A DNA stretch of 64,000 nt, taken from NCBI GenBank assembly GCA_032718475.1, contig JAUCBJ010009135.1, forward strand, positions 82,626 through 146,625, in the 5' to 3' direction. The number at the start of each line of letters is the position of its first letter. Position 1 is the stretch's first letter. A model generated the notes under the pieces. It did no database searches. It worked only from the letters and a program-made list of their open reading frames with translations, and had not been told where the DNA came from. The stretch comes from Nemertoderma westbladi (taxonomy: Eukaryota > Animalia > Xenacoelomorpha). This document shows, piece by piece, positions 1 to 64,000 of the stretch. Made by a program: the position numbers and the translations under genes.

Positions 1-3000
1 ACTAGCTGGTTCTGGTAGTGTAATGAAATTTTCTCTTTCACTTTCATCACTCACTAAATCTGACATTCCTATTGTTTGAATATATGTGATATACATTGTT
101 CCTGGTTTCAAAATTGAATCATCCATATTAAACATATTGGAGTAAGTCTCTTCATTACAAAGTATGGAATTGTTACAGAGTATCGTCACTAAAAACTTTT
201 TACTATGCCCATCTGGTTTGTCCCATGAGATTAAACCAGATCGAGGAGAGGGAGTATGAATTGTGGGTTTGTCAGGTGGAACTGGTTGAACTGTAAGTGT
301 ATACCATGTTTTATCACTTATAGCATTTCCATATTCATAATAATCTGCAACACAACTAATATTGATATTGTAGTCATTGCCTGGTTCCAGATTAGTTAGC
401 ACAAAGGCAGAATCTTCTTTTGGTATTTTAATATCAGGCAGCCAAATACCACTATCTATTTTACTATAACAAAGAAGCTGAAAATCATGTTTTGATTGTG
501 TTGGTATAGTCCATTTTATGGTATATTCATACCTGTTTGAATTATTACCACTTATATTGAACAGAGGGAGAGGTTTAGTTACAGCAAAAGCATTTGTGCT
601 AGAATCTAGTATGGCTTCTGTGGTAATGTAACAAGATGTAATATTTATTTTATACAAACATCCAGGAGATAAGCGTTCAAAGAGATGAGAAGTGATAACT
701 TCATCGATGGTTGACTCTTGTACATTTTCTCCATTAACTTCATCAATATTAATTTTAAAGTAACTTATTGGACATAATGGTCTCTGCCACTTGACTTCCA
801 TAGAATTTGTTGATATGTTTTCAAATACGATATCAGTTGGTGGAAGAGGCTTTGATGTAACTGATATTTTAACTGGATTTATACAAAACAAGTTCACCAA
901 ACTGTTACAAGATAAAATATTCATAAAATATGTAGTAGATGGTAGACATGCAAATTTGTGATTTGTTTCTCCTATTACAATTCTATCTAATTCAGTGGCA
1001 ATTGTTTCATCATCAGATAATTTTGATAATTCAATACAGAAATTCATATTATCATATATTCCTTTACTAGGTCTATCCCAAGTAAGATTTATTTCGCGAA
1101 TTAAATTGGCATCTACCTCTACTGCATTACAATTTCTCACAGGCAATGGAGGATATTTTAGTTCTCTGATTGTTGAAAAGGCAATATCTCCATTTGTTGC
1201 AAACGCGCCTAATCGGATAAGGTATATGTCTCCAGGTACCAGTTCATCAATACTGAAAATATATGTGACATCATTTATCATATTTGTTGATGATAATTGC
1301 ATGTCACCCCATATAGGACCACATTCCAATTCTGACAAACTTTCATATTTATATTTTCTTAATATTTGACTATCAAAGGTAATGTTGTTAATAGTGCCAT
1401 TTGATTTTGTCATGTAAGATATGATATATTTGTCTACTTCCCAATCCACAGATTCAACTTCAATTTTAATTCGGCCATCATCATTTATTAATATTGAAAA
1501 TTCCTCAATTGGTTCTGGTGGTGTAAATATTTCCAATTTATCACTATAATCACTCATCAATGATTTAAATACTGACCTTACCATCACTTCATACCTTGTA
1601 CCAGGAAGAACTTTCACCAGCATATTACTATCAAGAGCTTCCAATTCTCTGATATCATTTTCTGATGTCATTTGTACTTTATACTTATCACATTTTCCCT
1701 CTGGGATCGTCCAATTAAGTTGAACCTCTCTTGGATCATTTGTAGAGATTTCTGGAATCATTGGAATTGCTGGTGTTGTGTCGAACTTGAAGAAAATTGA
1801 TTTATCACTGACTTGTTCACCAAAGTCATACTTTGCATCATATGTATGGGAAACCTCATAGGAAATTCCTGGAGTCAAGTCTGTGACTTTCTTTTCATTT
1901 ATACATGCAGATTCAATTGTAATTTCTCTTTCTGAATTGTCAGCAATGTCACTTTTAATAATATATAATTTTTGTCCAGTAACATAACTATTCTCCAAGG
2001 GTATGTTTCTCCATTGAATTTTATAAGTTTTATATTCTTCATTAAACCCATAAATTTCTTCAAGTTTCATTGGTTGTGCTATAAATTCTTTATTAGATTC
2101 ATCAAATTTCGGAATAGCTTCTTCATTTCTCTGATAAACTGTTCTTATCCTAATGGAATAAGCAAATCCTGGCCTCAGGTTATCTATTATGTATGAAAGA
2201 TCATTGTATCGCGGTTCCTTTACTATCCATTCTTCCATGTTACAATGTGAGTGATATCTACAATAAGCAATTTCATAATAGCTCACATTACATAATGGTT
2301 TTTTCCAAGAAATGCCCATTGTATTCATTGATATATTGTCAATCTCAATACCCAATGCTTTTGCTGGGCTAGTCGTAAATTCATCTTCAATGGGCTCACT
2401 TTCTAAATTAAAATCATCATTGCAGCTAAATAATTTAATTTTGTATATGGTTGATGGTTCAGGTACAAATGTATATTTTGTATTAAATAATTTCCTGACC
2501 CTGTTATCTTGCCAGATATTATCATTGTTAATATCAATCATTATTCTCAATCTATAACTTTTACATATACCTTGTTCAGGCTTTTCCCACGTAACTGCCA
2601 CCTGCTTGCCATCTGTGGCATTTGTGTCACAGCTAACACCAAGGGAAGACATTATAGTCTTTGTTTCTTCTGTTATCGTTAAGATCCGTGGTGGCAGAGG
2701 AGGATACTCATATAATATGTTATCGCTTAATGCAGATAAGCCGGATCCTGATTTTACTTGAAGCATTAATTTATATATGTTCCCAGGCACCAGAAGCTCA
2801 TTAATATTTTGTATACTTTTGTTATCATGCGAAAACTTTGCTGACTCCAAAGTTTGCCAAGATATTTCATCCCTGCCATCTACCACAGAATCATCCGCAT
2901 TCACATCCATTTCAAATATAGATTCCTGTTTATGGAATTTCAGTTTATATTTGTTTGGACTCCAGTCTAAGTCATCCCAGACTAGATCTTTATTGGGTAA

Positions 3001-6000
3001 AACCTTAAGACCTTTTGGTGCCTCAGGGTTTGTGGTAAATTTGCAATGGGTTACATTTTGACTACATTTATCAGCTGGTCCAATAGTTTGCACTGACACA
3101 ATGTATTCAGTTCCAGGTAGAAGATTGGTTAAATATGATTCAAAGTTACATTCACAAACCTCATAATCTATTTTTCTAGCAATATTTGGTGGGTCAATAT
3201 TTTTCATGAGTGTTACATTAAAACTTGTATAATTACCCTGCAACTCAGACCAACTCCACAAAGCTGTTGCTGATCTTGCTCTAATTGACTCTGATGGAAT
3301 TTCTATACAGCGTGGGGCCTCTGGAAAAACAGAGAACTGGTGGACATCCGATTTGTCACTGTAAACTTCCGGCAGACCATCATGTGCAGCTACACGTTTA
3401 CACCAAACCTTATACTCATATCCAGGTTCCACATCAAGAGTTACAATATTTTCATTACTGGGAATTGATACTGGAACTCTGTGTTCCAATTCATCAATTC
3501 TTTGCAAATAACAAAGTTGTTTAGAGCAGAAATAATTAGACTCTGACCAAGAAATTGTGTGTTTTGAAGTCGAGCAATTATCACCATATGAATTCAATTC
3601 CTCTGGTTTTTCTGGGAAAGTTGAAAATACCAACATTTCCGAATTTTCACTGTTATATATTTTTTTGTTATAATCTTTGTTCACAATTTTGGCATATACA
3701 AATGCTTCATATTGATAACCAGGCAACAGCTTGGTTAGTAAATATGAATTATTGCCAAGACAGTCTTCTATATTATATTTCTTATTATTTATTTTCTCAG
3801 TGTATGTGACAATGTAGTGAACTTCTTCACCTGACTCTGAGTTTTCCCAAACAAGTTCAACATTTTCTGAAGTTAATGAGCCTTCAACAATATTCAATTT
3901 TACTGGCCTTTGGGGACAAGTAAAACAGTTAATTTCCTCAATTGAGCTTTTCACATATTCATTAACAATATCCATTTCTCTGTTCACTTCATTCTCAATT
4001 ATAGTTTCTGTCCAGATTCTTATTACATATTTTGTACCTGGCTTTAATTGTTTAAATTGGTGACTACTTGTTGTACTATCCAAAAATTCATCTGGTTGTT
4101 TGTCAAATTTCACAGATTTCTGATGGTTTTTAACTTGAGCAGCGCCATTCTCAGTTTTCTCCCCAATTCGCAGACCAAACCGAGAAATAAAAGTATCTTC
4201 AGGAATATCCCAAGTAATAGAAATATCATTAGCAGCTGCACTAAATGTTGGTTCCCTTACAGGTTCTGGTAACACTGTATAGTGTAGGGATATAGGGATA
4301 CTAGAAACAGAATCTCTAATATCAATGTAAGCCTGAGCCTCCAGTGTAAATGTGTATGAGTATCCTCTCTGTAAACCATTTACTGTATATTCTTCAACAT
4401 TCCCAATGTCACCAAGGACACCTGTAGGCATATTACCTTTCAATCCTTTATTAACTGGTTTGCAGTTCAAAATATATCCCTTAGTTAATATTGAGGTTGA
4501 TTTCTTCCATGTCAATATTAATGAAACTCCCTCAATTCTGCTACTGAAATCAGAAGGTTTTGCTGGCCGAGTCCAATGAATGGCCATTGTCGGATCAGAC
4601 TGAACATTTCCATTTACAGCAACGACGAAGATAGCATACCATTGTCCCTCTTCCAGTGAGCCATCTGCACCAACTTTAAATAGCTTTCCATCTAAATTAT
4701 CACTTGTGGGTTCGCTATTAACTTCTTGAAGTGTATGCTGGCAACGCTTTAAACAAATATCCAGTGTTGGAGGAATTTTACGACTAATTATCTCATGTGA
4801 AAGAGATTTAGCTAGAATGTGATACACTTCATAATGAGTAACTGATGATGATAAATCCCACTGAACGTCAATTGTTGAAACGTCATGATCACAAATTCTT
4901 ACATTTTCAGGAGGTGGAAGACGCTTTGTCATAAATGTACCTTTAAGTGCTTCAACATTTGGCTTTGTTGAGAGATTCTTACCACTGCAAGCTGTCAATT
5001 TAAAATTATATTTTCGTTTGGGGTCAAGGTTTTGAACTTTATAGGAAGTTTGTCCTTTATTTAAAACTATATTTTCAAGCTGGAGATTGGTTGAAGATTG
5101 GTGATGAAGTTGCGACTTACGAAGCTGATGTGGTGATGATTGACTGGTCCCTTGTCTCTGAAGAATGCGCCTCTTAGTAGGGGATGTTTGTAATGCAGGA
5201 TTATGAGTCTTACTAGACTGCTGAGTATTCGTTTGAATTTGATTAATTTGAGTTGAGTGGCTATGTTCTTGCTGGGAACATTCTAACATATAATGTGTAA
5301 ATTCCCCTCTGTTTGGAGGACACCACTTTAAATCAATAAAGTTTGATCCAATTGTATCTGCTTCCATACCAATTGGCTGATATGCATAAGTATGTTCAGA
5401 AAGAGAAATACAAGCCATTGAAGTTCCATTGAGAATGGAAGACACTGAGATAGTGTATTCCTTACCAGGTTCTAAACCTTCAAATGAAGCTGTATATTCA
5501 TCACTTGCATCTATTCTGCGGAATGAGTTGTGGCTATCAGGAGGTGTTAAGCTTACTTCATAAGATGTAAGCTTTGCTGATGTTTTGTTTGTTGATTTAT
5601 GTATTAAAGCTGCCTCCCATTTAACAATTATTTTTTCTTCTGTCATTTTTTCTGATAAAAATATAACATTCTGAGGAGTCCATAGAGCCTGGAACTCATC
5701 ATTAAGAAGTGTGAAAATCTTCAATGATGCTGGAATTCCACAAGATTGAGCAACTAAGTCAAGAAGAAATAGTATATCTTGGCCCTGGGTGTCATCCACA
5801 TTTTCAATATAAGTGTAATCCGTTTTGCAGATTCGCATTTGTAGCAAGCTTTTGTGTAAATGTGAACGAGCTTTGGAAAAGGTTAAAATGGACCAATCAT
5901 CACTGCAAGATATACCAAATTTTTTGTACACAGCTAATTGTCGAGAAAATGGTCGGAGATGTAATGCAAAACACCAAAATAATGAGTATAAGTTACAGAG

Positions 6001-6771
6001 GAAGTGAATCACAAGGATAAGACACAAGATTATACTTACGTAGTGGTAAAATTTGAGCTGTGTGCTGGAGCATGCGAATTGTAGATTGGTTGCACTTGGT
6101 GTTGATGCAAATGGGTTCAATGGTATGGTGCACAATGCATCGTTATCAATAGTAGTTTGATCGGCAGCAATCCAAATATTAAATCCAAAGATAGAAGATC
6201 CAAATATGATTTCAAATACACTTTTCCACACATATGCTCGGTAAATTTTACTGCTCCTCTTTAAGGATTCACTCATTTCTTTGCACTGTCTTTCCTTCAC
6301 AAACACATCTCCAGCCCTGCCTTCTTCCAATGAATTTAGTCTTCGGGTTGAATCTGCATCAGTACAGTTTAGTGATGGTTCTACAATTAAGTTATAAAAT
6401 AATTCTAGTTTATTTCGGATAGAAGACCTCTTTAAACTAAATTTATCTACGATGAGTAGAAAAAGAGATTCAATTATCATTATGTATGGAAGATATTGTG
6501 TAACAAAATTCAATAAGTCATTTTTGCATTTCCCCTTTGCATAATCCAATATACCATCGCTAATTTCAATGTTTATGTCATCTAAGTGTTCACCCGAAGG
6601 AACGCATTGCATGTCATCTGATGCAAAAAATTTACCTGCAAGCGCAATTAATGAGACAATAAAGAGACCTTTATTTGCGAAATCCTCTATTGTGTCATGT
6701 GTTGCTGTGAAGATCTTGGTGTGAGGACTCTCTTCCCATAATGAATGCGCCAATTCCTCAACAGTTGTCAT
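1..6771 (-). CDS. Pannexin/LRRC8-like 4-TM channel domain fused to a long FN3 repeat array (3' end outside window, >=2257 aa)
   Basis: Hand translation from ATG at 6771 (context ttcaccATG, in-frame stops just upstream): MTTVEELAHSLWEESPHTKIFTATHDTIEDFANKGLFIVSLIALAGKFFASDDMQCVP...YAKGKC...QYLPYIMIIESLFLLIVDKF...KLELFYNLIVE...IYRAYVWKSVFEIIFG...LCTIP...FACS...FYHYVSIILCLILVIHFLCNLYSLFW...DILFLLDLVAQ. FN3 signatures follow (KWE...FEGLEPGKEYTISV, NLDPKRKYNFKL, SWDKPDG...LKPGTMY). All sampled blocks down to base 1 are stop-free, and the ORF track lists no minus-strand fragments here, as expected for one open frame with no stop inside the window. Confidence 0.88.
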   Translation of the reverse strand, partial: MTTVEELAHSLWEESPHTKIFTATHDTIEDFANKGLFIVSLIALAGKFFASDDMQCVPSGEHLDDINIEISDGILDYAKGKCKNDLLNFVTQYLPYIMIIESLFLLIVDKFSLKRSSIRNKLELFYNLIVEPSLNCTDADSTRRLNSLEEGRAGDVFVKERQCKEMSESLKRSSKIYRAYVWKSVFEIIFGSSIFGFNIWIAADQTTIDNDALCTIPLNPFASTPSATNLQFACSSTQLKFYHYVSIILCLILVIHFLCNLYSLFWCFALHLRPFSRQLAVYKKFGISCSDDWSILTFSKARSHLHKSLLQMRICKTDYTYIENVDDTQGQDILFLLDLVAQSCGIPASLKIFTLLNDEFQALWTPQNVIFLSEKMTEEKIIVKWEAALIHKSTNKTSAKLTSYEVSLTPPDSHNSFRRIDASDEYTASFEGLEPGKEYTISVSSILNGTSMACISLSEHTYAYQPIGMEADTIGSNFIDLKWCPPNRGEFTHYMLECSQQEHSHSTQINQIQTNTQQSSKTHNPALQTSPTKRRILQRQGTSQSSPHQLRKSQLHHQSSTNLQLENIVLNKGQTSYKVQNLDPKRKYNFKLTACSGKNLSTKPNVEALKGTFMTKRLPPPENVRICDHDVSTIDVQWDLSSSVTHYEVYHILAKSLSHEIISRKIPPTLDICLKRCQHTLQEVNSEPTSDNLDGKLFKVGADGSLEEGQWYAIFVVAVNGNVQSDPTMAIHWTRPAKPSDFSSRIEGVSLILTWKKSTSILTKGYILNCKPVNKGLKGNMPTGVLGDIGNVEEYTVNGLQRGYSYTFTLEAQAYIDIRDSVSSIPISLHYTVLPEPVREPTFSAAANDISITWDIPEDTFISRFGLRIGEKTENGAAQVKNHQKSVKFDKQPDEFLDSTTSSHQFKQLKPGTKYVIRIWTETIIENEVNREMDIVNEYVKSSIEEINCFTCPQRPVKLNIVEGSLTSENVELVWENSESGEEVHYIVTYTEKINNKKYNIEDCLGNNSYLLTKLLPGYQYEAFVYAKIVNKDYNKKIYNSENSEMLVFSTFPEKPEELNSYGDNCSTSKHTISWSESNYFCSKQLCYLQRIDELEHRVPVSIPSNENIVTLDVEPGYEYKVWCKRVAAHDGLPEVYSDKSDVHQFSVFPEAPRCIEIPSESIRARSATALWSWSELQGNYTSFNVTLMKNIDPPNIARKIDYEVCECNFESYLTNLLPGTEYIVSVQTIGPADKCSQNVTHCKFTTNPEAPKGLKVLPNKDLVWDDLDWSPNKYKLKFHKQESIFEMDVNADDSVVDGRDEISWQTLESAKFSHDNKSIQNINELLVPGNIYKLMLQVKSGSGLSALSDNILYEYPPLPPRILTITEETKTIMSSLGVSCDTNATDGKQVAVTWEKPEQGICKSYRLRIMIDINNDNIWQDNRVRKLFNTKYTFVPEPSTIYKIKLFSCNDDFNLESEPIEDEFTTSPAKALGIEIDNISMNTMGISWKKPLCNVSYYEIAYCRYHSHCNMEEWIVKEPRYNDLSYIIDNLRPGFAYSIRIRTVYQRNEEAIPKFDESNKEFIAQPMKLEEIYGFNEEYKTYKIQWRNIPLENSYVTGQKLYIIKSDIADNSEREITIESACINEKKVTDLTPGISYEVSHTYDAKYDFGEQVSDKSIFFKFDTTPAIPMIPEISTNDPREVQLNWTIPEGKCDKYKVQMTSENDIRELEALDSNMLVKVLPGTRYEVMVRSVFKSLMSDYSDKLEIFTPPEPIEEFSILINDDGRIKIEVESVDWEVDKYIISYMTKSNGTINNITFDSQILRKYKYESLSELECGPIWGDMQLSSTNMINDVTYIFSIDELVPGDIYLIRLGAFATNGDIAFSTIRELKYPPLPVRNCNAVEVDANLIREINLTWDRPSKGIYDNMNFCIELSKLSDDETIATELDRIVIGETNHKFACLPSTTYFMNILSCNSLVNLFCINPVKISVTSKPLPPTDIVFENISTNSMEVKWQRPLCPISYFKINIDEVNGENVQESTIDEVITSHLFERLSPGCLYKINITSCYITTEAILDSSTNAFAVTKPLPLFNISGNNSNRYEYTIKWTIPTQSKHDFQLLCYSKIDSGIWLPDIKIPKEDSAFVLTNLEPGNDYNINISCVADYYEYGNAISDKTWYTLTVQPVPPDKPTIHTPSPRSGLISWDKPDGHSKKFLVTILCNNSILCNEETYSNMFNMDDSILKPGTMYITYIQTIGMSDLVSDESERENFITLPEPAS
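5677..6771 (-). other. Pannexin/innexin/LRRC8-type transmembrane domain (aa ~1-365)
   Basis: Four hydrophobic segments and two Cys in each predicted extracellular loop (C56, C82, C214, C234). Colinear motif matches to LRRC8A as recalled: MIPVTEL~MTTVEEL, KYFPYLVLLHTLIFL~QYLPYIMIIESLFLL, KLEHFVSIL~KLELFYNLI, VYRLYMRQTIIKVI~IYRAYVWKSVFEII, DFAFMLHLIDQ~DILFLLDLVAQ. Confidence 0.8.
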
Positions 6772-6826
6772 GGTGAATGGAATGGGTCGTCAATGTTAGA
6801 GATTTGCTGAACTGCTCAAAATTCAC

Positions 6827-6845
6827 CTGCAACGTATAAAGGTAT
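6827..6845 (-). promoter_or_regulatory. Putative 3' splice acceptor of a 5'-UTR intron of the channel-FN3 gene
   Basis: Minus strand reads ...acctttatacgttgcag|gtgaat, 55 nt upstream of the ATG. Confidence 0.4.
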
Positions 6846-8039
6846 CTGAACTAAATATTTACTTTCGATTTAATGAATCAACTCATAGGTAAACGATTAT
6901 GCTTGGGTAGAGAAATGTATTTACAACTTAGTAACATGATTAATCAGTTGGTATTGTTGGTTCATATGATGTAAATACCGTCTGCCCAGCAACATTGCTA
7001 TATTTGTCACATGTTGTAATTTAAGCATATTTTTAAACACTACATCAAACGATCAAGAATATTCATAGAATTTTCAAACGGTATTGAAATTATGGATATT
7101 GTAACTATGTGAAATATACCAGACTTTCTGCTGTTATATTTCACTTTGAAGTTTACCCCCATATGAATAAGGTTTTTACTAAAACCCAGGCTAAAGAAGG
7201 GGTGAATCTAACCAAAACAATAAACGACTTGGAATTGTGACTGGTTATAAGCTTTGCGGGTTATTGTAAACTACTACTATAATCGGCTTGCTCTGCATTG
7301 AAGCTGTACATTGAGATGCTATGATGTCTTAACACAAAATATATTTGCCATACCATACCACTATATGCAATCCACAATTGGCATGCCTCAAGGTAGCTGC
7401 ATTAAGAAGGCTATGCCGACTTATCGACGAAATTGCTACGCCACAACTCCCTATATGTCTTTCTTGATAATCAGCATCTTCAATCTTAAGAATGTCATAA
7501 TGTTTTATTCAATATTGTTCCCACAAGGCAAACCAAAAAATTGCTTCAACTTTCGCAAGTGTCAATTTATGGCATTCATTTGACATAACCAATTTTTGTA
7601 AAGAGTACGTGGTTGTGTCCTTTAGAACCCCAGTATTTGCCAGGTACCCATTACAGGTGGGTGGGCTGAAGCTAGTTCCTTAAAGTTTAACCTTGCTTTT
7701 CATTGATCCGTTCCTTGGGTTGGAAATCTATCCACCTTATCATCCCGAACGGGTTATAGATAGATTTATTTATACATTATGTAAAAACAATAACAAATAC
7801 ACCAAACAATGTACCGGTATAAAGGTATTGTCCAACATAACATATAGGATTACCCCTAGAGCTTTGCAGCTTATTTCCAAGGGGGTCCTTTATGTTACTT
7901 GGTTACAAATACAATATTACACTACGCTAACCTAAAACCAATATAAAACGTAATTACACTATGTACATGTACAACTTTACAGAGAGCGTGACAATGTCCG
8001 ACTCAACGATAAAGATGTAATGTACAGAACAATTTATTA

Positions 8040-10890
8040 TAAAACGTAATTACAGTATAAACAGTAAATAATTAATAAACTAATAACTTACTTTATGACT
8101 ATTGTACCTATTTTTACATTTTTACATTTAACTGCAGATTTAAAAGAATGTTGATTATTTAGGTTTTTAATTTCATTAGGCAGAGCGTTCCAATTTTTAA
8201 TGCGGTTAAAAAAGAAAGTATCAGATTCAAAGGATTTACAATTCGGGAGGTAGAAGTTTGAAGCACTAGCTCTGGTACTGTAAGAGTGTGTATCGCGTAC
8301 CCTGTTGAATTTTTGTTTTAGGTAATTGGGACATTTACCATTATACACTTTATGCACATGGTTAAGGCGTAGCTGCTTAACTCTACTATCTAAGTTAAGT
8401 AGTCCAGATTCAGATAAGTCATCTGGAGTTAGGTGGTGCCTAGGTTTGTAGTCTTTAATAAATCGTACTACTTTATTCTGAGCTACTTGTAATTTACATT
8501 TAAGCTGTTTGGTTAAGCCTTCATACCAAGAAGAGCATGCATAGTCCATGTGACACTGTATTAACGAAGAGCAAAGTAACTTGCGGGAGTCGGTGTTTAA
8601 ACTATTTTTATTTCTGTATAGAAACCTAAGCCTACTGTTAACTTTCGAAAAAATATTTTTCACTGTACTTTCTCCTGACAAGCAGTTATCCAATGTGGCG
8701 CCTAAATATTTAACTTCCTTTTTATTTTCAATCTTATGTCCATTACTAGTGACTTCGAACTTAGTTACCTTCTTTAACTTTCTTTTGGAACCAAACAAAA
8801 TACTTTCATTCTTACCGTAGTGAATGGATAGCTTATTATCAACCAACCACTCATTACAGGATTCTAGAACTGCACTTAACTTTTGGGAAATATGGATAGG
8901 ATCTTTATGAGAGAAAATAAGAGCACTGTCGTCGGCATATAAAATGAGTTTAAAATCGGGATCTATACTACTTATCATATCATTTACATAGCATACAAAA
9001 AGCAGAGGACCTAATATACTACCTTGCGGTACACCACAGGTAATCTCTTGTACAGTAGACTGCGATTTGCTAATGACTACAGTTTGACCTCTGTCTGACA
9101 GGTAGGACTTGAACCAGTCTATAGAACCTACACCCATCAGGCCTAACTTACCAAGCAGAATTTCATGATCTACAGTATAGAAAGCCTTTTGTAGGTCCAA
9201 CATTACCATACCAGTATATAAACCCTTTGCGTTATTACATCTAATTGTATCAGTTAAGTTAATACGGCAGGTGTCTGTAGAATATGATTTACGAAAACTG
9301 AAGTTTATTGATCAGATTTAGCCTACTAAGATGTGCCTCCAGCTGTAGAAAAACAGAACGTTCTAGAATTTTAGATACAATACTTAAGATACTAACAGGT
9401 CTGTAATTACAGGGTTCTACTTTACTATTCTTTTTATACAGAGGAACAACCTTAGCTAATTTCAGTTCGTCTGTTACTACATTATCTACGATAGAGTAAT
9501 TAATAATAAAAGTAATAGGCACTTTAAGTACTTCAGCACCATCCTTAAGAAAACGGGCAGGTATTAGGTCTAGACCGGTACTTTTTGAGGCTGATAGGCT
9601 AAGTAGATTTTTAAAAACGAAATCCTCAGAAACGGGTTTTAAAAATAACTTTTCTGAATTTTGTAACTTTTCTAAATAAAAATTATTTAGAGTTTCGGAC
9701 CCTATACTATATTTATTACTTGATAACGGTAACTTCTTAACTAAATTTGAGGCAACATTAGTAAAATAATTATTAAATAAATTACTAACTAGAGTATGAT
9801 CATGAATCAGCTCACCGTTATCTTGCAGAACAATATTCGATTTAGATTTAAGGTTTTTATAACCTAAAGATTTTAGGGTAGACCATAGACTTTTAGGATT
9901 ATCTTTATTCTCACTTATTTTGTTGTACAAATATTCAGATTTAGCTTTTTTTATTTCCCGTTGGACAAGGTTTCTATATTTGCAGTAATTAATATAATCA
10001 GCTAAAACACAGTATTTCCTAAATTTATACAAATAGTTATCTCTTTCTCTGATATTACTAAGAATACCCGAGGTCATCCAGGGCTCAGTGCGTTGTTTAA
10101 GACTAATTTCTTTAATTGGTGCTACAGTATTAAGTGCCTTTAGAAATATATCTTTAAAAACAGTGTACGCAAGGTTAATGTCAGCGGCCTTAAAACAGGG
10201 TTCCCAGTCAGAATTAACTAACAAACTTAAAAAGCGTCCCTTGCTGTAATTTTTCATAGACCTAACAGTTACTGTTTTATGATCCCCGAAAAAAAGATTT
10301 TTGGGTCTTTCTTGTGCAGAAAACTATAAAATGATCGCTTAGACCTATAGGTAAAACCCCAGATTGAGAAATAATATCGGTATTATTCCAAAGGATGTGA
10401 TCTAGTAAAGTAGAAGTTTTACTGGTAGTTCTGGTAGAATCTCGAATAATTTGTTTTAAATCAAAAAATTTAAAATACTTTGGTACTGTTTACAGATGGG
10501 GGATGCTTTGTGATGGTAACAGATATTAAAATCACCTAAGAAATATATTTTACAGTCTGACCTAAGATTACATAAAATTGTATTTTCAAAATTTTGCAAA
10601 AAATCTGATTGTTTAGGGGGCCGATATAAAGTACCGATTAAAATAGGTTTAGTTTTAGGAAGTAAAAGTTCCACCAGTAAAACTTCGTCACAAGTCTCTA
10701 AATCTTCCCTACGATTAAAAGCTAAATCACATCGAATGTAAGTACAGACACCACCACCGTGTCTGTCCCTATCCCTACGTAAACCCACGTAATTATCAAT
10801 ATAAATTTCTCCATCAGAAACGCTATCATCGAGCCAAGTTTCAGAGATTGTTAAAACTGCTGGGTTGGATTTATTGATTAAAATAATTGG
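8040..10890 (-). mobile_element. Non-LTR retrotransposon (L2/CR1-group LINE), ORF2 endonuclease + reverse transcriptase, frameshifted
   Basis: Colinear ORF pieces: 10456..10788 (APE endonuclease: GGGVCTYIR, YRPP, LGDFN), 9289..10257 (PWMT, KSTGLDLIP, NYRPVSIL) and 8088..9209 ([33 protein letters not shown]). Boundaries approximate. Confidence 0.9.
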
Positions 10891-12092
10891 TTAAGTTTTT
10901 GGTGAATAATTTAACCTCAAATCATCGTCGATTCATTACTGTACTGCACTGTAACAGAAGGATGTACTGACAGGGATATTACTACACGTGTTGCTATGGT
11001 GACCAATGAGATTTTAAATACTTGGTGTGGTTCTGTGGTTGTCTTCAACAGGCCCAAATATATGGGTGACCTCAGTTTGTGTTCGCACATGCGCTGCTAC
11101 ACTTCCCGCTCTACCAGGCCCCCTCCACGAGCCAATGGATGCAGTTCTTCGCGGATCTCTAACGCTTTCAAGATGTGGAAAGGCTTAACTTCAAAACCTA
11201 TGGACTTCAGGTATTGGATGGTTGCGAAACAAGCGGCTATACAGGCTGCCACCACAATAATTGCACAATTGTGATTCTGCAGACATTAATTAACTTCTTC
11301 GTGAGGTCTACCTAATGCGGAATAAGGAATAGTGTCTACTTTCAAATATCGGTATCAAATATTAAAAGTGCGGTATCATGTAAAAATAAGTGCTGTATCA
11401 AGTAAATGCCGGATTATGTTAAAATAAATGCTGTACCAAATGAGTACTGTATATTCTTATTTGGTATTTTTCTCATTTAGTTATGAAGAAATAATCACAC
11501 TGGGACTTACTGCTGTAACTGGTACTACTGTACTACTGCTTCTACTGGTACTACTGCTGCCTGTACTACTGGTGTGGACTTACTGCTGCTACTAAACTGT
11601 ACTACGACGAATGGAAATGAGGTCCTTCCAGGCTTCCTGATTCTCAACCCCGTGGTTGTCGCAATTTTGATTCTCCCAGAGTAGACTTGTGTAACAACCA
11701 AACAGCCTTGAAGATGAGGACAATTTCGAAAAAGTTATGGGAGTTAGGGAGTAGTGGTGTAATTCAGGCATAGCATTCTAAATGCACGCTGCATTATGAC
11801 ATGCCAATTGTGGACTGCATGGAGTGGTTAATCAGTCGGTTTCAGGGTGTCTGCAGGTCCAATTTCCTGATGGTATCAATTTTTAATAGAGCTACCCATG
11901 CCTTTGCTTTCCTAACTTATCATATAAACCGGTAGGCCAATACCAGTGGTTGCATCGTAATAAGTTAACTAGTTACCAAATAATGTCAATAAGTTAAATG
12001 TTCGAGGTCTTACCTGACGGGAAGAACAAAAAGTGATGTTAGTGAACGAACGAAAAATCCAATTCCACCAATTCAAAAAGGTTCTATTATTG

Positions 12093-12409
12093 TCATTAGG
12101 TCCTAATAACGTGTTAGAGATACGCCCAAAAAACAGGTTAGTAAAATACACATAGTTTATTTAAGAGTATGAGTAATATGTATTTTATTAATTCGATTGT
12201 TATGACAAAAGGCGATAACGAAATAGTACTCATGTATGCGTTTAGGTTAGGTATAATGTACAGTACAGTACACAATTACAAAACCTAAAATTTTAAAGTC
12301 CAACATTAACCGAAATTATTGTAGTGGGATTATACGTTATGACAGAAGGCAATAACGAATCGTACATGTGCATATCTCTTATTGATAACACGTTATTAGG
12401 ACCTAATGA
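12093..12409. mobile_element. MITE-like element with 24-bp perfect terminal inverted repeats
   Basis: tcattaggtcctaataacgtgtta (12093-12116) is the exact reverse complement of taacacgttattaggacctaatga (12386-12409). AT-rich non-coding interior with an internal direct repeat (ttatgacaaaaggcgataacgaa / ttatgacagaaggcaataacgaa). Confidence 0.7.
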
Positions 12410-15050
12410 TATAGAGTCATTGCGTGATCCAATTTAATTATGAATAGAGATGGCACCTATGTGTTACCTTGCAGTGCGACAGCCAGGATTTAGAAGACGG
12501 GTAGAGTATGTGCACCAATGTGTTACCTTGCAGTACAACAGTCAGGATTTAGAAGATGGGTAGAGTACATGCACCAATGTGTTACCTTGCAGTACGACAG
12601 CCAGGATTTAGAAGACGGGTAGAGTATGTGCACCAATGTGTTACCTTGCAGTACGACAGCCAGGATTTAGAAGACGGGTAGAGTATGTGCACCAATGTGT
12701 TACCTTGCAGTACAACAGTCAGGATTTAGAAGATGGGTAGAGTACATGCACCAATGTGTTACCTTGCAGTGCGACAGCCAGGATTTAGAAGACGGGTAGA
12801 GTATGTGCACCAATGTGTTACCTTGCAGTGCGACAGCCAGGATTTAGAAGACGGGTAGAGTACGTGCACCAATGTGTTACCTTGCAGTGCGACAGCCAGG
12901 ATTTAGAAGACGGGTAGAGTACGTGCACCAATGTGTTACCTTGCAGTACGACAGCCAGGATTTAGAAGACGGGTAGAGTACGTGCACCAATGTGTTACCT
13001 TGCAGTGCGACAGTCAGGATTTAGAAGACGGGTAGAGTACGTGCACCAATGTGTTACCTTGCAGTGCGACAGCCAGGATTTAGAAGACGGGTAGAGTATG
13101 TGCACCAATGTGTTACCTTGCAGTGCGACAGCCAGGATTTAGAAGACGGGTAGAGTATGTGCACCAATGTGTTACCTTGCAGTGCGACAGCCAGAATTTA
13201 GAAGACGGGTAGTAGAGTACGTGCACCTATGTGTTACCTTGCAGTGCAACAGCCAGGATTTAGAAGACGGGTAGAGTACGTGCACCAATGTGTTACCTTG
13301 CAGTGCGACAGCCAGGATTTAGAAGACGGGTAGAGTACGTGCACCAATGTGTTACCTTGCAGTACGACAGCCAGGATTTAGAAGACGGGTAGAGTACGTG
13401 CACCAATGTGTTACCTTGCAGTGCGACAGCCAGGATTTAGAAGACGGGTAGAGTACGTGCACCAATGTGTTACCTTGCAGTGCGACAGCCAGGATTTAGA
13501 AGACGGGTAGAGTACGTGCACCAATGTGTTACCTTGCAGTGCGACAGTCAGGATTTAGAAGACGGGTAGAGTACGTGCACCAATGTGTTACCTTGCAGTG
13601 CGACAGCCAGGATTTAGAAGACGGGTAGAGTACGTGCACCAATGTGTTACCTTGCAGTGCGACAGCCAGGATTTAGAAGACGGGTAGAGTACGTGCACCA
13701 ATGTGTTACCTTGCAGTACGACAGCCAGGATTTAGAAGACGGGTAGAGTACGTGCACCAATGTGTTACCTTGCAGTGCGACAGCCAGGATTTAGAAGACG
13801 GGTAGAGTATGTGCACCAATGTGTTACCTTGCAGTGCGACAGCCAGGATTTAGAAGACGGGTAGAGTATGTGCACCAATGTGTTACCTTGCAGTGCAACA
13901 GCCAGGATTTAGAAGACGGGTATAGAACGTGCACCAATGTGTTACCTTGCAGTACGACAGCCAGGATTTAGAAGACGGGTAGAGTACGTGCACCTATGTG
14001 TTACCTTGCAGTGCAACAGCCAGGATTTAGAAGACGGGTATAGAACGTGCACCAATGTGTTACCTTGCAGTACGACAGCCAGGATTTAGAAGACGGGTAG
14101 AGTATGTGCACCAATGTGTTACCTTGCAGTGCGACAGCCAGGATTTAGAAGACGGGTAGAGTATGTGCACCAATGTGTTACCTTGCAGTGCAACAGCCAG
14201 GATTTAGAAGACGGGTAGTAGAGTACGTGCACCTATGTGTTACCTTGCAGTGCAACAGCCAGGATTTAGAAGACGGGTATAGAACGTGCACCAATGTGTT
14301 ACCTTGCAGTACGACAGCCAGGATTTAGAAGACGGGTATAGAACGTGCACCTATGTGTTACCTTGCAGTACGACAGCCAGGATTTAGAAGACGGGTATAG
14401 AACGTGCACCTATGTGTTACCTTGCAGTGCAACACCCAGGATTTAGAAGACGGGTATAGAACGTGCACCTATGTGTTGCCTTGCAGTACGACAGTCAGGA
14501 TTTAGAAGACGGGCAGAGTACTTGCACCTATGTGTTACCTTGCAGTGCAACAGCCAGGATTTAGAAGACGGGTAGAGTACGTGCACCAATGTGTTACCTT
14601 GCAGTGCGACAGCCAGGATTTAGAAGACGGGTAGAGTATGTGCACCAATGTGTTACCTTGCAGTACGACAGCCAGGATTTAGAAGACGGGTAGAGTATGT
14701 GAACCAATGTGTTACCTTGCAGTACGACAGCCAGGATTTAGAAGACGGGTAGAGTACGTGCACCAATGTGTTACCTTGCAGTACGACAGTCAGGATTTAG
14801 AAGACGGGTAGAGTATGTGAACCAATGTGTTACCTTGCAGTACGACAGCCAGGATTTAGAAGACGGGTAGAGTACGTGCACCAATGTGTTACCTTGCAGT
14901 ACGACAGTCAGGATTTAGAAGACGGGTATAGAACGTGTACTTCTTTTCCAATATACTATATAACATTGCAATACCAGCAACAATTTCTTCTGGTATTCCT
15001 TAAGCTCTTAGGATATTCAGCATTTAATCTTTATGGATGGGGTCGAATTC
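12410..15050 (-). pseudogene. Degenerate RTE-type reverse-transcriptase fragment hosting the 59-bp array
   Basis: Right flank 14940-15050 is the reverse-complement homologue of 51990-52090 (MLEILSAYGIPEEIVAGI region). Left flank reads G-N-T-*-V-P-S-L-F-I-I-K-L-D-H-A-M, matching RTE GDTLAPFLFIIVVDY. Confidence 0.8.
12453..14938. repeat. Tandem array, 59-bp unit, ~42 copies
   Basis: Unit ccaatgtgttaccttgcagt(g/a)cgacagccaggatttagaagacgggtagagta(c/t)gtgca, head-to-tail with point variants. Confidence 0.97.
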
Positions 15051-16248
15051 TTTCTCGATTCCAAGCCCCCCCCCCCCCCCTCCTCCCTCCAACATTACAA
15101 ATCCCAAATACAGCGTGGTATATAAATTTCCTTGGGTATTCCCCTGGATACTGGTGATACTACTAATAACTAATACTACTTTAAACTATTAACCCACTCT
15201 ATACAATAAATGAAGCAGTCAATACTTTTGGAACAAATGATTACGATCCTTGTGAAGAAATTGTTAATAAAATAGAATAAATAAATAGAAAGATAATAAA
15301 TATAGTTGACCTTAAATTAAAGACAGTGTGTAATTTCTCGGTATGGGAACTATAATTAATTTATTTAGAAATTAATATTTAAAAAATAATATATTCAATA
15401 ATTTACTAACTTAATAAATTTAATTACAAGACGGTGTCCCACTTCCCTTGGTTGCGCATTTAAAGCCTTATTAGTCCATTTGTTAATATTTGTTGCATTA
15501 AGTAACATCGTGTAATTCCATTTGTTGCTGATTATATATATAATATATATATGTAATTATATCGGCATTATAAAATTCATCCACTGAGAGAAAGCCGCTC
15601 CAATATTAGAGAACAACAATTCCACAGGGTTAGGAATTGGAGATATTATTTAATTTATATTGTATTACGCGATATTTCGACAGGAAGAATATTCACTCGT
15701 CATGAACCCAACATTTTGAAACCTTTGTTTAATTCCCTCAATGCGCGTTTGCTGTAGTTGGGTGATGTGATACGTTTTTAACGCTGAGATATTTTGGTTG
15801 TGAATTGTTTTAGGTATCGGAGATATTTCATTTATAATTAGGGCCTATTAGTGTGAGAGGAAGTAATTTTAGATTATACTGTACAATGTTATATAAGTAT
15901 ATATAAGTAACGAAATAATCAATTTGGAAACCTACCGATCAGCTGACTGCCGTTACCTAATTGGTTGCTTTCAAATTGCCCATTGCTGTACATACTGAAT
16001 CTAATGGGGTGTGAGAGGCGAAAATGCCCCCCCCCCCCCCGCATATTTTGACCGCGGTGGCAAAATCCGCTTGAGGGCTAGCAGATTTTGAATGCCATAG
16101 GATCAAATATGCAAGCAGATATTGTCCATTTGCGCTGATTTTGTCCCCCTTGAATCTAATCTAAACTACCTAACTGATAAATATCCTACCCACAAAAATA
16201 ACTACAGTATCGAAGGTTGGTAATATTGATTGATCATCGGATAATTGA

Positions 16249-16995
16249 GTTACCAATTGAGGGAAATTTAACAGAGACAGGCTTTTCTAACCAAAACAAT
16301 AAACGAAATTGTTACCAATTGAGGGAAACGAACTGGTTACAGAGGCAGGCTTTTCTAACCAAAACAATAAACGAAATTGTTACCAATTGAGGGAAACGAA
16401 CTGGTTACAGAGGCAGGCTTTTCTAACCAAAACAATAAACGAAATTGTTACCAATTGAGGGAAACGAACTGGTTACAGAGGCAGGCTTTTCTAACCAAAA
16501 CAATAAACGAAATTGTTACCAATTGAGGGAAACGAACTGGTTACAGAGGCAGGCTTTTCTAACCAAAACAATAAACGAAATTGTTACCAATTGAGGGAAA
16601 GGAACAGGTTACAGAGGCAGGCTTTTCTAACCAAAACAATAAACGAAATTGTTACCAATTGAGGGAAACGAACTGGTTACAGAGGCAGCCTTTTCTAACC
16701 AAAACAATAAACGAAATTGTTACCGATTCAGGGAAACGAACTGGTTACAGAGGCAGGCTTTTCTAACCAAAACAATAAACGAAATTGTTACCAATTGAGG
16801 GAAACGAACTGGTTACAGAGGCAGGCTTTTCTAACCAAAACAATAAACGAAATTGTTACTAATTGAGCGAAAGGAACAGGTTACAGAGGCAACCTTTTCT
16901 AACCAAAACAATAAGCTGTATTGTTACCAATTGAGGGAAACGAACTGGTTACAGATTCAGGCCTTTCTAGCAAAAACAATAAACGATATTTTTAC
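16249..16995. repeat. Tandem array, 68-bp unit, ~11 copies
   Basis: Unit gttaccaattgagggaaacgaactggttacagaggcaggcttttctaaccaaaacaataaacgaaatt; recurrences at 16311, 16379, 16447; edge copies degenerate. Confidence 0.96.
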
Positions 16996-17132
16996 CGCCT
17001 TCATTTCCTGTAGTACTATATTGGTTTTGTAGTGATTGGTATTGCTATTGTTATATTATTATTACAATATTGGTATTGTCTGATAGTATAATCTGATGAT
17101 ACTGCTGTACTGTGCAGATTTCGCTTTTGATA

Positions 17133-19703
17133 GCACTGTTACTAGGACTGTTGTAGTAGGCCCTACATACATAGGATGCACTGTTACTAGGACTGTTGTA
17201 GTAGGCCCTACATACATAGAATGCACTGTTACTAGGACTGTTGTAGTAGGCCCTACATACATAGAATGCACTGTTACTAGGACTGTTGTAGTAGGCCCTA
17301 CATACATAGAATGCACTGTTACTAGGACTGTTGTAGTAGGCCCTACATACATAGAATGCACTGTTACTAGGACTGTTGTAGTAGGCCCTACATACATAGA
17401 ATGCACTGTTACTAGGACTGTTGTAGTAGGCCCTACATACATAGAATGCACTGTTACTAGGACTGTTGTAGTAGGCCCTACATACATAGAATGCACTGTT
17501 ACTAGGACTGTTGTAGTAGGCCCTACATACATAGAATGCACTGTTGCTAGGACTGTTGTAGTAGGCCCTACATACATAGGATGCACTGTTACTAGGACTG
17601 TTGTAGTAGGCCCTACATACATAGGATGCACTGTTACTAGGACTGTTGTAGTAGGCCCTACATACATAGAATGCACTGTTACTAGGACTGTTGTAGTAGG
17701 CCCTACATACATAGAATGCACTGTTACTAGGACTGTTGTAGTAGGCCCTACATACATAGAATGCACTGTTACTAGGACTGTTGTAGTAGGCCCTACATAC
17801 ATAGAATGCACTGTTACTAGGACTGTTGTAGTAGGCCCTACATACATAGAATGCACTGTTACTAGGACTGTTGTAGTAGGCCCTACATACATAGAATGCA
17901 CTGTTACTAGGACTGTTGTAGTAGGCCCTACATACATAGAATGCACTGTTACTAGGACTGTTGTAGTAGGCCCTACATACATAGAATGCACTGTTACTAG
18001 GACTGTTGTAGTAGGCCCTACATACATAGAATGCACTGTTACTAGGACTGTTGTAGTAGGCCCTACATACATAGAATGCACTGTTACTAGGACTGTTGTA
18101 GTAGGCCCTACATACATAGAATGCACTGTTACTAGGACTGTTGTAGTAGGCCCTACATACATAGAATGCACTGTTACTAGGACTGTTGTAGTAGGCCCTA
18201 CATACATAGAATGCACTGTTACTAGGACTGTTGTAGTAGGCCCTACATACATAGAATGCACTGTTACTAGGACTGTTGTAGTAGGCCCTACATACATAGA
18301 ATGCACTGTTACTAGGACTGTTGTAGTAGGCCCTACATACATAGGATGCACTGTTACTAGGACTGTTGTAGTAGGCCCTACATACATAGAATGCACTGTT
18401 ACTAGGACTGTTGTAGTAGGCCCTACATACATAGGATGCACTGTTACTAGGACTGTTGTAGTAGGCCCTACATACATAGAATGCACTGTTACTAGGACTG
18501 TTGTAGTAGGCCCTACATACATAGAATGCACTGTTACTAGGACTGTTGTAGTAGGCCCTACATACATAGGATGCACTGTTACTAGGACTGTTGTAGTAGG
18601 CCCTACATACATAGGATGCACTGTTACTAGGACTGTTGTAGTAGGCCCTACATACATAGAATGCACTGTTACTAGGACTGTTGTAGTAGGCCCTACATAC
18701 ATAGAATGCACTGTTACTAGGACTGTTGTAGTAGGCCCTACATACATAGGATGCACTGTTACTAGGACTGTTGTAGTAGGCCCTACATACATAGGATGCA
18801 CTGTTACTAGGACTGTTGTAGTAGGCCCTACATACATAGAATGCACTGTTACTAGGACTGTTGTAGTAGGCCCTACATACATAGAATGCACTGTTACTAG
18901 GACTGTTGTAGTAGGCCCTACATACATAGAATGCACTGTTACTAGGACTGTTGTAGTAGGCCCTACATACATAGGATGCACTGTTACTAGGACTGTTGTA
19001 GTAGGCCCTACATACATAGAATGCACTGTTACTAGGACTGTTGTAGTAGGCCCTACATACATAGAATGCACTGTTACTAGGACTGTTGTAGTAGGCCCTA
19101 CATACATAGAATGCACTGTTACTAGGACTGTTGTAGTAGGCCCTACATACATAGAATGCACTGTTACTAGGACTGTTGTAGTAGGCCCTACATACATAGA
19201 ATGCACTGTTACTAGGACTGTTGTAGTAGGCCCTACATACATAGAATGCACTGTTACTAGGACTGTTGTAGTAGGCCCTACATACATAGAATGCACTGTT
19301 ACTAGGACTGTTGTAGTAGGCCCTACATACATAGAATGCACTGTTACTAGGACTGTTGTAGTAGGCCCTACATACATAGAATGCACTGTTACTAGGACTG
19401 TTGTAGTAGGCCCTACATACATAGAATGCACTGTTACTAGGACTGTTGTAGTAGGCCCTACATACATAGAATGCACTGTTACTAGGACTGTTGTAGTAGG
19501 CCCTACATACATAGAATGCACTGTTACTAGGACTGTTGTAGTAGGCCCTACATACATAGGATGCACTGTTACTAGGACTGTTGTAGTAGGCCCTACATAC
19601 ATAGAATGCACTGTTACTAGGACTGTTGTAGTAGGCCCTACATACATAGAATGCACTGTTACTAGGACTGTTGTAGTAGGCCCTACATACATAGAATGCA
19701 CTG
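17133..19703. repeat. Tandem array, 45-bp unit, ~57 nearly identical copies
   Basis: Unit gcactgttactaggactgttgtagtaggccctacatacatag(a/g)at; essentially one recurrent variant site. Confidence 0.98.
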
Positions 19704-19802
19704 CACAACACATTTTATAATTCTTTGTTCAATTTGTTCGGAAGATTTATTAGCAAGGGTATTTATTATTCTGAACACCAAATATACCAAATGTGTACCA
19801 AA

Positions 19803-19958
19803 AGTGTACCAAATATTAATTCACTTAAAATTATTCTGAACACTAGTGTACCAAATATTAATTCACTTAAAATTATTCTGAACACTAGTGTACCAAATAT
19901 CAATTCACTTAAAATTATTCTGAACACTAGTGTACCAAATATCAATTCACTTAAAATT
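19803..19958. repeat. Short tandem repeat, 42-bp unit, ~3.7 copies
   Basis: agtgtaccaaatat(t/c)aattcacttaaaattattctgaacact repeated. Confidence 0.9.
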
Positions 19959-21006
19959 AGAGGAGAACTAGCATTTTTCATGAAAAGGGTCATTTTTTGA
20001 CAATTTCCAAAATAGGGGATGGGGGGGGGGGGGTGCTTTAATGGTATCCTAATCGTACAGTATGTTATGTTGGATAATTCCTATATACATTTTTTGGTGT
20101 ATTTGTTATTGTTTTTACGTAAAACATTATATACACACGCGCAGAACAATTACCATAGCAACGTTCGATGTAAATGCACAGAAAACTAACCATAACATAG
20201 GATTTTTTTAACTCATGTCTTTATTTTAACAAAACTTACCCTCTGACTGTGTCAGAAAACACCCACTTAAATTCATCTTCAGAAAGTTTAATGTTTACAG
20301 TTAAACATTGCAGTTATCTACGCATGGTTTTTACTTGCCAATACAATTAATTAAAATTTCAATGAGAACTGTAATTATACAGTCCGCAATTCACACAGTT
20401 TAACATATAAACAAATTGCGATACTTATTATAGTATGAGAATAACTAAACTAATGTATCAATAAAATTATTATTATTATGAAATTGTTCTATATTCCACC
20501 GATTATATAGGAAAACAAGGCGGAACTTATCGTAGAACTTTGACCCAAACGTAAGTTGCTTTAGCGCCATGAGAAAATGTGGGCTAAGCCCGGCTATAAT
20601 ATGTATAACCTGTAATACAACAGTAAACAGAAAAATCCACCGATTGTAATGCTATTCTATAGACCGGTAATGACAAATACCTATAAATAGCACTGCTATT
20701 GACGCAAAACTGTAGTGCGGTTGTTGCTAAGAGCAATGATATCGGGTATATAAGTTTAATATTGTTTGTCACCTTTTCAACAAAACAATAGCTCATAGTA
20801 CAGGGTACTTTTATTGTGTGGGGAGAACCGATTACAGATGTGTATTAATTATTACAATCGGGTTAATATTATAGAGTCTTACTTATCTGATGTGCGATGG
20901 TGGTAAATGTAAAAGATAAGAAGAAGTGTTTGAATGCAGAGGGAGTGTTGAGCAATTCAGAGAATTTAAATCGGTAGGTTAATAATATTATTCCAGTTGT
21001 GATGAA

Positions 21007-24000
21007 GAAGAGAGGTTCATTTATCCTGTACTACTGTATTAGCACTGTGGTGGTTGGAAGAGAGGTTCATTTATCCTGTACTACTGTATTAGCAATGTGG
21101 TGGTTGGAAGAGAGGTTCATTTATCCTGTACTACTGTATTAGCACTGTGGTGGTTGGAAGAGAGGTTCATTTATCCTGTACTACTGTATTAGCATTGTGG
21201 GGGTTGGAAGAGAGGTTCATTTATCCTGTACTACTGTATTAGCATTGTGGGGGTTGGAAGAGAGGTTCATTTATCCTGTACTACTGTATTAGCATTGTGG
21301 GGGTTGGAAGATAATTTATTCATCCTGTGCTACTGTATTAGCACTGTGGTGGTTGGAAGAGAGGTTCATTTATCCGCTGTACTACTGTATTAGCACTGTG
21401 GGGGTTGGAAGAGAGGTTCGTTCATTTATCCTGTACTACTGTATTAGCACTGTGGTGGTTGGAAGAGAGGTTCATTTATCCTGTACTACTGTATTAGCAC
21501 TGTGGTGGTTGGAAGAGAGGTTCATTTATCCCGTACTACTGTATTAGCATTGTGGTGGTTGGAAGAGAGGTTCATTTATCCGCTGTACTACTGTATTAGC
21601 ACTGTGATGGTTGGAAGAGAGGTTCATTTATCCTGTACTACTGTATTAACACTGTGGTGGTTGGAAGAGAGGTTCATTTATCCTGTACTACTGTATTAGC
21701 ACTGTGGTGGTTGGAAGAGAGGTTAATTTATCCTGTACTACTGTATTAGCACTGTGGTGGTTGGAAGAGAGGTTCATTCATCCTGTACAACTGTATTAGC
21801 ACTGTGGTGGTTGGAAGAGAGGTTCATTTATCCTGTACTACTGTATTAGCACTGTGGTGGTTGGAAGAGAGGTTCATTTATCCTGTACTACTGTATTAGC
21901 ACTGTGGTGGTTGGAAGAGAGGTTCATTCATCCTGTACTACTGTATTAGCACTGTGGTGGTTGGAAGAGAGGTTCATTTATCCTGTACTACTGTATTAGC
22001 ACTGTGGTGGTTGGAAGAGAGGTTCATTTATCCTGTACTACTGTATTAGCACTGTGGTGGTTGGAAGAGAGGTTCATTCATCCTGTACAACTGTATTAGC
22101 ACTGTGGTGGTTGGAAGAGAGATTCATTTATCCTGTACTACTGTATTAGCACTGTGGTGGTTGGAAGAGAGGTTCATTTATCCTGTACTACTGTATTAGC
22201 ACTGTGGTGGTTGGAAGAGAGGTTCATTTATCCTGTACTACTGTATTAGCACTGTGGTGGTTGGAAGAGAGGTTCATTTATCCTGTACTAATGTATTAGC
22301 ACTGTGGTGGTTGGGTAGCACACTCTGGTGGTTGGAAGAGAGGTTCATTTATCCTGTACTACTGTATTAGCACTGTGGTGGTTGGAAGAGAGGTTCATTC
22401 ATCCTGTACAACTGTATTAGCACTGTGGTGGTTGGAAGAGAGGTTCATTTATCATGTACTACTGTATTAGCACTGTGGTGGTTGGAAGAGAGGTTCATTT
22501 ATCCTGTACTACTGTATTAGCACTGTGGTGGTTGGAAGAGAGGTTCATTTATCCTGTACTACTGTATTAGCACTGTGGTGGTTGGAAGAGAGGTTCATTT
22601 ATCCTGTACTAATGTATTAGCACTGTGGTGGTTGGGTAGCACACTGTGGTGGTTGGAAGAGAGGTTCATTTATCCTGTACTACTGTATTAGCACTGTGGT
22701 GGTGGGAAGAGAGGTTCATTTATCCTGTACTACTGTATTAGCATTGTGGTGGTTGGAAGAGAGGTTCATTCATCCTGTACTACTGTATTAGCATTGTGGT
22801 GGTTGGAAGAGAGGTTCATTTATCCTGTACTACTGTATTAGCACCGTGGTGGTTGGAAGAGAGGTTCATTTATCCTGTACTACTGTATTAGCACACTGTG
22901 GTGGTTGGAAGAGAGGTTCATTTATCCCGTACTACTGTATTAGCATTGTGGTGGTTGGAAGAGAGGTTCATTTATCCTGTACTACTGTATTAGCATTGTG
23001 GTGGTTGGAAGAGAGGTTCATTTATCCTGTACTACTGTATTAGCATTGTGGTGGTTGGAAGAGAGGTTCATTCATCCTGTACTACTGTATTAGCATTGTG
23101 GTGGTTGTAAGAGAGGTTCATTCATCCTGTACTGTATTAGCACTGTGGTGGTTGGAAGAGAGGTTCATTTATCCTGTACTACTGTATTAGCATTGTGGTG
23201 GTTGGAAGAGAGGTTCATTTATCCTGTACTACTGTATTAGCACTGTGGTGGTTGGAAGAGAGGTTCATTTATCCTGTACTACTGTATTAGCACTGTGGTG
23301 GTTTGAAGAGAGGTTCATTCATCCTGTACTACTGTATTAGCACTGTGGTGGTTGGAAGAGAGGTTCATTTATCCTGTACTACTGTATTAACACTGTGGTG
23401 GTTGGAAGAGAGGTTCATTTATCCTGTACTACTGTATTAGCACTGTGGTGGTTGGAAGAGAGGTTCATTTATCCTGTACTACTGTATTAGCACTGTGGTG
23501 GTTGGAAGAGAGGTTCATTTATCCTGTACTACTGTATTAGCACTGTGGTGGTTGGAAGAGAGGTTCATTCATCCTGTACAACTGTATTAGCACTGTGGTG
23601 GTTGGAAGAGAGATTCATTTATCCTGTACTACTGTATTAGCACTGTGGTGGTTGGAAGAGAGGTTCATTTATCCTGTACTACTGTATTAGCACTGTGGTG
23701 GTTGGAAGAGAGGTTCATTTATCCTGTACTACTGTATTAGCACTGTGGTGGTTGGAAGAGAGGTTCATTTATCCTGTACTAATGTATTAGCACTGTGGTG
23801 GTTGGGTAGCACACTCTGGTGGTTGGAAGAGAGGTTCATTTATCCTGTACTACTGTATTAGCACTGTGGTGGTTGGAAGAGAGGTTCATTCATCCTGTAC
23901 AACTGTATTAGCACTGTGGTGGTTGGAAGAGAGGTTCATTTATCCTGTACTACTGTATTAGCACTGTGGTGGTTGGAAGAGAGGTTCATTTATCCTGTAC

Positions 24001-27000
24001 TACTGTATTAGCACTGTGGTGGTTGGAAGAGAGGTTCATTTATCCTGTACTACTGTATTAGCACTGTGGTGGTTGGAAGAGAGGTTCATTTATCCTGTAC
24101 TAATGTATTAGCACTGTGGTGGTTGGGTAGCACACTGTGGTGGTTGGAAGAGAGGTTCATTTATCCTGTACTACTGTATTAGCACTGTGGTGGTGGGAAG
24201 AGAGGTTCATTTATCCTGTACTACTGTATTAGCATTGTGGTGGTTGGAAGAGAGGTTCATTCATCCTGTACTACTGTATTAGCATTGTGGTGGTTGGAAG
24301 AGAGGTTCATTTATCCTGTACTACTGTATTAGCACCGTGGTGGTTGGAAGAGAGGTTCATATATCCTGTACTACTGTATTAGCACACTGTGGTGGTTGGA
24401 AGAGAGGTTCATTTATCCCGTACTACTGTATTAGCATTGTGGTGGTTGGAAGAGAGGTTCATTTATCCTGTACTACTGTATTAGCATTGTGGTGGTTGGA
24501 AGAGAGGTTCATTTATCCTGTACTACTGTATTAGCATTGTGGTGGTTGGAAGAGAGGTTCATTCATCCTGTACTACTGTATTAGCATTGTGGTGGTTGTA
24601 AGAGAGGTTCATTCATCCTGTACTGTATTAGCACTGTGGTGGTTGGAAGAGAGGTTCATTTATCCTGTACTACTGTATTAGCATTGTGGTGGTTGGAAGA
24701 GAGGTTCATTTATCCTGTACTACTGTATTAGCACTGTGGTGGTTGGAAGAGAGGTTCATTTATCCTGTACTACTGTATTAGCACTGTGGTGGTTGGAAGA
24801 GAGGTTCATTTATCCTGTACTAATGTATTAGCACTGTGGTGGTTGGGTAGCACACTCTGGTGGTTGGAAGAGAGGTTCATTTATCCTGTACTACTGTATT
24901 AGCACTGTGGTGGTTGGAAGAGAGGTTCATTCATCCTGTACAACTGTATTAGCACTGTGGTGGTTGGAAGAGAGGTTCATTTATCCTGTACTACTGTATT
25001 AGCACTGTGGTGGTTGGAAGAGAGGTTCATTTATCCTGTACTACTGTATTAGCACTGTGGTGGTTGGAAGAGAGGTTCATTTATCCTGTACTACTGTATT
25101 AGCACTGTGGTGGTTGGAAGAGAGGTTCATTTATCCTGTACTAATGTATTAGCACTGTGGTGGTTGGGTAGCACACTGTGGTGGTTGGAAGAGAGGTTCA
25201 TTTATCCTGTACTACTGTATTAGCACTGTGGTGGTGGGAAGAGAGGTTCATTTATCCTGTACTACTGTATTAGCATTGTGGTGGTTGGAAGAGAGGTTCA
25301 TTCATCCTGTACTACTGTATTAGCATTGTGGTGGTTGGAAGAGAGGTTCATTTATCCTGTACTACTGTATTAGCACCGTGGTGGTTGGAAGAGAGGTTCA
25401 TATATCCTGTACTACTGTATTAGCACACTGTGGTGGTTGGAAGAGAGGTTCATTTATCCCGTACTACTGTATTAGCATTGTGGTGGTTGGAAGAGAGGTT
25501 CATTTATCCTGTACTACTGTATTAGCATTGTGGTGGTTGGAAGAGAGGTTCATTTATCCTGTACTACTGTATTAGCATTGTGGTGGTTGGAAGAGAGGTT
25601 CATTCATCCTGTACTACTGTATTAGCATTGTGGTGGTTGTAAGAGAGGTTCATTCATCCTGTACTGTATTAGCACTGTGGTGGTTGGAAGAGAGGTTCAT
25701 TTATCCTGTACTACTGTATTAGCATTGTGGTGGTTGGAAGAGAGGTTCATTTATCCTGTACTACTGTATTAGCACTGTGGTGGTTGGAAGAGAGGTTCAT
25801 TTATCCTGTACTACTGTATTAGCACTGTGGTGGTTTGAAGAGAGGTTCATTCATCCTGTACTACTGTATTAGCACTGTGGTGGTTGGAAGAGAGGTTCAT
25901 TTATCCTGTACTACTGTATTAGCACTGTGGTGGTTGGAAGAGAGGTTCATTCATCCTGTACTACTGTATTAGCACTGTGGTGGTTGGAAGAGAGGTTCAT
26001 TTATCCTGTACTACTGTATTAGCACTGTGGTGGTTGGAAGAGAGGTTCATTTATCCTGTACTACTGTATTAGCACTGTGGTGGTTGGAAGAGAGGTTCAT
26101 TTATCCTGTACTACTGTATTAGCACTGTGGTGGTTGAAGAGAGGTTCATTTATCCTGTACTACTGTATTAGCACTGTGGTGGTTGGAAGAGAGGTTAATT
26201 TATCCTGTACTACTGTATTAGCACTGTGGTGGTTGGAAGAGAGGTTAATTTATCCTGTACTACTGTATTAGCACTGTGGTGGTTGGAAGAGAGGTTCATT
26301 TATCCTGTACTACTGTATTAACACTGTGGTGGTTGGAAGAGAGGTTCATTTATCCTGTACTACTGTATTAGCACTGTGGTGGTTGGAAGAGAGGTTCATT
26401 TATCCTGTACTACTGTATTAGCACTATGGTGGTTGGAAGAGAGGTTAATTTATCCTGTACTACTATATTAGCACTGTGGTGGTTGGAAGAGAGGTTAATT
26501 TACCCTGTACTACTGTATTAGCACTGTGGTGGTTGGAAGAGAGGTTCATTTATCCTGTACTACTGTATTAACACTGTGGTGGTTGGAAGAGAGGTTCATT
26601 TATCCTGTACTACTGTATTAGCACTGTGGTGGTTGGAAGAGAGGTTCATTTATCCTGTACTACTGTATTAGCACTGTGGTGGTTGGAAGAGAGGTTCATT
26701 TATCCTGTACTACTGTATTAGCACGGTGGTGGTTGGAAGAGAGGTTCATTTATCCTGTACTACTGTATTAGCACTGTGGTGGTTGTAAGAGAGGTTCATT
26801 CATCCTGTACTACTGTATTAGCACTGTGGTGGTTTGAAGAGAGGTTCATTTATCCTGTACTACTGTATTAGCACTGTGGTGGTTGTAAGAGAGGTTCATT
26901 TATCCTGTACTACTGTATTAGCACTGTGGTGGTTGGAAGAGAGGTTCATTTATCCTGTACTACTGTATTAGCACTGTGGTGGTTGGAAGAGAGGTTCATT

Positions 27001-30000
27001 TATCCTGTACTACTGTATTAGCACTGTGGTGGTTGGAAGAGAGGTTCATTTATCCTGTACTACTGTATTAGCACTGTGGTGGTTGGAAGAGAGGTTCATT
27101 TATCCTGTACTACTGTATTAACACTGTGGTCGTTGGAAGAGAGGTTCATTTATCCTGTACTGTATTAACACTGTGGTGGTTTGAAGAGAGGTTCTTTTAT
27201 CCTGTACTACTGTATTAGCACTGTGGTGGTTGGAAGAGAGGTTCATTTATCCTGTACTACTGTATTAACACTGTGGTGGTTGGAAGAGAGGTTCATTTAT
27301 CCTGTACTACTGTATTAGCACTGTGGTGGTTGGAAGAGAGGTTCATTTATCCCGTACTACTGTATTAGCACTGTGGTGGTTGGAAGAGAGGTTCATTCAT
27401 CCTGTACTACTGTAGCACTGTGGTGGTTGGAAGAGAGGTTCATTTATCCTGTACTACTGTATTAGCACTGTGGTGGTTGGAAGAGAGGTTAATTTATCCT
27501 GTACTACTGTATTAGCACTGTGGTGGTTGGAAGAGAGGTTCATTCATCCTGTACTACTGTAGCACTGTGGTGGTTGGAAGAGAGGTTCCTTTATCCTGTA
27601 CTACTGTATTAGCACTGTGGTGGTTGGAAGAGAGGTTCATTTATCCTGTACTACTGTATTAGCACTGTGGTGGTTGGAAGAGAGGTTCATTTATCCTGTA
27701 CTACTGTATTAGCACTGTGGTGGTTGGAAGAGAGGTTCATTTATCCTGTACTACTGTATTAGCACTGTGGTGGTTGGAAGAGAGGTTAATTTATCCTGTA
27801 CTACTGTATTAGCACTGTGGTGGTTGGAAGAGAGGTTAATTTATCCTGTACTACTGTATTAGCACTGTGGTGGTTGGAAGAGAGGTTCATTTATCCTGTA
27901 CTACTGTATTAACACTGTGGTGGTTGGAAGAGAGGTTCATTTATCCTGTACTACTGTATTAGCACTGTGGTGGTTGGAAGAGAGGTTCATTTATCCTGTA
28001 CTACTGTATTAGCACTATGGTGGTTGGAAGAGAGGTTAATTTATCCTGTACTACTATATTAGCACTGTGGTGGTTGGAAGAGAGGTTAATTTACCCTGTA
28101 CTACTGTATTAGCACTGTGGTGGTTGGAAGAGAGGTTCATTTATCCTGTACTACTGTATTAACACTGTGGTGGTTGGAAGAGAGGTTCATTTATCCTGTA
28201 CTACTGTATTAGCACTGTGGTGGTTGGAAGAGAGGTTCATTTATCCTGTACTACTGTATTAGCACTGTGGTGGTTGGAAGAGAGGTTCATTTATCCTGTA
28301 CTACTGTATTAGCACGGTGGTGGTTGGAAGAGAGGTTCATTTATCCTGTACTACTGTATTAGCACTGTGGTGGTTGTAAGAGAGGTTCATTCATCCTGTA
28401 CTACTGTATTAGCACTGTGGTGGTTTGAAGAGAGGTTCATTTATCCTGTACTACTGTATTAGCACTGTGGTGGTTGTAAGAGAGGTTCATTTATCCTGTA
28501 CTACTGTATTAGCACTGTGGTGGTTGGAAGAGAGGTTCATTTATCCTGTACTACTGTATTAGCACTGTGGTGGTTGGAAGAGAGGTTCATTTATCCTGTA
28601 CTACTGTATTAGCACTGTGGTGGTTGGAAGAGAGGTTCATTTATCCTGTACTACTGTATTAGCACTGTGGTGGTTGGAAGAGAGGTTCATTTATCCTGTA
28701 CTACTGTATTAACACTGTGGTCGTTGGAAGAGAGGTTCATTTATCCTGTACTGTATTAACACTGTGGTGGTTTGAAGAGAGGTTCTTTTATCCTGTACTA
28801 CTGTATTAGCACTGTGGTGGTTGGAAGAGAGGTTCATTTATCCTGTACTACTGTATTAACACTGTGGTGGTTGGAAGAGAGGTTCATTTATCCTGTACTA
28901 CTGTATTAGCACTGTGGTGGTTGGAAGAGAGGTTCATTTATCCCGTACTACTGTATTAGCACTGTGGTGGTTGGAAGAGAGGTTCATTCATCCTGTACTA
29001 CTGTAGCACTGTGGTGGTTGGAAGAGAGGTTCATTTATCCTGTACTACTGTATTAGCACTGTGGTGGTTGGAAGAGAGGTTAATTTATCCTGTACTACTG
29101 TATTAGCACTGTGGTGGTTGGAAGAGAGGTTCATTCATCCTGTACAACTGTATTAGCACTGTGGTGGTTGGAAGAGAGGTTCATTTATCCCGTACTACTG
29201 TATTAGCACTGTGGTGGTTGGAAGAGAGGTTCATTCATCCTGTACTACTGTAAGCACTGTGGTGGTTGGAAGAGAGGTTCCTTTATCCTGTACTACTGTA
29301 TTAGCACTGTGGTGGTTGGAAGAGAGGTTCATTTATCCTGTACTACTGTATTAGCACTGTGGTGGTTGGAAGAGAGGTTCATTTATCCTGTACTACTGTA
29401 TTAGCACTGTGGTGGTTGGAAGAGAGGTTCATTTATCCTGTACTACTGTATTAGCACTGTGGTGGTTGGAAGAGAGGTTCATTTATCCTGTACTACTGTA
29501 TTAGCACTGTGGTGGTTGGAAGAGAGGTTCATTTATCCTGTACTACTGTATTAGCACTGTGGTGGTTGGAAGAGAGGTTCATTTATCCTGTACTACTGTA
29601 TTAGCACTGTGGTGGTTGGAAGAGAGGTTCATTTATCCTGTACTACTGTATTAGCACTGTGGTGGTTGGAAGAGAGGTTCATTTATCCTGTACTACTGTA
29701 TTAGCACTGTGGTGGTTGGAAGAGAGGTTCATTTATCCCGTACTACTGTATTAGCACTGTGGTGGTTGGAAGAGAGGTTAATTTATCCGCTGTACTACTG
29801 TATTAGCACTGTGGTGGTTGGAAGAGAGGTTCATTTATCCTGTACTACTGTATTATCACTGTGGTGGTTGGAAGAGAGGTTCATTTATCCTGTACTACTA
29901 CTGTATTAGCACTGTGGTGGTTGGAAGAGAGGTTTATTTATCCGCTGTACTACTGTATTAGCACTGTGGTGGTTGGAAGAGAGGTTCATTTATCCTGTAC

Positions 30001-33000
30001 TACTGTATTAGCACTGTGGTGGTTGGAAGAGAGGTTCATTTATCCTGTACTACTGTATTAGCACTGTGGTGGTTGGAAGAGAGGTTCATTTATCCTGTAC
30101 TACTGTATTAGCACTGTGGTGGTTGGAAGAGAGGTTCATTTATCCTGTACTACTGTATTAGCACTGTGGTGGTTGGAAGAGAGGTTCATTCATCCTGTAC
30201 TACTGTATTAGCACTGTGGTGGTTGGAAGAGAGGTTCATTTATCCTGTACTACTGTATTAGCACTGTGGTGGTTGGAAGAGAGGTTCATTTATCCTGTAC
30301 TACTGTATTAGCACGGTGGTGGTTGGAAGAGAGGTTCATTTATCCTGTACTACTGTATTAGCACTGTGGTGGTTGGAAGAGAGGTTCATTCATCCTGTAC
30401 TACTGTACTGTATTAGCACTGTGGTGGTTGGAAGAGAGGTTCATTTATCCTGTACTACTGTATTAGCACGGTGGTGGTTGGAAGAGAGGTTCATTTATCC
30501 TGTACTACTGTATTAGCACTGTGGTGGTTGGAAGAGAGGTTCATTCATCCTGTACTACTGTATTAGCACTGTGGTGGTTGGAAGAGAGGTTCATTTATCC
30601 TGTACTACTGTATTAGCACTGTGGTGGTTGGAAGAGAGGTTCATTTATCCTGTACTACTGTATTAGCACTGTGGTGGTTGGAAGAGAGGTTCATTCATCC
30701 TGTACTACTGTATTAGCACTGTGGTGGTTGGAAGAGAGGTTCATTTATCCTGTACTACTGTATTAGCACTGTGGTGGTTGGAAGAGAGGTTCATTTATCC
30801 TGTACTACTGTATTAGCACTGTGGTGGTTGGAAGAGAGGTTCATTCATCCTGTACTACTGTATTAGCACTGTGGTGGTTGGAAGAGAGGTTCATTTATCC
30901 TGTACTACTGTATTAGCACTGTGGTGGTTGGAAGAGAGGTTAATTTATCCTGTACTACTGTATTAGCACTGTGGTGGTTGGAAGAGAGGTTAATTTATCC
31001 TGTACTACTGTATTAGCACTGTGGTGGTTGGAAGAGAGGTTCATTTATCCTGTACTACTGTATTAGCACTGTGGTGGTTGGAAGAGAGGTTCATTTATCC
31101 TGTACTACTGTATTAGCACTGTGGTGGTTGGAAGAGAGGTTAATTTATCCTGTACTACTGTATTAGCACTGTGGTGGTTGGAAGAGAGGTTCATTTATCC
31201 TGTACTACTGTATTAGCACTGTGGTGGTTGGAAGAGAGGTTCATTTATCCTGTACTACTGTATTAGCACTGTGGTGGTTGGAAGAGAGGTTCATTATCCT
31301 GTACTACTGTATTAGCACTGTGGTGGTTGGAAGAGAGGTTCATTTATCCTGTACTACTGTATTAGCACTGTGGTGGTTGGAAGAGAGGTTCATTTATCCT
31401 GTACTACTGTATTAGCACTGTGGTGGTTGGAAGAGAGGTTAATTTATCCTGTACTACTGTATTAGCACTGTGGTGGTTGGAAGAGAGGTTCATTTATCCT
31501 GTACTACTGTATTAGCACTGTGGTGGTTGGAAGAGAGGTTCATTTATCCTGTACTACTGTATTAGCACTGTGGTGGTTGGAAGAGAGGTTCATTTATCCT
31601 GTACTACTGTATTAGCACTGTGGTGGTTGGAAGAGAGGTTCATTTATCCTGTACTACTGTATTAGCACTGTGGTGGTTGGAAGAGAGGTTCATTTATCCT
31701 GTACTACTGTATTAGCACTGTGGTGGTTGGAAGAGAGGTTCATTTATCCTGTACTACTGTATTAGCACTGTGGTGGTTGGAAGAGAGGTTCATTTATCCT
31801 GTACTACTGTATTAGCACTGTGGTGGTTGGAAGAGAGGTTCATTTATCCTGTACTACTGTATTAGCACTGTGGTGGTTGGAAGAGAGGTTCATTTATCCT
31901 GTACTACTGTATTAGCACTGTGGTGGTTGGAAGAGAGGTTCATTTATCCTGTACTACTGTATTAGCACTGTGGTGGTTGGAAGAGAGGTTCATTCATCCT
32001 GTACTACTGTATTAGCACTGTGGTGGTTGGAAGAGAGGTTCATTTATCCTGTACTACTGTATTAGCACTGTGGTGGTTGGAAGAGAGGTTCATTTATCCT
32101 GTACTACTGTATTAGCACGGTGGTGGTTGGAAGAGAGGTTCATTTATCCTGTACTACTGTATTAGCACTGTGGTGGTTGGAAGAGAGGTTCATTCATCCT
32201 GTACTACTGTATTAGCACTGTGGTGGTTGGAAGAGAGGTTCATTTATCCTGTACTACTGTATTAGCACTGTGGTGGTTGGAAGAGAGGTTCATTTATCCT
32301 GTACTACTGTATTAGCACGGTGGTGGTTGGAAGAGAGGTTCATTTATCCTGTACTACTGTATTAGCACTGTGGTGGTTGGAAGAGAGGTTCATTCATCCT
32401 GTACTACTGTACTGTATTAGCACTGTGGTGGTTGGAAGAGAGGTTCATTTATCCTGTACTACTGTATTAGCACGGTGGTGGTTGGAAGAGAGGTTCATTT
32501 ATCCTGTACTACTGTATTAGCACTGTGGTGGTTGGAAGAGAGGTTCATTCATCCTGTACTACTGTATTAGCACTGTGGTGGTTGGAAGAGAGGTTCATTT
32601 ATCCTGTACTACTGTATTAGCACTGTGGTGGTTGGAAGAGAGGTTCATTTATCCTGTACTACTGTATTAGCACTGTGGTGGTTGGAAGAGAGGTTCATTC
32701 ATCCTGTACTACTGTATTAGCACTGTGGTGGTTGGAAGAGAGGTTCATTTATCCTGTACTACTGTATTAGCACTGTGGTGGTTGGAAGAGAGGTTCATTT
32801 ATCCTGTACTACTGTATTAGCACTGTGGTGGTTGGAAGAGAGGTTCATTCATCCTGTACTACTGTATTAGCACTGTGGTGGTTGGAAGAGAGGTTCATTT
32901 ATCCTGTACTACTGTATTAGCACTGTGGTGGTTGGAAGAGAGGTTCATTTATCCTGTACTACTGTATTAGCACTGTGGTGGTTGGAAGAGAGGTTCATTT

Positions 33001-36000
33001 ATCCTGTACTACTGTATTAGCACTGTGGTGGTTGGAAGAGAGGTTCATTCATCCTGTACTACTGTATTAGCACTGTGGTGGTTGGAAGAGAGGTTCATTT
33101 ATCCTGTACTACTGTATTAGCACTGTGGTGGTTGGAAGAGAGGTTCATTTATCCTGTACTACTGTATTAGCACTGTGGTGGTTGGAAGAGAGGTTCATTT
33201 ATCCTGTACTACTGTATTAGCACTGTGGTGGTTGGAAGAGAGGTTCATTTATCCTGTACTACTGTATTAGCACTGTGGTGGTTGGAAGAGAGGTTCATTT
33301 ATCCTGTACTACTGTATTAGCACTGTGGTGGTTGGAAGAGAGGTTCATTTATCCTGTACTACTGTATTAGCACTGTGGTGGTTGGAAGAGAGGTTCATTT
33401 ATCCTGTACTACTGTATTAGCACTGTGGTGGTTGGAAGAGAGGTTAATTTATCCTGTACTACTGTATTAGCACTGTGGTGGTTGGAAGAGAGGTTCATTT
33501 ATCCTGTACTACTGTATTAGCACTGTGGTGGTTGGAAGAGAGGTTCATTTATCCTGTACTACTGTATTAGCACTGTGGTGGTTGGAAGAGAGGTTAATTT
33601 ATCCTGTACTACTGTATTAGCACTGTGGTGGTTGGAAGAGAGGTTAATTTATCCTGTACTACTGTATTAGCACTGTGGTGGTTGGAAGAGAGGTTCATTT
33701 ATCCTGTACTACTGTATTAGCACTGTGGTGGTTGGAAGAGAGGTTCATTTATCCTGTACTACTGTATTAGCACTGTGGTGGTTGGAAGAGAGGTTAATTT
33801 ATCCTGTACTACTGTATTAGCACTGTGGTGGTTGGAAGAGAGGTTCATTTATCCTGTACTACTGTATTAGCACTGTGGTGGTTGGAAGAGAGGTTCATTT
33901 ATCCGCTGTACTACTGTATTAGCACTGTGATGGTTGGAAGAGAGGTTCATTTATCCTGTACTACTGTATTAGCACTGTGGTGGTTGGAAGAGAGGTTCAT
34001 TTATCCTGTACTACTGTATTAGCACTGTGGTGGTTGGAAGAGAGGTTCATTTATCCTGTACTACTGTATTAACACTGTGGTGGTTGGAAGAGAGGTTCAT
34101 TTATCCTGTACTACTGTATTAACACTGTGGTGGTTGGAAGAGAGGTTCATTTATCCTGTACTTACTGTATTAGCACTGTGGTGGTTGGAAGAGAGGTTCA
34201 TTTATCCTGTACTACTGTATTAGCACTGTGGTGGTTGGAAGAGAGGTTCATTTATCCTGTACTACTGTATTAACACTGTGGTGGTTGGAAGAGAGGTGCA
34301 TTTATCCTGTACTACTGTATTAGCACGGTGGTGGTTGGAAGAGAGGTTCATTTATCCTGTACTACTGTATTAGCACTGTGGTGGTTGGAAGAGAGGTTCA
34401 TTCATCCTGTACTACTGTATTAGCACTGTGGTGGTTGGAAGAGAGGTTCATTTATCCTGTACTACTGTATTAGCACTGTGGTGGTTGGAAGAGAGGTTCA
34501 TTTATCCTGTACTACTGTATTAGCACTGTGGTGGTTTGAAGAGAGGTTCATTCATCCTGTACTACTGTATTAGCACTGTGGTGGTTGGAAGAGAGGTTCA
34601 TTTATCCTGTACTACTGTATTAGCACTGTGGTGGTTGGAAGAGAGGTTCATTTATCCTGTACTACTGTATTAGCACTGTGGTGGTTGGAAGAGAGGTTCA
34701 TTCATCCTGTACTACTGTATTAGCACTGTGGTGGTTGGAAGAGAGGTTCATTTATCCTGTACTACTGTATTAGCACTGTGGTGGTTGGAAGAGAGGTTCA
34801 TTTATCCTGTACTACTGTATTAGCACTGTGGTGGTTGGAAGAGAGGTTCATTTATCCTGTACTACTGTATTAGCACTGTGGTGGTTGGAAGAGAGGTTCA
34901 TTCATCCTGTACTACTGCATTAGCACTGTGGTGGTTGGAAGAGAGGTTCATTTATCCTGTACTACTGTATTAGCACTGTGGTGGTTGGAAAAGAGGTTCA
35001 TTTATCCTGTACTACTGTATTAGCACTGTGGTGGTTGGAAGAGAGGTTCATTTATCCTGTACTACTGTATTAGCACTGTGGTGGTTGGAAGAGAGGTTCA
35101 TTTATCCTGTACTACTGTATTAGCACTGTGGTGGTTGGAAGAGAGGTTAATTTATCCTGTACTACTGTATTAGCACTGTGGTGGTTGGAAGAGAGGTTCA
35201 TTTATCCTGTACTACTGTATTAGCACTGTGGTGGTTGGAAGAGAGGTTAATTTATCCTGTACTACTGTATTAGCACTGTGGTGGTTGGAAGAGAGGTTAA
35301 TTTATCCTGTACTACTGTATTAGCACTGTGGTGGTTGGAAGAGAGGTTCATTTATCCTGTACTACTGTATTAGCACTGTGGTGGTTGGAAGAGAGGTTCA
35401 TTTATCCTGTACTACTGTATTAGCACTGTGGTGGTTGGAAGAGAGGTTAATTTATCCTGTACTACTGTATTAGCACTGTGGTGGTTGGAAGAGAGGTTCA
35501 TTTATCCTGTACTACTGTATTAGCACTGTGGTGGTTGGAAGAGAGGTTCATTTATCCGCTGTACTACTGTATTAGCACTGTGATGGTTGGAAGAGAGGTT
35601 CATTTATCCTGTACTACTGTATTAGCACTGTGGTGGTTGGAAGAGAGGTTCATTTATCCTGTACTACTGTATTAGCACTGTGGTGGTTGGAAGAGAGGTT
35701 CATTTATCCTGTACTACTGTATTAACACTGTGGTGGTTGGAAGAGAGGTTCATTTATCCTGTACTACTGTATTAACACTGTGGTGGTTGGAAGAGAGGTT
35801 CATTTATCCTGTACTTACTGTATTAGCACTGTGGTGGTTGGAAGAGAGGTTCATTTATCCTGTACTACTGTATTAGCACTGTGGTGGTTGGAAGAGAGGT
35901 TCATTTATCCTGTACTACTGTATTAACACTGTGGTGGTTGGAAGAGAGGTGCATTTATCCTGTACTACTGTATTAGCACTGTGGTGGTTGGAAGAGAGGT

Positions 36001-39000
36001 TCATTTATCCTGTACTACTGTATTAGCACTGTGGTGGTTGGAAGAGAGGTTCATTTATCCTGTACTACTGTATTAGCACTGTGGTGGTTGGAAGAGAGGT
36101 TCATTTATCCTGTGCTACTGTATTAGCACTTTGGTGGTTGGAAGAGAGGTTCATTTATCCTGTACTACTGTATTAGCACTGTGGTGGTTGGAAGAGAGGT
36201 TCATTTATCCTGTACTACTGTATTAGCACTGTGGTGGTTGGAAGAGAGGTTCATTCATCCTGTACAACTGTATTAGCACTGTGGTGGTTGGAAGAGAGGT
36301 TCATTTATCCTGTGCTACTGTATTAGCACTGTGGTGGTTGGAAGAGAGGTTCATTTATCCTGTACTACTGTATTAGCACTGTGGTGGTTGGAAGAGAGGT
36401 TCATTTATCCTGTACTACGTATTAACACTGTGGTGGTTGGAAGAGAGGTTCATTTATCCTGTAGTACTGTATTAGCACTGTGGTGGTTGGAAGAGAGGTT
36501 CATTTATCCTGTACTACTGTATTAGCACTGTGGTGGTTGGAAGAGAGGTTCATTTATCCTGTACTACTGTATTAGCACTGTGGTGGTTGGAAGAGAGGTT
36601 CATTTATCCTGTACTACAGTACGTATTAGCACTGTGGTGGTTGGAAGAGAGGTTCATTTATCCTGTACTACTGTATTAGCACTGTGGTGGTTGGAAGAGA
36701 GGTTCATTTATCCTGTACTACTGTATTAGCACTGTGGTGGTTGGAAGAGAGGTTCATTTATCCTGTACTACTGTATTAGCACTGTGGTGGTTGGAAGAGA
36801 GGTTAATTTATCCTGTACTACTGTATTAGCACTGTGGTGGTTGGAAGAGAGGTTAATTTATCCTGTACTACTGTATTAGCACTGTGGTGGTTGGAAGAGA
36901 GGTTCATTTATCCTGTACTACTGTATTAGCACTGTGGTGGTTGGAAGAGAGGTTCATTTATCCTGTACTACTGTATTAGCACTGTGGTGGTTGGAAGAGA
37001 GGTTAATTTATCCTGTACTACTGTATTAGCACTGTGGTGGTTGGAAGAGAGGTTCATTTATCCTGTACTACTGTATTAGCACTGTGGTGGTTGGAAGAGA
37101 GGTTCATTTATCCGCTGTACTACTGTATTAGCACTGTGATGGTTGGAAGAGAGGTTCATTTATCCTGTACTACTGTATTAGCACTGTGGTGGTTGGAAGA
37201 GAGGTTCATTTATCCTGTACTACTGTATTAGCACTGTGGTGGTTGGAAGAGAGGTTCATTTATCCTGTACTACTGTATTAACACTGTGGTGGTTGGAAGA
37301 GAGGTTCATTTATCCTGTACTACTGTATTAACACTGTGGTGGTTGGAAGAGAGGTTCATTTATCCTGTACTACTGTATTAGCACTGTGGTGGTTGGAAGA
37401 GAGGTTCATTTATCCTGTACTACTGTATTAGCACTGTGGTGGTTGGAAGAGAGGTTCATTTATCCTGTACTACTGTATTAACACTGTGGTGGTTGGAAGA
37501 GAGGTGCATTTATCCTGTACTACTGTATTAGCAATGTGGTGGTTGGAAGAGAGGTTCATTTATCCTGTACTACTGTATTAGCACTGTGGTGGTTGGAAGA
37601 GAGGTTCATTTATCCTGTACTACTGTATTAGCACTGTGGTGGTTGGAAGAGAGGTTCATTTATCCTGTGCTACTGTATTAGCACTTTGGTGGTTGGAAGA
37701 GAGGTTCATTTATCCTGTACTACTGTATTAGCACTGTGGTGGTTGGAAGAGAGGTTCATTTATCCTGTACTACTGTATTAGCACTGTGGTGGTTGGAAGA
37801 GAGGTTCATTCATCCTGTACAACTGTATTAGCACTGTGGTGGTTGGAAGAGAGGTTCATTTATCCTGTGCTACTGTATTAGCACTGTGGTGGTTGGAAGA
37901 GAGGTTCATTTATCCGCTGTACTGCTGTATTAGCACTGTGGTGGTTGGAAGAGAGGTTCATTTATCCTGTACTACTGTATTAGCACGGTGGTGGTTGGAA
38001 GAGAGGTTCATTTATCCTGTAGTACTGTATTAGCACTGTGGTGGTTGGAAGAGAGGTTCATTTATCCTGTACTACTGTATTAGCACTGTGGTGGTTGGAA
38101 GAGAGGTTCATTTATCCTGTACTACTGTATTAGCACTGTGGTGGTTGGAAGAGAGGTTCATTTATCCTGTACTACTGTATTAACACTGTGGTGGTTGGAA
38201 GAGAGGTTCATTTATCCTGTACTACTGTATTAGCACTGTGGTGGTTGGAAGAGAGGTTCATTTATCCTGTACTACTGTATTAGCACTGTGGTGGTTGGAA
38301 GAGAGGTTCATTTATCCTGTACTACTGTATTAGCACTGTGGTGGTTGGAAGAGAGGTTCATTTATCCTGTACTACTGTATTAGCACTGTGGTGGTTGGAA
38401 GAGAGGTTCATTTATCCTGTACTACTGTATTAGCACTGTGGTGGTTGGAAGAGAGGTTCATTTATCCTGTACTACTGTATTAGCACTGTGGTGGTTGGAA
38501 GAGAGGTTCATTTATCCTGTACTACTGTATTAGCACTGTGGTGGTTGGAAGAGAGGTTCATTTATCCTGTACTACTGTATTAGCACTGTGGTGGTTGGAA
38601 GAGAGGTTCATTTATCCTGTACTACTGTATTAGCACTGTGGTGGTTGGAAGAGAGGTTCATTTATCCTGTACTACTGTATTAGCACTGTGGTGGTTGGAA
38701 GAGAGGTTCATTTATCCTGTACTACTGTATTAGCACTGTGGTGGTTGGAAGAGAGGTTCATTTATCCTGTACTACTGTATTAGCACTGTGGTGGTTGGAA
38801 GAGAGGTTCATTTATCCTGTACTACTGTATTAGCACTGTGGTGGTTGGAAGAGAGGTTCATTTATCCTGTACTACTGTATTAGCACTGTGGTGGTTGGAA
38901 GAGAGGTTCATTTATCCTGTACTACTGTATTAGCACTGTGGTGGTTGGAAGAGAGGTTCATTTATCCTGTACTACTGTATTAGCACTGTGGTGGTTGGAA

Positions 39001-41632
39001 GAGAGGTTCATTTATCCTGTACTACTGTATTAGCACTGTGGTGGTTGGAAGAGAGGTTCATTTATCCTGTACTACTGTATTAGCACTGTGGTGGTTGGAA
39101 GAGAGGTTCATTTATCCTGTACTACTGTATTAGCACTGTGGTGGTTGGAAGAGAGGTTCATTTATCCTGTACTACTGTATTAGCACTGTGGTGGTTGGAA
39201 GAGAGGTTCATTTATCCTGTACTACTGTATTAGCACTGTGGTGGTTGGAAGAGAGGTTCATTTATCCTGTACTACTGTATTAGCACTGTGGTGGTTGGAA
39301 GAGAGGTTCATTTATCCTGTACTACTGTATTAGCACTGTGGTGGTTGGAAGAGAGGTTCATTCATCCTGTACTACTGTATTAGCACTGTGGTGGTTGGAA
39401 GAGAGGTTCATTTATCCTGTACTACTGTATTAGCACTGTGGTGGTTGGAAGAGAGGTTCATTTATCCTGTACTACTGTATTAGCACTGTGGTGGTTGGAA
39501 GAGAGGTTCATTTATCCTGTACTACTGTATTAGCACTGTGGTGGTTGGAAGAGAGGTTCATTTATCCTGTACTACTGTATTAGCACTGTGGTGGTTGGAA
39601 GAGAGGTTCATTTATCCTGTACTACTGTATTAGCACTGTGGTGGTTGGAAGAGAGGTTCATTTATCCTGTACTACTGTATTAGCACTGTGGTGGTTGGAA
39701 GAGAGGTTCATTTATCCTGTACTACTGTATTAGCACTGTGGTGGTTGGAAGAGAGGTTCATTTATCCTGTACTACTGTATTAGCACTGTGGTGGTTGGAA
39801 GAGAGGTTCATTTATCCTGTACTACTGTATTAGCACTGTGGTGGTTGGAAGAGAGGTTCATTTATCCTGTACTACTGTATTAGCACTGTGGTGGTTGGAA
39901 GAGAGGTTCATTTATCCTGTACTACTGTATTAGCACTGTGGTGGTTGGAAGAGAGGTTCATTTATCCTGTACTACTGTATTAGCACTGTGGTGGTTGGAA
40001 GAGAGGTTCATTTATCCTGTACTACTGTATTAGCACTGTGGTGGTTGGAAGAGAGGTTCATTTATCCTGTACTACTGTATTAGCACTGTGGTGGTTGGAA
40101 GAGAGGTTCATTTATCCTGTACTACTGTATTAGCACTGTGGTGGTTGGAAGAGAGGTTAATTTATCCTGTACTACTGTATTAGCACTGTGGTGGTTGGAA
40201 GAGAGGTTCATTTATCCTGTACTACTGTATTAGCACTGTGGTGGTTGGAAGAGAGGTTAATTTATCCTGTACTACTGTATTAGCACTGTGGTGGTTGGAA
40301 GAGAGGTTCATTTATCCTGTACTACTGTATTAGCACTGTGGTGGTTGGAAGAGAGGTTCATTTATCCTGTACTACTGTATTAGCACTGTGGTGGTTGGAA
40401 GAGAGGTTCATTTATCCTGTACTACTGTATTAGCACTGTGGTGGTTGGAAGAGAGGTTCATTTATCCTGTACTACTGTATTAGCACTGTGGTGGTTGGAA
40501 GAGAGGTTCATTTATCCTGTACTACTGTATTAGCACTGTGGTGGTTGGAAGAGAGGTTCATTTATCCTGTACTACTGTATTAGCACTGTGGTGGTTGGAA
40601 GAGAGGTTCATTTATCCTGTACTACTGTATTAGCACTGTGGTGGTTGGAAGAGAGGTTCATTTATCCTGTACTACTGTATTAGCACTGTGGTGGTTGGAA
40701 GAGAGGTTCATTTATCCTGTACTACTGTATTAGCACTGTGGTGGTTGGAAGAGAGGTTCATTTATCCTNNNNNNNNNNNNNNNNNNNNNNNNNNNNNNNN
40801 NNNNNNNNNNNNNNNNNNNNNNNNNNNNNNNNNNNNNNNNNNNNNNNNNNNNNNNNNNNNNNNNNNNNTACTGTATTAGCACTGTGGTGGTTGGAAGAGA
40901 GGTTCATTTATCCTGTACTACTGTATTAGCACTGTGATAGTTGGAAGAGAGGTTCATTTATCCTGTACTACTGTATTAGCACTGTGGTGGTTGGAAGAAA
41001 GGTTCATTTATACTGTACTACTGTATTAACACTGGTGGTTGGAAGAGAGGTTCATTTATCCTGTACTACTGTATTAACACTGTGGTGGTTGGAAGAGAGG
41101 TTCATTTATCCTGTACTACTGTATTAGCACTGTGGTGGTTGGAAGAGAGGTTCATTTATCCCGTACTACTGTATTAGCACTGTGGTGGTTGGAAGAGAGG
41201 TTCATTTATCCTGTACTACTGTATTAGCACTGTGATAGTTGGAAGAGAGGTTCATTTATCCTGTACTACTGTATTAGCACTGTGATAGTTGGAAGAGAGG
41301 TTCATTTATCCTGTACTACTGTATTAGCACTGTGGTGGTTGGAAGAGAGGTTCATTTATCCTGTACTACTGTATTAGCACTGTGGTGCTTGGAAGAGAGG
41401 TTAATTTATCCTGTACTACTGTATTAGCACTGTGGTGGTTGGAAGAGAGGTTCATTTATCCTGTACTACTGTATTAGCACTGTGGTGGTTGGAAGAGAGG
41501 TTCATTTATCCTGTACTACTGTATTAGCACTGTGGTGCTTGGAAGAGAGGTTAATTTATCCTGTACTACTGTATTAGCACTGTGGTTGTTGGAAGAGAGG
41601 TTCATTTATCCTATACTACTGTATTAGCACTG
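21007..41632. repeat. Satellite array, 50-bp unit, ~410 copies (20.6 kb as assembled) with higher-order blocks
   Basis: Unit gaagagaggttcatttatcctgtactactgtattagcactgtggtggttg; variant-rich flanks and a homogeneous core at ~38200-40768; interrupted by an N gap. Confidence 0.99.
40769..40868. other. Assembly gap (100 N) inside the 50-bp satellite
   Basis: Run of exactly 100 n, a typical placeholder of unknown true length; the same satellite in the same orientation lies on both sides. Confidence 0.98.
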
Positions 41633-41708
41633 GCGGTGCAATTTTGTCGATAAGCCGGCACAGCATTCTTAAAAATGCAGCTGCAATGCAGCATGCCGAT
41701 CATAGTAG
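41633..41708 (+). mobile_element. Extremely 5'-truncated RTE (family A) insertion, 3' end only, with target-site duplication
   Basis: gcggtgcaattttgtcgataagccggcacagcattcttaaaaatgcagctgcaatgcagcatgccgatcatagtag matches 50942-51017 and the reverse complement of ~53848-53925; flanked by the direct repeat tactgtattagcactg (41617-41632 and 41709-41724). Confidence 0.88.
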
Positions 41709-41741
41709 TACTGTATTAGCACTGTGGTGGTTGGAGGAGAG

Positions 41742-42322
41742 GCAACGAGGCACAAGAGGAGGACGAGTATTGTGGGTAAGACTTTTGACTAACGGCAGAC
41801 AACTCGTTAATGGTACCCATATGCTAAAGGCATTGCTCACTTCATGCTGCGCGAAGACCCCACGAACGTTTAATCATATCATGTACGTACACCGATGATT
41901 TGGTGCTAATTTTACCATCTACAGTACAAAAGGTATGCAATTTTTGTTGAACAGATGTACTATATTCGGTAACAGCATCGATGTTTCGATGTCGTTATTT
42001 AATGCTAAAAAAAGTGCAACACTAATAGTCCGATCGCGTACTCAGTCAAAATGGGCATTTCCTAATTTTAAAATCAGTAACATGATTATTCCAGTAAAAG
42101 AGGCAATTAAATATCTTGGGCATATTATTACTGACACTATCAGATGACAAAGATATAGTAGACAATGTAGAAAGCTCTATTCGCAAGGTAATACAAGTTC
42201 GTGGGGTCTTCGCGCAGCACAAAGTGAGCAAAGCCTTTAGCATATGGGCACCATTAACGAGTTGTCTGCCGTTAGTCAGAAGTCTTCAACACAATACTCG
42301 TCCTCCCCTTGTGCCTCGTTGC
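41742..42322. repeat. ~126-bp inverted repeat arms (41742-41867 / 42197-42322) enclosing a LINE RT fragment
   Basis: Arms are imperfect reverse complements (gcaacgaggcacaag...gcgcgaagaccccacgaac / gttcgtggggtcttcgcgc...cttgtgcctcgttgc). The interior encodes degenerate YTDDLVLI..MQFLLNRC..FNAKKS..IKYLGHII. Confidence 0.85.
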
Positions 42323-42677
42323 GTTCGTTCGTTTTTAACGAAACTTCAGATTCTTTCTAAACTTTTGCCGGACTACATACGTACCAGGTTTCGTTTAATT
42401 TCATCAAGGAATAACCGAGTTATTAGCGTTCAAAAATTTACGACGACGACAGACGACGATGACAGACGATGACGACGACGACAGACAACTCGCCAATGGC
42501 ACCCATATGCTAAGGCTTCGCTCACTTTCTGGCTCGCCCCACAGTAGGTAATGCGACATAGGCCCACCATATGCCACCCGATCTGCGATCCACTATGCGC
42601 CGGTTTTATAGTAGGTACCTTCCACTAGTAGGTAGTAGGTGATGGGGCATGAATGTAAAATAACATTACAATCTATA

Positions 42678-43170
42678 ACACTACTACTGTACTACTACTA
42701 GGTCGAGTGTGCTCGGACAGTGGAAATGAGATCCTTCCAGGCGTCCCGATTCTACTACTGTACTACTACTAGGTCGAGCGAGCTCGGACAGTGGAAATGA
42801 GATCCTTCCAGGCGTCCCGATTCTACTACTGTACTACTACTAGGTCGAGCGAGCTCGGACAGTGGAAATGAGATCCTTCCAGGCTTCCCGATTCTCCAAC
42901 TACTACTAGGTCGAGCGAACTCGGACAGTGGAAATGAGATCCTTCCAGGCTTCCCGATTCTCCAATTACTACTACTAGGTCGAGCGAACTCGGACAGTGG
43001 AAATGAGATCCTTCCAGGCGTCCCGATTCTACTACTGTACTACTACTAGGTCGAGCGAGCTCGGACAGTGGAAATGAGATCCTTCCAGGCTTCCCGATTC
43101 TCCAACTACTACTAGGTCGAGCGAACTCGGACAGTGGAAATGAGATCCTTCCTGGCTTCCCGATTCTCCA
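42678..43170. repeat. Tandem array of ~62-69-bp units (~7 copies), probably the core of a non-autonomous element
   Basis: Unit actactactaggtcgagcga(g/a)ctcggacagtggaaatgagatccttccaggc(g/t)tcccgattct. Flanked by (gac)n/(gaca)n/(gacg)n microsatellites at ~42440 and ~43280. Single diverged copies of the core occur at ~11605-11650 (+) and ~52270-52305 (-). Confidence 0.85.
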
Positions 43171-44260
43171 TAGTTGTCGAAATTTCGTTCCTCTCAAGGT
43201 CAGTATCTACTACTTACCTTTTAAATTTGGTTTAATTCCGAGACAGCGATGCCGAGAAATTCGCGTTCAAACATTTACCAGACAGACAGACGGACGGACG
43301 GACGCACCATTTGCCCAATATAAACCGTATAACAAGGCTCGCGTCTCGCCCCACTATACACTTAGCCAAAGCGAGGCAAGTCAAATAGACGAGAAATGCT
43401 CTCGTTTAATGTCTACTGAACGCATCACGCGTCTACTGAAAATGACTGATATATATGTAATTTTATAAAATTAGTTATTATTATAAGAAATATAAATATT
43501 TATATCCGATGAAATGCAGTTTATTGGAAGAAATACCATTGTAATGCCATTGGAAGCGTTTCCAATAGGACAAATAATTGTCAGCGGGAAAATCTTTCAG
43601 AAAAGTACACATGTAGTCTGGCAAAATTTGAGAAATTTTCCAAGTAGAATTTAAACTAGCTAAATTAATTGCACTTTGAAATTATATAACTGGAATCCCC
43701 ATAACCCCATTATATTACAGTTTTTGCGTTTAAGATATTTGTTTTTATTAATAGATATAAACATTATTAACTTAATAAAATTCCCCTTCTCTACCTACAC
43801 GCTCTTGCAGCCTGTCCACCGTGCACCCTTGAGCAGTGGTTCTATCGCCATTAATAAAAAATACATGCCGGTCTTATTGGATAATGAGCATCACCTTGCG
43901 CTTGATTTAATTGGACTAAACTATCTATTAATTTACAAATGTTTACAAATTTATTTCAATCCCATTTTATTTGAAGTGGAAATTTATTTTATTACGTGTC
44001 TCATAAAGGCAAAATTTAATTATTAGCTTTTGGCACATTTACTAATTAAACTGATTAACTATTTCTTAAATAATATCTTAATTACATAAATTAGTTAACA
44101 CTTAGAGAAACTACCCATCAAAGAGTATCCAATTCAATAATTCAGTATTTCCAACGCCATAATAATATCCTTGTATAATACAATAACTGTACTAACTTGT
44201 AATACTATGCCTACATATGTTAGTCATCGTAAATACTGCATTCAATGTACAATGAATTCT

Positions 44261-44266
44261 TTTATT
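44261..44266 (-). terminator. Candidate polyadenylation signal AATAAA of the caspase-WD40-FN3 gene
   Basis: tttatt on the + strand, ~50 nt downstream of the stop at 44319; the AT-rich context lowers specificity. Confidence 0.35.
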
Positions 44267-44318
44267 TTTACAAGCAAACTATACATAGTTATTATTCATA
44301 GCGCATATAGAATATTAT

Positions 44319-47300
44319 CTAGACTGATATAAATGTGAAATCACTGTCTGAGTCTCCAAGTCCTTCTATCACAGATGATGACATCCCTGATTGTACATAT
44401 AGCCTCATTGTTGATATGCAGACATTAATCGCTGCATATTTCTTTGTTGTTTGTTTTATTAGAATTAACTTATTATATGGACTCTCCGATTTGAATATTT
44501 TGTAATAGCTAACATCACATTCTGGTTTATCCCATCTCAAAACTAATTTACCTTGTGGGAACTCCATGTGCTCTATTGTTAAATTGGATGGCTTTAGTGG
44601 CTTTGCAATAAATTGAATGAAAGTCTTTCTGCTAAACTTATCAAGAAACTTGTTGTATGCACATATATTTATAGTGTATACGTGTGAGGGAGCAGTTATG
44701 AATGTGACATGGTTACATTCAATATCAACAACACTTTTTACTTTTGTTTTGGTAGTAAAGCAGTAAATTTCTGCAGTATTATTCACTTGTGAAGATTCGC
44801 CAGTCGGTTTCGCTTGTTGCCAAATGATTTTAGCATTTTGTGTAATACCACCATCATTAGAGTATTCCTCAACCACAGCGTTATAAGGACGCTTTATTTC
44901 TCGTGCAAATCGAATTGTATCTGTATAGGCAATTTCATCTCCATTACTATTCCCAAATCGAACCTCATATACAGTTTCATAGTCATCGAAGTAACTTTCA
45001 AGATTTCTGGTTTCACATCCATTAGTTGCAATAGGTACAGGGCTTATAGTTTTCCATTCCAACTCCCCCTGAGAACGGTACTGTAATATGTATTCAACAA
45101 CTGCCCACGTCGATTTTTTCCATTTTGCAAACACTTTTCCATCTACTTCTATAATTTCAAAATTATCAGGTTGACCGGGCTTTGTAATAAATTCAAGTGT
45201 TACCGCTCTGCCTTTTACATCATTTTCACCGACAGGAATTAATTTAGCTGTATATTTAGTACCTGGTTGAAGGTTTGTTAATGAATATGACTTACAAGGG
45301 AATATGATATATTCGTTGGTTCTCTCGTCAATGATTTCTATATTTACCCCTTTGTAATACCCAGTATTATATTCCCATTGAATGACACAAGATTCCTTGG
45401 TAAGGTCACAGACATAAACATTATCTACAGGAGCAGGCGGAAGGGTAAGCATCTTATTAACATGCTGCCCTTCTTTCATATTATCTTCTGCATGCCAAGC
45501 CAAGCACGAAACACCAACCTTATAACAGTAACCAGGTTCAATTTGTGATAAATTTATTCTGCATTTATTTTCTGTATCTTCCAGTTGAAGAGTTTGTGAC
45601 AGTGGTTCTTCATGAAGCTTACTAACATAGACATTAAAGTGAGAATAATATGAATTCCGATCATTTGGCTTCCGCCATTCTAACTCAATTACTTTTGATG
45701 CAATAAATCTGAGTTGTAGCTCTTTAGGGATTGGTGGTTCTTCGATAAACTCAAAGTCACAATAATTTTTCTTTACATATGTTTTTCCAGTTATGCTATT
45801 AGTTCTATATACCGTCTCAACTCGATATATTGATAGAATTCCACGTGCGGCGTCATTGTAAGTAAATGTTGTTGTATCACTGGATAACCTTGAAGCTGTA
45901 GAAATTATTTGTAAATTTTCACCCTTAGATCCATGATAGATATTATAGTACGATATTTGACAATCTGGAGTGATCCACTTCAAATTTGTTTTTAATGTTC
46001 CATTAGTTGAACTAAATTTTAAATCTTTTACAGGCAGTGGTGAAGACAAGGCTATATGTTCTAAACCTTGACTGAATGCCCCTGATGAACTCACAGAAAA
46101 CACTACCAGCTTGTATAATGTTGATGGTATAACATTTAATTCATATGTTGGATCTGATGTGATTATGTTTTCTGATATTTTCTGATATTCTTTCCCATTT
46201 ATATGTAATCTGAAAACATCGATGCTGTAATGATCACATAATCCCTTAGTTGGTTTCTCCCAGGTAAATGTTATACTTTTATTTTCAGGTTGTGACGAAA
46301 TATTAGTCATCTCAGATATATTACAAGGTGGATTAGGGTTGCAATCAACATGCATGATATCCGAATATTCTATATTACCATATTGAGACAGTGCTCCTAC
46401 ACTTATATCATAAGAGCTACCAGGTGTCAAATATTTATACAATTCTAAATTATGGATTCTTGTTGTAGAGATATCTTTTTTATTTTCTGTACCATCCTCT
46501 GTTATATATTTAAATATGTAGTTTTTAACTTTCCATTTCTGTTGTTTCAACTGGAGAATATTATTTTCAATTCTTATTATTGGGGCAGATGCATTGGTAT
46601 TAAATTCAACATTATTACTTTTGTCACTTTCTTTGTTATATTCTCCAACTGTCGTCATGTATAATATATACTGAGTTCCTGGAGATAAATCATCTATTAT
46701 AAAATATTTAGAGTTCACATTATCAATATTTATATTAATTAATTTAATATTTTGTGATTCTTTTTCTTTAAAATATATATAAACTCCAAGAACCATTGAA
46801 TCGCTATACTCCCACGATATTCTACATGATGTTGCTGAGATATTATCAACAATGATGTTTAAAGGACATATTGATTTCAGATAAAAGGTTCCAACAACTG
46901 AATGTTCACTTTCAACTTCATCCATACCTCTGTATTTTGAGATACTTGTTACAAACCACTTGTATATTAGTCCTGGTCTTAGATCATCTAATGAATATTT
47001 ACTAGGGTATTGTTTTTCTGCATATAGAACCACTAATGGGAAGAATGCGGACATGCTACCTGGTTTAACACAAATCATTTGATGGGTAAACATTCCCTTT
47101 GAAAGAGTCCATGTTAAGTCATAGCTATGAGTATCACATATTACTTGCTGGCTATTTAATTGAGGTTTACATGGTTTGGTTACAACCCTTTGTACAACTC
47201 TGTTAGTCAATATTTCTCTACTTCCAGAATCAAATGCTGATATTGATATTCCATACAATATTCCTGGATTTAAACCCTCTATAGTGTATTCCTTAGTTCC

Positions 47301-49136
47301 TCCATCAATGATGTTAAAAATTTCTTCATTGTTACTTGTATAAATTTCGTTAAATTTCAGTTTATATTCAGTAACTTGAATGGATGTATTTCTAAAGTTT
47401 AAAGTTATTGTTGTAGTTGTTGAGCCTGATATAACCACATGATTTTTTTGTTTCACTGGTGATACTATGCTATTCAATTTGGAATTAGATTCTATCGTTT
47501 TTTCAATATCATATTCTTTAACAAGATTATTGCTCCACGAATTTAGGAGTTTATTTCCCCCAAATTCTATATTGTTGAGATTTACCCTCCCTTCTGCCTT
47601 AATTGAACGAATTGATATGCCAGTATTTACTTCCAACACCTTTATTATTGACCCTCCTCCAATAGCAACTAGATTTCCTTTCTCATGTACAGTAATACAG
47701 GTTGCGCTAATATTTGATTTCCACATCAATTTTCTGCATTCTACATCATAACAATAAACCGACGTGTGTCCATCACTCGATGAGATAATGTATCTCCCAT
47801 CAGGTGTCCATTTGATACTCAGCACAGCCATATTATGATAGGAGTGAGTGTCTAACCATTGTGGTTCTTGGATTGGCACTCCATCTACTTTCCAGATTTT
47901 GATTAGTCTATCTTTAGAACAGGAGGCGAGTTTGCTCCCATCAGGTGAGTACATAATATCGAGTACTGCCTTGTCATGGGACTTCCAAATCTGATTTTTG
48001 ATCTCCGGGTGAAGATGTATAATTGTACTACTCCCATCAGAGTAACATGTCGCAATATTGGAATGATTTGATGGGTGGAATATAATTCTGTGAAGTTTGG
48101 AGGAAGGAAATCTCAGTGAACTTTTTGAAATATTGAATATAACCTCCCAGATGTCATTTAGATTCCATACCAGTATTCGGCAATCCTGTGTACAAGCCGC
48201 TATTCTCTGGCCATTGTGTGAAATGGCGCAATTCGTTACATAAGTTACTCCACCTGGGATAGGTAGATTATCTACCAAATTTCGAGAACATTTACTAAAT
48301 ATTCCAATTCCGTTTGGGCCACAAGTCAAGTAACGCAGCTTATCTGGGAAGTAGTGAACCTCATCTGAATGGATATCGAGATTAAATACAGAAAGTGTTT
48401 GAACAAAGTCAATAAAATTTAAAGATTGCAATAAATTATCAATTACTACTGGTTGTGACGTCATATTGTTTCCATACCTAATAGGTTCAATTTTTAATTT
48501 ACTAAATAGAGAAGTCTTTATGTCTCCATAAGTGTGAGTCTTTAGAATAGTATCGATGGTGCCGCACACAAGATTTACGAATGGAGAGCCCTGATTGCTG
48601 TAGAGAGGGAGTTTTTCACCTGGACTACATCCCATCGCTACTGCAATGTGGTTAAACATTGGATAATTGAGATTTATATAGTTCTCATTCATGTCAGTAG
48701 ATGTTGTTTTTCCTTGACAAGCTTCAATGAAGATGACACGAGGTTTTGGTGGGTTATTTAGAGACAAACATTCATTGGCAAATTTTCTGACGATGTCTTT
48801 TATGATAATTTCTTGCTCATCAGAACAAATGATTGCTCCATATGTTCCATGACCCAAGATAAAAATAAAAAGACATTCAATTTCTCTAAGCATTGTTTGG
48901 TTGCGAAAATCATCCAGGCCATTTATCATATTACTGCGAGTAATTGTGCCATTAAGATGAGGTAAAAAGTGGACTATTTTGCAGCCTAACCCATTTCCAA
49001 ATACCCTATTTATGAAATCAACATCGTGTTTGGAACCAGGATGTCTTGAATTGTCCTTGTAATCCGTGATGTTAACAATCAAACATATCTTGAGACCTTC
49101 TTTGGAAATTTGATATGGATTCTCAGATGCAGCCAT
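44319..49136 (-). CDS. Caspase-like (peptidase C14) domain + WD40 repeats + ~11 FN3 repeats, 1605 aa
   Basis: Caspase: CLIVN..RHPGSKHD..FIFILGHG (H96)..KPRVIFIEACQG (C140)..SPGE..GSPFV..SQP. WD40 (aa ~290-545): HDKAVLDIMYSPDGSKLASCSKDRLIKIW, HNMAVLSIKWTPDGRYIISS. FN3: IEGLNPGILY, LDDLRPGLIY, IDDLSPGTQY, LTNLQPGTKY. No evident signal peptide or TM segment. Confidence 0.93.
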   Translation of the reverse strand: MAASENPYQISKEGLKICLIVNITDYKDNSRHPGSKHDVDFINRVFGNGLGCKIVHFLPHLNGTITRSNMINGLDDFRNQTMLREIECLFIFILGHGTYGAIICSDEQEIIIKDIVRKFANECLSLNNPPKPRVIFIEACQGKTTSTDMNENYINLNYPMFNHIAVAMGCSPGEKLPLYSNQGSPFVNLVCGTIDTILKTHTYGDIKTSLFSKLKIEPIRYGNNMTSQPVVIDNLLQSLNFIDFVQTLSVFNLDIHSDEVHYFPDKLRYLTCGPNGIGIFSKCSRNLVDNLPIPGGVTYVTNCAISHNGQRIAACTQDCRILVWNLNDIWEVIFNISKSSLRFPSSKLHRIIFHPSNHSNIATCYSDGSSTIIHLHPEIKNQIWKSHDKAVLDIMYSPDGSKLASCSKDRLIKIWKVDGVPIQEPQWLDTHSYHNMAVLSIKWTPDGRYIISSSDGHTSVYCYDVECRKLMWKSNISATCITVHEKGNLVAIGGGSIIKVLEVNTGISIRSIKAEGRVNLNNIEFGGNKLLNSWSNNLVKEYDIEKTIESNSKLNSIVSPVKQKNHVVISGSTTTTITLNFRNTSIQVTEYKLKFNEIYTSNNEEIFNIIDGGTKEYTIEGLNPGILYGISISAFDSGSREILTNRVVQRVVTKPCKPQLNSQQVICDTHSYDLTWTLSKGMFTHQMICVKPGSMSAFFPLVVLYAEKQYPSKYSLDDLRPGLIYKWFVTSISKYRGMDEVESEHSVVGTFYLKSICPLNIIVDNISATSCRISWEYSDSMVLGVYIYFKEKESQNIKLININIDNVNSKYFIIDDLSPGTQYILYMTTVGEYNKESDKSNNVEFNTNASAPIIRIENNILQLKQQKWKVKNYIFKYITEDGTENKKDISTTRIHNLELYKYLTPGSSYDISVGALSQYGNIEYSDIMHVDCNPNPPCNISEMTNISSQPENKSITFTWEKPTKGLCDHYSIDVFRLHINGKEYQKISENIITSDPTYELNVIPSTLYKLVVFSVSSSGAFSQGLEHIALSSPLPVKDLKFSSTNGTLKTNLKWITPDCQISYYNIYHGSKGENLQIISTASRLSSDTTTFTYNDAARGILSIYRVETVYRTNSITGKTYVKKNYCDFEFIEEPPIPKELQLRFIASKVIELEWRKPNDRNSYYSHFNVYVSKLHEEPLSQTLQLEDTENKCRINLSQIEPGYCYKVGVSCLAWHAEDNMKEGQHVNKMLTLPPAPVDNVYVCDLTKESCVIQWEYNTGYYKGVNIEIIDERTNEYIIFPCKSYSLTNLQPGTKYTAKLIPVGENDVKGRAVTLEFITKPGQPDNFEIIEVDGKVFAKWKKSTWAVVEYILQYRSQGELEWKTISPVPIATNGCETRNLESYFDDYETVYEVRFGNSNGDEIAYTDTIRFAREIKRPYNAVVEEYSNDGGITQNAKIIWQQAKPTGESSQVNNTAEIYCFTTKTKVKSVVDIECNHVTFITAPSHVYTINICAYNKFLDKFSRKTFIQFIAKPLKPSNLTIEHMEFPQGKLVLRWDKPECDVSYYKIFKSESPYNKLILIKQTTKKYAAINVCISTMRLYVQSGMSSSVIEGLGDSDSDFTFISV

Positions 49137-49142
49137 TGCTTG

Positions 49143-49170
49143 CTAGGTGGTGTAAAAATTACAAAAAGTA
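49143..49170 (-). promoter_or_regulatory. Putative 3' splice acceptor just upstream of the caspase ORF
   Basis: Minus strand reads tactttttgtaatttttacaccacctag|caagcaATG (pyrimidine-rich tract + TAG, phase 0 relative to the ORF). Confidence 0.45.
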
Positions 49171-50189
49171 TACAAATATGTGCAAAATAATTTGATTTGT
49201 TTTGGCTCGTCTCATTTCAAAAATATAACTATAACTAACTAATAATCTCTTTATATATATTATATATAAAAATTAGTCAGCTCAGGGTCCCCAGATCCTG
49301 CTACAATTGTGGTAGAAATGTGGTACTGTACTGTCAGCCCAGTAGGCCAGCCCGTTCAACACCAGTAGCCTATTGATCATTTAGTGATCAATAGTTCATC
49401 ATAGAGTGGGTTTGTAAGCCCCATCAAATAAAGACAACACAGAAGCCGGAGCTAGAAGGTTGTTGCCTCTAGGGTGTTAGTAGTGATTATGTGAGTATGT
49501 GACAATGTGACAAGGATAATAATATGAGTGAGGCACCGAGAAGGTGTTACTGAGTACTGAGTTACTGAGCTTTTATATTAATTGAGAAACATTAAAAAAA
49601 GATACACAGACTTTACTAATCAATATATTTGTGCCTTAATAAAAAGGATGTGTAACTTCCGAGCAAACCGTAAGACAACATTTACTGTATGGGTATTCAA
49701 ATAAATATATTAATACTACAGTATATAGTATCAATATATTGAAATATACTTTGTAATGTATTTAATAGTTATTGTCTAGCACAATGGTAATACTGGATAC
49801 TCCTCTATCAGTGTTAGGTAACCTAACCTTGGAAGCACACACTTGGCTTGCTGTATAACAAAACTAACTCTACAGTCGGCAGAAGGGCTGTAGGGTAGGC
49901 CATAGATAGGCGGATGGTAATCAATCAATGGCTAGCCATGCAGACAAGGTCGACGGAAGATGGAATGTAATCAAACAATGGCGGCCTCCTGCGAAGATGC
50001 TTGTAGGAGTTGCGACCACAACCGGTTTATTCGCACAACTGAAAGATATGAGAATGAGAACCCTCCAGGAGAAATACTGGCTCGGACGTCACCCGGGTCA
50101 ACAAGGAATGCGTCCCTCAGTGGTGCAGGCACACCAGGCCTGCATCGAAAAAACTGTTACTGTAACATAAGACAGAGAAGAAAGAAGAA

Positions 50190-52172
50190 CCAACCTGTTG
50201 AAATGTAAAAAGACACTACATATCGCTACAATGAACACAACACACACACACTCCAAAAGATCATAGCAACAAGGGTCACAGCTCTGGCAACGGAATATAA
50301 AATCAACAACATCTGTATTCAAGAACATCGGATTTCAGCTGGATTACATTCTTATCAACAAAAAGTGGAGAAACATCATGATTAACTGCGAGGCATACAG
50401 CTCGTTCAGCCTAATTGGTTTGACCACAGAATCGTGACTGCAGAGATCAGACTCAGTTTGAGAACCAGCAAACCCAGGACTAGCAAGCGAATCAACTATG
50501 ACTGGGAGAAACTCAGAACTGACATTGCAGTAAAGGATGCTTATTATTTAGAGCAGCAGTAGTTCCAGTACTCCTCTACGGGAGTCCATGCTGGGCTCTA
50601 ACTGCTGAGGACACCAAATCTCTGGATGGCACATTCACAAGAATGCTACGCCGGGTACATTGTGTCAAGTACAATGCACACATCTCCAACCAGACACTAT
50701 ATAACATTGGAGGTGTCTCATTGGTTCCCCCAAGCTTGACACTAGAACAAAATCGCCTCCGCTTTGCAGGACATTGCTTTCGCCGTGAGGACCAGCCTGT
50801 GCATAATCTTGTACTTTGGCAGCCTCATGGAGTGAATAAGCATGGTGGACAGCCCATGACTTTCTTGAGACGCATCTTAAAGGACACTGGCCTTAAAGAT
50901 GCGGATGATCTAGCAAATGTCATGGGTGATAGGGAGTTGTGGCGGTGCAATTTTGTTGACAAGCCGGCACAGCATTCTTAAAAATGCAGCTGCAATGCAG
51001 CATGCCGATCCTAGTAGTAGTAGTAGTAGTAAAGGATGCTTGCATAGTGATAGTAGAAATTCAAAACCGCTTTGAAGTGTTCCAGTCAATGGATGAAGGC
51101 AAGTCTCTGATTCTATATACCAAAATATAATAAAAGCCCGCAGTGAATCGTCAGGAAGCAGATTCCCCATAAACCCAAATGAAAACAGTATGTGCCATGG
51201 CAAGTCTCTGAGGTTACTTGTAAGAGATAAGATTTTAAGATAGCCTACCAAGTAAAAACCGAACAACCAACAACCGAAAACATCAACAAGGTTGAGAAAG
51301 CTAAAGAAGATCTTAAATGGGCCTACAACTTCAGCCAGGAGAAGTACATACAGGATAAAACTGAAGCAATTACAACTGCTCACATACAGCAACAATCAAG
51401 TCTTACCTGGCAAACTGTAAATGAGGTATCTGGTCGGAAAAGTTGTGCAAATGGGCGCCTCAAAGCCGATAGTCCTGAAGAACATGTTGGGAAGTGGAAA
51501 AATCACTTCAGCAACTTGCTTGGGCAGCCACCAAACATCGAGGTCAGCCCTACAAGGAAAATATATGACAAGACACTACCTATAGATACATGGGATTTCT
51601 CCAAACTGCCGAACTCCAAAGAAGCATTAAAAGCATGTCCAATAATAAAGTGAGAGGATTAGATGAAATCCCAGCGGAGGTATGGAAAACCGGAGTGCTA
51701 AACAGACCATTATTGAATGTTTGCAACCGGATGTTAAAAGGGGAAAAGCCTCCACCAATTTGGACTAAATGTCAAAAGCCTCTCCCCAAGATAGGTGACC
51801 TCGGTATACCAACAAAATATCGTGGGATCTGTCTGCTTGTGGTAGCTGCTAAAATATACAATAAAATGATTCTATATAGGATTAGGCCTCACATAGACTC
51901 AGATACTTGCACTACAGAGACTGATTGAAGGAATTAATCAAAGAATCTCCCCGCAGTCATGACTTTTGTTGACTTCAAGAAGGCATTAGACTCCATCCAT
52001 AGAGGTAAAATGCTTGAAATCCTAAGTGCTTATGGAATACCAGAAGAAATTGTTGCTGGCATTGGATTGTTATATTGTGACACAGAAGCGCAGGTACTCT
52101 TACCAGATGGTGAAACTGAGTTTTTCTCAATCCTGGCTGGCGTACTGCAAGGTGACACATTAGGTGACACAT
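50190..52172 (+). mobile_element. Degraded RTE-type LINE (family B): endonuclease and RT remnants, interrupted by a family A insertion
   Basis: LHIATMN, CIQEHR, DHRIVTAEIRLSLR, GLDEIPAEVWK, FVDFKKALDSIHR and GVLQGDT in broken frames; ends abruptly after LQGDT. Its 5' region may extend to ~49850. Confidence 0.8.
50543..51027 (+). mobile_element. 5'-truncated RTE (family A) insertion with (TAG)n tail and 14-bp TSD
   Basis: Closely similar to the reverse complement of 53845-54320 (MLRRVHCVKY...RLRFAGHCFR); TSD agtaaaggatgctt at 50529-50542 and 51028-51041. Confidence 0.92.
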
Positions 52173-52789
52173 TGAAAAAATTACGTGGCAAACTGTAAAT
52201 GAGGTGGCATGTGAGGGAGGATCCGGCTATGATATATATATAGACCAAAAAGTGATACTGAAGGAAAGCAGGGAGCCTGGAAGGATCTCTTTCCACTGTC
52301 CGACCTCACTCAACCCAGTAATATTAGTAGTTATATTAGTAGTTATACATAGTAGTTAGATTTGTATGTATTTGTTTGAATACCTTTCTGAAACAAATTA
52401 TTATTCTCAAAAACTATTTTAATTAAAATTAAGAATTATTTTGAAGATAGTTTACCAACAAGTATGTGACAACATACCATGTATTACGGAGCAAGTGTAT
52501 GTTATCACTTAAGCCGTCGTTATCCATTAGTATTATATTTGAGTTTGAAGACAAAGTCCATATTCACAAATATTACATGTTAACTAACTTGGATTCAACA
52601 ACATAAATTATATGGGGTCATATCTGTATTATATGTGAATGCGAACTAATTGTTCATCTGATTGTATCTTATATTTACTATGTCTGGATTACTGCATAAT
52701 TTGTACTGCAATACTTCTGTACTGCCGTGGGCCCACATGGGGCCTGCCTACTGGAACTGATGAAGAGGCTGGAAAGACAACTGTCAGTT

Positions 52790-53840
52790 CATCAAGAACG
52801 ATGTGTTGTCAAATGTCTGGAGTGCGTATGTACGCAAAGGAATAATGTGCGGCAGCATTATAGCTACGATTGAACCATGGGTGCATTTCACGGACTTAAT
52901 GCTGAAGGATGCTAAGCGAGCATTACTTAACACGCTGCCAATGATGGATAGGAACAGATCTAAACAACCGTTCTCAAAGTCAAGACAGAGTGGAGATGGT
53001 ATGAGGAAACTCATACTTAATGATATCATGGACGTGTTGGATTACCCAGGATTCGTGGAATTTTCCCCGACCCCTCGGTTTATCCATAATCATCTGGAAA
53101 ATATCACGCCGTTCAACACATCCGCTGAAGATATGGGTATCCTACTCCGGACTGTTAGTGCGCTACAGGATCGTCTCGTGGTTATGGAAGCCTGCTGTGC
53201 TGCTCACGCCATTACACATGGGGCACCAGCAACCAGTATACTTACGAGCCGTCCATCTGCCACTGTATCCACCACTGATGGTGTAGCATACAAATAGGCT
53301 TATCATGACGCAGTTGTTAATCCATCAGCTAGTAAAGGTACAATTACCAATCCGGCTGAACCTGCAGAAGCTGGTGACTTTCTGCAGGTTGGTGCCAATG
53401 GTCAACATCAGGAGACTCACAAAGACAAGCCTAAGCTACCATCAGGTAACAAACACAACACTGGTGGTGGTTCTACCAATAAGGTGATCTTCTGTCGATG
53501 GAGAAAACCGCGTAAGTTAGTTGCTGGTACAAAGGCTTCAGGTGGCCTTGAGACATTTGAGCCGAGGCAGACTCTTCTCCTCTCACGTTGTGCCCCCATG
53601 GTGACAGAGAGAGGAGAAGATCATGTCATATGTTAAGGATACCTTCAACATAGTTACAACCTGTGCCAAGTACAATGTCCTGTATATGACGATTCACAAG
53701 TCCTTTTGCTTTCATGTCTTGATGGCAATCGCGAGAATCTGCTAAGTCCGGATGGGTGGCCTCGCCACGTGCGTATCTGCTCCTTATATACCCACTTCCA
53801 GAACTCGAAGTTTACAAACCCGGCTAGGGACAGTTTGGTG
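52790..53840 (+). pseudogene. Probable LINE ORF1-like remnant
   Basis: ORF 52803..53297 (FTDLMLKDAKRALL..NDIMDVL, coiled-coil-like LRTVSALQDRL) and downstream broken frames (LSRCAP...LLSPDGWPRHVR) resemble ORF1 proteins of invertebrate LINEs; recognition is by motif feel only. Confidence 0.4.
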
Positions 53841-53844
53841 GGTA

Positions 53845-56126
53845 TACTACTACTAGGATCGGCATGCTGCATTGCAGCTCCATTTTTAAGAATGCTGTGC
53901 CGGCTTGTCGACTAAATTGCGCCGCCACAACTCCCTATCACCCATGATATTATATAATCGGCATTTTCAAGGCCAGTATCCTTTAAGATGGGTCTCAAGA
54001 AAGTCATGGGCTGGATACCATGCTTATTCACTCTAAGAGGCCGCCAAAGCACAAGATTATGCACTGGCTGGTCCTCACGGCGAAAGTAATGTCCTACAAA
54101 GCTGAGGCGATTTTGTTCTAGTGTCAAGCTTTGGGGAACCAATGAGACACCTCCAATGTTATATAGTGTCTGGTTGGAGATGTGTGCACTGTACTTGACA
54201 CAATGAACCCGGCGTAGCATTCTTGTGAATGTGCCATCCAGAGATTTGGTGTCCTCAGCAGTTAGAGCCCAGCATGGACTCCTATAGAGGAGTACTGGAA
54301 CTACTGCTGCTCTAAATAATCGGACCTTAAGTTTCCGATTAATTCTCGGTGACTTCCAAATCCTGGAAAGCCTATTCAAGGCTGCCCATGCCTTTCCCTT
54401 ACGTATTCGAAGGTCCTCACCTGACTTCCGGATCCATGATCCCAGGTAACAGAAGTCGTCCACATGCTCAAGCATACCATCCTTTGAGCTTATGCTCATC
54501 CGGTCAGAGACTTGCTGAGGACTTTCAAAGTTAACTGTCAGAATTTTGGTCTTTCTGGAGTTAATAAAAAGACCAACACTAGAAGCAGCATGTTCTAATG
54601 AGCTGAGGAGCCGTTGGGCTCCCTCTAATGATTCTGAGAGTACTCCTAAGTCATCAGCAAAGTCTAGATCAGTTAGGTACTTGGCAGGATTTCCTCGACT
54701 TCTGGAGCCAGTAGGTGGAGTTATCATCACCCCATCATCATTATAATGATCTAAGGACATGCGTAGAACATAGTCAACCACAATAATGAACAAGAATGGT
54801 GCAAGTGTGTCTCCTTGGAGGACGCCCCATAACACTTCAAATGGTTCTGTGTCACCGACAACAGTAGACACAAATGTTGTCGAACCATCGTATACTGATC
54901 TGATTGCTGCAATAATTTCATCAGGAATCCCATATAATGAAAGTATGCTGAACATACGTGAGCGAGAGACTGAATCAAAGGCCTTGAAGAAGTCAACAAA
55001 GATAACAGCCAGATGCCTGTCTTTCTTTTTTGATAACTCTTAAATTATCCTTCTAAGTGCCAAAATGGGCTCCATGGTCCCACGACCTTTACGGAACCCA
55101 TTCTGATTTCCACGGAGCAGTCTCTCAATGGGATCCATGATGCGATTTAATAGAATCCTATTGTATAGCTTTGCAGCAATCGAGATCAATGAGATTCCCC
55201 GAAAAGAACCATAGAGTGTTAGGTTGCCCTTCTTGGGAACTGGCACCAACTTATTTGTTTTCATTTCTTGTGGGACTCTTGTTGTTCGGTACATGTCTAC
55301 AATGATGGGATAGATGAGCTTTAAACACTCAGGTATTTTAAAGACCTCAGGGGGAACACCATCTACTCCACTGGCACGATTAGTCTTAATGCTCTTTGCA
55401 GCAGCCTTCACTTCTGCAAAGGAGATATAGCCAATGGGAATATCTGGGAGTACAGACTCAGACACTTTTACTTCTATAAAGTTATCAGGCAATACCCTGT
55501 CATTATTGAGGAGCTTTTCAAAGTGGGCTTTCCAACCATTGAGGCGATCGGCTGGTGATTCAGCCTTAACCTTGGTGGTTGGTTGGCTTTTCCGCCCAGT
55601 AAGAAGATTGATCGATTTCCATCCCTGGGATGATTGCCTGCTGTCGTCAGCATCATTGATGGCATCAAACTGTTGGTTTATTAGCTCCTGTAGATTAGCA
55701 GAGTACTGCCTGTTCAGGGACCTAGATGCAGCCTTAACTGCATTCTTGGCCGCTGTAGTCTGTTTGAGTCGGGACTCTTTCTGCCCCTTATGAAGGTCAT
55801 TTCGGCACTTCTGAATTTTATTGTCAGTCCAGGGGGCCCTTTCCTGTTTCGAGGGTATACAGGAACTGTTTCTGCAGCTGCTAACTTAACTGCTTCTGTA
55901 AAGGCAGTATAGCTCTCACAGTGATCTGCCGCCTCAGAGGCAAGAGCAGCATACCTGTTGCTCAGCTGTAGTGTGAAGCTGGATCTCAAACTTGGCTGTT
56001 GCAACAGAGAGGACCAGTCATGCCGCGGCAAGGCAGATTTCGTTGTTCTGCTAGCACGCAGACTAAGTCTTACCTTGGCCACAATAAGGCGGCGATCACT
56101 GGAGAAGGGTCGAAGTGTAAATGCAT
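53845..56126 (-). mobile_element. RTE-type LINE (family A), 3' 2.3 kb, disrupted reading frame
   Basis: ORF pieces 55714..56082, 55040..55492 (ASGVDGVP, FRGISL, QNGFRKGR) and 53912..54955 (GVLQGDTLAPFLF, LDFADD, FCYLGS); (TAG)n tail at 53845-53856; endonuclease C-terminal SDR motif near 56095. Confidence 0.92.
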
Positions 56127-56674
56127 TGTGACGGGATCCAAAAATCCCGGTTTATCCTGGTTCTTTGTTTACGCGTCCCCGCCGTGTGTAAAAGAGTTAT
56201 TATAGTTCTTCCGATGTTATTGATATATATGTATACGATGCAATAGAGTAAAGTAAGTTAGCACAGTTGATGAGTAAACGGTAATATACCTGTAATATTG
56301 ATGGATGATGGTGGCGACGACGGTAACAAAAGTCACTGTTCTGCCCTAACTGTACTGAGATAACTGAATCAATGAATAACACCAACCGGTAATATACTGC
56401 TCTGGTTTGGCCATATTACTCAGCGGATGCCTGCCCCCCATTGGCTGATAACCTAATTCTCGCCCTCCCATCTCTCTGGGAGTGTTTCCCCTTGCTACTG
56501 TTACTCTCTCTCCTTGGGGTATAACCTCTGACCCCCCATTATGTGTGTGTCCTTTTGGGTTTCTCATCCCCGTTTATTGGGGTGATACGAGGTTGATTGG
56601 CAATCAACCTCGTACTCTCAATATTGCTTAAAGCTAACTTTATGGGGTGGTTAGCGGAATTGAATTCGCTAACA
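56127..56674 (-). repeat. Candidate 3' LTR of the BEL/Pao element
   Basis: Begins TGT (tgtgacgg, directly abutting the cut RTE) and ends ACA (cgctaaca), followed on + by ctccccccc (polypurine tract on the minus strand). The partner LTR is not in the window. Confidence 0.45.
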
Positions 56675-57699
56675 CTCCCCCCCATGCTATCTTCCCGGTG
56701 AGAAGATAGCATCCACCTTTAGTGCGCTATAATTCCGCTGGATGGAGCTATTTTTTCTCGGAGCCGGCTTTCCAGGCCGCTCCCTATGGGTATGATATCG
56801 CTACCCCGTCTTGGTGCAACTTTATCTATCTAGCACCAAGACATCTGGTGTCCCATGTCTGGCCGATCGTGCGCTTCTCTCATACAATTTTTGTTTCCCC
56901 AACACTCTCACCACTCTAACTCCGCTCTATCCCTTACTCCAACTTCTCATTGCTCCAACTCTCACTCCTCCCCCCCACACTCGAATTGCACTCCTCTCAC
57001 TGTCCCTCATCCTGTCAAAAAACCTCCTCTCCATTCTCGCTTTCGATCCCCATTCTCGCTTTCGTCCCTTATACACTTATCGGGCCCCACACATGTGCGC
57101 ACATGTTACTGGGAGCCGTCTAAGTCCCGTCCTGTCGCCCTAGTCAATTAATCCCCAGCCCCAGTAGCTAATTGGAAAAGGTTGTGCTTGACTACGGTAC
57201 ATACTTTATAATATATATGTGAGTTACTTATATAATTATTATAAGGCTATTATTATCATATATTATATTATATGCTCATCTACATAACGCGCCTCGTTCT
57301 CTCTCGGCCTTTCTCGCCTGGCGACTTCTTCCAGTCTCTTCTCCCCAAATCCATCCGCTTCCAACTTCTCCCACGTGATATGTATATCCACCTCCCTGTC
57401 TACTAGATGCCGGCTGTTGTATTACGCCGACTCGCCCTCCAGACCTTCGAAGGCCACCTAGAAGGCCCTTCTGTAGTTCGGAGGTGATCCTGATATTATT
57501 AACTTTTATTTTAATTTTGTCTTATCTCTATTTTGTGCTATTACCCTACCTACCTTTCTGGCTACTACTTCTACGGTATTTTGTGCTTTCTAATCTCTTA
57601 CTGCTAACTCTACTAACCCTACTAGCTCTATTTCTACCATCTCTTACTATATATTATATCTTATACATATCCTCCTACCACTAATTCTTGCTACTAACT

Positions 57700-58185
57700 G
57701 TACTCTACGTACCCTCTTACTAACTAGTTCTACAACTCCTACTACTCTTACTAACCGGTACTATGTACCCTCTTACTAACTTCCAACTCCACTAACTCTT
57801 ACTAACCGGTACTATGTACCCTCTTACTAACTTCCAACTCCACTAACTCTTACTAACCGGTACTACGTACCCTCTTACTAACTTCTAACTCGACTAACTC
57901 TTACTAACCAGTACTACGTACCCTCTTACTAACTTCCAACTCCACTAACTCTTACTAACCGGTACAACGTACCCTCTTACTAACTTCTAACTCCACTAAC
58001 TCTTACTAACCGGTACTACGTACCCTCTTTCTAACTTCTAACTCTCCCAACTAACGGTACTACGTACCCTCTTACTACTAACTAACTATCTAACTAATGG
58101 TACTACGTACCCTCTTACTGCTTAACTAACTATCTAACTAACGGTACTACGTACCCTCTTACTACTAACTCTTACTAACTTCTAT
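57700..58185. repeat. 51-bp tandem repeat with degenerate shorter units in the 3' region of the BEL/Pao element
   Basis: ctatgtaccctcttactaacttccaactccactaactcttactaaccggta at 57761, 57812 and onward; ~6 good copies plus decayed ones. Confidence 0.88.
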
Positions 58186-61100
58186 CTGCCTACTTACTGC
58201 GTACCTATTATGTACTATTACTTTCTATTATTTTATTTTATTTTTTATTTTATGTGTGGGAAGGGCGTCTCGCCCTCAATCCCACCCCCCTCAGTCCAAC
58301 ATTTGGACGACTAAACTCTACTCGACTAAGGTGCCCCCTCTAGTAGGCAGCACTTCCCTACAGCCCTCCTGTAGGTCTTCCTATCTTTCGCTCCTTTCTT
58401 ACCACCTATCCGCACTTCTACCTATCGGACTCTTCCATCCTCATCGGAGTAAGTGCCCACAACTCTCGCCAATCGCCATTGGTTGTTGATGATGGTATCG
58501 TCCGTGACGATCACCAGATCACCTCCTTTAACTCCCTGTTTGTATTTCTCCACTTGCTTCTCCTATGAAGCGTGGGTAGATATTCCTCGACCCACCTCCT
58601 CCAGTACTCCGCGCTTATCGCCTTAGCGACTTTCCAACTCTGTCGGGAGTGTATATCGTCTGGGTCTACACCCTGCATGTCGATGGTCGCTGGCCTTTCC
58701 ATTAGAAAGTGACTGGGCGTCAGCACATCTAATGACTCTGGATCATCATTTTCTGGATATAGCGGTATGCTATTAATGATACCCTCACACTTTGCTAGTA
58801 CCGTCCTCAGTACGTCCTCTGTTACTATGTGGGTGTTCATCAACTTCGTCATCAGACGCTTTGAACTACCCACGAGTCTCTCGACGCATCCTAGAGTTTG
58901 CGGAGCATACGGCGTCCTCCTCTCCCACTTCACCTGTCGTCTCCTCATGGCTGCCCTGACTTCCTCCCCTTCCAGGATATCCAAGGCCTCTGCCATCTCG
59001 TTCTCCGCCCCCACAAAGTTGGTGCCGTTGTCGGAGTATATTACTGCGATCGTCCCACCTTTGCGGTCTCTGAACCTTTCTAGGGCATTAATGAATGCCG
59101 ATGCGGTTGCATCTTGGGCGAGTTCTATCCCTACCACCCGTGTGTTGTTACATACGAAGATAATACCGTAGCGTTTCTTCGTGTGTCGCATCGCCTTAAT
59201 CTTTATCGGCCCGAACATGTCCACACCGCAGTGCGTGAATGGCGGGTCGTGCTGTCTCACCCTACTGGCCGGTAGTGGCGCCATCTGCTGTATGGCTCGT
59301 TCCTTCTTCATATGTCTGCAGGTCTGGTAATGCCCCACCACCGCCTTTACCTTCTTCCTCAACTGTTTGACCCAAAAGGTCCTTCGTATCTCCGTGAGGG
59401 TCTGGTTGGTGCCCCCGTGCAATATCGACTTGTGGGAGTCCCAGATAATCTGGTGGACTATCGGCGATCCATTAGGGATGATGATGGGCTTTGGCGGAAT
59501 GATAATACTGTTATTGTTCAACACCCTAGAGTTCATTACTAAGATCCCGTCGTCATTGAGTTGTGGCGACAGCGCGATCAGCTCACTGTCCCGTCGGAGA
59601 TGCTGTTGTTTACCGACGCATTCCACCTCGTCGCCGTAATTCTTTCTCTGTTCGTAGCGGATGCCGGCCTTGGCCGCTCCCTCCAGATCGATTGTTGTTC
59701 TAATTTTTACATCTTGGCCGACTCCCTTGAGGAAATCCCCGAAGGCTCTCCAGTACACCACTAACTTCTTGGTCTTGTACCAACTAGAGCTGTAGCTAAG
59801 GAGTTTGTCCGTTGGGTTATCGCACAGTTCTTCCGGTTTTGGTTGCACGTCCCTTATCTCCCTCACCATTTGGCTATATATCTCTTCACCCTCTGAATCT
59901 CCTCCCTCTTCCTCTAATGTTACTTCCCCTGAGCCCGGGTCCACCTTTCTCATCGGCGGCCAGGCTGTCTTATCGTTTAGAAATTGCGGCCCATGCTGCC
60001 ACAATACTTCCTTCTTCAAGAAAGTGTGGTGTGCTATGCCCCTCGATAACAAGTCCGCTGGGTTCTCATCCGTTGGGCAGTAGTGCCACCTTTCCAACTC
60101 TGTCGTTGCCCTTATTTTGTCCACCCTGTTTGCGACGAATATATCTCGTCCTTCCGTTATGTAGCCAATCAAGCACTACCATGGAGTCCGTCCAATAGTG
60201 TGTCTCCACTATGTTGGGAATAGCGTCCATCAAGTAGGCTGTGGCCCTAACTCCTAACCTCGCAGCTGTCAACTCGAGTTTCGGAACTGATGCTGAATCT
60301 GGCGGCGTCGACTTCGCCTTGCTGAATGCGAGTCTGGGCTTGTGAGCCCCCTCTCGTTGTACTAAGTAGAGTGCCGCTCCGTATGCCTCTAATGACGCAT
60401 CGGAGAACATGTGCAGATCCAGATTCGTCATGCCCCCATCCGGGAAATACACGCGTGGCATGCTGTATGTTCCCATCTGTTCCAAACTCTCTGTCCACTT
60501 GCGCCACTGCTTGCTGGTCTCTTCCGGGACCTCTATATCCCATTCTTCCTTTAGTTTGTATACTTTCTTAAGTATCTGTTTCCCCGTGACTAGTAGTGGG
60601 GATGCTAGGCCTAGGGGATCGTATATCCTTGCTATGTACGACACATAGCCCCTCTTTGTGTGGATGTCTGCGCCCTCTTGGCTCAACTGGTACTTCAGTT
60701 CGTCCGTCTCTCGGTTCCACACGATCCCTAGTGCCTTATGTTGGGACTCTACTCTCTTGTTCGCCATGTCCTGTCCCTTGGCTGTCGTGGGATTATCCAT
60801 GGTCGACTCTGGCCTCCTGTCCTCTATGGCTTTCATGAACTCTTGCGATCTGGATTGGAACTTGGTTAGGTTAAACCCGGATCCTTTTAGGATGTCGCGA
60901 ACTTCGCGCGCCGTATCCAGTAGTTCCTTAACCGTATTTCCAGACTCCATCCCGTCGTCTACATAGAAGCCGCGTCGAATCATATCGACGGCTTTGGCGC
61001 TATATTTACCTTCCTTCCATATTACCGTGTCTCTTACGGCTACAGTCATCGTAAATGAAGACGACTTGGCTCCCATATTCTGTACTACCATCTTATACAT

Positions 61101-64000
61101 CGGTATGGTCGACGGTTCCTCGTCGCCGTCGTACCATAGGAAGCGCTGGCTGTCGTTATCCTCTTCCGTTACACGGACTTGGTTGAACATGCCTTCAATG
61201 TCGCAGGTGAAGGCGTGCTTCCCGTTCCTGAATCTAAGTAGGACCTCGATCCCTGAGTTATAGATATTGGGACCCTCCAGCAGATAATCGTTTAGGCATT
61301 TGCCGTTGGTCTTAGCCGATGCGTCAACTACCATCCGCAGTTTACCTTTCTTCGGGTCTAGAGCCACATGGAGTGGCAGGTAGTAGGTCCTGTCCGTGTT
61401 CGGTTCGTTGACCGGTAACTCTACGGCCCATCCTTATGGATGTACTCATTCTTTTCAGGGCCCGTTTTAGCGTTTGCTTCAACTTGCGAAGCCTCATGAG
61501 TACCATTCTTTTGTTGTCGGGTAATGGTAGTTTTGGTAGTTTCCATACCATCCCTATGGTATACCGCCCCTCGTCGCATCTCATCGACTCCTTTACGCTT
61601 TGTAAAGCCTGCTTGTCTTCCACCGAGGTTCCGACCCTGGTCTCTTTGAATCCCTCAAAATCCTGCCTGAGAAGTCTCCTGAGCTGCTCCTCCGCTCTCT
61701 CATCTCCCATCTCTCGCATAGTACCCGCGAACATGCACCCTGATGTCTCCGACATCCTAAATGGTATCTTGGTCTTAATTGGGCTGCTCAGCGTCCACCC
61801 GAATGGTGTTAAAATCGCCACCGAGTCATACTGCCTGTCTTCGCCGAAGACCGTTTGCATTCTCTTGTGGGCCGTCGGGCAGTCCATTCCTACTATGATG
61901 GATACCTTCCTAACGTCCACCTCTGGGATTGAGAAGTCGATACTGTCCAGGAATTTATATTGTTCGACCTCGATGTTGGTTGGTCGCCTGGCATTGATAT
62001 TTATCGACTCTATCACCTGGATGGGGTCGATGGTCGCCCCATAGTCGCATCCTGGTGCTATCACTGCTTTCCCGCACCGTCCGGTCCTCATCTCCAGGAC
62101 CTCATCTTTGCTGGAGATGGTTGTTACTGCCATTCTACTTGGCCTCGTTCTCAATCCTATCTCTTCGGCCACCCAATTCTCAACCAATGTGAAGGCTGCT
62201 CCACTGTCGACCAGCATCAGTGTGGTCACTGATCGATTGCCTTCCCCGATTATCCTTACTGGTACTACCCCGAGTAGTACCATTCCTCTTTTCTTCCCCC
62301 CTACGGTGCTTGTCGCCATCGTCTGCCCTTTACTTTGACCGAATTTAATTGGCATTTCTTCGCATTGGTTGGCTCTATGTCCACCCGTCACACACCGAGA
62401 ACAAACTTCATTCCTTCTCGCGTATTCTACCTGATCTTCCCTGGGTAGCGCTTGCCAGTACCTGCAGTTCATGGTCTGATGAAGTGCATTTGTGTGTAAT
62501 TGGCATTTGCTCTTTGGGTTGTAGCCGTCCTTATACAGTGCGCCGCATATCGCACTTACATTTGTACCAAAGTCCCTACTATTCTTATTGTTTGGGTTCG
62601 GCCTACTGGGCGTGTTGGGGTTATGTTTATTTGTGTTGTTATTTTTCCCCTGTCCACTCCATGATGTGGTCTTACCCCCGGCTACTTGTGGACTAGCAGT
62701 CCCCTGCGTCACCGCGTATGGCAGCGACTGCCTGAGCTTTGGCAATGCGTTCGCCGTATTGTGTTCTGGTTTCGGACTAGTGTATTCGGTCTTTGGTCCC
62801 TTTCCCAGGCTATCCTCGCTATAGACTGGGTCTGTTATTAATTCGGCTTCGTAGTTAAGGAAGCTCGACATTTCTTCTAGGCCCGCCTCCGCACCTATCT
62901 CTCTCGAGTGGAGAAGGCGATTTTCCTCCACTTATTGCGCAGCCAGATCGGTAGTGCCTGTGCTATCGTGGTGATGTTGTTAGATGCGTCAAGTTCGTAT
63001 GGCGCATCCAGCGTCTTTAACACGATTAGCGCTTTCTCGACTTTGTTCGCAAATGTCTTTATGCTAATGGGATTATCCTGTAGGCCACCTGATGTTATAC
63101 CTCTCAGGGTTTGCCGGATGATCTTGGCTGGGTGCCCGTACTCCCTGTCCAGTGCCCGCCATGCTGTCGTGAAGCCGCCCTCGATGCCCTGATACTGCCT
63201 CACGATGTCGTATGCTGGGCCTCCTGTATACACTTGCAGATATTTTAGGCACTCCGCTCTGCGTCAGGTTCTTCGTCAATATTTCATTGCTGTACATGCG
63301 CCGAAACTGCAGTATTCTTCCGGCCTACTTCCATCGAATTTAAATGGCTCTACAGGTGGCAGTCGATCCTGGTCTTTAAGGCATCGATTAATGTAGCCAT
63401 TCCCATCGCCTGTGCCTCCAATGGGTTCGATGGATGCTGTACAGATTCTGCCGTTGGGTGCGGTCCATTCGTCCTATCTGCTGCCCTTCTCTGTGTTGGG
63501 TATGTCATAGGGGGTAGCGGCCCCCTCCATATCTCGGTGTCGCATGACCTGTTCTCGTCCAAGGGGTTCGATGTTCTTGTTCCTATTGGAGTATATTGTT
63601 GATATTGTGATGGGGGAATGTCACCCTGTCCCCCCCCCCCCCCCACCGGTATGTTTGATACTGGGGTTGATGTTAATATATTGGGGCCCATGCACCTATC
63701 CGCAATAATTCTCCCCTCCCCTGGATATATGTTATGTCCTTGCATGCTGTAGTCATACTGCTGTGCTGGTACCGGTATAGGCCTATCCACTTCTGGCCTA
63801 CCTACCGGTATGTACTCCGCGACTTCCGGGTTTAATCCCGTCGTCCGCGCTACCCTATCGCCTACATTATCTCTCCCAGCACGGCCCATAGTATGTGCAG
63901 TAAGGCCTACAGTATGTCCTGCAGTCTGTATGTGTCGCTCGGGATCGAAGTTTAACCTTCTCGAATAATCCTCCCCGCGGCTACCGTATTCTCGATCGGT

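Follow-up and report, generated by a model that had tools for sequence, protein, structure and literature searches.

A predicted LRRC8-type pore protein and a caspase-like WD40 protein with homologous FN3 arrays in Nemertoderma westbladi

Two Long Reading Frames in a Repeat-Rich Locus

The window, by which is meant the whole analysed stretch of 64,000 nucleotides of Nemertoderma westbladi DNA, consists of repeat-rich, animal-type DNA throughout and contains two long stop-free open reading frames (ORFs) on its minus strand, at positions 1..6789 (gene A) and 44319..49142 (gene B). Their features are collected in Table 1. A sequence-only reading of this DNA had described the two as co-oriented and uninterrupted and as the only intact non-transposon genes. 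Both indeed lie on the minus strand and are free of stops over their visible length, and no other non-transposon gene was found by the Pfam and ORF scans, although "intact" holds for the visible part of gene A only. The remaining Pfam-positive ORFs are fragments that stem from two broken LINEs and one BEL/Pao element; only two of the 44 further ORFs of at least 75 aa that were scanned had a Pfam match, in both cases to a retroelement domain, and no death-fold ORF was found upstream of gene B among the scanned ORFs. The long ORFs at 17051-19728 were rejected as genes because they are artefacts of a 45-bp satellite, and a search of the window against Rfam gave no match.

Table 1. Coordinates of the features of genes A and B and of the DNA between them (positions in the window)
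Feature	Position	Strand	Remarks
Gene A ORF	6771 to <1	-	ATG at 6771, open at the window start; at least 2257 aa
A pore domain, aa 1-364	5680..6771	-	predicted four-helix large-pore domain, LRRC8 fold
A FN3 domains 1-5	3916..5679	-	no phase in common with B
Gln/Ser/His/Thr-rich loop, ~70 aa, inserted in FN3-2 of A	5062..5274	-	
A FN3 domains 6-18	10..3915	-	five-domain super-repeat, period ~500-517 aa
50-bp satellite	21007..41632	.	~410 copies, between A and B
Assembly gap	40769..40868	.	100 N, inside the 50-bp satellite
AATAAA, candidate poly(A) signal	44261..44266	-	~55 nt behind the B stop
Gene B ORF	44319..49136	-	1605 aa, ATG at 49136, 3' end complete
B FN3 domains 1-11	44322..47450	-	super-repeat period ~471-480 aa
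B WD40 beta-propeller, aa ~250-555	47472..48389	-	Pfam
B caspase-like domain, aa 1-240	48417..49136	-	dyad H96/C140, linker Asp148
Polypyrimidine tract and AG, candidate acceptor	49143..49160	-	6 nt before the B ATG

The ATG of gene A is directly preceded by an in-frame stop, and its relatives begin at the equivalent position. Three DNA runs from two studies (X1-X3) contain both genes, and in public contigs from two of them (X1 and X2) gene A extends 4052 nt beyond window position 1. No RNA run was listed for gene B, a result that is uninformative about its expression. The ORF of gene B starts exactly at an acceptor-like AG (49144-49143) in phase 0, and an upstream coding exon of B is therefore possible.

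The genes are 37.5 kb apart, and more than half of this distance is satellite DNA; one LINE and several satellites lie between them, the 50-bp array being the largest. The assembly gap that had been noted between the genes falls within this array. Because the satellite unit and its orientation are identical to the left and right of the gap, the join is plausible; 7 of 13 right-hand units are variants that are absent on the left. The connection of A and B across the gap, inside about 20 kb of satellite, is thus predicted by the assembly, and none of the contigs listed from the public DNA runs spans the whole stretch searched for A or for B.

The Head of Gene A Is Predicted to Be an LRRC8-Type Pore

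Pfam assigns the families Pannexin_like (PF12534; 25.4 bits against a cut-off of 25) and fn3 to the product of gene A; it detects no LRR family within the 2257 aa that are visible. The FN3 domains, of which there are at least 18 in this visible part, begin at aa 365, directly behind the pore. The best sequence matches of the head in the PDB are LRRC8C and LRRC8A (E 9e-6), and pannexins are absent from its 32 PDB matches at E up to 10. A structure model of aa 1-470 that was built with a 66-row alignment (pLDDT 83.9, against only 38.6 for a single-sequence fold of the head) consists of four long helices, two extracellular loops and a cytosolic helical subdomain, followed by an FN3 domain. When this model was compared with solved structures, Foldseek ranked LRRC8A first (E 6.6e-10), and VIA gave a Z of 19.4 for LRRC8A (rmsd 3.5, 277 residues aligned), compared with 14.8 for pannexin-2, 13.5-13.9 for pannexin-1 and 12.7 for INX-6. 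The head of A is therefore, as judged from the model, an LRRC8-type pore, whereas A itself, which lacks LRRs, is not an LRRC8. The sequence-only reading had called the head "pannexin/LRRC8-like"; the large-pore channel was correctly recognized, and its pannexin side is to be dropped. A complex prediction for three copies of the pore domain, in which the alignment was unused, scored 0.00 and is uninformative either way. A search of the ESM Atlas with the head gave no usable match.

The LRRC8A-E proteins (VRAC/SWELL1; PDB 8dr8, 8dre, 9ezc) resemble A in the four-helix pore with a cytosolic helical subdomain, in four extracellular cysteines, in a short N-terminal helix, and in a large repeat domain on the cytosolic side that follows TM4 immediately. 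They differ from A in that this domain is made of LRRs instead of at least 18 FN3 domains, and structural identity is about 15%. The extracellular cysteines of A (Cys56, Cys82, Cys214 and Cys234) are distributed over both loops and are largely retained in those relatives that have a residue at the position (C56 in 31/36, C82 in 40/41, C214 in 63/63 and C234 in 60/62). In LRRC8A, anion selectivity is set by a ring of Arg103 residues (PMC9399500). By extrapolation from the sequence alignment, Asp72 of A falls at about this position, which makes anion selectivity of the A pore doubtful.

Both termini of LRRC8 are cytosolic (PMC9399500), and the same topology would place the FN3 array of A in the cytosol. 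No signal peptide or membrane helix was found in B, and the predicted topology thus agrees with the earlier proposal that both arrays are cytosolic. N-glycosylation sequons are uninformative about the topology of the arrays, as their numbers are at chance level (22 vs 21.5 and 10 vs 12).

Pore-FN3 Proteins Outside the Chordates

A full HMMER search with the A pore yielded 72 relatives, many of which are fragments. Among the 44 that were scanned, fn3 was found in 14, six of these also having Pannexin_like, and none had an LRR or caspase family. Four of the 30 relative clusters that were looked up name an organism, in every case a copepod (Tigriopus, Caligus and, twice, Eurytemora), and viral contigs yielded no relatives. 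A word-index search for pore homologs among proteins of 1241-3950 aa gave none in 1868 candidates. The full-length copepod proteins (Tigriopus TCALIF_00641, Caligus QQP57419.1, Eurytemora XP_023335450.1), which are labelled only as uncharacterised, FN3-containing or collagen-like, are 800-940 aa long and have about five FN3 domains; unlike A, they have no super-repeat. They are collinear with A from the N-terminus through the pore to FN3-1 and FN3-2, at 25-31% identity, and carry an insert at the same place in FN3-2. In A this inserted loop is devoid of Asp, and it is diverged in a second A copy (contig joint 5061-5257).

In a domain tree, A1 joins copepod FN3-1 (99/96) and A2 joins copepod FN3-2 (85/81), most of the tree being weak (6 of 36 branches starred). 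In a quick tree with 49 rows, from which rows shorter than 200 aa were omitted, the window protein forms a long branch that falls outside the two copepod clades. The fusion of pore and FN3 is thus old, and a pore-FN3(1-2) core is common to A and the copepod proteins. The conserved copepod family could represent a housekeeping channel. Derivation of the super-repeat described below from a doubling of the five-domain copepod tail was considered and rejected, since the phases do not match.

Lrrc8 has been called a vertebrate innovation (PMC6363415), and Nematostella is the only exception named in the accessible text of a 2022 review (PMC9399500); the A-type pore, unlike vertebrate LRRC8, is found in non-chordates. 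None of three features, namely the pore-FN3 family of non-chordates, the combination of caspase, WD40 and FN3 in one protein, and the shared super-repeat, was found in the literature searched, which comprised few subscription papers. Within that literature, the view of the sequence-only reading that the system is not known as described is borne out for both architectures. The supplementary domain tables of published work could list Pannexin_like plus FN3 proteins.

Gene B Combines a Caspase-Like Domain with WD40 and FN3 Repeats

The caspase-WD40-FN3 architecture that had been read from gene B is real: Pfam identifies Peptidase_C14 (PF00656; E 2e-20, aa 16-210), WD40 and fn3, and these three account for the protein fully. 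No NB-ARC/NACHT, CARD, DED or death domain was found by Pfam in the visible ORF, and no P-loop family is present among the best 25 of 26 Pfam families. The proposal that B is an Apaf-1-like WD40 sensor is therefore sound with respect to the propeller, but B lacks the NB-ARC/NACHT and CARD of Apaf-1.

The putative catalytic residues H96 and C140, the latter within IEACQG, align with the motifs of caspase-8 and caspase-2 at normal spacing, and the linker that carries Asp148 is short. The S1 pocket by which caspases accommodate aspartate is formed by Arg179, Gln283 and Arg341 (caspase-1 numbering). At the first of these positions B has His32, aligned to the Arg of caspase-9, with Arg31 adjacent, so that a shift by one residue is possible; at the second it has Glu138, aligned to the Gln of caspase-8; and at the third, which was placed by spacing from a motif that we assume to apply, presumably Leu178. 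With His, Glu and Leu in place of Arg, Gln and Arg, aspartate specificity of B is unlikely. As far as the alignments tell, B has the caspase fold and the dyad and lacks the aspartate pocket.

The replacement of all three S1 residues, the third as placed by the assumed motif, might also mean that B is a pseudo-protease, that is, a scaffold or inhibitor comparable to c-FLIP and not an active enzyme. The small-subunit half, for which no solved caspase was found at E up to 10, would fit such a role. This explanation is nevertheless very improbable, because His96 and Cys140 are kept within their motifs and the C14 match extends over most of the domain.

No relative with the layout of B was found, the search with the protease domain having been limited to proteins of 882-2809 aa (0 of 503 candidates at E up to 1). 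A word-index search with aa 1-600 of B was swamped by generic WD40 proteins from bacteria and fungi. The ESM Atlas gave only leads below 0.9, among them weak bacterial clusters of caspase plus WD40 (0.80-0.81), which are like B in that a protease is fused to repeat domains.

A Common FN3 Super-Repeat

The FN3 arrays of A and B align with each other at 23% identity over 1056 aa (E 8e-35). When domain boundaries were set by hand from the HMM matches (18 domains in A, 11 in B), both arrays proved self-similar at a period of five domains, and A6-A16 map onto B1-B11 in phase, so that the super-repeat comprises A6-A18 and B1-B11. Domain pairs of A and B that are in phase score 54.1 (29 pairs), compared with 35.3 for the others (114 pairs), a contrast that was reached in none of 2000 permutations. 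The result was repeated with global alignment, and five gave the best contrast among periods of 2-8. The first five domains of A, by comparison, have no phase with B (438 of 2000 permutations). The match between the A and B arrays (134 bits) exceeds those to six copepod-type tails (at most 54 bits), and the B array matches solved FN3 proteins with at most 33 bits. The FN3 arrays of A and B are thus homologous by descent, and the sequence-only reading was right to see related arrays behind different heads.

The sharing of the array is old, because almost no similarity between the coding regions is left at the DNA level, where a single 38-bp match is all that was found. Conservation of the phase at only 23% identity suggests a common constraint and points to a periodic binding partner.

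Copies, Variation and Selection

Gene A is covered by contigs of X1-X3 that are about 99.5% identical to it and free of frameshifts; gene B is covered likewise. All three runs also contain a second A-like copy, about 85% alike, which extends over the pore and into the array for at least part of its length. Divergence of this copy is greatest in the two flexible loops, and it could be a very diverged allele. The contigs of B break at identical places in the three runs, and none of the runs contains a second long contig over the head of B. In X1 and X2 the middle of the B array (44920-46986) has about double the depth of the head; further copies of the array, at 78%, occur on contigs of 3.1-3.4 kb. 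These data are a hint of B-like arrays behind another or a strongly diverged head, contig depth being no measure of copy number. A 1-base deletion at 44469 is present in one contig of each run, and some copy of B may therefore be broken.

Coding differences were classed from 80 of 457 listed rows (40 of 269 for A and 40 of 188 for B), from which eight non-coding rows were dropped to leave 72 differences, each base being taken alone. Thirty of the 72 are synonymous, where 20-25% would be expected (P 2e-5 to 1.4e-3), none creates a stop, and pN/pS is roughly 0.4-0.5. The synonymous excess and the lack of stops indicate purifying selection on A and B, although it is weak. Both are thus live but fast-changing, multi-copy genes.

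Proposed Model and Its Alternatives

The explanation that we consider somewhat probable is that A and B are two members of an undescribed, fast-changing modular family with parallel outputs. The function of the rod formed by the FN3 array is inferred: a single kind of cytosolic rod would serve as a common arm for docking or sensing, and separate outputs would come from the N-terminal heads. A would assemble as a hexamer or heptamer in the manner of LRRC8, with its long rods in the cytosol at the position that the LRRs occupy in LRRC8. The rods might bind a periodic ligand in register, possibly a filament, a foreign polymer or partner rods. If B rods clustered on a ligand of this kind, the protease would be brought together as a dimer and switched on; initiator caspases are activated by dimerisation, and because the visible part of B contains no CARD, DED or NACHT, activation would have to come through the rods. 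The specificity of the B protease would probably not be for aspartate. In A, allosteric gating of the pore would follow from binding of the ligand; a parallel is LRRC8A, which synthetic LRR-domain binders gate allosterically by way of the cytosolic repeat domain (PMC9399500). The two proteins would work alongside each other or in parallel, and stress or defence signalling is the likeliest setting; mammalian LRRC8 carries cGAMP (PMC8204762). Since the array is shared, local duplication of the DNA that encodes it is the simpler reason for the adjacency of the two genes, which would be a by-product of that event.

This modular arrangement has a counterpart in Apaf-1 and the NLR receptors, in which a repeat region is likewise combined with an exchangeable N-terminal effector and, in Apaf-1, WD40 repeats stand beside caspase function. 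These receptors have an NB-ARC/NACHT domain, which B lacks, and the module shared here is the FN3 rod. A loose precedent for the fusion of effectors to FN3 is the ctenophore TIR2-FN3 gene, which is induced by Vibrio (PMC11797021).

The sequence-only reading had proposed a different wiring, in which B serves as sensor-protease with A as its dedicated effector: the arrays would meet, B would cut the cytosolic part of A, and the pore would open. For this wiring speak the intact dyad of B and the shared orientation of the two genes, between which no further non-transposon gene was found, and zippering of the registered arrays side by side, or their docking together, is conceivable. A low-confidence loop of A between TM4 and the array (aa 292-326) also offers candidate cleavage sites at Asp291, Asp292, Asp318, Asp326 and Asp327. 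None of the Asp residues in the flexible loops of A is conserved among 65 aligned relatives, however, and the DxxD logic does not transfer to an S1 pocket that is not of the aspartate type; a lineage-specific or non-Asp cleavage site in A is possible.

The precedents for such a wiring apply to the present genes in part. Pannexin-1 is cleaved by caspase-3/7 (PMC3928549) and belongs to the same large-pore superfamily as A, whose cytosolic tail could in principle also be cut. A is not a pannexin, and where pannexin-1 has a short plug tail, A has an array of 1900 aa; no conserved DxxD site was found. Cleavage gating is mentioned in neither of two LRRC8 reviews as far as their text was available, and "caspase" occurs 0 times in the available text of PMC9399500. 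Of fungal gasdermins, 80% have a protease gene no more than 10 kb away (PMC8851545), and the gasdermin/HET-Q2-like clusters thus resemble the present locus in having a protease gene near a pore gene. Their spacing is below 10 kb, whereas A and B are separated by 37.5 kb of largely satellite DNA and a gap, and A is a multi-pass channel and not a gasdermin. Neither the gasdermin systems nor the caspase-WD40 systems have a homologous array in both partners, as A and B do. Conserved adjacency of channel and caspase genes, which the wiring had led one to expect, was not seen: no caspase lies near any of 18 related channel loci, only three of which exceed 10 kb, and these belong to other lineages and may lack B. 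Proximity is already explained by shared ancestry. We judge it unlikely that B gates A by cleavage, and the wiring as originally put is unsupported. About equally unlikely is a variant in which the FN3 super-repeat is a molecular ruler that aligns the pore and a non-aspartate protease on a polymer or on each other, whereupon the protease would cut and open the pore.

A further alternative is that A is a volume- or tension-gated channel whose rod is tied to the cytoskeleton, and that B is a functionally unrelated, lineage-specific chimera that captured a copy of the array, their adjacency being historical or a product of the assembly join. FN3 super-repeats that match a filament occur in titin and would be a precedent for such a rod. 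The copepod pore-FN3 proteins are conserved without a long array, and in LRRC8 the cytosolic repeat domain serves both trafficking and gating (PMC9399500). A mis-join could also occur at a gap inside a satellite. Against this explanation, the five-domain phase that is kept in both arrays at 23% identity suggests a common constraint. A and B also show much non-synonymous variation and several diverging copies, a pattern more often seen in defence genes than in housekeeping channels. This alternative deserves more credit than gating by cleavage, yet it too is rather improbable.

Implications

LRRC8 has been described as a chordate invention in which a pannexin-like pore was fused to LRRs. The occurrence of the same pore with FN3 domains in copepods and in N. 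westbladi suggests that the LRRC8-type pore is older and that its cytosolic regulator is exchangeable. The pore-FN3 proteins are thus natural variants for the question of how a cytosolic domain gates VRAC-type pores. B represents an architecture for which no relative was found within the limited length range searched and in which the specificity pocket appears to be remodelled.

If the super-repeat is the receptor arm of several effectors, with docking as the inferred role of the rod, A and B would represent a family of cytosolic receptors in invertebrates with a new design. Should the protease open the pore as well, they would form a new cell-death or danger-signal pathway; A would then be the first protease-gated LRRC8-type channel, and the two genes would constitute a genomically paired protease-pore system in animals, with NLR-like exchangeable heads that operate without an NTPase.

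Copies of gene B

In each of the three DNA runs examined (X1-X3), one contig lacks a single base at window position 44469 in the caspase-WD40-FN3 gene (gene B) and lies alongside an intact contig; the contig with the loss may represent a B-like copy that is broken or has diverged. In X2, contig depth over the caspase-WD40 head (window 47210-49270) is 26, about half that over the pore-FN3 gene (gene A; 52-59), and in X1 the corresponding values are equal (34 and 33). These values may reflect presence/absence variation of gene B, contig depth being a weak measure of this.

Repeats and neighboring genes

Five different satellites form a dense run from window position 12453 to 43167 (see table), and in the 50-bp array blocks of 1-1.5 kb are duplicated at higher order. 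The 880-aa ORFs in three frames of the 45-bp array were rejected as spurious, satellite-derived products. In both LINE elements of the window, the endonuclease and RT pieces are separated by stops or frameshifts.

Repeats in the window and the CD39/NTPDase ORF at L008
Feature	Position	Strand	Content or evidence
Broken LINE	window 8091-10890	-	endonuclease + RT pieces
Satellite, 59 bp	window 12453-14937		
Satellite, 68 bp	window 16271-16996		
Satellite, 45 bp	window 17133-19703		
Satellite, 50 bp	window 21007-41632		
Satellite, 71 bp	window 42681-43167		
Broken LINE	window 53915-55885	-	endonuclease + RT pieces
BEL/Pao LTR retrotransposon, several frames	window 58514-64000	-	DUF1759, protease, RT/Peptidase_A17, integrase
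CD39/NTPDase ORF	L008:403-1833	+	domain match (GDA1_CD39, E 5e-68)

At L008, a locus from another lineage, about 8 kb separate the CD39/NTPDase ORF from a co-oriented pore-FN3 relative downstream of it. This pair, a single instance, is a possible ATP-release/ATP-hydrolysis neighborhood.

A second clade of LRRC8-like pores

Invertebrate LRRC8-like pores include a second clade, marked by a PWWD motif before TM1 and comprising P0140, P0141, P0172, P0179, P0137 (pore relatives of gene A) and their relatives, which are proteins of 400-580 aa, each apparently with a single FN3-like domain. Because one member of this clade is from Eurytemora, copepods have at least two old subfamilies of LRRC8-like pores.

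Follow-up and report, generated by a model that had tools for sequence, protein, structure and literature searches.

The window, a 64,000-nucleotide stretch of the Nemertoderma westbladi genome, contains two large genes on the minus strand, each read from a single open frame with no interruption. Gene A (1..6771) encodes at least 2257 amino acids, extends past the left edge of the window, and comprises an LRRC8-like pore domain followed by at least 18 fibronectin type III (FN3) domains. Gene B (44319..49136) encodes 1605 amino acids and a terminal TAG, and combines a caspase-like domain, a WD40 propeller and 11 FN3 domains; an AG resembling a splice acceptor is located 6 bases ahead of its ATG. 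The genes share a strand and are separated by 37.5 kb of repeat-rich DNA. The spacer (8091..43170, no strand) contains a LINE fragment at 8091-10890 and satellites with unit lengths of 59, 68, 45, 50 and 71 bp. A 100-N gap (40769-40868) lies inside the 50-bp satellite array, and the adjacency of the two genes spans an assembly gap. No Pfam match to a death-fold domain was obtained in 20 ORFs flanking the genes. Neither NACHT nor NB-ARC was among the nine Pfam families of gene A or the 25 best of 29 for gene B, and the domain map of gene B has no space left for either. No Ig domain gave a passing Pfam match.

The four-TM, LRRC8/pannexin-like pore domain of gene A covers residues 1-363 (5683..6771, minus strand) and was identified by Pfam, PDB and modelling. 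It scored 25.4 bits against PF12534, for which the cut-off is 25, and matched LRRC8A, LRRC8C and LRRC8D in the PDB. The pore model had a pLDDT of 84, and the Foldseek rows listed were all LRRC8 (best E 2e-10). These results showed that the pore of gene A has an LRRC8-like fold. LRRC8 channels (VRAC) carry four cysteines in their extracellular loops, and C56, C82, C214 and C234 of gene A sit in two loops of the pore model; C214 and C234 are near-invariant across 51 aligned rows. The C-terminus is predicted to be cytosolic. Gene A thus resembles LRRC8 in having a pannexin-like four-TM pore and, after it, on what is predicted to be the cytosolic side, a long repeat domain, but it carries an FN3 array where LRRC8 has LRR, is only 15-17% identical, and is at least 2257 amino acids long. 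No LRR family was among the nine Pfam matches to the visible part of gene A, in which FN3 comes after the pore.

The caspase-like (Peptidase_C14) domain of gene B (48507..49091, minus strand; Pfam E 2.2e-20) was aligned with caspase-8 and caspase-9. Both dyad residues, His96 and Cys140, are present in the alignment with caspase-8. The aspartate pocket of caspases is described as consisting of Arg, Gln and Arg (PMC4357240). Gene B has His32 and Glu138 where caspases have the S1 Arg and Gln, and its motif is EACQG, not QACxG. This His aligns with the Arg that precedes GS in caspase-9, and the residue just ahead of it is an Arg. The small-subunit stretch, which would hold the third S1 residue (an Arg on loop L5), gave no PDB match, and a single-sequence model of gene B reached a pLDDT of 30. 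With two canonical S1 residues missing, gene B may lack apoptotic caspase function. The WD40 beta-propeller (47466..48281, minus strand) was identified by Pfam, and no strong hydrophobic segment was found at the N-terminus. A WD40 propeller in a caspase-related context recalls APAF-1 and the STAND-WD40 proteins, and the alignment of gene B with an APAF-1 (24% across 215 aa) is generic. Gene B differs from these proteins in that its ORF lacks NB-ARC/NACHT and CARD and has the protease in the same chain. A search for caspase-WD40 relatives was dominated by WD40 proteins, and all Atlas rows lay at 0.80-0.81.

The FN3 domains were delimited by hand and numbered A1-A18 and B1-B11. A sequence-only reading of this DNA had described an ordered series of FN3 motifs in both genes, and all 15 motifs quoted were found in the two minus-strand ORFs, at most 2 bases from the positions given (WKKPLC at 2307, WQRPLC at 789, WITPDC at 45977 and WDKPEC at 44534). 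The periods claimed were also reproduced, at 506 aa in gene A (1995-1489) and 481 aa in gene B (1535-1054). The series had been said to occur twice in each protein; the repeat itself is real, but it amounts to 2.4 copies in gene A (A7-A18) and 2.2 copies in gene B (B1-B11). In gene A, a copy formed by A7-A11 (classes 4, 5, 1, 2 and 3; 2074..3615) is followed by A12-A16 (574..2073) and by the start of a third copy, consisting of A17, A18 and the first five residues of A19 (1..573), which is cut by the window edge. In gene B, B1 (47175..47465) is best placed as class 3, in register, with 21.6 bits against the gene-A class-3 profile and 0.4-5.8 against the other four. It precedes copies B2-B6 (45738..47174) and B7-B11 (44322..45737). 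All of these features are on the minus strand, and a six-frame scan found no other FN3, pore or class match in the window.

A period-five register was observed within and across both genes. The mean pairwise score within gene A was highest at offset 5 (56.3), compared to 27.8-41.4 at other offsets, the top of which was offset 10; within gene B it was also highest at offset 5 (48.3 versus 23.5-33.5). Between the genes, scores peaked at offsets 5, 10 and 15 (57.2, 54.9 and 66.3), with offsets 13, 16, 0, 8 and 9 reaching 41.6-46.8. A scan of periods 2-9 revealed an excess at 5 only (48.5 versus 34.2). Cross-gene scores averaged 49.9 for the same position and 35.2 for other positions, and none of 20,000 permutations was as high. 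The best match lay in the same position for 21/24 domains (A6-A18 and B1-B11) and for 22/29 overall. When position profiles derived from one gene were applied to the other, 20 of 22 domains were placed correctly (chance 1 in 5, binomial p = 1.6e-12). A1-A5 were not in register (p = 0.10), and A6 scored off its expected class. Domains i and i+5, and positional equivalents across the genes, grouped as had been proposed in an all-vs-all comparison, but half of the domains have equally close unrelated FN3: the same-position partner outscored all 172 control FN3 domains for only 11 of 22. The FN3 domains also clustered by position in a tree, as expected by the sequence-only reading, with 6 label changes (shuffled mean 15.0; 0/200 as low); this tree was based on 90 columns, with 4 of 89 branches starred and long-branch warnings. 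A comparable pattern is described for the titin A-band, in which similarity among FN3 domains follows their place in a multi-domain period more than their neighbourhood (PMC10665226). The arrays described here differ in consisting of FN3 only, with a period of five, in two unrelated effector genes and not in one filament protein.

Sequence comparison places gene A in a wider family of proteins with an LRRC8-type pore and five FN3 domains. The named members are copepod sequences with automatic annotation only, P0075 from Tigriopus californicus and P0076 and P0200 from Caligus rogercresseyi. Gene A resembles them in its pore, in the helical segment after TM4 and in FN3 domains 1 and 2, including a long insert in domain 2. 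A1 and A2 (4924..5682, minus strand) correspond by position to the first two tail domains of this family, with scores of 45.9 and 47.4 bits (control maxima 12.6 and 30.0). A3-A5 matched tail domains 3-5 weakly or in the wrong order, and A3-A6 (3616..4923, minus strand) lie outside the five-domain register with no firm family assignment. Of 115 matches, 95 were pore-matching relatives, the longest of 816 aa, and all five tail domains were present in 7. In contrast to gene A, with at least 18 FN3 domains, these relatives end at five and lack the super-repeat, and gene A forms a long branch outside the clade of copepod-type relatives. Because A1 and A2 match the family tail, none of the classes maps to its first domain and none of the 95 relatives exceeds 816 aa, the domain comparisons show that the super-repeat is an add-on to the channel, placed behind the FN3 tail of the family itself. 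An origin of the super-repeat by whole-tail duplication was rejected, as no class matches that first tail domain. The five cyclic registers of the block scored 173-188 against the family tail, the best of which was reached by 35/120 arbitrary assignments, and a single hhalign run that aligned one partial register with the tail at 91% was not specific.

The arrays of the two genes had been proposed to descend from one ancestral block joined to different effectors, in an old and selectively retained relationship. The sequence comparisons support descent from one five-domain block set behind different effectors. The visible arrays are 20-23% identical between genes with a longest DNA match of 38 bp, and internal DNA repeats do not exceed 49 bp. 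A quartet test favoured blocks grouped by gene, with one crossed topology unrejected (AU 0.129); this grouping fits a single shared block that was duplicated or homogenised within each gene. Copying of A6-A16 into B1-B11 in a single collinear step was rejected (AU p = 0.011, two models). The age claim holds only for the visible A-B pair, since a 2.07-kb portion of the gene B array has a near-identical second context. Selective retention of the A-B relationship does not follow from these data, because open frames and shared ancestry indicate selection on each ORF and not functional coupling.

This second context concerns a 2067-base tract (44920..46986, minus strand; residues 717-1406 of gene B, about seven FN3 domains) that is found with other flanks in public DNA contigs. 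Both break points lie within FN3 domains. Contigs of runs X1, X2 and X3 all stop at 44920/44949 and at 46957, and loose contig ends occur at 46986 (X2 and X3) and 44920 (X3). Depth over the tract was about twofold, contig depth not being equivalent to copy number. One X2 contig that covers 45966-46986 carried 34 differences from the window in 1021 bases, compared with 0 in 2164 for the caspase-side contig, and the tract varied by 1-3% between samples. Both alternative 30-base flanks are open (no stop) solely in the frame of gene B. A more distant copy of the array, about 78% in pieces, was present in all three runs, in each of which gene B was covered in 30/30 bins; run X5, with 6/30 bins covered, was left out. 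The branching of contigs at both tract ends into other in-frame flanks suggests that a second gene probably contains a near-identical tract of seven domains, and the tract copies show signs of gene conversion. The second context could instead be a divergent allele, as contig depth is no count of copies, X1 and X3 represent one sample, and the best-matching run may come from the source of the window itself. It could also belong to gene A itself, in the portion that lies outside the window. The 33 tract differences listed, drawn from the 40 best supported of 184, included 20 non-synonymous and 13 synonymous changes and no stop, a pN/pS of 0.40 that shows no positive selection.

Protein, Atlas and metagenome searches for block-bearing relatives outside this organism returned generic FN3 proteins only. 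All 7 matches of one search were generic, the best 120 of 302 in another were 119 tenascins and one PTPRJ, Atlas rows were generic with low recognition, and 0 of 27 metagenome candidates carried the block. Among 358 other proteins, the highest scores were 15.9 bits for the class-1 profile and 11.8 bits for the class-2 profile. None of the titles and abstracts retrieved from the literature concerned a pore + FN3 or caspase + FN3 protein. There are precedents for the direct joining of such modules. Repeat-caspase fusions are described in amphioxus (PMC2575513), and invertebrate connexin-like channels are described as fused with NLR, TIR and caspase domains (10.64898/2026.06.13.731801). As in gene B, the amphioxus LRR-caspase and TNFR-caspase proteins join a repeat or receptor module directly to a caspase and, as in gene A, the connexin-like fusions join a module directly to a large-pore channel; both sets are lineage-specific and multi-copy. 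The present genes differ from these shuffled innate-immune architectures in sharing an FN3 super-repeat, in having an LRRC8-type pore and in lacking NACHT. The amphioxus caspases are also described as keeping QACXG, where gene B has EACQG.

The reading we favour, with confidence a little short of even, is that the five-FN3 block is a lineage-specific exchangeable module, predicted to act as a cytosolic sensor or clustering unit that switches on its attached effector. A single acquisition of the block may have been followed by duplication or homogenisation inside each gene. The block would move through in-frame recombination inside coding sequence, because the arrays are single open frames and the break points lie inside FN3 domains, and the second context would be a separate gene with its copies kept alike by gene conversion. 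A repeating ligand would be sensed by the predicted cytosolic block or would cause it to cluster, and clustering of the arrays would gate the channel in gene A and dimerise the caspase-like domain in gene B, with an immune or cell-death role predicted for both effectors. Sequons in the two arrays (19 observed versus 14.2 expected, and 10 versus 11.6) showed no excess, compared to 30 versus 14.2 in the PTPRB control; a fibronectin control likewise had no excess, which makes this a weak test of topology. Binders of the LRRC8 cytosolic domain are reported to alter gating (PMC12182595). A broader form of this reading, which we regard as less likely than not, is a set of mix-and-match cytosolic FN3 receptors in which one five-domain module, still passing between genes through gene conversion, would serve LRRC8-type channels, caspase-like proteases of non-Asp specificity and perhaps other effectors, in an NLR-like defence with FN3 for LRR and no NTPase switch. 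Should the module be a sensor, it would define a new set of intracellular receptors in invertebrates. A large-pore channel and a caspase-like protease can evidently share a repeat module other than LRR, WD40, TPR or ankyrin, and this FN3 module appears to be under present-day exchange between genes.

A rather unlikely alternative is that the shared block is a by-product of local duplication, in which a caspase-WD40 exon was fused in frame to part of a duplicated FN3-array gene and each gene is under its own selection with no shared mechanism. The arrangement on one strand, 37.5 kb apart in repeat-rich DNA, is compatible with this origin, as are the low identity of the visible arrays and the fact that no caspase + FN3 relative was seen among 64 matches, as far as their Pfam families were listed; gene conversion between neighbours also requires no selection. 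However, the five-position order has been kept in both genes, and in at least four copies, despite a sequence turnover of about 78%, a persistence that neutral decay of independent domains would not require, and the frames remain open across 4.8 and 6.8 kb. It is less probable that the array is a mechanical ruler or tether, with a period fitted to a filament as in the titin A-band and a rod that anchors or pulls the channel for swelling or stretch gating and holds the protease there. Positional conservation in the titin FN3 super-repeat is described as marking filament binding (PMC10665226), and LRRC8 cytosolic domains have been proposed as mechanosensors (PMC12182595), but a ruler leaves unexplained the several array-bearing sequences, the recent exchange and the 1-3% differences of the tract between samples, and no Ig domain accompanies the arrays among passing Pfam matches. 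Slightly more doubtful again is a dedicated pair, in which binding between the arrays places the protease at the channel, which it opens by cleavage, as is described for pannexin 1 and caspases (PMC7806264). The genes adjoin, and three DxxD-small motifs occur in the FN3 domains of gene A (aa 691, 817 and 2184). These motifs do not lie near the pore, however, the adjacency crosses an assembly gap, the same block occurs in other sequences too, and gene B lacks the Arg and Gln at two positions of the pocket described for aspartate recognition (PMC4357240). A period produced by chance among generic FN3 domains, or by an artefact of assembly, as the low identities and the closeness of unrelated FN3 to half of the domains might suggest, is largely refuted and very improbable given the permutations, period scan and cross-gene profiles, the lack of internal DNA repeats above 49 bp and the complete coverage of gene B in three runs.

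Whatever the function of the exchangeable module, gene A and its copepod relatives are LRRC8-type pores in which FN3 replaces LRR, and they occur in invertebrates, where according to a 2019 review Lrrc8 genes had not been identified (PMC6363415). They provide natural swaps for the role of the cytosolic domain in gating and bear on the origin of LRRC8. Several of 20 metagenome loci of the pore + five-FN3 family appeared to be split into exons.

Two genes on the minus strand carry the FN3 arrays. Gene A runs from 6771 to beyond base 1 and has an open frame of at least 2257 aa, whose product has a pannexin-like pore domain of the LRRC8 type followed by at least 18 FN3 domains (A1-A18). Gene B (49136-44319) has an open frame of 1605 aa in which a caspase-like domain is followed by a WD40 propeller and 11 FN3 domains (B1-B11). 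All 15 FN3 motifs quoted in the sequence-only reading were found in these frames, and its periods of 506 aa (channel gene) and 481 aa (caspase gene) were both exact. The arrays were split by hand into 29 FN3 domains and compared by Smith-Waterman. Mean scores peaked at offset 5 within A (56.3) and within B (48.3), A-versus-B scores were highest at offsets 5, 10 and 15, and a scan of periods 2-9 gave an excess at 5 only. With domains labelled by position in the five-domain block (classes 1-5), same-position cross-gene pairs scored 49.9 (40 pairs) compared to 35.2 for the other 158, a value reached in 0 of 20,000 permutations of the labels. The best match was to the domain's own position in 21 of 24 domains (A6-18, B1-11).

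Since this register was picked after the data had been seen, a less circular test was performed with profiles built from one gene's domains and normalised against a control set of 172 FN3 domains (from fibronectin, collagen XII, PTPRB, PTPRJ, tenascins and copepod-type tails). These profiles gave the correct class for 9 of the 10 domains from B and 11 of the 12 from A, but the cross-gene partner outranked every control FN3 (n = 172) in just 11 of 22 domains. The expected grouping by super-repeat position was seen in a 92-row domain tree (quick search, 9 of 19 tenascin-X domains omitted), where the labels required 6 changes, compared with 15.0 on average after shuffling; branch support was weak. 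The motif series, described as occurring twice in each protein, is repeated in both, its extent being A7-A18 and B1-B11. A1-A5 lie out of register (p = 0.10), and A6 did not fit its class by position profile. These results indicated that the super-repeat common to a channel and a caspase-like gene is a real observation.

Four complete blocks (A7-11, A12-16, B2-6 and B7-11) were compared over 420 gap-free columns. Identity was 28.8% between the two blocks of A, and the remaining five pairs gave 20.5-23.3%. Grouping the blocks by gene was the best topology, the crossed topology fell short of rejection (AU 0.129), and the collinear topology was rejected (AU 0.011). The by-gene topology and within-A identity indicate that internal duplication or homogenisation came after the A-B split, at least in A. 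Comparison of A with B at the DNA level gave no usable similarity, which together with the low block identity suggests either an old split between the visible arrays or rapid evolution. The single ancestral block proposed behind different effectors fits the register and cross-gene profiles, and we regard descent of both arrays from a common block as nearly certain.

A search with the first 460 residues of A against 1.84 billion representatives gave 115 matches, 95 of them pore-domain (longest 816 aa). The family tail, five FN3 domains behind the pore in copepod-type relatives, was represented among these matches in 35, with all five domains in 7. Two of 20 matches looked up had a named organism, both copepods (Tigriopus californicus and Caligus rogercresseyi), and in a 41-row tree gene A formed a long branch that fell outside the clade holding copepod sequences. 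A1 and A2 correspond to the first and second tail domains of this family and none of the super-repeat classes maps cleanly to the tail; thus, the block is an add-on, placed after the family tail in A and after caspase-WD40 in B. At 20 metagenome loci, no block or caspase reached 12 bits, generic class-4/5 scores aside. A2 (4924-5385) has a Gln/Ser/His-rich insert of ~60 aa, with a variable insert at the corresponding position in relatives. The gene A pore model, from 51 aligned sequences, had a pLDDT of 84 and matched LRRC8 structures (best E 2e-10). Gene A is predicted likely to function like an LRRC8 pore, and by analogy its C-terminus would lie on the cytosolic side.

The family with an LRRC8-type pore and five FN3 domains comprises P0075, P0076/P0200, P0087 and relatives, and metagenome loci L001, L005, L009 and L011. 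This family has five FN3 domains where LRRC8 has LRRs, and bears on the origin of LRRC8. A second clade of the pore family is mostly without FN3 matches, and the family's named members are copepod. Paper searches, read by title and abstract, gave no match to the pore and five-FN3 family.

His96 and Cys140 of B align with the caspase dyad. The active-site motif is EACQG, and His occupies the caspase-9 Arg position of loop L1. As described in PMC4357240, Arg, Gln and Arg recognise Asp at P1 in caspases, and MALT1 has acidic residues at similar positions. Given the EACQG motif and the His in place of the L1 Arg, B is caspase-like, a predicted protease that is probably not Asp-specific. Neither gene was classed as LRRC8, NLR or canonical caspase: in each case a defining feature failed. 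The last FN3 domain, B11 (44322-44600), still has the N-terminal motif of class 3, but alignment over its C-terminal half is poor and it may be degenerate.

Contigs from four DNA runs, which represent at most three samples and may include the source of the window, were aligned to 44100-49400, and three runs covered all 30 bins. In these three, contigs ended at 44920/44949 and 46957, overlapping by 30 bases as they do where an assembly graph branches. Loose ends continued for at least 255 letters at 46986 (runs X2 and X3) and 44920 (X3). Depth in the tract 44920-46986, which is not copy number, was about twice that of the caspase side (X2, 58-70 vs 26; X1, 52-64 vs 34; X3, 205-233 vs 88). The 30-base flanks at both tract ends were stop-free in gene B's frame alone, a short test of ten codons each. 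Differences from the window were 34 in one X2 contig across 45966-46986 (caspase-side contig, 0 in 2164), 38 in 1414 for X3 (caspase side, 20 in 2092), and 10 in 1346 plus 8 in 402 for X1 (caspase side, 1 in ~2220). The tract copies resemble each other within a run and differ between samples, as gene conversion would produce. Among the 40 best-supported of 184 differences, 33 lay in the tract and comprised 20 non-synonymous and 13 synonymous changes with no stop (pN/pS 0.40). Depth over the caspase region was flat at 80% likeness, so the tract partner seems to bear a different or distant N-terminus. Candidates are another gene, a divergent allele and the gene A tail past the window edge; that a separate gene carries the tract is fairly probable. 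A further array copy (~78% identity) was found in pieces in all three full-coverage runs.

We infer that the FN3 block could be a common cytosolic module that recognises a repetitive partner and, once bound, clusters its effector or exerts a pull on it. On the channel side, several long FN3 rods would lie beneath an oligomeric pore, and B's protease would be paired through proximity. Precedent comes from repeat-caspase fusions in amphioxus (PMC2575513), from connexin-like channels of invertebrates that still conduct when joined to NACHT, TIR and caspase domains (10.64898/2026.06.13.731801), and from gating of LRRC8 via its cytosolic domain (PMC12182595). The likely presence of several copies, recent exchange between them and the two kinds of effector suggest a possible role in defence or cell death. 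The whole reading, a common cytosolic FN3 module switching different effectors, is tentative and a little short of evenly balanced. Common ancestry of the arrays with no function attached is unlikely, though appreciable. A titin-like tether is improbable; FN3 super-repeats are already known in titin (PMC10665226). A dedicated pair in which the caspase opens the channel, like Panx1, is slightly more doubtful again, and a chance pattern is extremely improbable. Immune effectors are likewise known to acquire repeat modules by shuffling. An FN3 super-repeat with these effectors was not found in targeted full-text searches whose matches were read by title and abstract opening and which covered few subscription papers; the supplements of 10.64898/2026.06.13.731801 could include FN3 fusions.

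The window is rich in repeats, among them LINE and Pao/BEL elements and satellites. Together with the copepod relatives of gene A, these suggest animal DNA, probably from an invertebrate. A and B lie 37.5 kb apart, and the LINE and satellite sequence between them includes a 100-N gap, so their adjacency rests on the scaffold. LINE reverse-transcriptase/endonuclease fragments lie on the minus strand at 8091-10890, ending ~1.3 kb upstream of the gene A ATG, and at 53915-55885. Satellite arrays have units of 59 bp (12453-14937), 68 bp (16271-16996), 45 bp (17133-19703), 50 bp (21007-41632, ~410 copies, with the gap at 40769-40868) and 71 bp (42681-43167). A Pao/BEL-type LTR retrotransposon coding region (58514-64000, minus strand), spread over several frames, contains DUF1759, protease, RT, Peptidase_A17, integrase and DUF5641 domains. 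Just upstream of gene B, 49233-49400 is a high-depth repeat where all four runs have many loose ends. At 49137-49176, a T-rich sequence with AG as its last two bases lies 6 bases ahead of the gene B ATG, and an upstream exon could supply a UTR or prodomain.

Follow-up and report, generated by a model that had tools for sequence, protein, structure and literature searches.

The minus strand of the window (the whole stretch of 64,000 nucleotides that was analysed) encodes, in a single-exon frame of 1605 amino acids at 44319..49136 (stop to stop 44319-49142, first ATG at 49136), a protein in which an N-terminal caspase domain is followed by a WD40 propeller and 11 FN3 domains. We consider it about an even chance (probability approximately 0.5) that this is a lineage-specific cytosolic sensor-protease, which would be switched on by clustering and would cleave after a residue that is not aspartate. 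What is new here is the three-part protein, the rebuilt substrate pocket, and an FN3 cassette shared with a neighbouring gene; sensor-caspase fusions as such were already known.

The caspase-fold domain (aa 1-245; 48402..49136, minus strand), which has p20 and p10 halves and a 22-residue linker, was recognised both by Pfam (Peptidase_C14 at aa 16-210, E = 2.2e-20, 73.8 bits with a cut-off of 21.4) and in the structure model. It is followed by a seven-bladed WD40 beta-propeller (aa 246-552; 47481..48401, minus strand), located by Pfam (E = 3.4e-17, approximately aa 300-550), sequence, and model, and by the FN3 domains (44322..47459, minus strand; Pfam fn3 E = 4.5e-36), which by profile and alignment form a five-domain super-repeat and end with a complete unit and then the stop. 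An AATAAA polyadenylation-like signal is located about 50 bases past the stop (44261..44266, minus strand). In the AlphaFold model five blades are confident, with blades 1 and 6 partly below a pLDDT of 50, and the FN3 region of this 759-aa model has a pLDDT below 50 and no alignment depth. With a self-built FN3 profile, nine of the 11 units were found at E < 1e-9, while units 9 and 10 were weak (E = 0.22 and 0.63) and were located from their spacing and from how they align with the FN3 units of the neighbouring gene. The preliminary description of this DNA had listed an N-terminal caspase lacking a prodomain in the ORF, 6-7 WD40 repeats, and about 11 FN3 domains; these features were borne out by the Pfam matches, by the alignment of Met1 with the first residue of P0110, a caspase that has no prodomain, and by the seven blades and eleven units placed here, to which we add the motif EACQG instead of QACxG and the absence of both pocket arginines. 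Neither a signal peptide nor a death-fold domain was found in the frame by Pfam and sequence inspection, and the only candidate for a membrane helix in it is the hydrophobic strand preceding the catalytic His. An NB-ARC or NACHT NTPase was absent from the frame among the 25 of 29 Pfam families listed, there is no Walker A motif, and the domains leave no space between them for an NTPase. The number of N-glycosylation sequons is at chance level (17 versus 18.3) and is therefore uninformative on the location of the protein.

An assembly artefact at the caspase-WD40-FN3 joints was considered and rejected, as DNA contigs from two studies bridge the joints. In three of four runs, two of which are from the same sample (X1 and X3) and one of which may be the window's own source (X2), a continuous, gap-free contig reaches from 47180 to 49271 or beyond, with 1, 0, and 20 differences, and this stretch contains the caspase, the propeller, and nearly the whole first FN3. 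Among the runs compared no contig spans the entire FN3 array, and therefore the tail beyond FN3-1 depends on the present assembly. The contigs of all three runs are interrupted at two places, 47180 and 44920-44949. The interval so delimited has approximately 2 to 5 times the depth of the 3' flank, and over FN3-2 to FN3-9 the sequence of two long contigs departs from the window by about 3% (34 differences in 1021 and 38 in 1414), compared with 0-1% over the caspase and WD40 regions. In combination, the shared break points, depth, and divergence suggest that the block from FN3-2 to FN3-9 (44920..47210, no strand assigned) is present in further copies, although depth itself does not equal copy number. 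The 23 in-frame differences considered are the best-supported ones (there are 137 more); almost all of them fall within the FN3 array's multi-copy candidate block, and they could be allelic. Of these 23, 10 are silent, where 21% is expected (P = 0.011), and none is a stop.

By its sequence matches and fold scores, the caspase domain is a fast-evolving descendant of true animal caspases. The best 60 of 81 sequence matches in the PDB are all caspases, caspase-8 and -2 being first, and MALT1 was not seen among these 60. Among 1.84 billion representatives searched there were 300 matches (best E = 4.8e-17); the identity is at most 38% in every one of the best 150, and when 20 matches were looked up, all 12 of the named clusters bearing a species label were animal. 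The model of the domain (mean pLDDT 86.4) matched caspase-8 chain 4jj7_A best (VIA Z 26.9, rmsd 2.1, 214 aligned), and the Z scores were 22.8-26.9 for caspases compared with 20.7 for MALT1, at most 17.8 for metacaspases, and 11.2 for Raptor, a comparison which leans toward caspases, since the model itself was built on a caspase alignment. Foldseek concurred with the caspase-first ranking. The C-terminal strand through which caspases dimerise is recognisable in the alignment. In both trees the domain is the longest or second-longest branch, with about 2 changes per site, and its sister differed between runs, so that its placement is not fixed. Horizontal transfer from bacteria was also considered and was rejected on the basis of the animal-type C14 matches, the animal species labels, and the fold scores.

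Rather than a bacterial-type C14 domain in a prokaryotic context, the gene lies in a window that is animal-like in its LINE reverse transcriptases, its Bel/Pao element, and its long satellites. The Bel/Pao LTR retrotransposon, a type of element not known outside animals, occupies several frames of the minus strand at 58511-64000 (aspartyl protease, RT, Peptidase_A17 with E = 1.7e-41, integrase, and DUF5641); a lipase match at 63350-64000 is weak and below the cut-off. Remnants of LINE reverse transcriptases are found at 8088-10323 and 53912-55885 on the minus strand and at 50523-52200 on the plus strand. The largest satellite, with a 50-bp unit in approximately 410 copies and a higher-order periodicity, extends over 21007-41632, with a 100-N gap at 40769-40868; further satellites have units of 59 bp (12453-14937), 68 bp (16271-16996), 45 bp (17133-19703), and 71 bp (42681-43167), and the long frames at 17051-19728 are translated 45-bp satellite.

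The catalytic residues of the caspase domain are kept, while its substrate pocket is changed. The catalytic His96 (48849..48851), followed by Gly97, is His in all 93 aligned matches, and the catalytic Cys140 (48717..48719) is Cys in 92 of them; Gly142, Asp38, and Gly183 are also retained. Arg179, Gln283, and Arg341 of caspase-1 form a basic pocket that confers aspartate specificity (PMC2064784). At these positions the present domain has His32 (49041..49043, with Arg31 one residue earlier), Glu138 (48723..48725), and Leu178 (48603..48605), all on the minus strand, where 88, 86, and 84 of the 93 aligned matches have Arg, Gln, and Arg, respectively. An independent alignment of 100 relatives, from which 50 of the 150 listed matches with less than 190 aa of the domain were left out, has the Arg/Gln/Arg pocket in 85, and the present domain reads His/Glu/Leu in both alignments. 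Besides the present domain, only one of the 93 aligned matches has lost all three residues. Therefore, in place of the QACxG motif and the Arg179/Gln283/Arg341 pocket of true caspases, the protein has EACQG and His32/Glu138/Leu178, and we firmly predict that the domain is not a normal aspartate-cutting enzyme.

The residue after which it would cut is a softer prediction. An acid at 283 and an Asp six residues after 179 have been described as signs of Arg/Lys-cutting pockets (PMC2064784), and Glu138 and Asp38 correspond to these marks of paracaspases and metacaspases; Asp38, however, is not diagnostic, as it is present in 91 of the 93 true caspases as well, and the other marks, Asp or Glu at 341 and Leu at 179, are replaced here by Leu178 and His32. 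The P1 residue is most likely Arg or Lys, since Asp38 and Glu138 are acidic and the arginines are gone, and might otherwise be hydrophobic because of Leu178. Arg31 could partly stand in for Arg179. Retention of the dyad and of structural residues during the loss of three pocket residues was counted in favour of an active, respecified protease, and, as the dyad was kept over a branch as long as approximately 2 changes per site, the protease is probably active. On the other hand, the only partial match to the paracaspase/metacaspase pocket means that the pocket may simply be decayed, and the change of the conserved Asp163 and of the consensus Asp column in the p20-p10 linker (Asn150 here, with Asp148 in a TSTD site two residues away) fits a crippled enzyme. 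The domain could then be a pseudo-caspase scaffold or decoy similar to c-FLIP or the Raptor N-terminus, which would bind a caspase or another partner while the WD40 and FN3 parts dock. The loss of the whole pocket triad together with that of several more conserved positions, the long branch in both trees, and the presence of c-FLIP (Z 22.9) and Raptor (Z 11.2) among the fold matches are consistent with such a scaffold. However, His96, Gly97, Cys140, and Gly142 are kept, whereas the pseudo-caspase domains described from Acropora are without His and Cys (PMC4715348), and we consider a scaffold or decoy unlikely.

The preliminary description had also proposed a self-contained sensor-protease that bypasses the apoptosome. 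Its first part stands, in that sensor-like repeats and a protease with an intact dyad occur in one chain without CARD, DED, or NB-ARC; an apoptotic initiator role is unlikely, because all three aspartate-pocket residues are replaced. The domain is thus not expected to trigger an apoptotic caspase cascade, and its targets probably differ from the substrates of apoptotic caspases. An aspartate-specific initiator triggering apoptosis directly, without Apaf-1, would agree with the true-caspase ancestry and fold and with the TSTD site at Asp148, and a coral caspase-8 is functional despite an altered pocket (PMC4715348). With Arg179, Gln283, and Arg341 all replaced, a state shared by only 1 of 93 aligned matches, such an initiator is nevertheless most improbable.

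The preliminary description had further pointed to a phase-0 acceptor at 49143, and there is indeed a T-rich tract with an AG (49143..49180, minus strand, by sequence inspection), 6 bases before the ATG, in phase 0 and with no stop between the AG and the ATG. This would be expected if the frame were the last exon of a longer gene, with a death-fold prodomain or signal peptide encoded in an upstream exon, and a short upstream ATG frame at 49215 is hydrophobic. However, that frame stops after 18 codons, none of the 60 minus-strand frames of at least 35 aa in 49143-58500 has a death-fold match, and neither CARD nor DED was found in these or in the 1605-aa frame; two other frames in the same interval are LINE remnants. 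Furthermore, Met1 aligns with Met1 of P0110, and the start codon of the neighbouring gene, too, is preceded by an acceptor-like AG, with the difference that a stop lies between the two. A longer gene is therefore very unlikely, and the acceptor is likely to mark a 5'-UTR intron or a trans-splice site, which is a simpler reading than a coding exon.

The neighbouring gene (1..6771, minus strand, open at the window edge; by Pfam and alignment) encodes a pannexin/LRRC8-like four-helix region and, behind it, at least 18 FN3 units, which stand where LRRC8 has LRRs. It matched Pfam Pannexin_like with E = 8.9e-6 and 25.4 bits (cut-off 25) and LRRC8C with E = 0.0022, and its membrane region comprises four hydrophobic segments, each of the two predicted outer loops containing a pair of cysteines. 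The FN3 arrays of the two genes align in register (23% over 1127 aa, E = 2e-35), the mean z between their units being 6.4 at offset 5 and 6.1 at offset 10 compared with 0.2-3.9 elsewhere, and the neighbour's own units pair as 7/12/17, 8/13/18, 9/14, 10/15, and 11/16. As judged from this in-register alignment and the shared five-unit super-repeat, one ancestral FN3 cassette is attached to two different putative death-type effectors. The genes are 37 kb apart, with satellites and retroelements between them, and their linkage is seen in one genome only. In LRRC8, the region after the fourth helix, which contains the LRRs, is cytosolic, and by analogy the FN3 array of the neighbour is predicted to be cytosolic as well. 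A Gln/Ser-rich low-complexity insert with basic clusters (approximately 5080-5280, minus strand; aa 505-570 of the neighbour, P0066) lies within its FN3 unit 2, shortly after the membrane region, and is a candidate protease-sensitive loop. The ESM Atlas gave nothing usable for the neighbour, and our literature search found no description of a pannexin-like-FN3 protein.

The repeats might localise rather than sense. Titin-type super-repeats bind periodic filaments, and the FN3 super-repeat could likewise hold a non-immune protease and a channel on a periodic host filament for tissue remodelling. The five-domain periodicity kept in both genes, the purifying rather than diversifying signal among the 23 listed differences, and weak titin matches of the neighbour's array are in line with tethering. 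However, the apparent recent copying of FN3-2 to FN3-9 (about 3% versus 0-1%) is more like that of immune repeats, and both attached effectors are of death type, which makes tethering rather unlikely. As this FN3 array is found on a pore-type effector too and seems to be undergoing duplication, we favour a defence or stress-surveillance role for the caspase protein. Its cytosolic location is suggested by the absence of a signal peptide or membrane helix, by the WD40 propeller, and by the occurrence of the same array after the fourth helix of an LRRC8-like protein.

Initiator caspases and MALT1 are activated by induced dimerisation. By analogy, the sensor-protease would be inactive as a monomer; the WD40 propeller and FN3 array would bind a repeated, multivalent ligand and cluster the chains, the clustered caspase domains would dimerise without an ATP-driven platform, and the dimerised protease would cut non-aspartate sites in a downstream effector. 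Pannexin-1 has been described to open when a caspase cleaves its C-terminus, which motivates a bolder extension: the lineage may have built an intracellular defence in which a swappable FN3 super-repeat cassette replaces the LRRs and NLRs and is joined to two effectors, a caspase that re-evolved a specificity for residues other than aspartate and a pannexin/LRRC8-like pore, the protease opening the pore by cutting its cytosolic tail (candidate site, the basic insert at aa 505-570), so that protease and pore would form a death switch without apoptosome or gasdermin. We regard this extension as speculative and decidedly unlikely. If active, the protein would be a natural example of a true animal caspase that gave up aspartate specificity but not catalysis, and its apparent parallel with a rotifer caspase-WD40 protein would bear on how specificity switches in clan CD. 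The shared array suggests that cytosolic FN3 repeats can do what LRRs do in NLRs and LRRC8. Hydra caspases with altered pocket residues have reportedly been described and, if so, the novelty of the rebuilt pocket drops. The main claim lends itself to direct testing, because the protease domain on its own is small and can readily be assayed.

The rarity suggested in the preliminary description proved to be overstated, because caspase domains at the N-terminus were also found ahead of WD40, MORN, MATH, or GTPase domains and amphioxus shortcuts have been published. In a Pfam scan of the best 150 of 300 caspase matches, two have a caspase followed by WD40, both without FN3: CAF1008221.1 of Brachionus calyciflorus (P0205) and an ENA cluster of 7 (P0154). 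Other partner domains among the matches are MATH, GTPase, ankyrin, kinase, LRR, and TNFR, and in one cluster member the caspase is followed by MORN repeats. The self-built FN3 profile matched none of the proteins scanned, and no fn3 family was among the Pfam families listed (25 of 57 in one part of the scan of 150 matches). The three-part protein itself was found nowhere else in the databases and literature searched. A search with aa 1-560 gave 64 matches among 7922 candidates, all WD40-only and none with a caspase domain by profile, and aa 1-255 and aa 560-1605 gave none among 492 and 3988 candidates, respectively; as these searches covered proteins of 882-2809 aa with a word index that misses distant relatives, this absence of homologues is weak evidence. 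An identical sequence was not found in the collection searched, the metagenome, GTDB, and viral scans gave no relatives, and the leads in the ESM Atlas, bacterial WD40/C14 clusters, were all below 0.9.

The closest arrangement is that of P0205 and P0154, in which an N-terminal caspase is directly followed by one WD40 propeller, but neither has FN3 or groups with the present protein in trees, and P0154 retains the aspartate pocket. P0205, with Ile/Asp/Leu, is the only other of 100 rows with all three pocket residues changed; joining it with the present domain in a tree gave a borderline AU p of 0.052, and the propellers of P0205 and P0154 have no significant BLAST similarity to the present one, that of P0205 being not detectably closer to it than generic WD40. 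Since the trees do not join the pair and the propellers are not detectably closer, the pocket change is likely to be parallel (convergent) in the rotifer and the present protein. P0205, together with P0243 (C-terminal MORN, pocket intact), may represent a rotifer-side family of caspase-repeat fusions.

Among better-known systems, caspases-8, -7, and -9 (MEROPS C14A) share the fold (Z 26.0-26.9), the dyad, and the p20-p10 order, whereas the present protein lacks CARD or DED, QACxG, and the Arg/Gln/Arg pocket and has a long C-terminal tail. MALT1, a dimer-activated paracaspase, likewise has beta-sandwich domains after the caspase fold and an acid at 283, but the fold score is lower (Z 20.7), and the present protein is without death or N-terminal Ig domains and has Leu rather than an acid at 341. 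Raptor/Kog1 has the same order of an N-terminal caspase-like fold and C-terminal WD40, although the fold match is far weaker (Z 11.2) and the present protein is without helical repeats. The Apaf-1 apoptosome shares the WD40 propeller, but the present protein has neither CARD nor NB-ARC. The parallel with bacterial caspase-WD40 proteins drawn in the preliminary description is an analogy only, as the domain is of animal type by sequence matches and fold. Bacterial gasdermin-associated proteases are fused to WD40, LRR, or TPR, and one of them cuts after Leu (10.1101/2021.06.07.447441); they resemble the present protein in the fusion of C14 to WD40 and in non-aspartate cleavage, which is predicted here, and their protease gene lies beside a pore gene, for which the partner here would be the pannexin/LRRC8-like channel, but their ancestry is separate, and no relative was found in GTDB genomes. 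FN3 has also been described in a Mnemiopsis TIR2-FN3 gene that is induced by Vibrio (10.1101/2024.01.21.574862). As in invertebrate sensor-caspase fusions, caspase and repeat domains are found here in one frame, by Pfam and contigs. The amphioxus TNFR-caspase and LRR-caspase "direct connection" shortcuts (Zhang et al. 2008, PMC2575513) similarly combine a putative sensor and a caspase in one chain without a death-fold adaptor; they keep QACxG in a C-terminal caspase, in contrast to the N-terminal caspase, rebuilt pocket, and WD40 and FN3 repeats found here. The protein would work like such an invertebrate sensor-caspase shortcut but stands outside the aspartate-specific caspases, the paracaspases, and the Apaf-1 family when judged by the residues or domains that define those groups.
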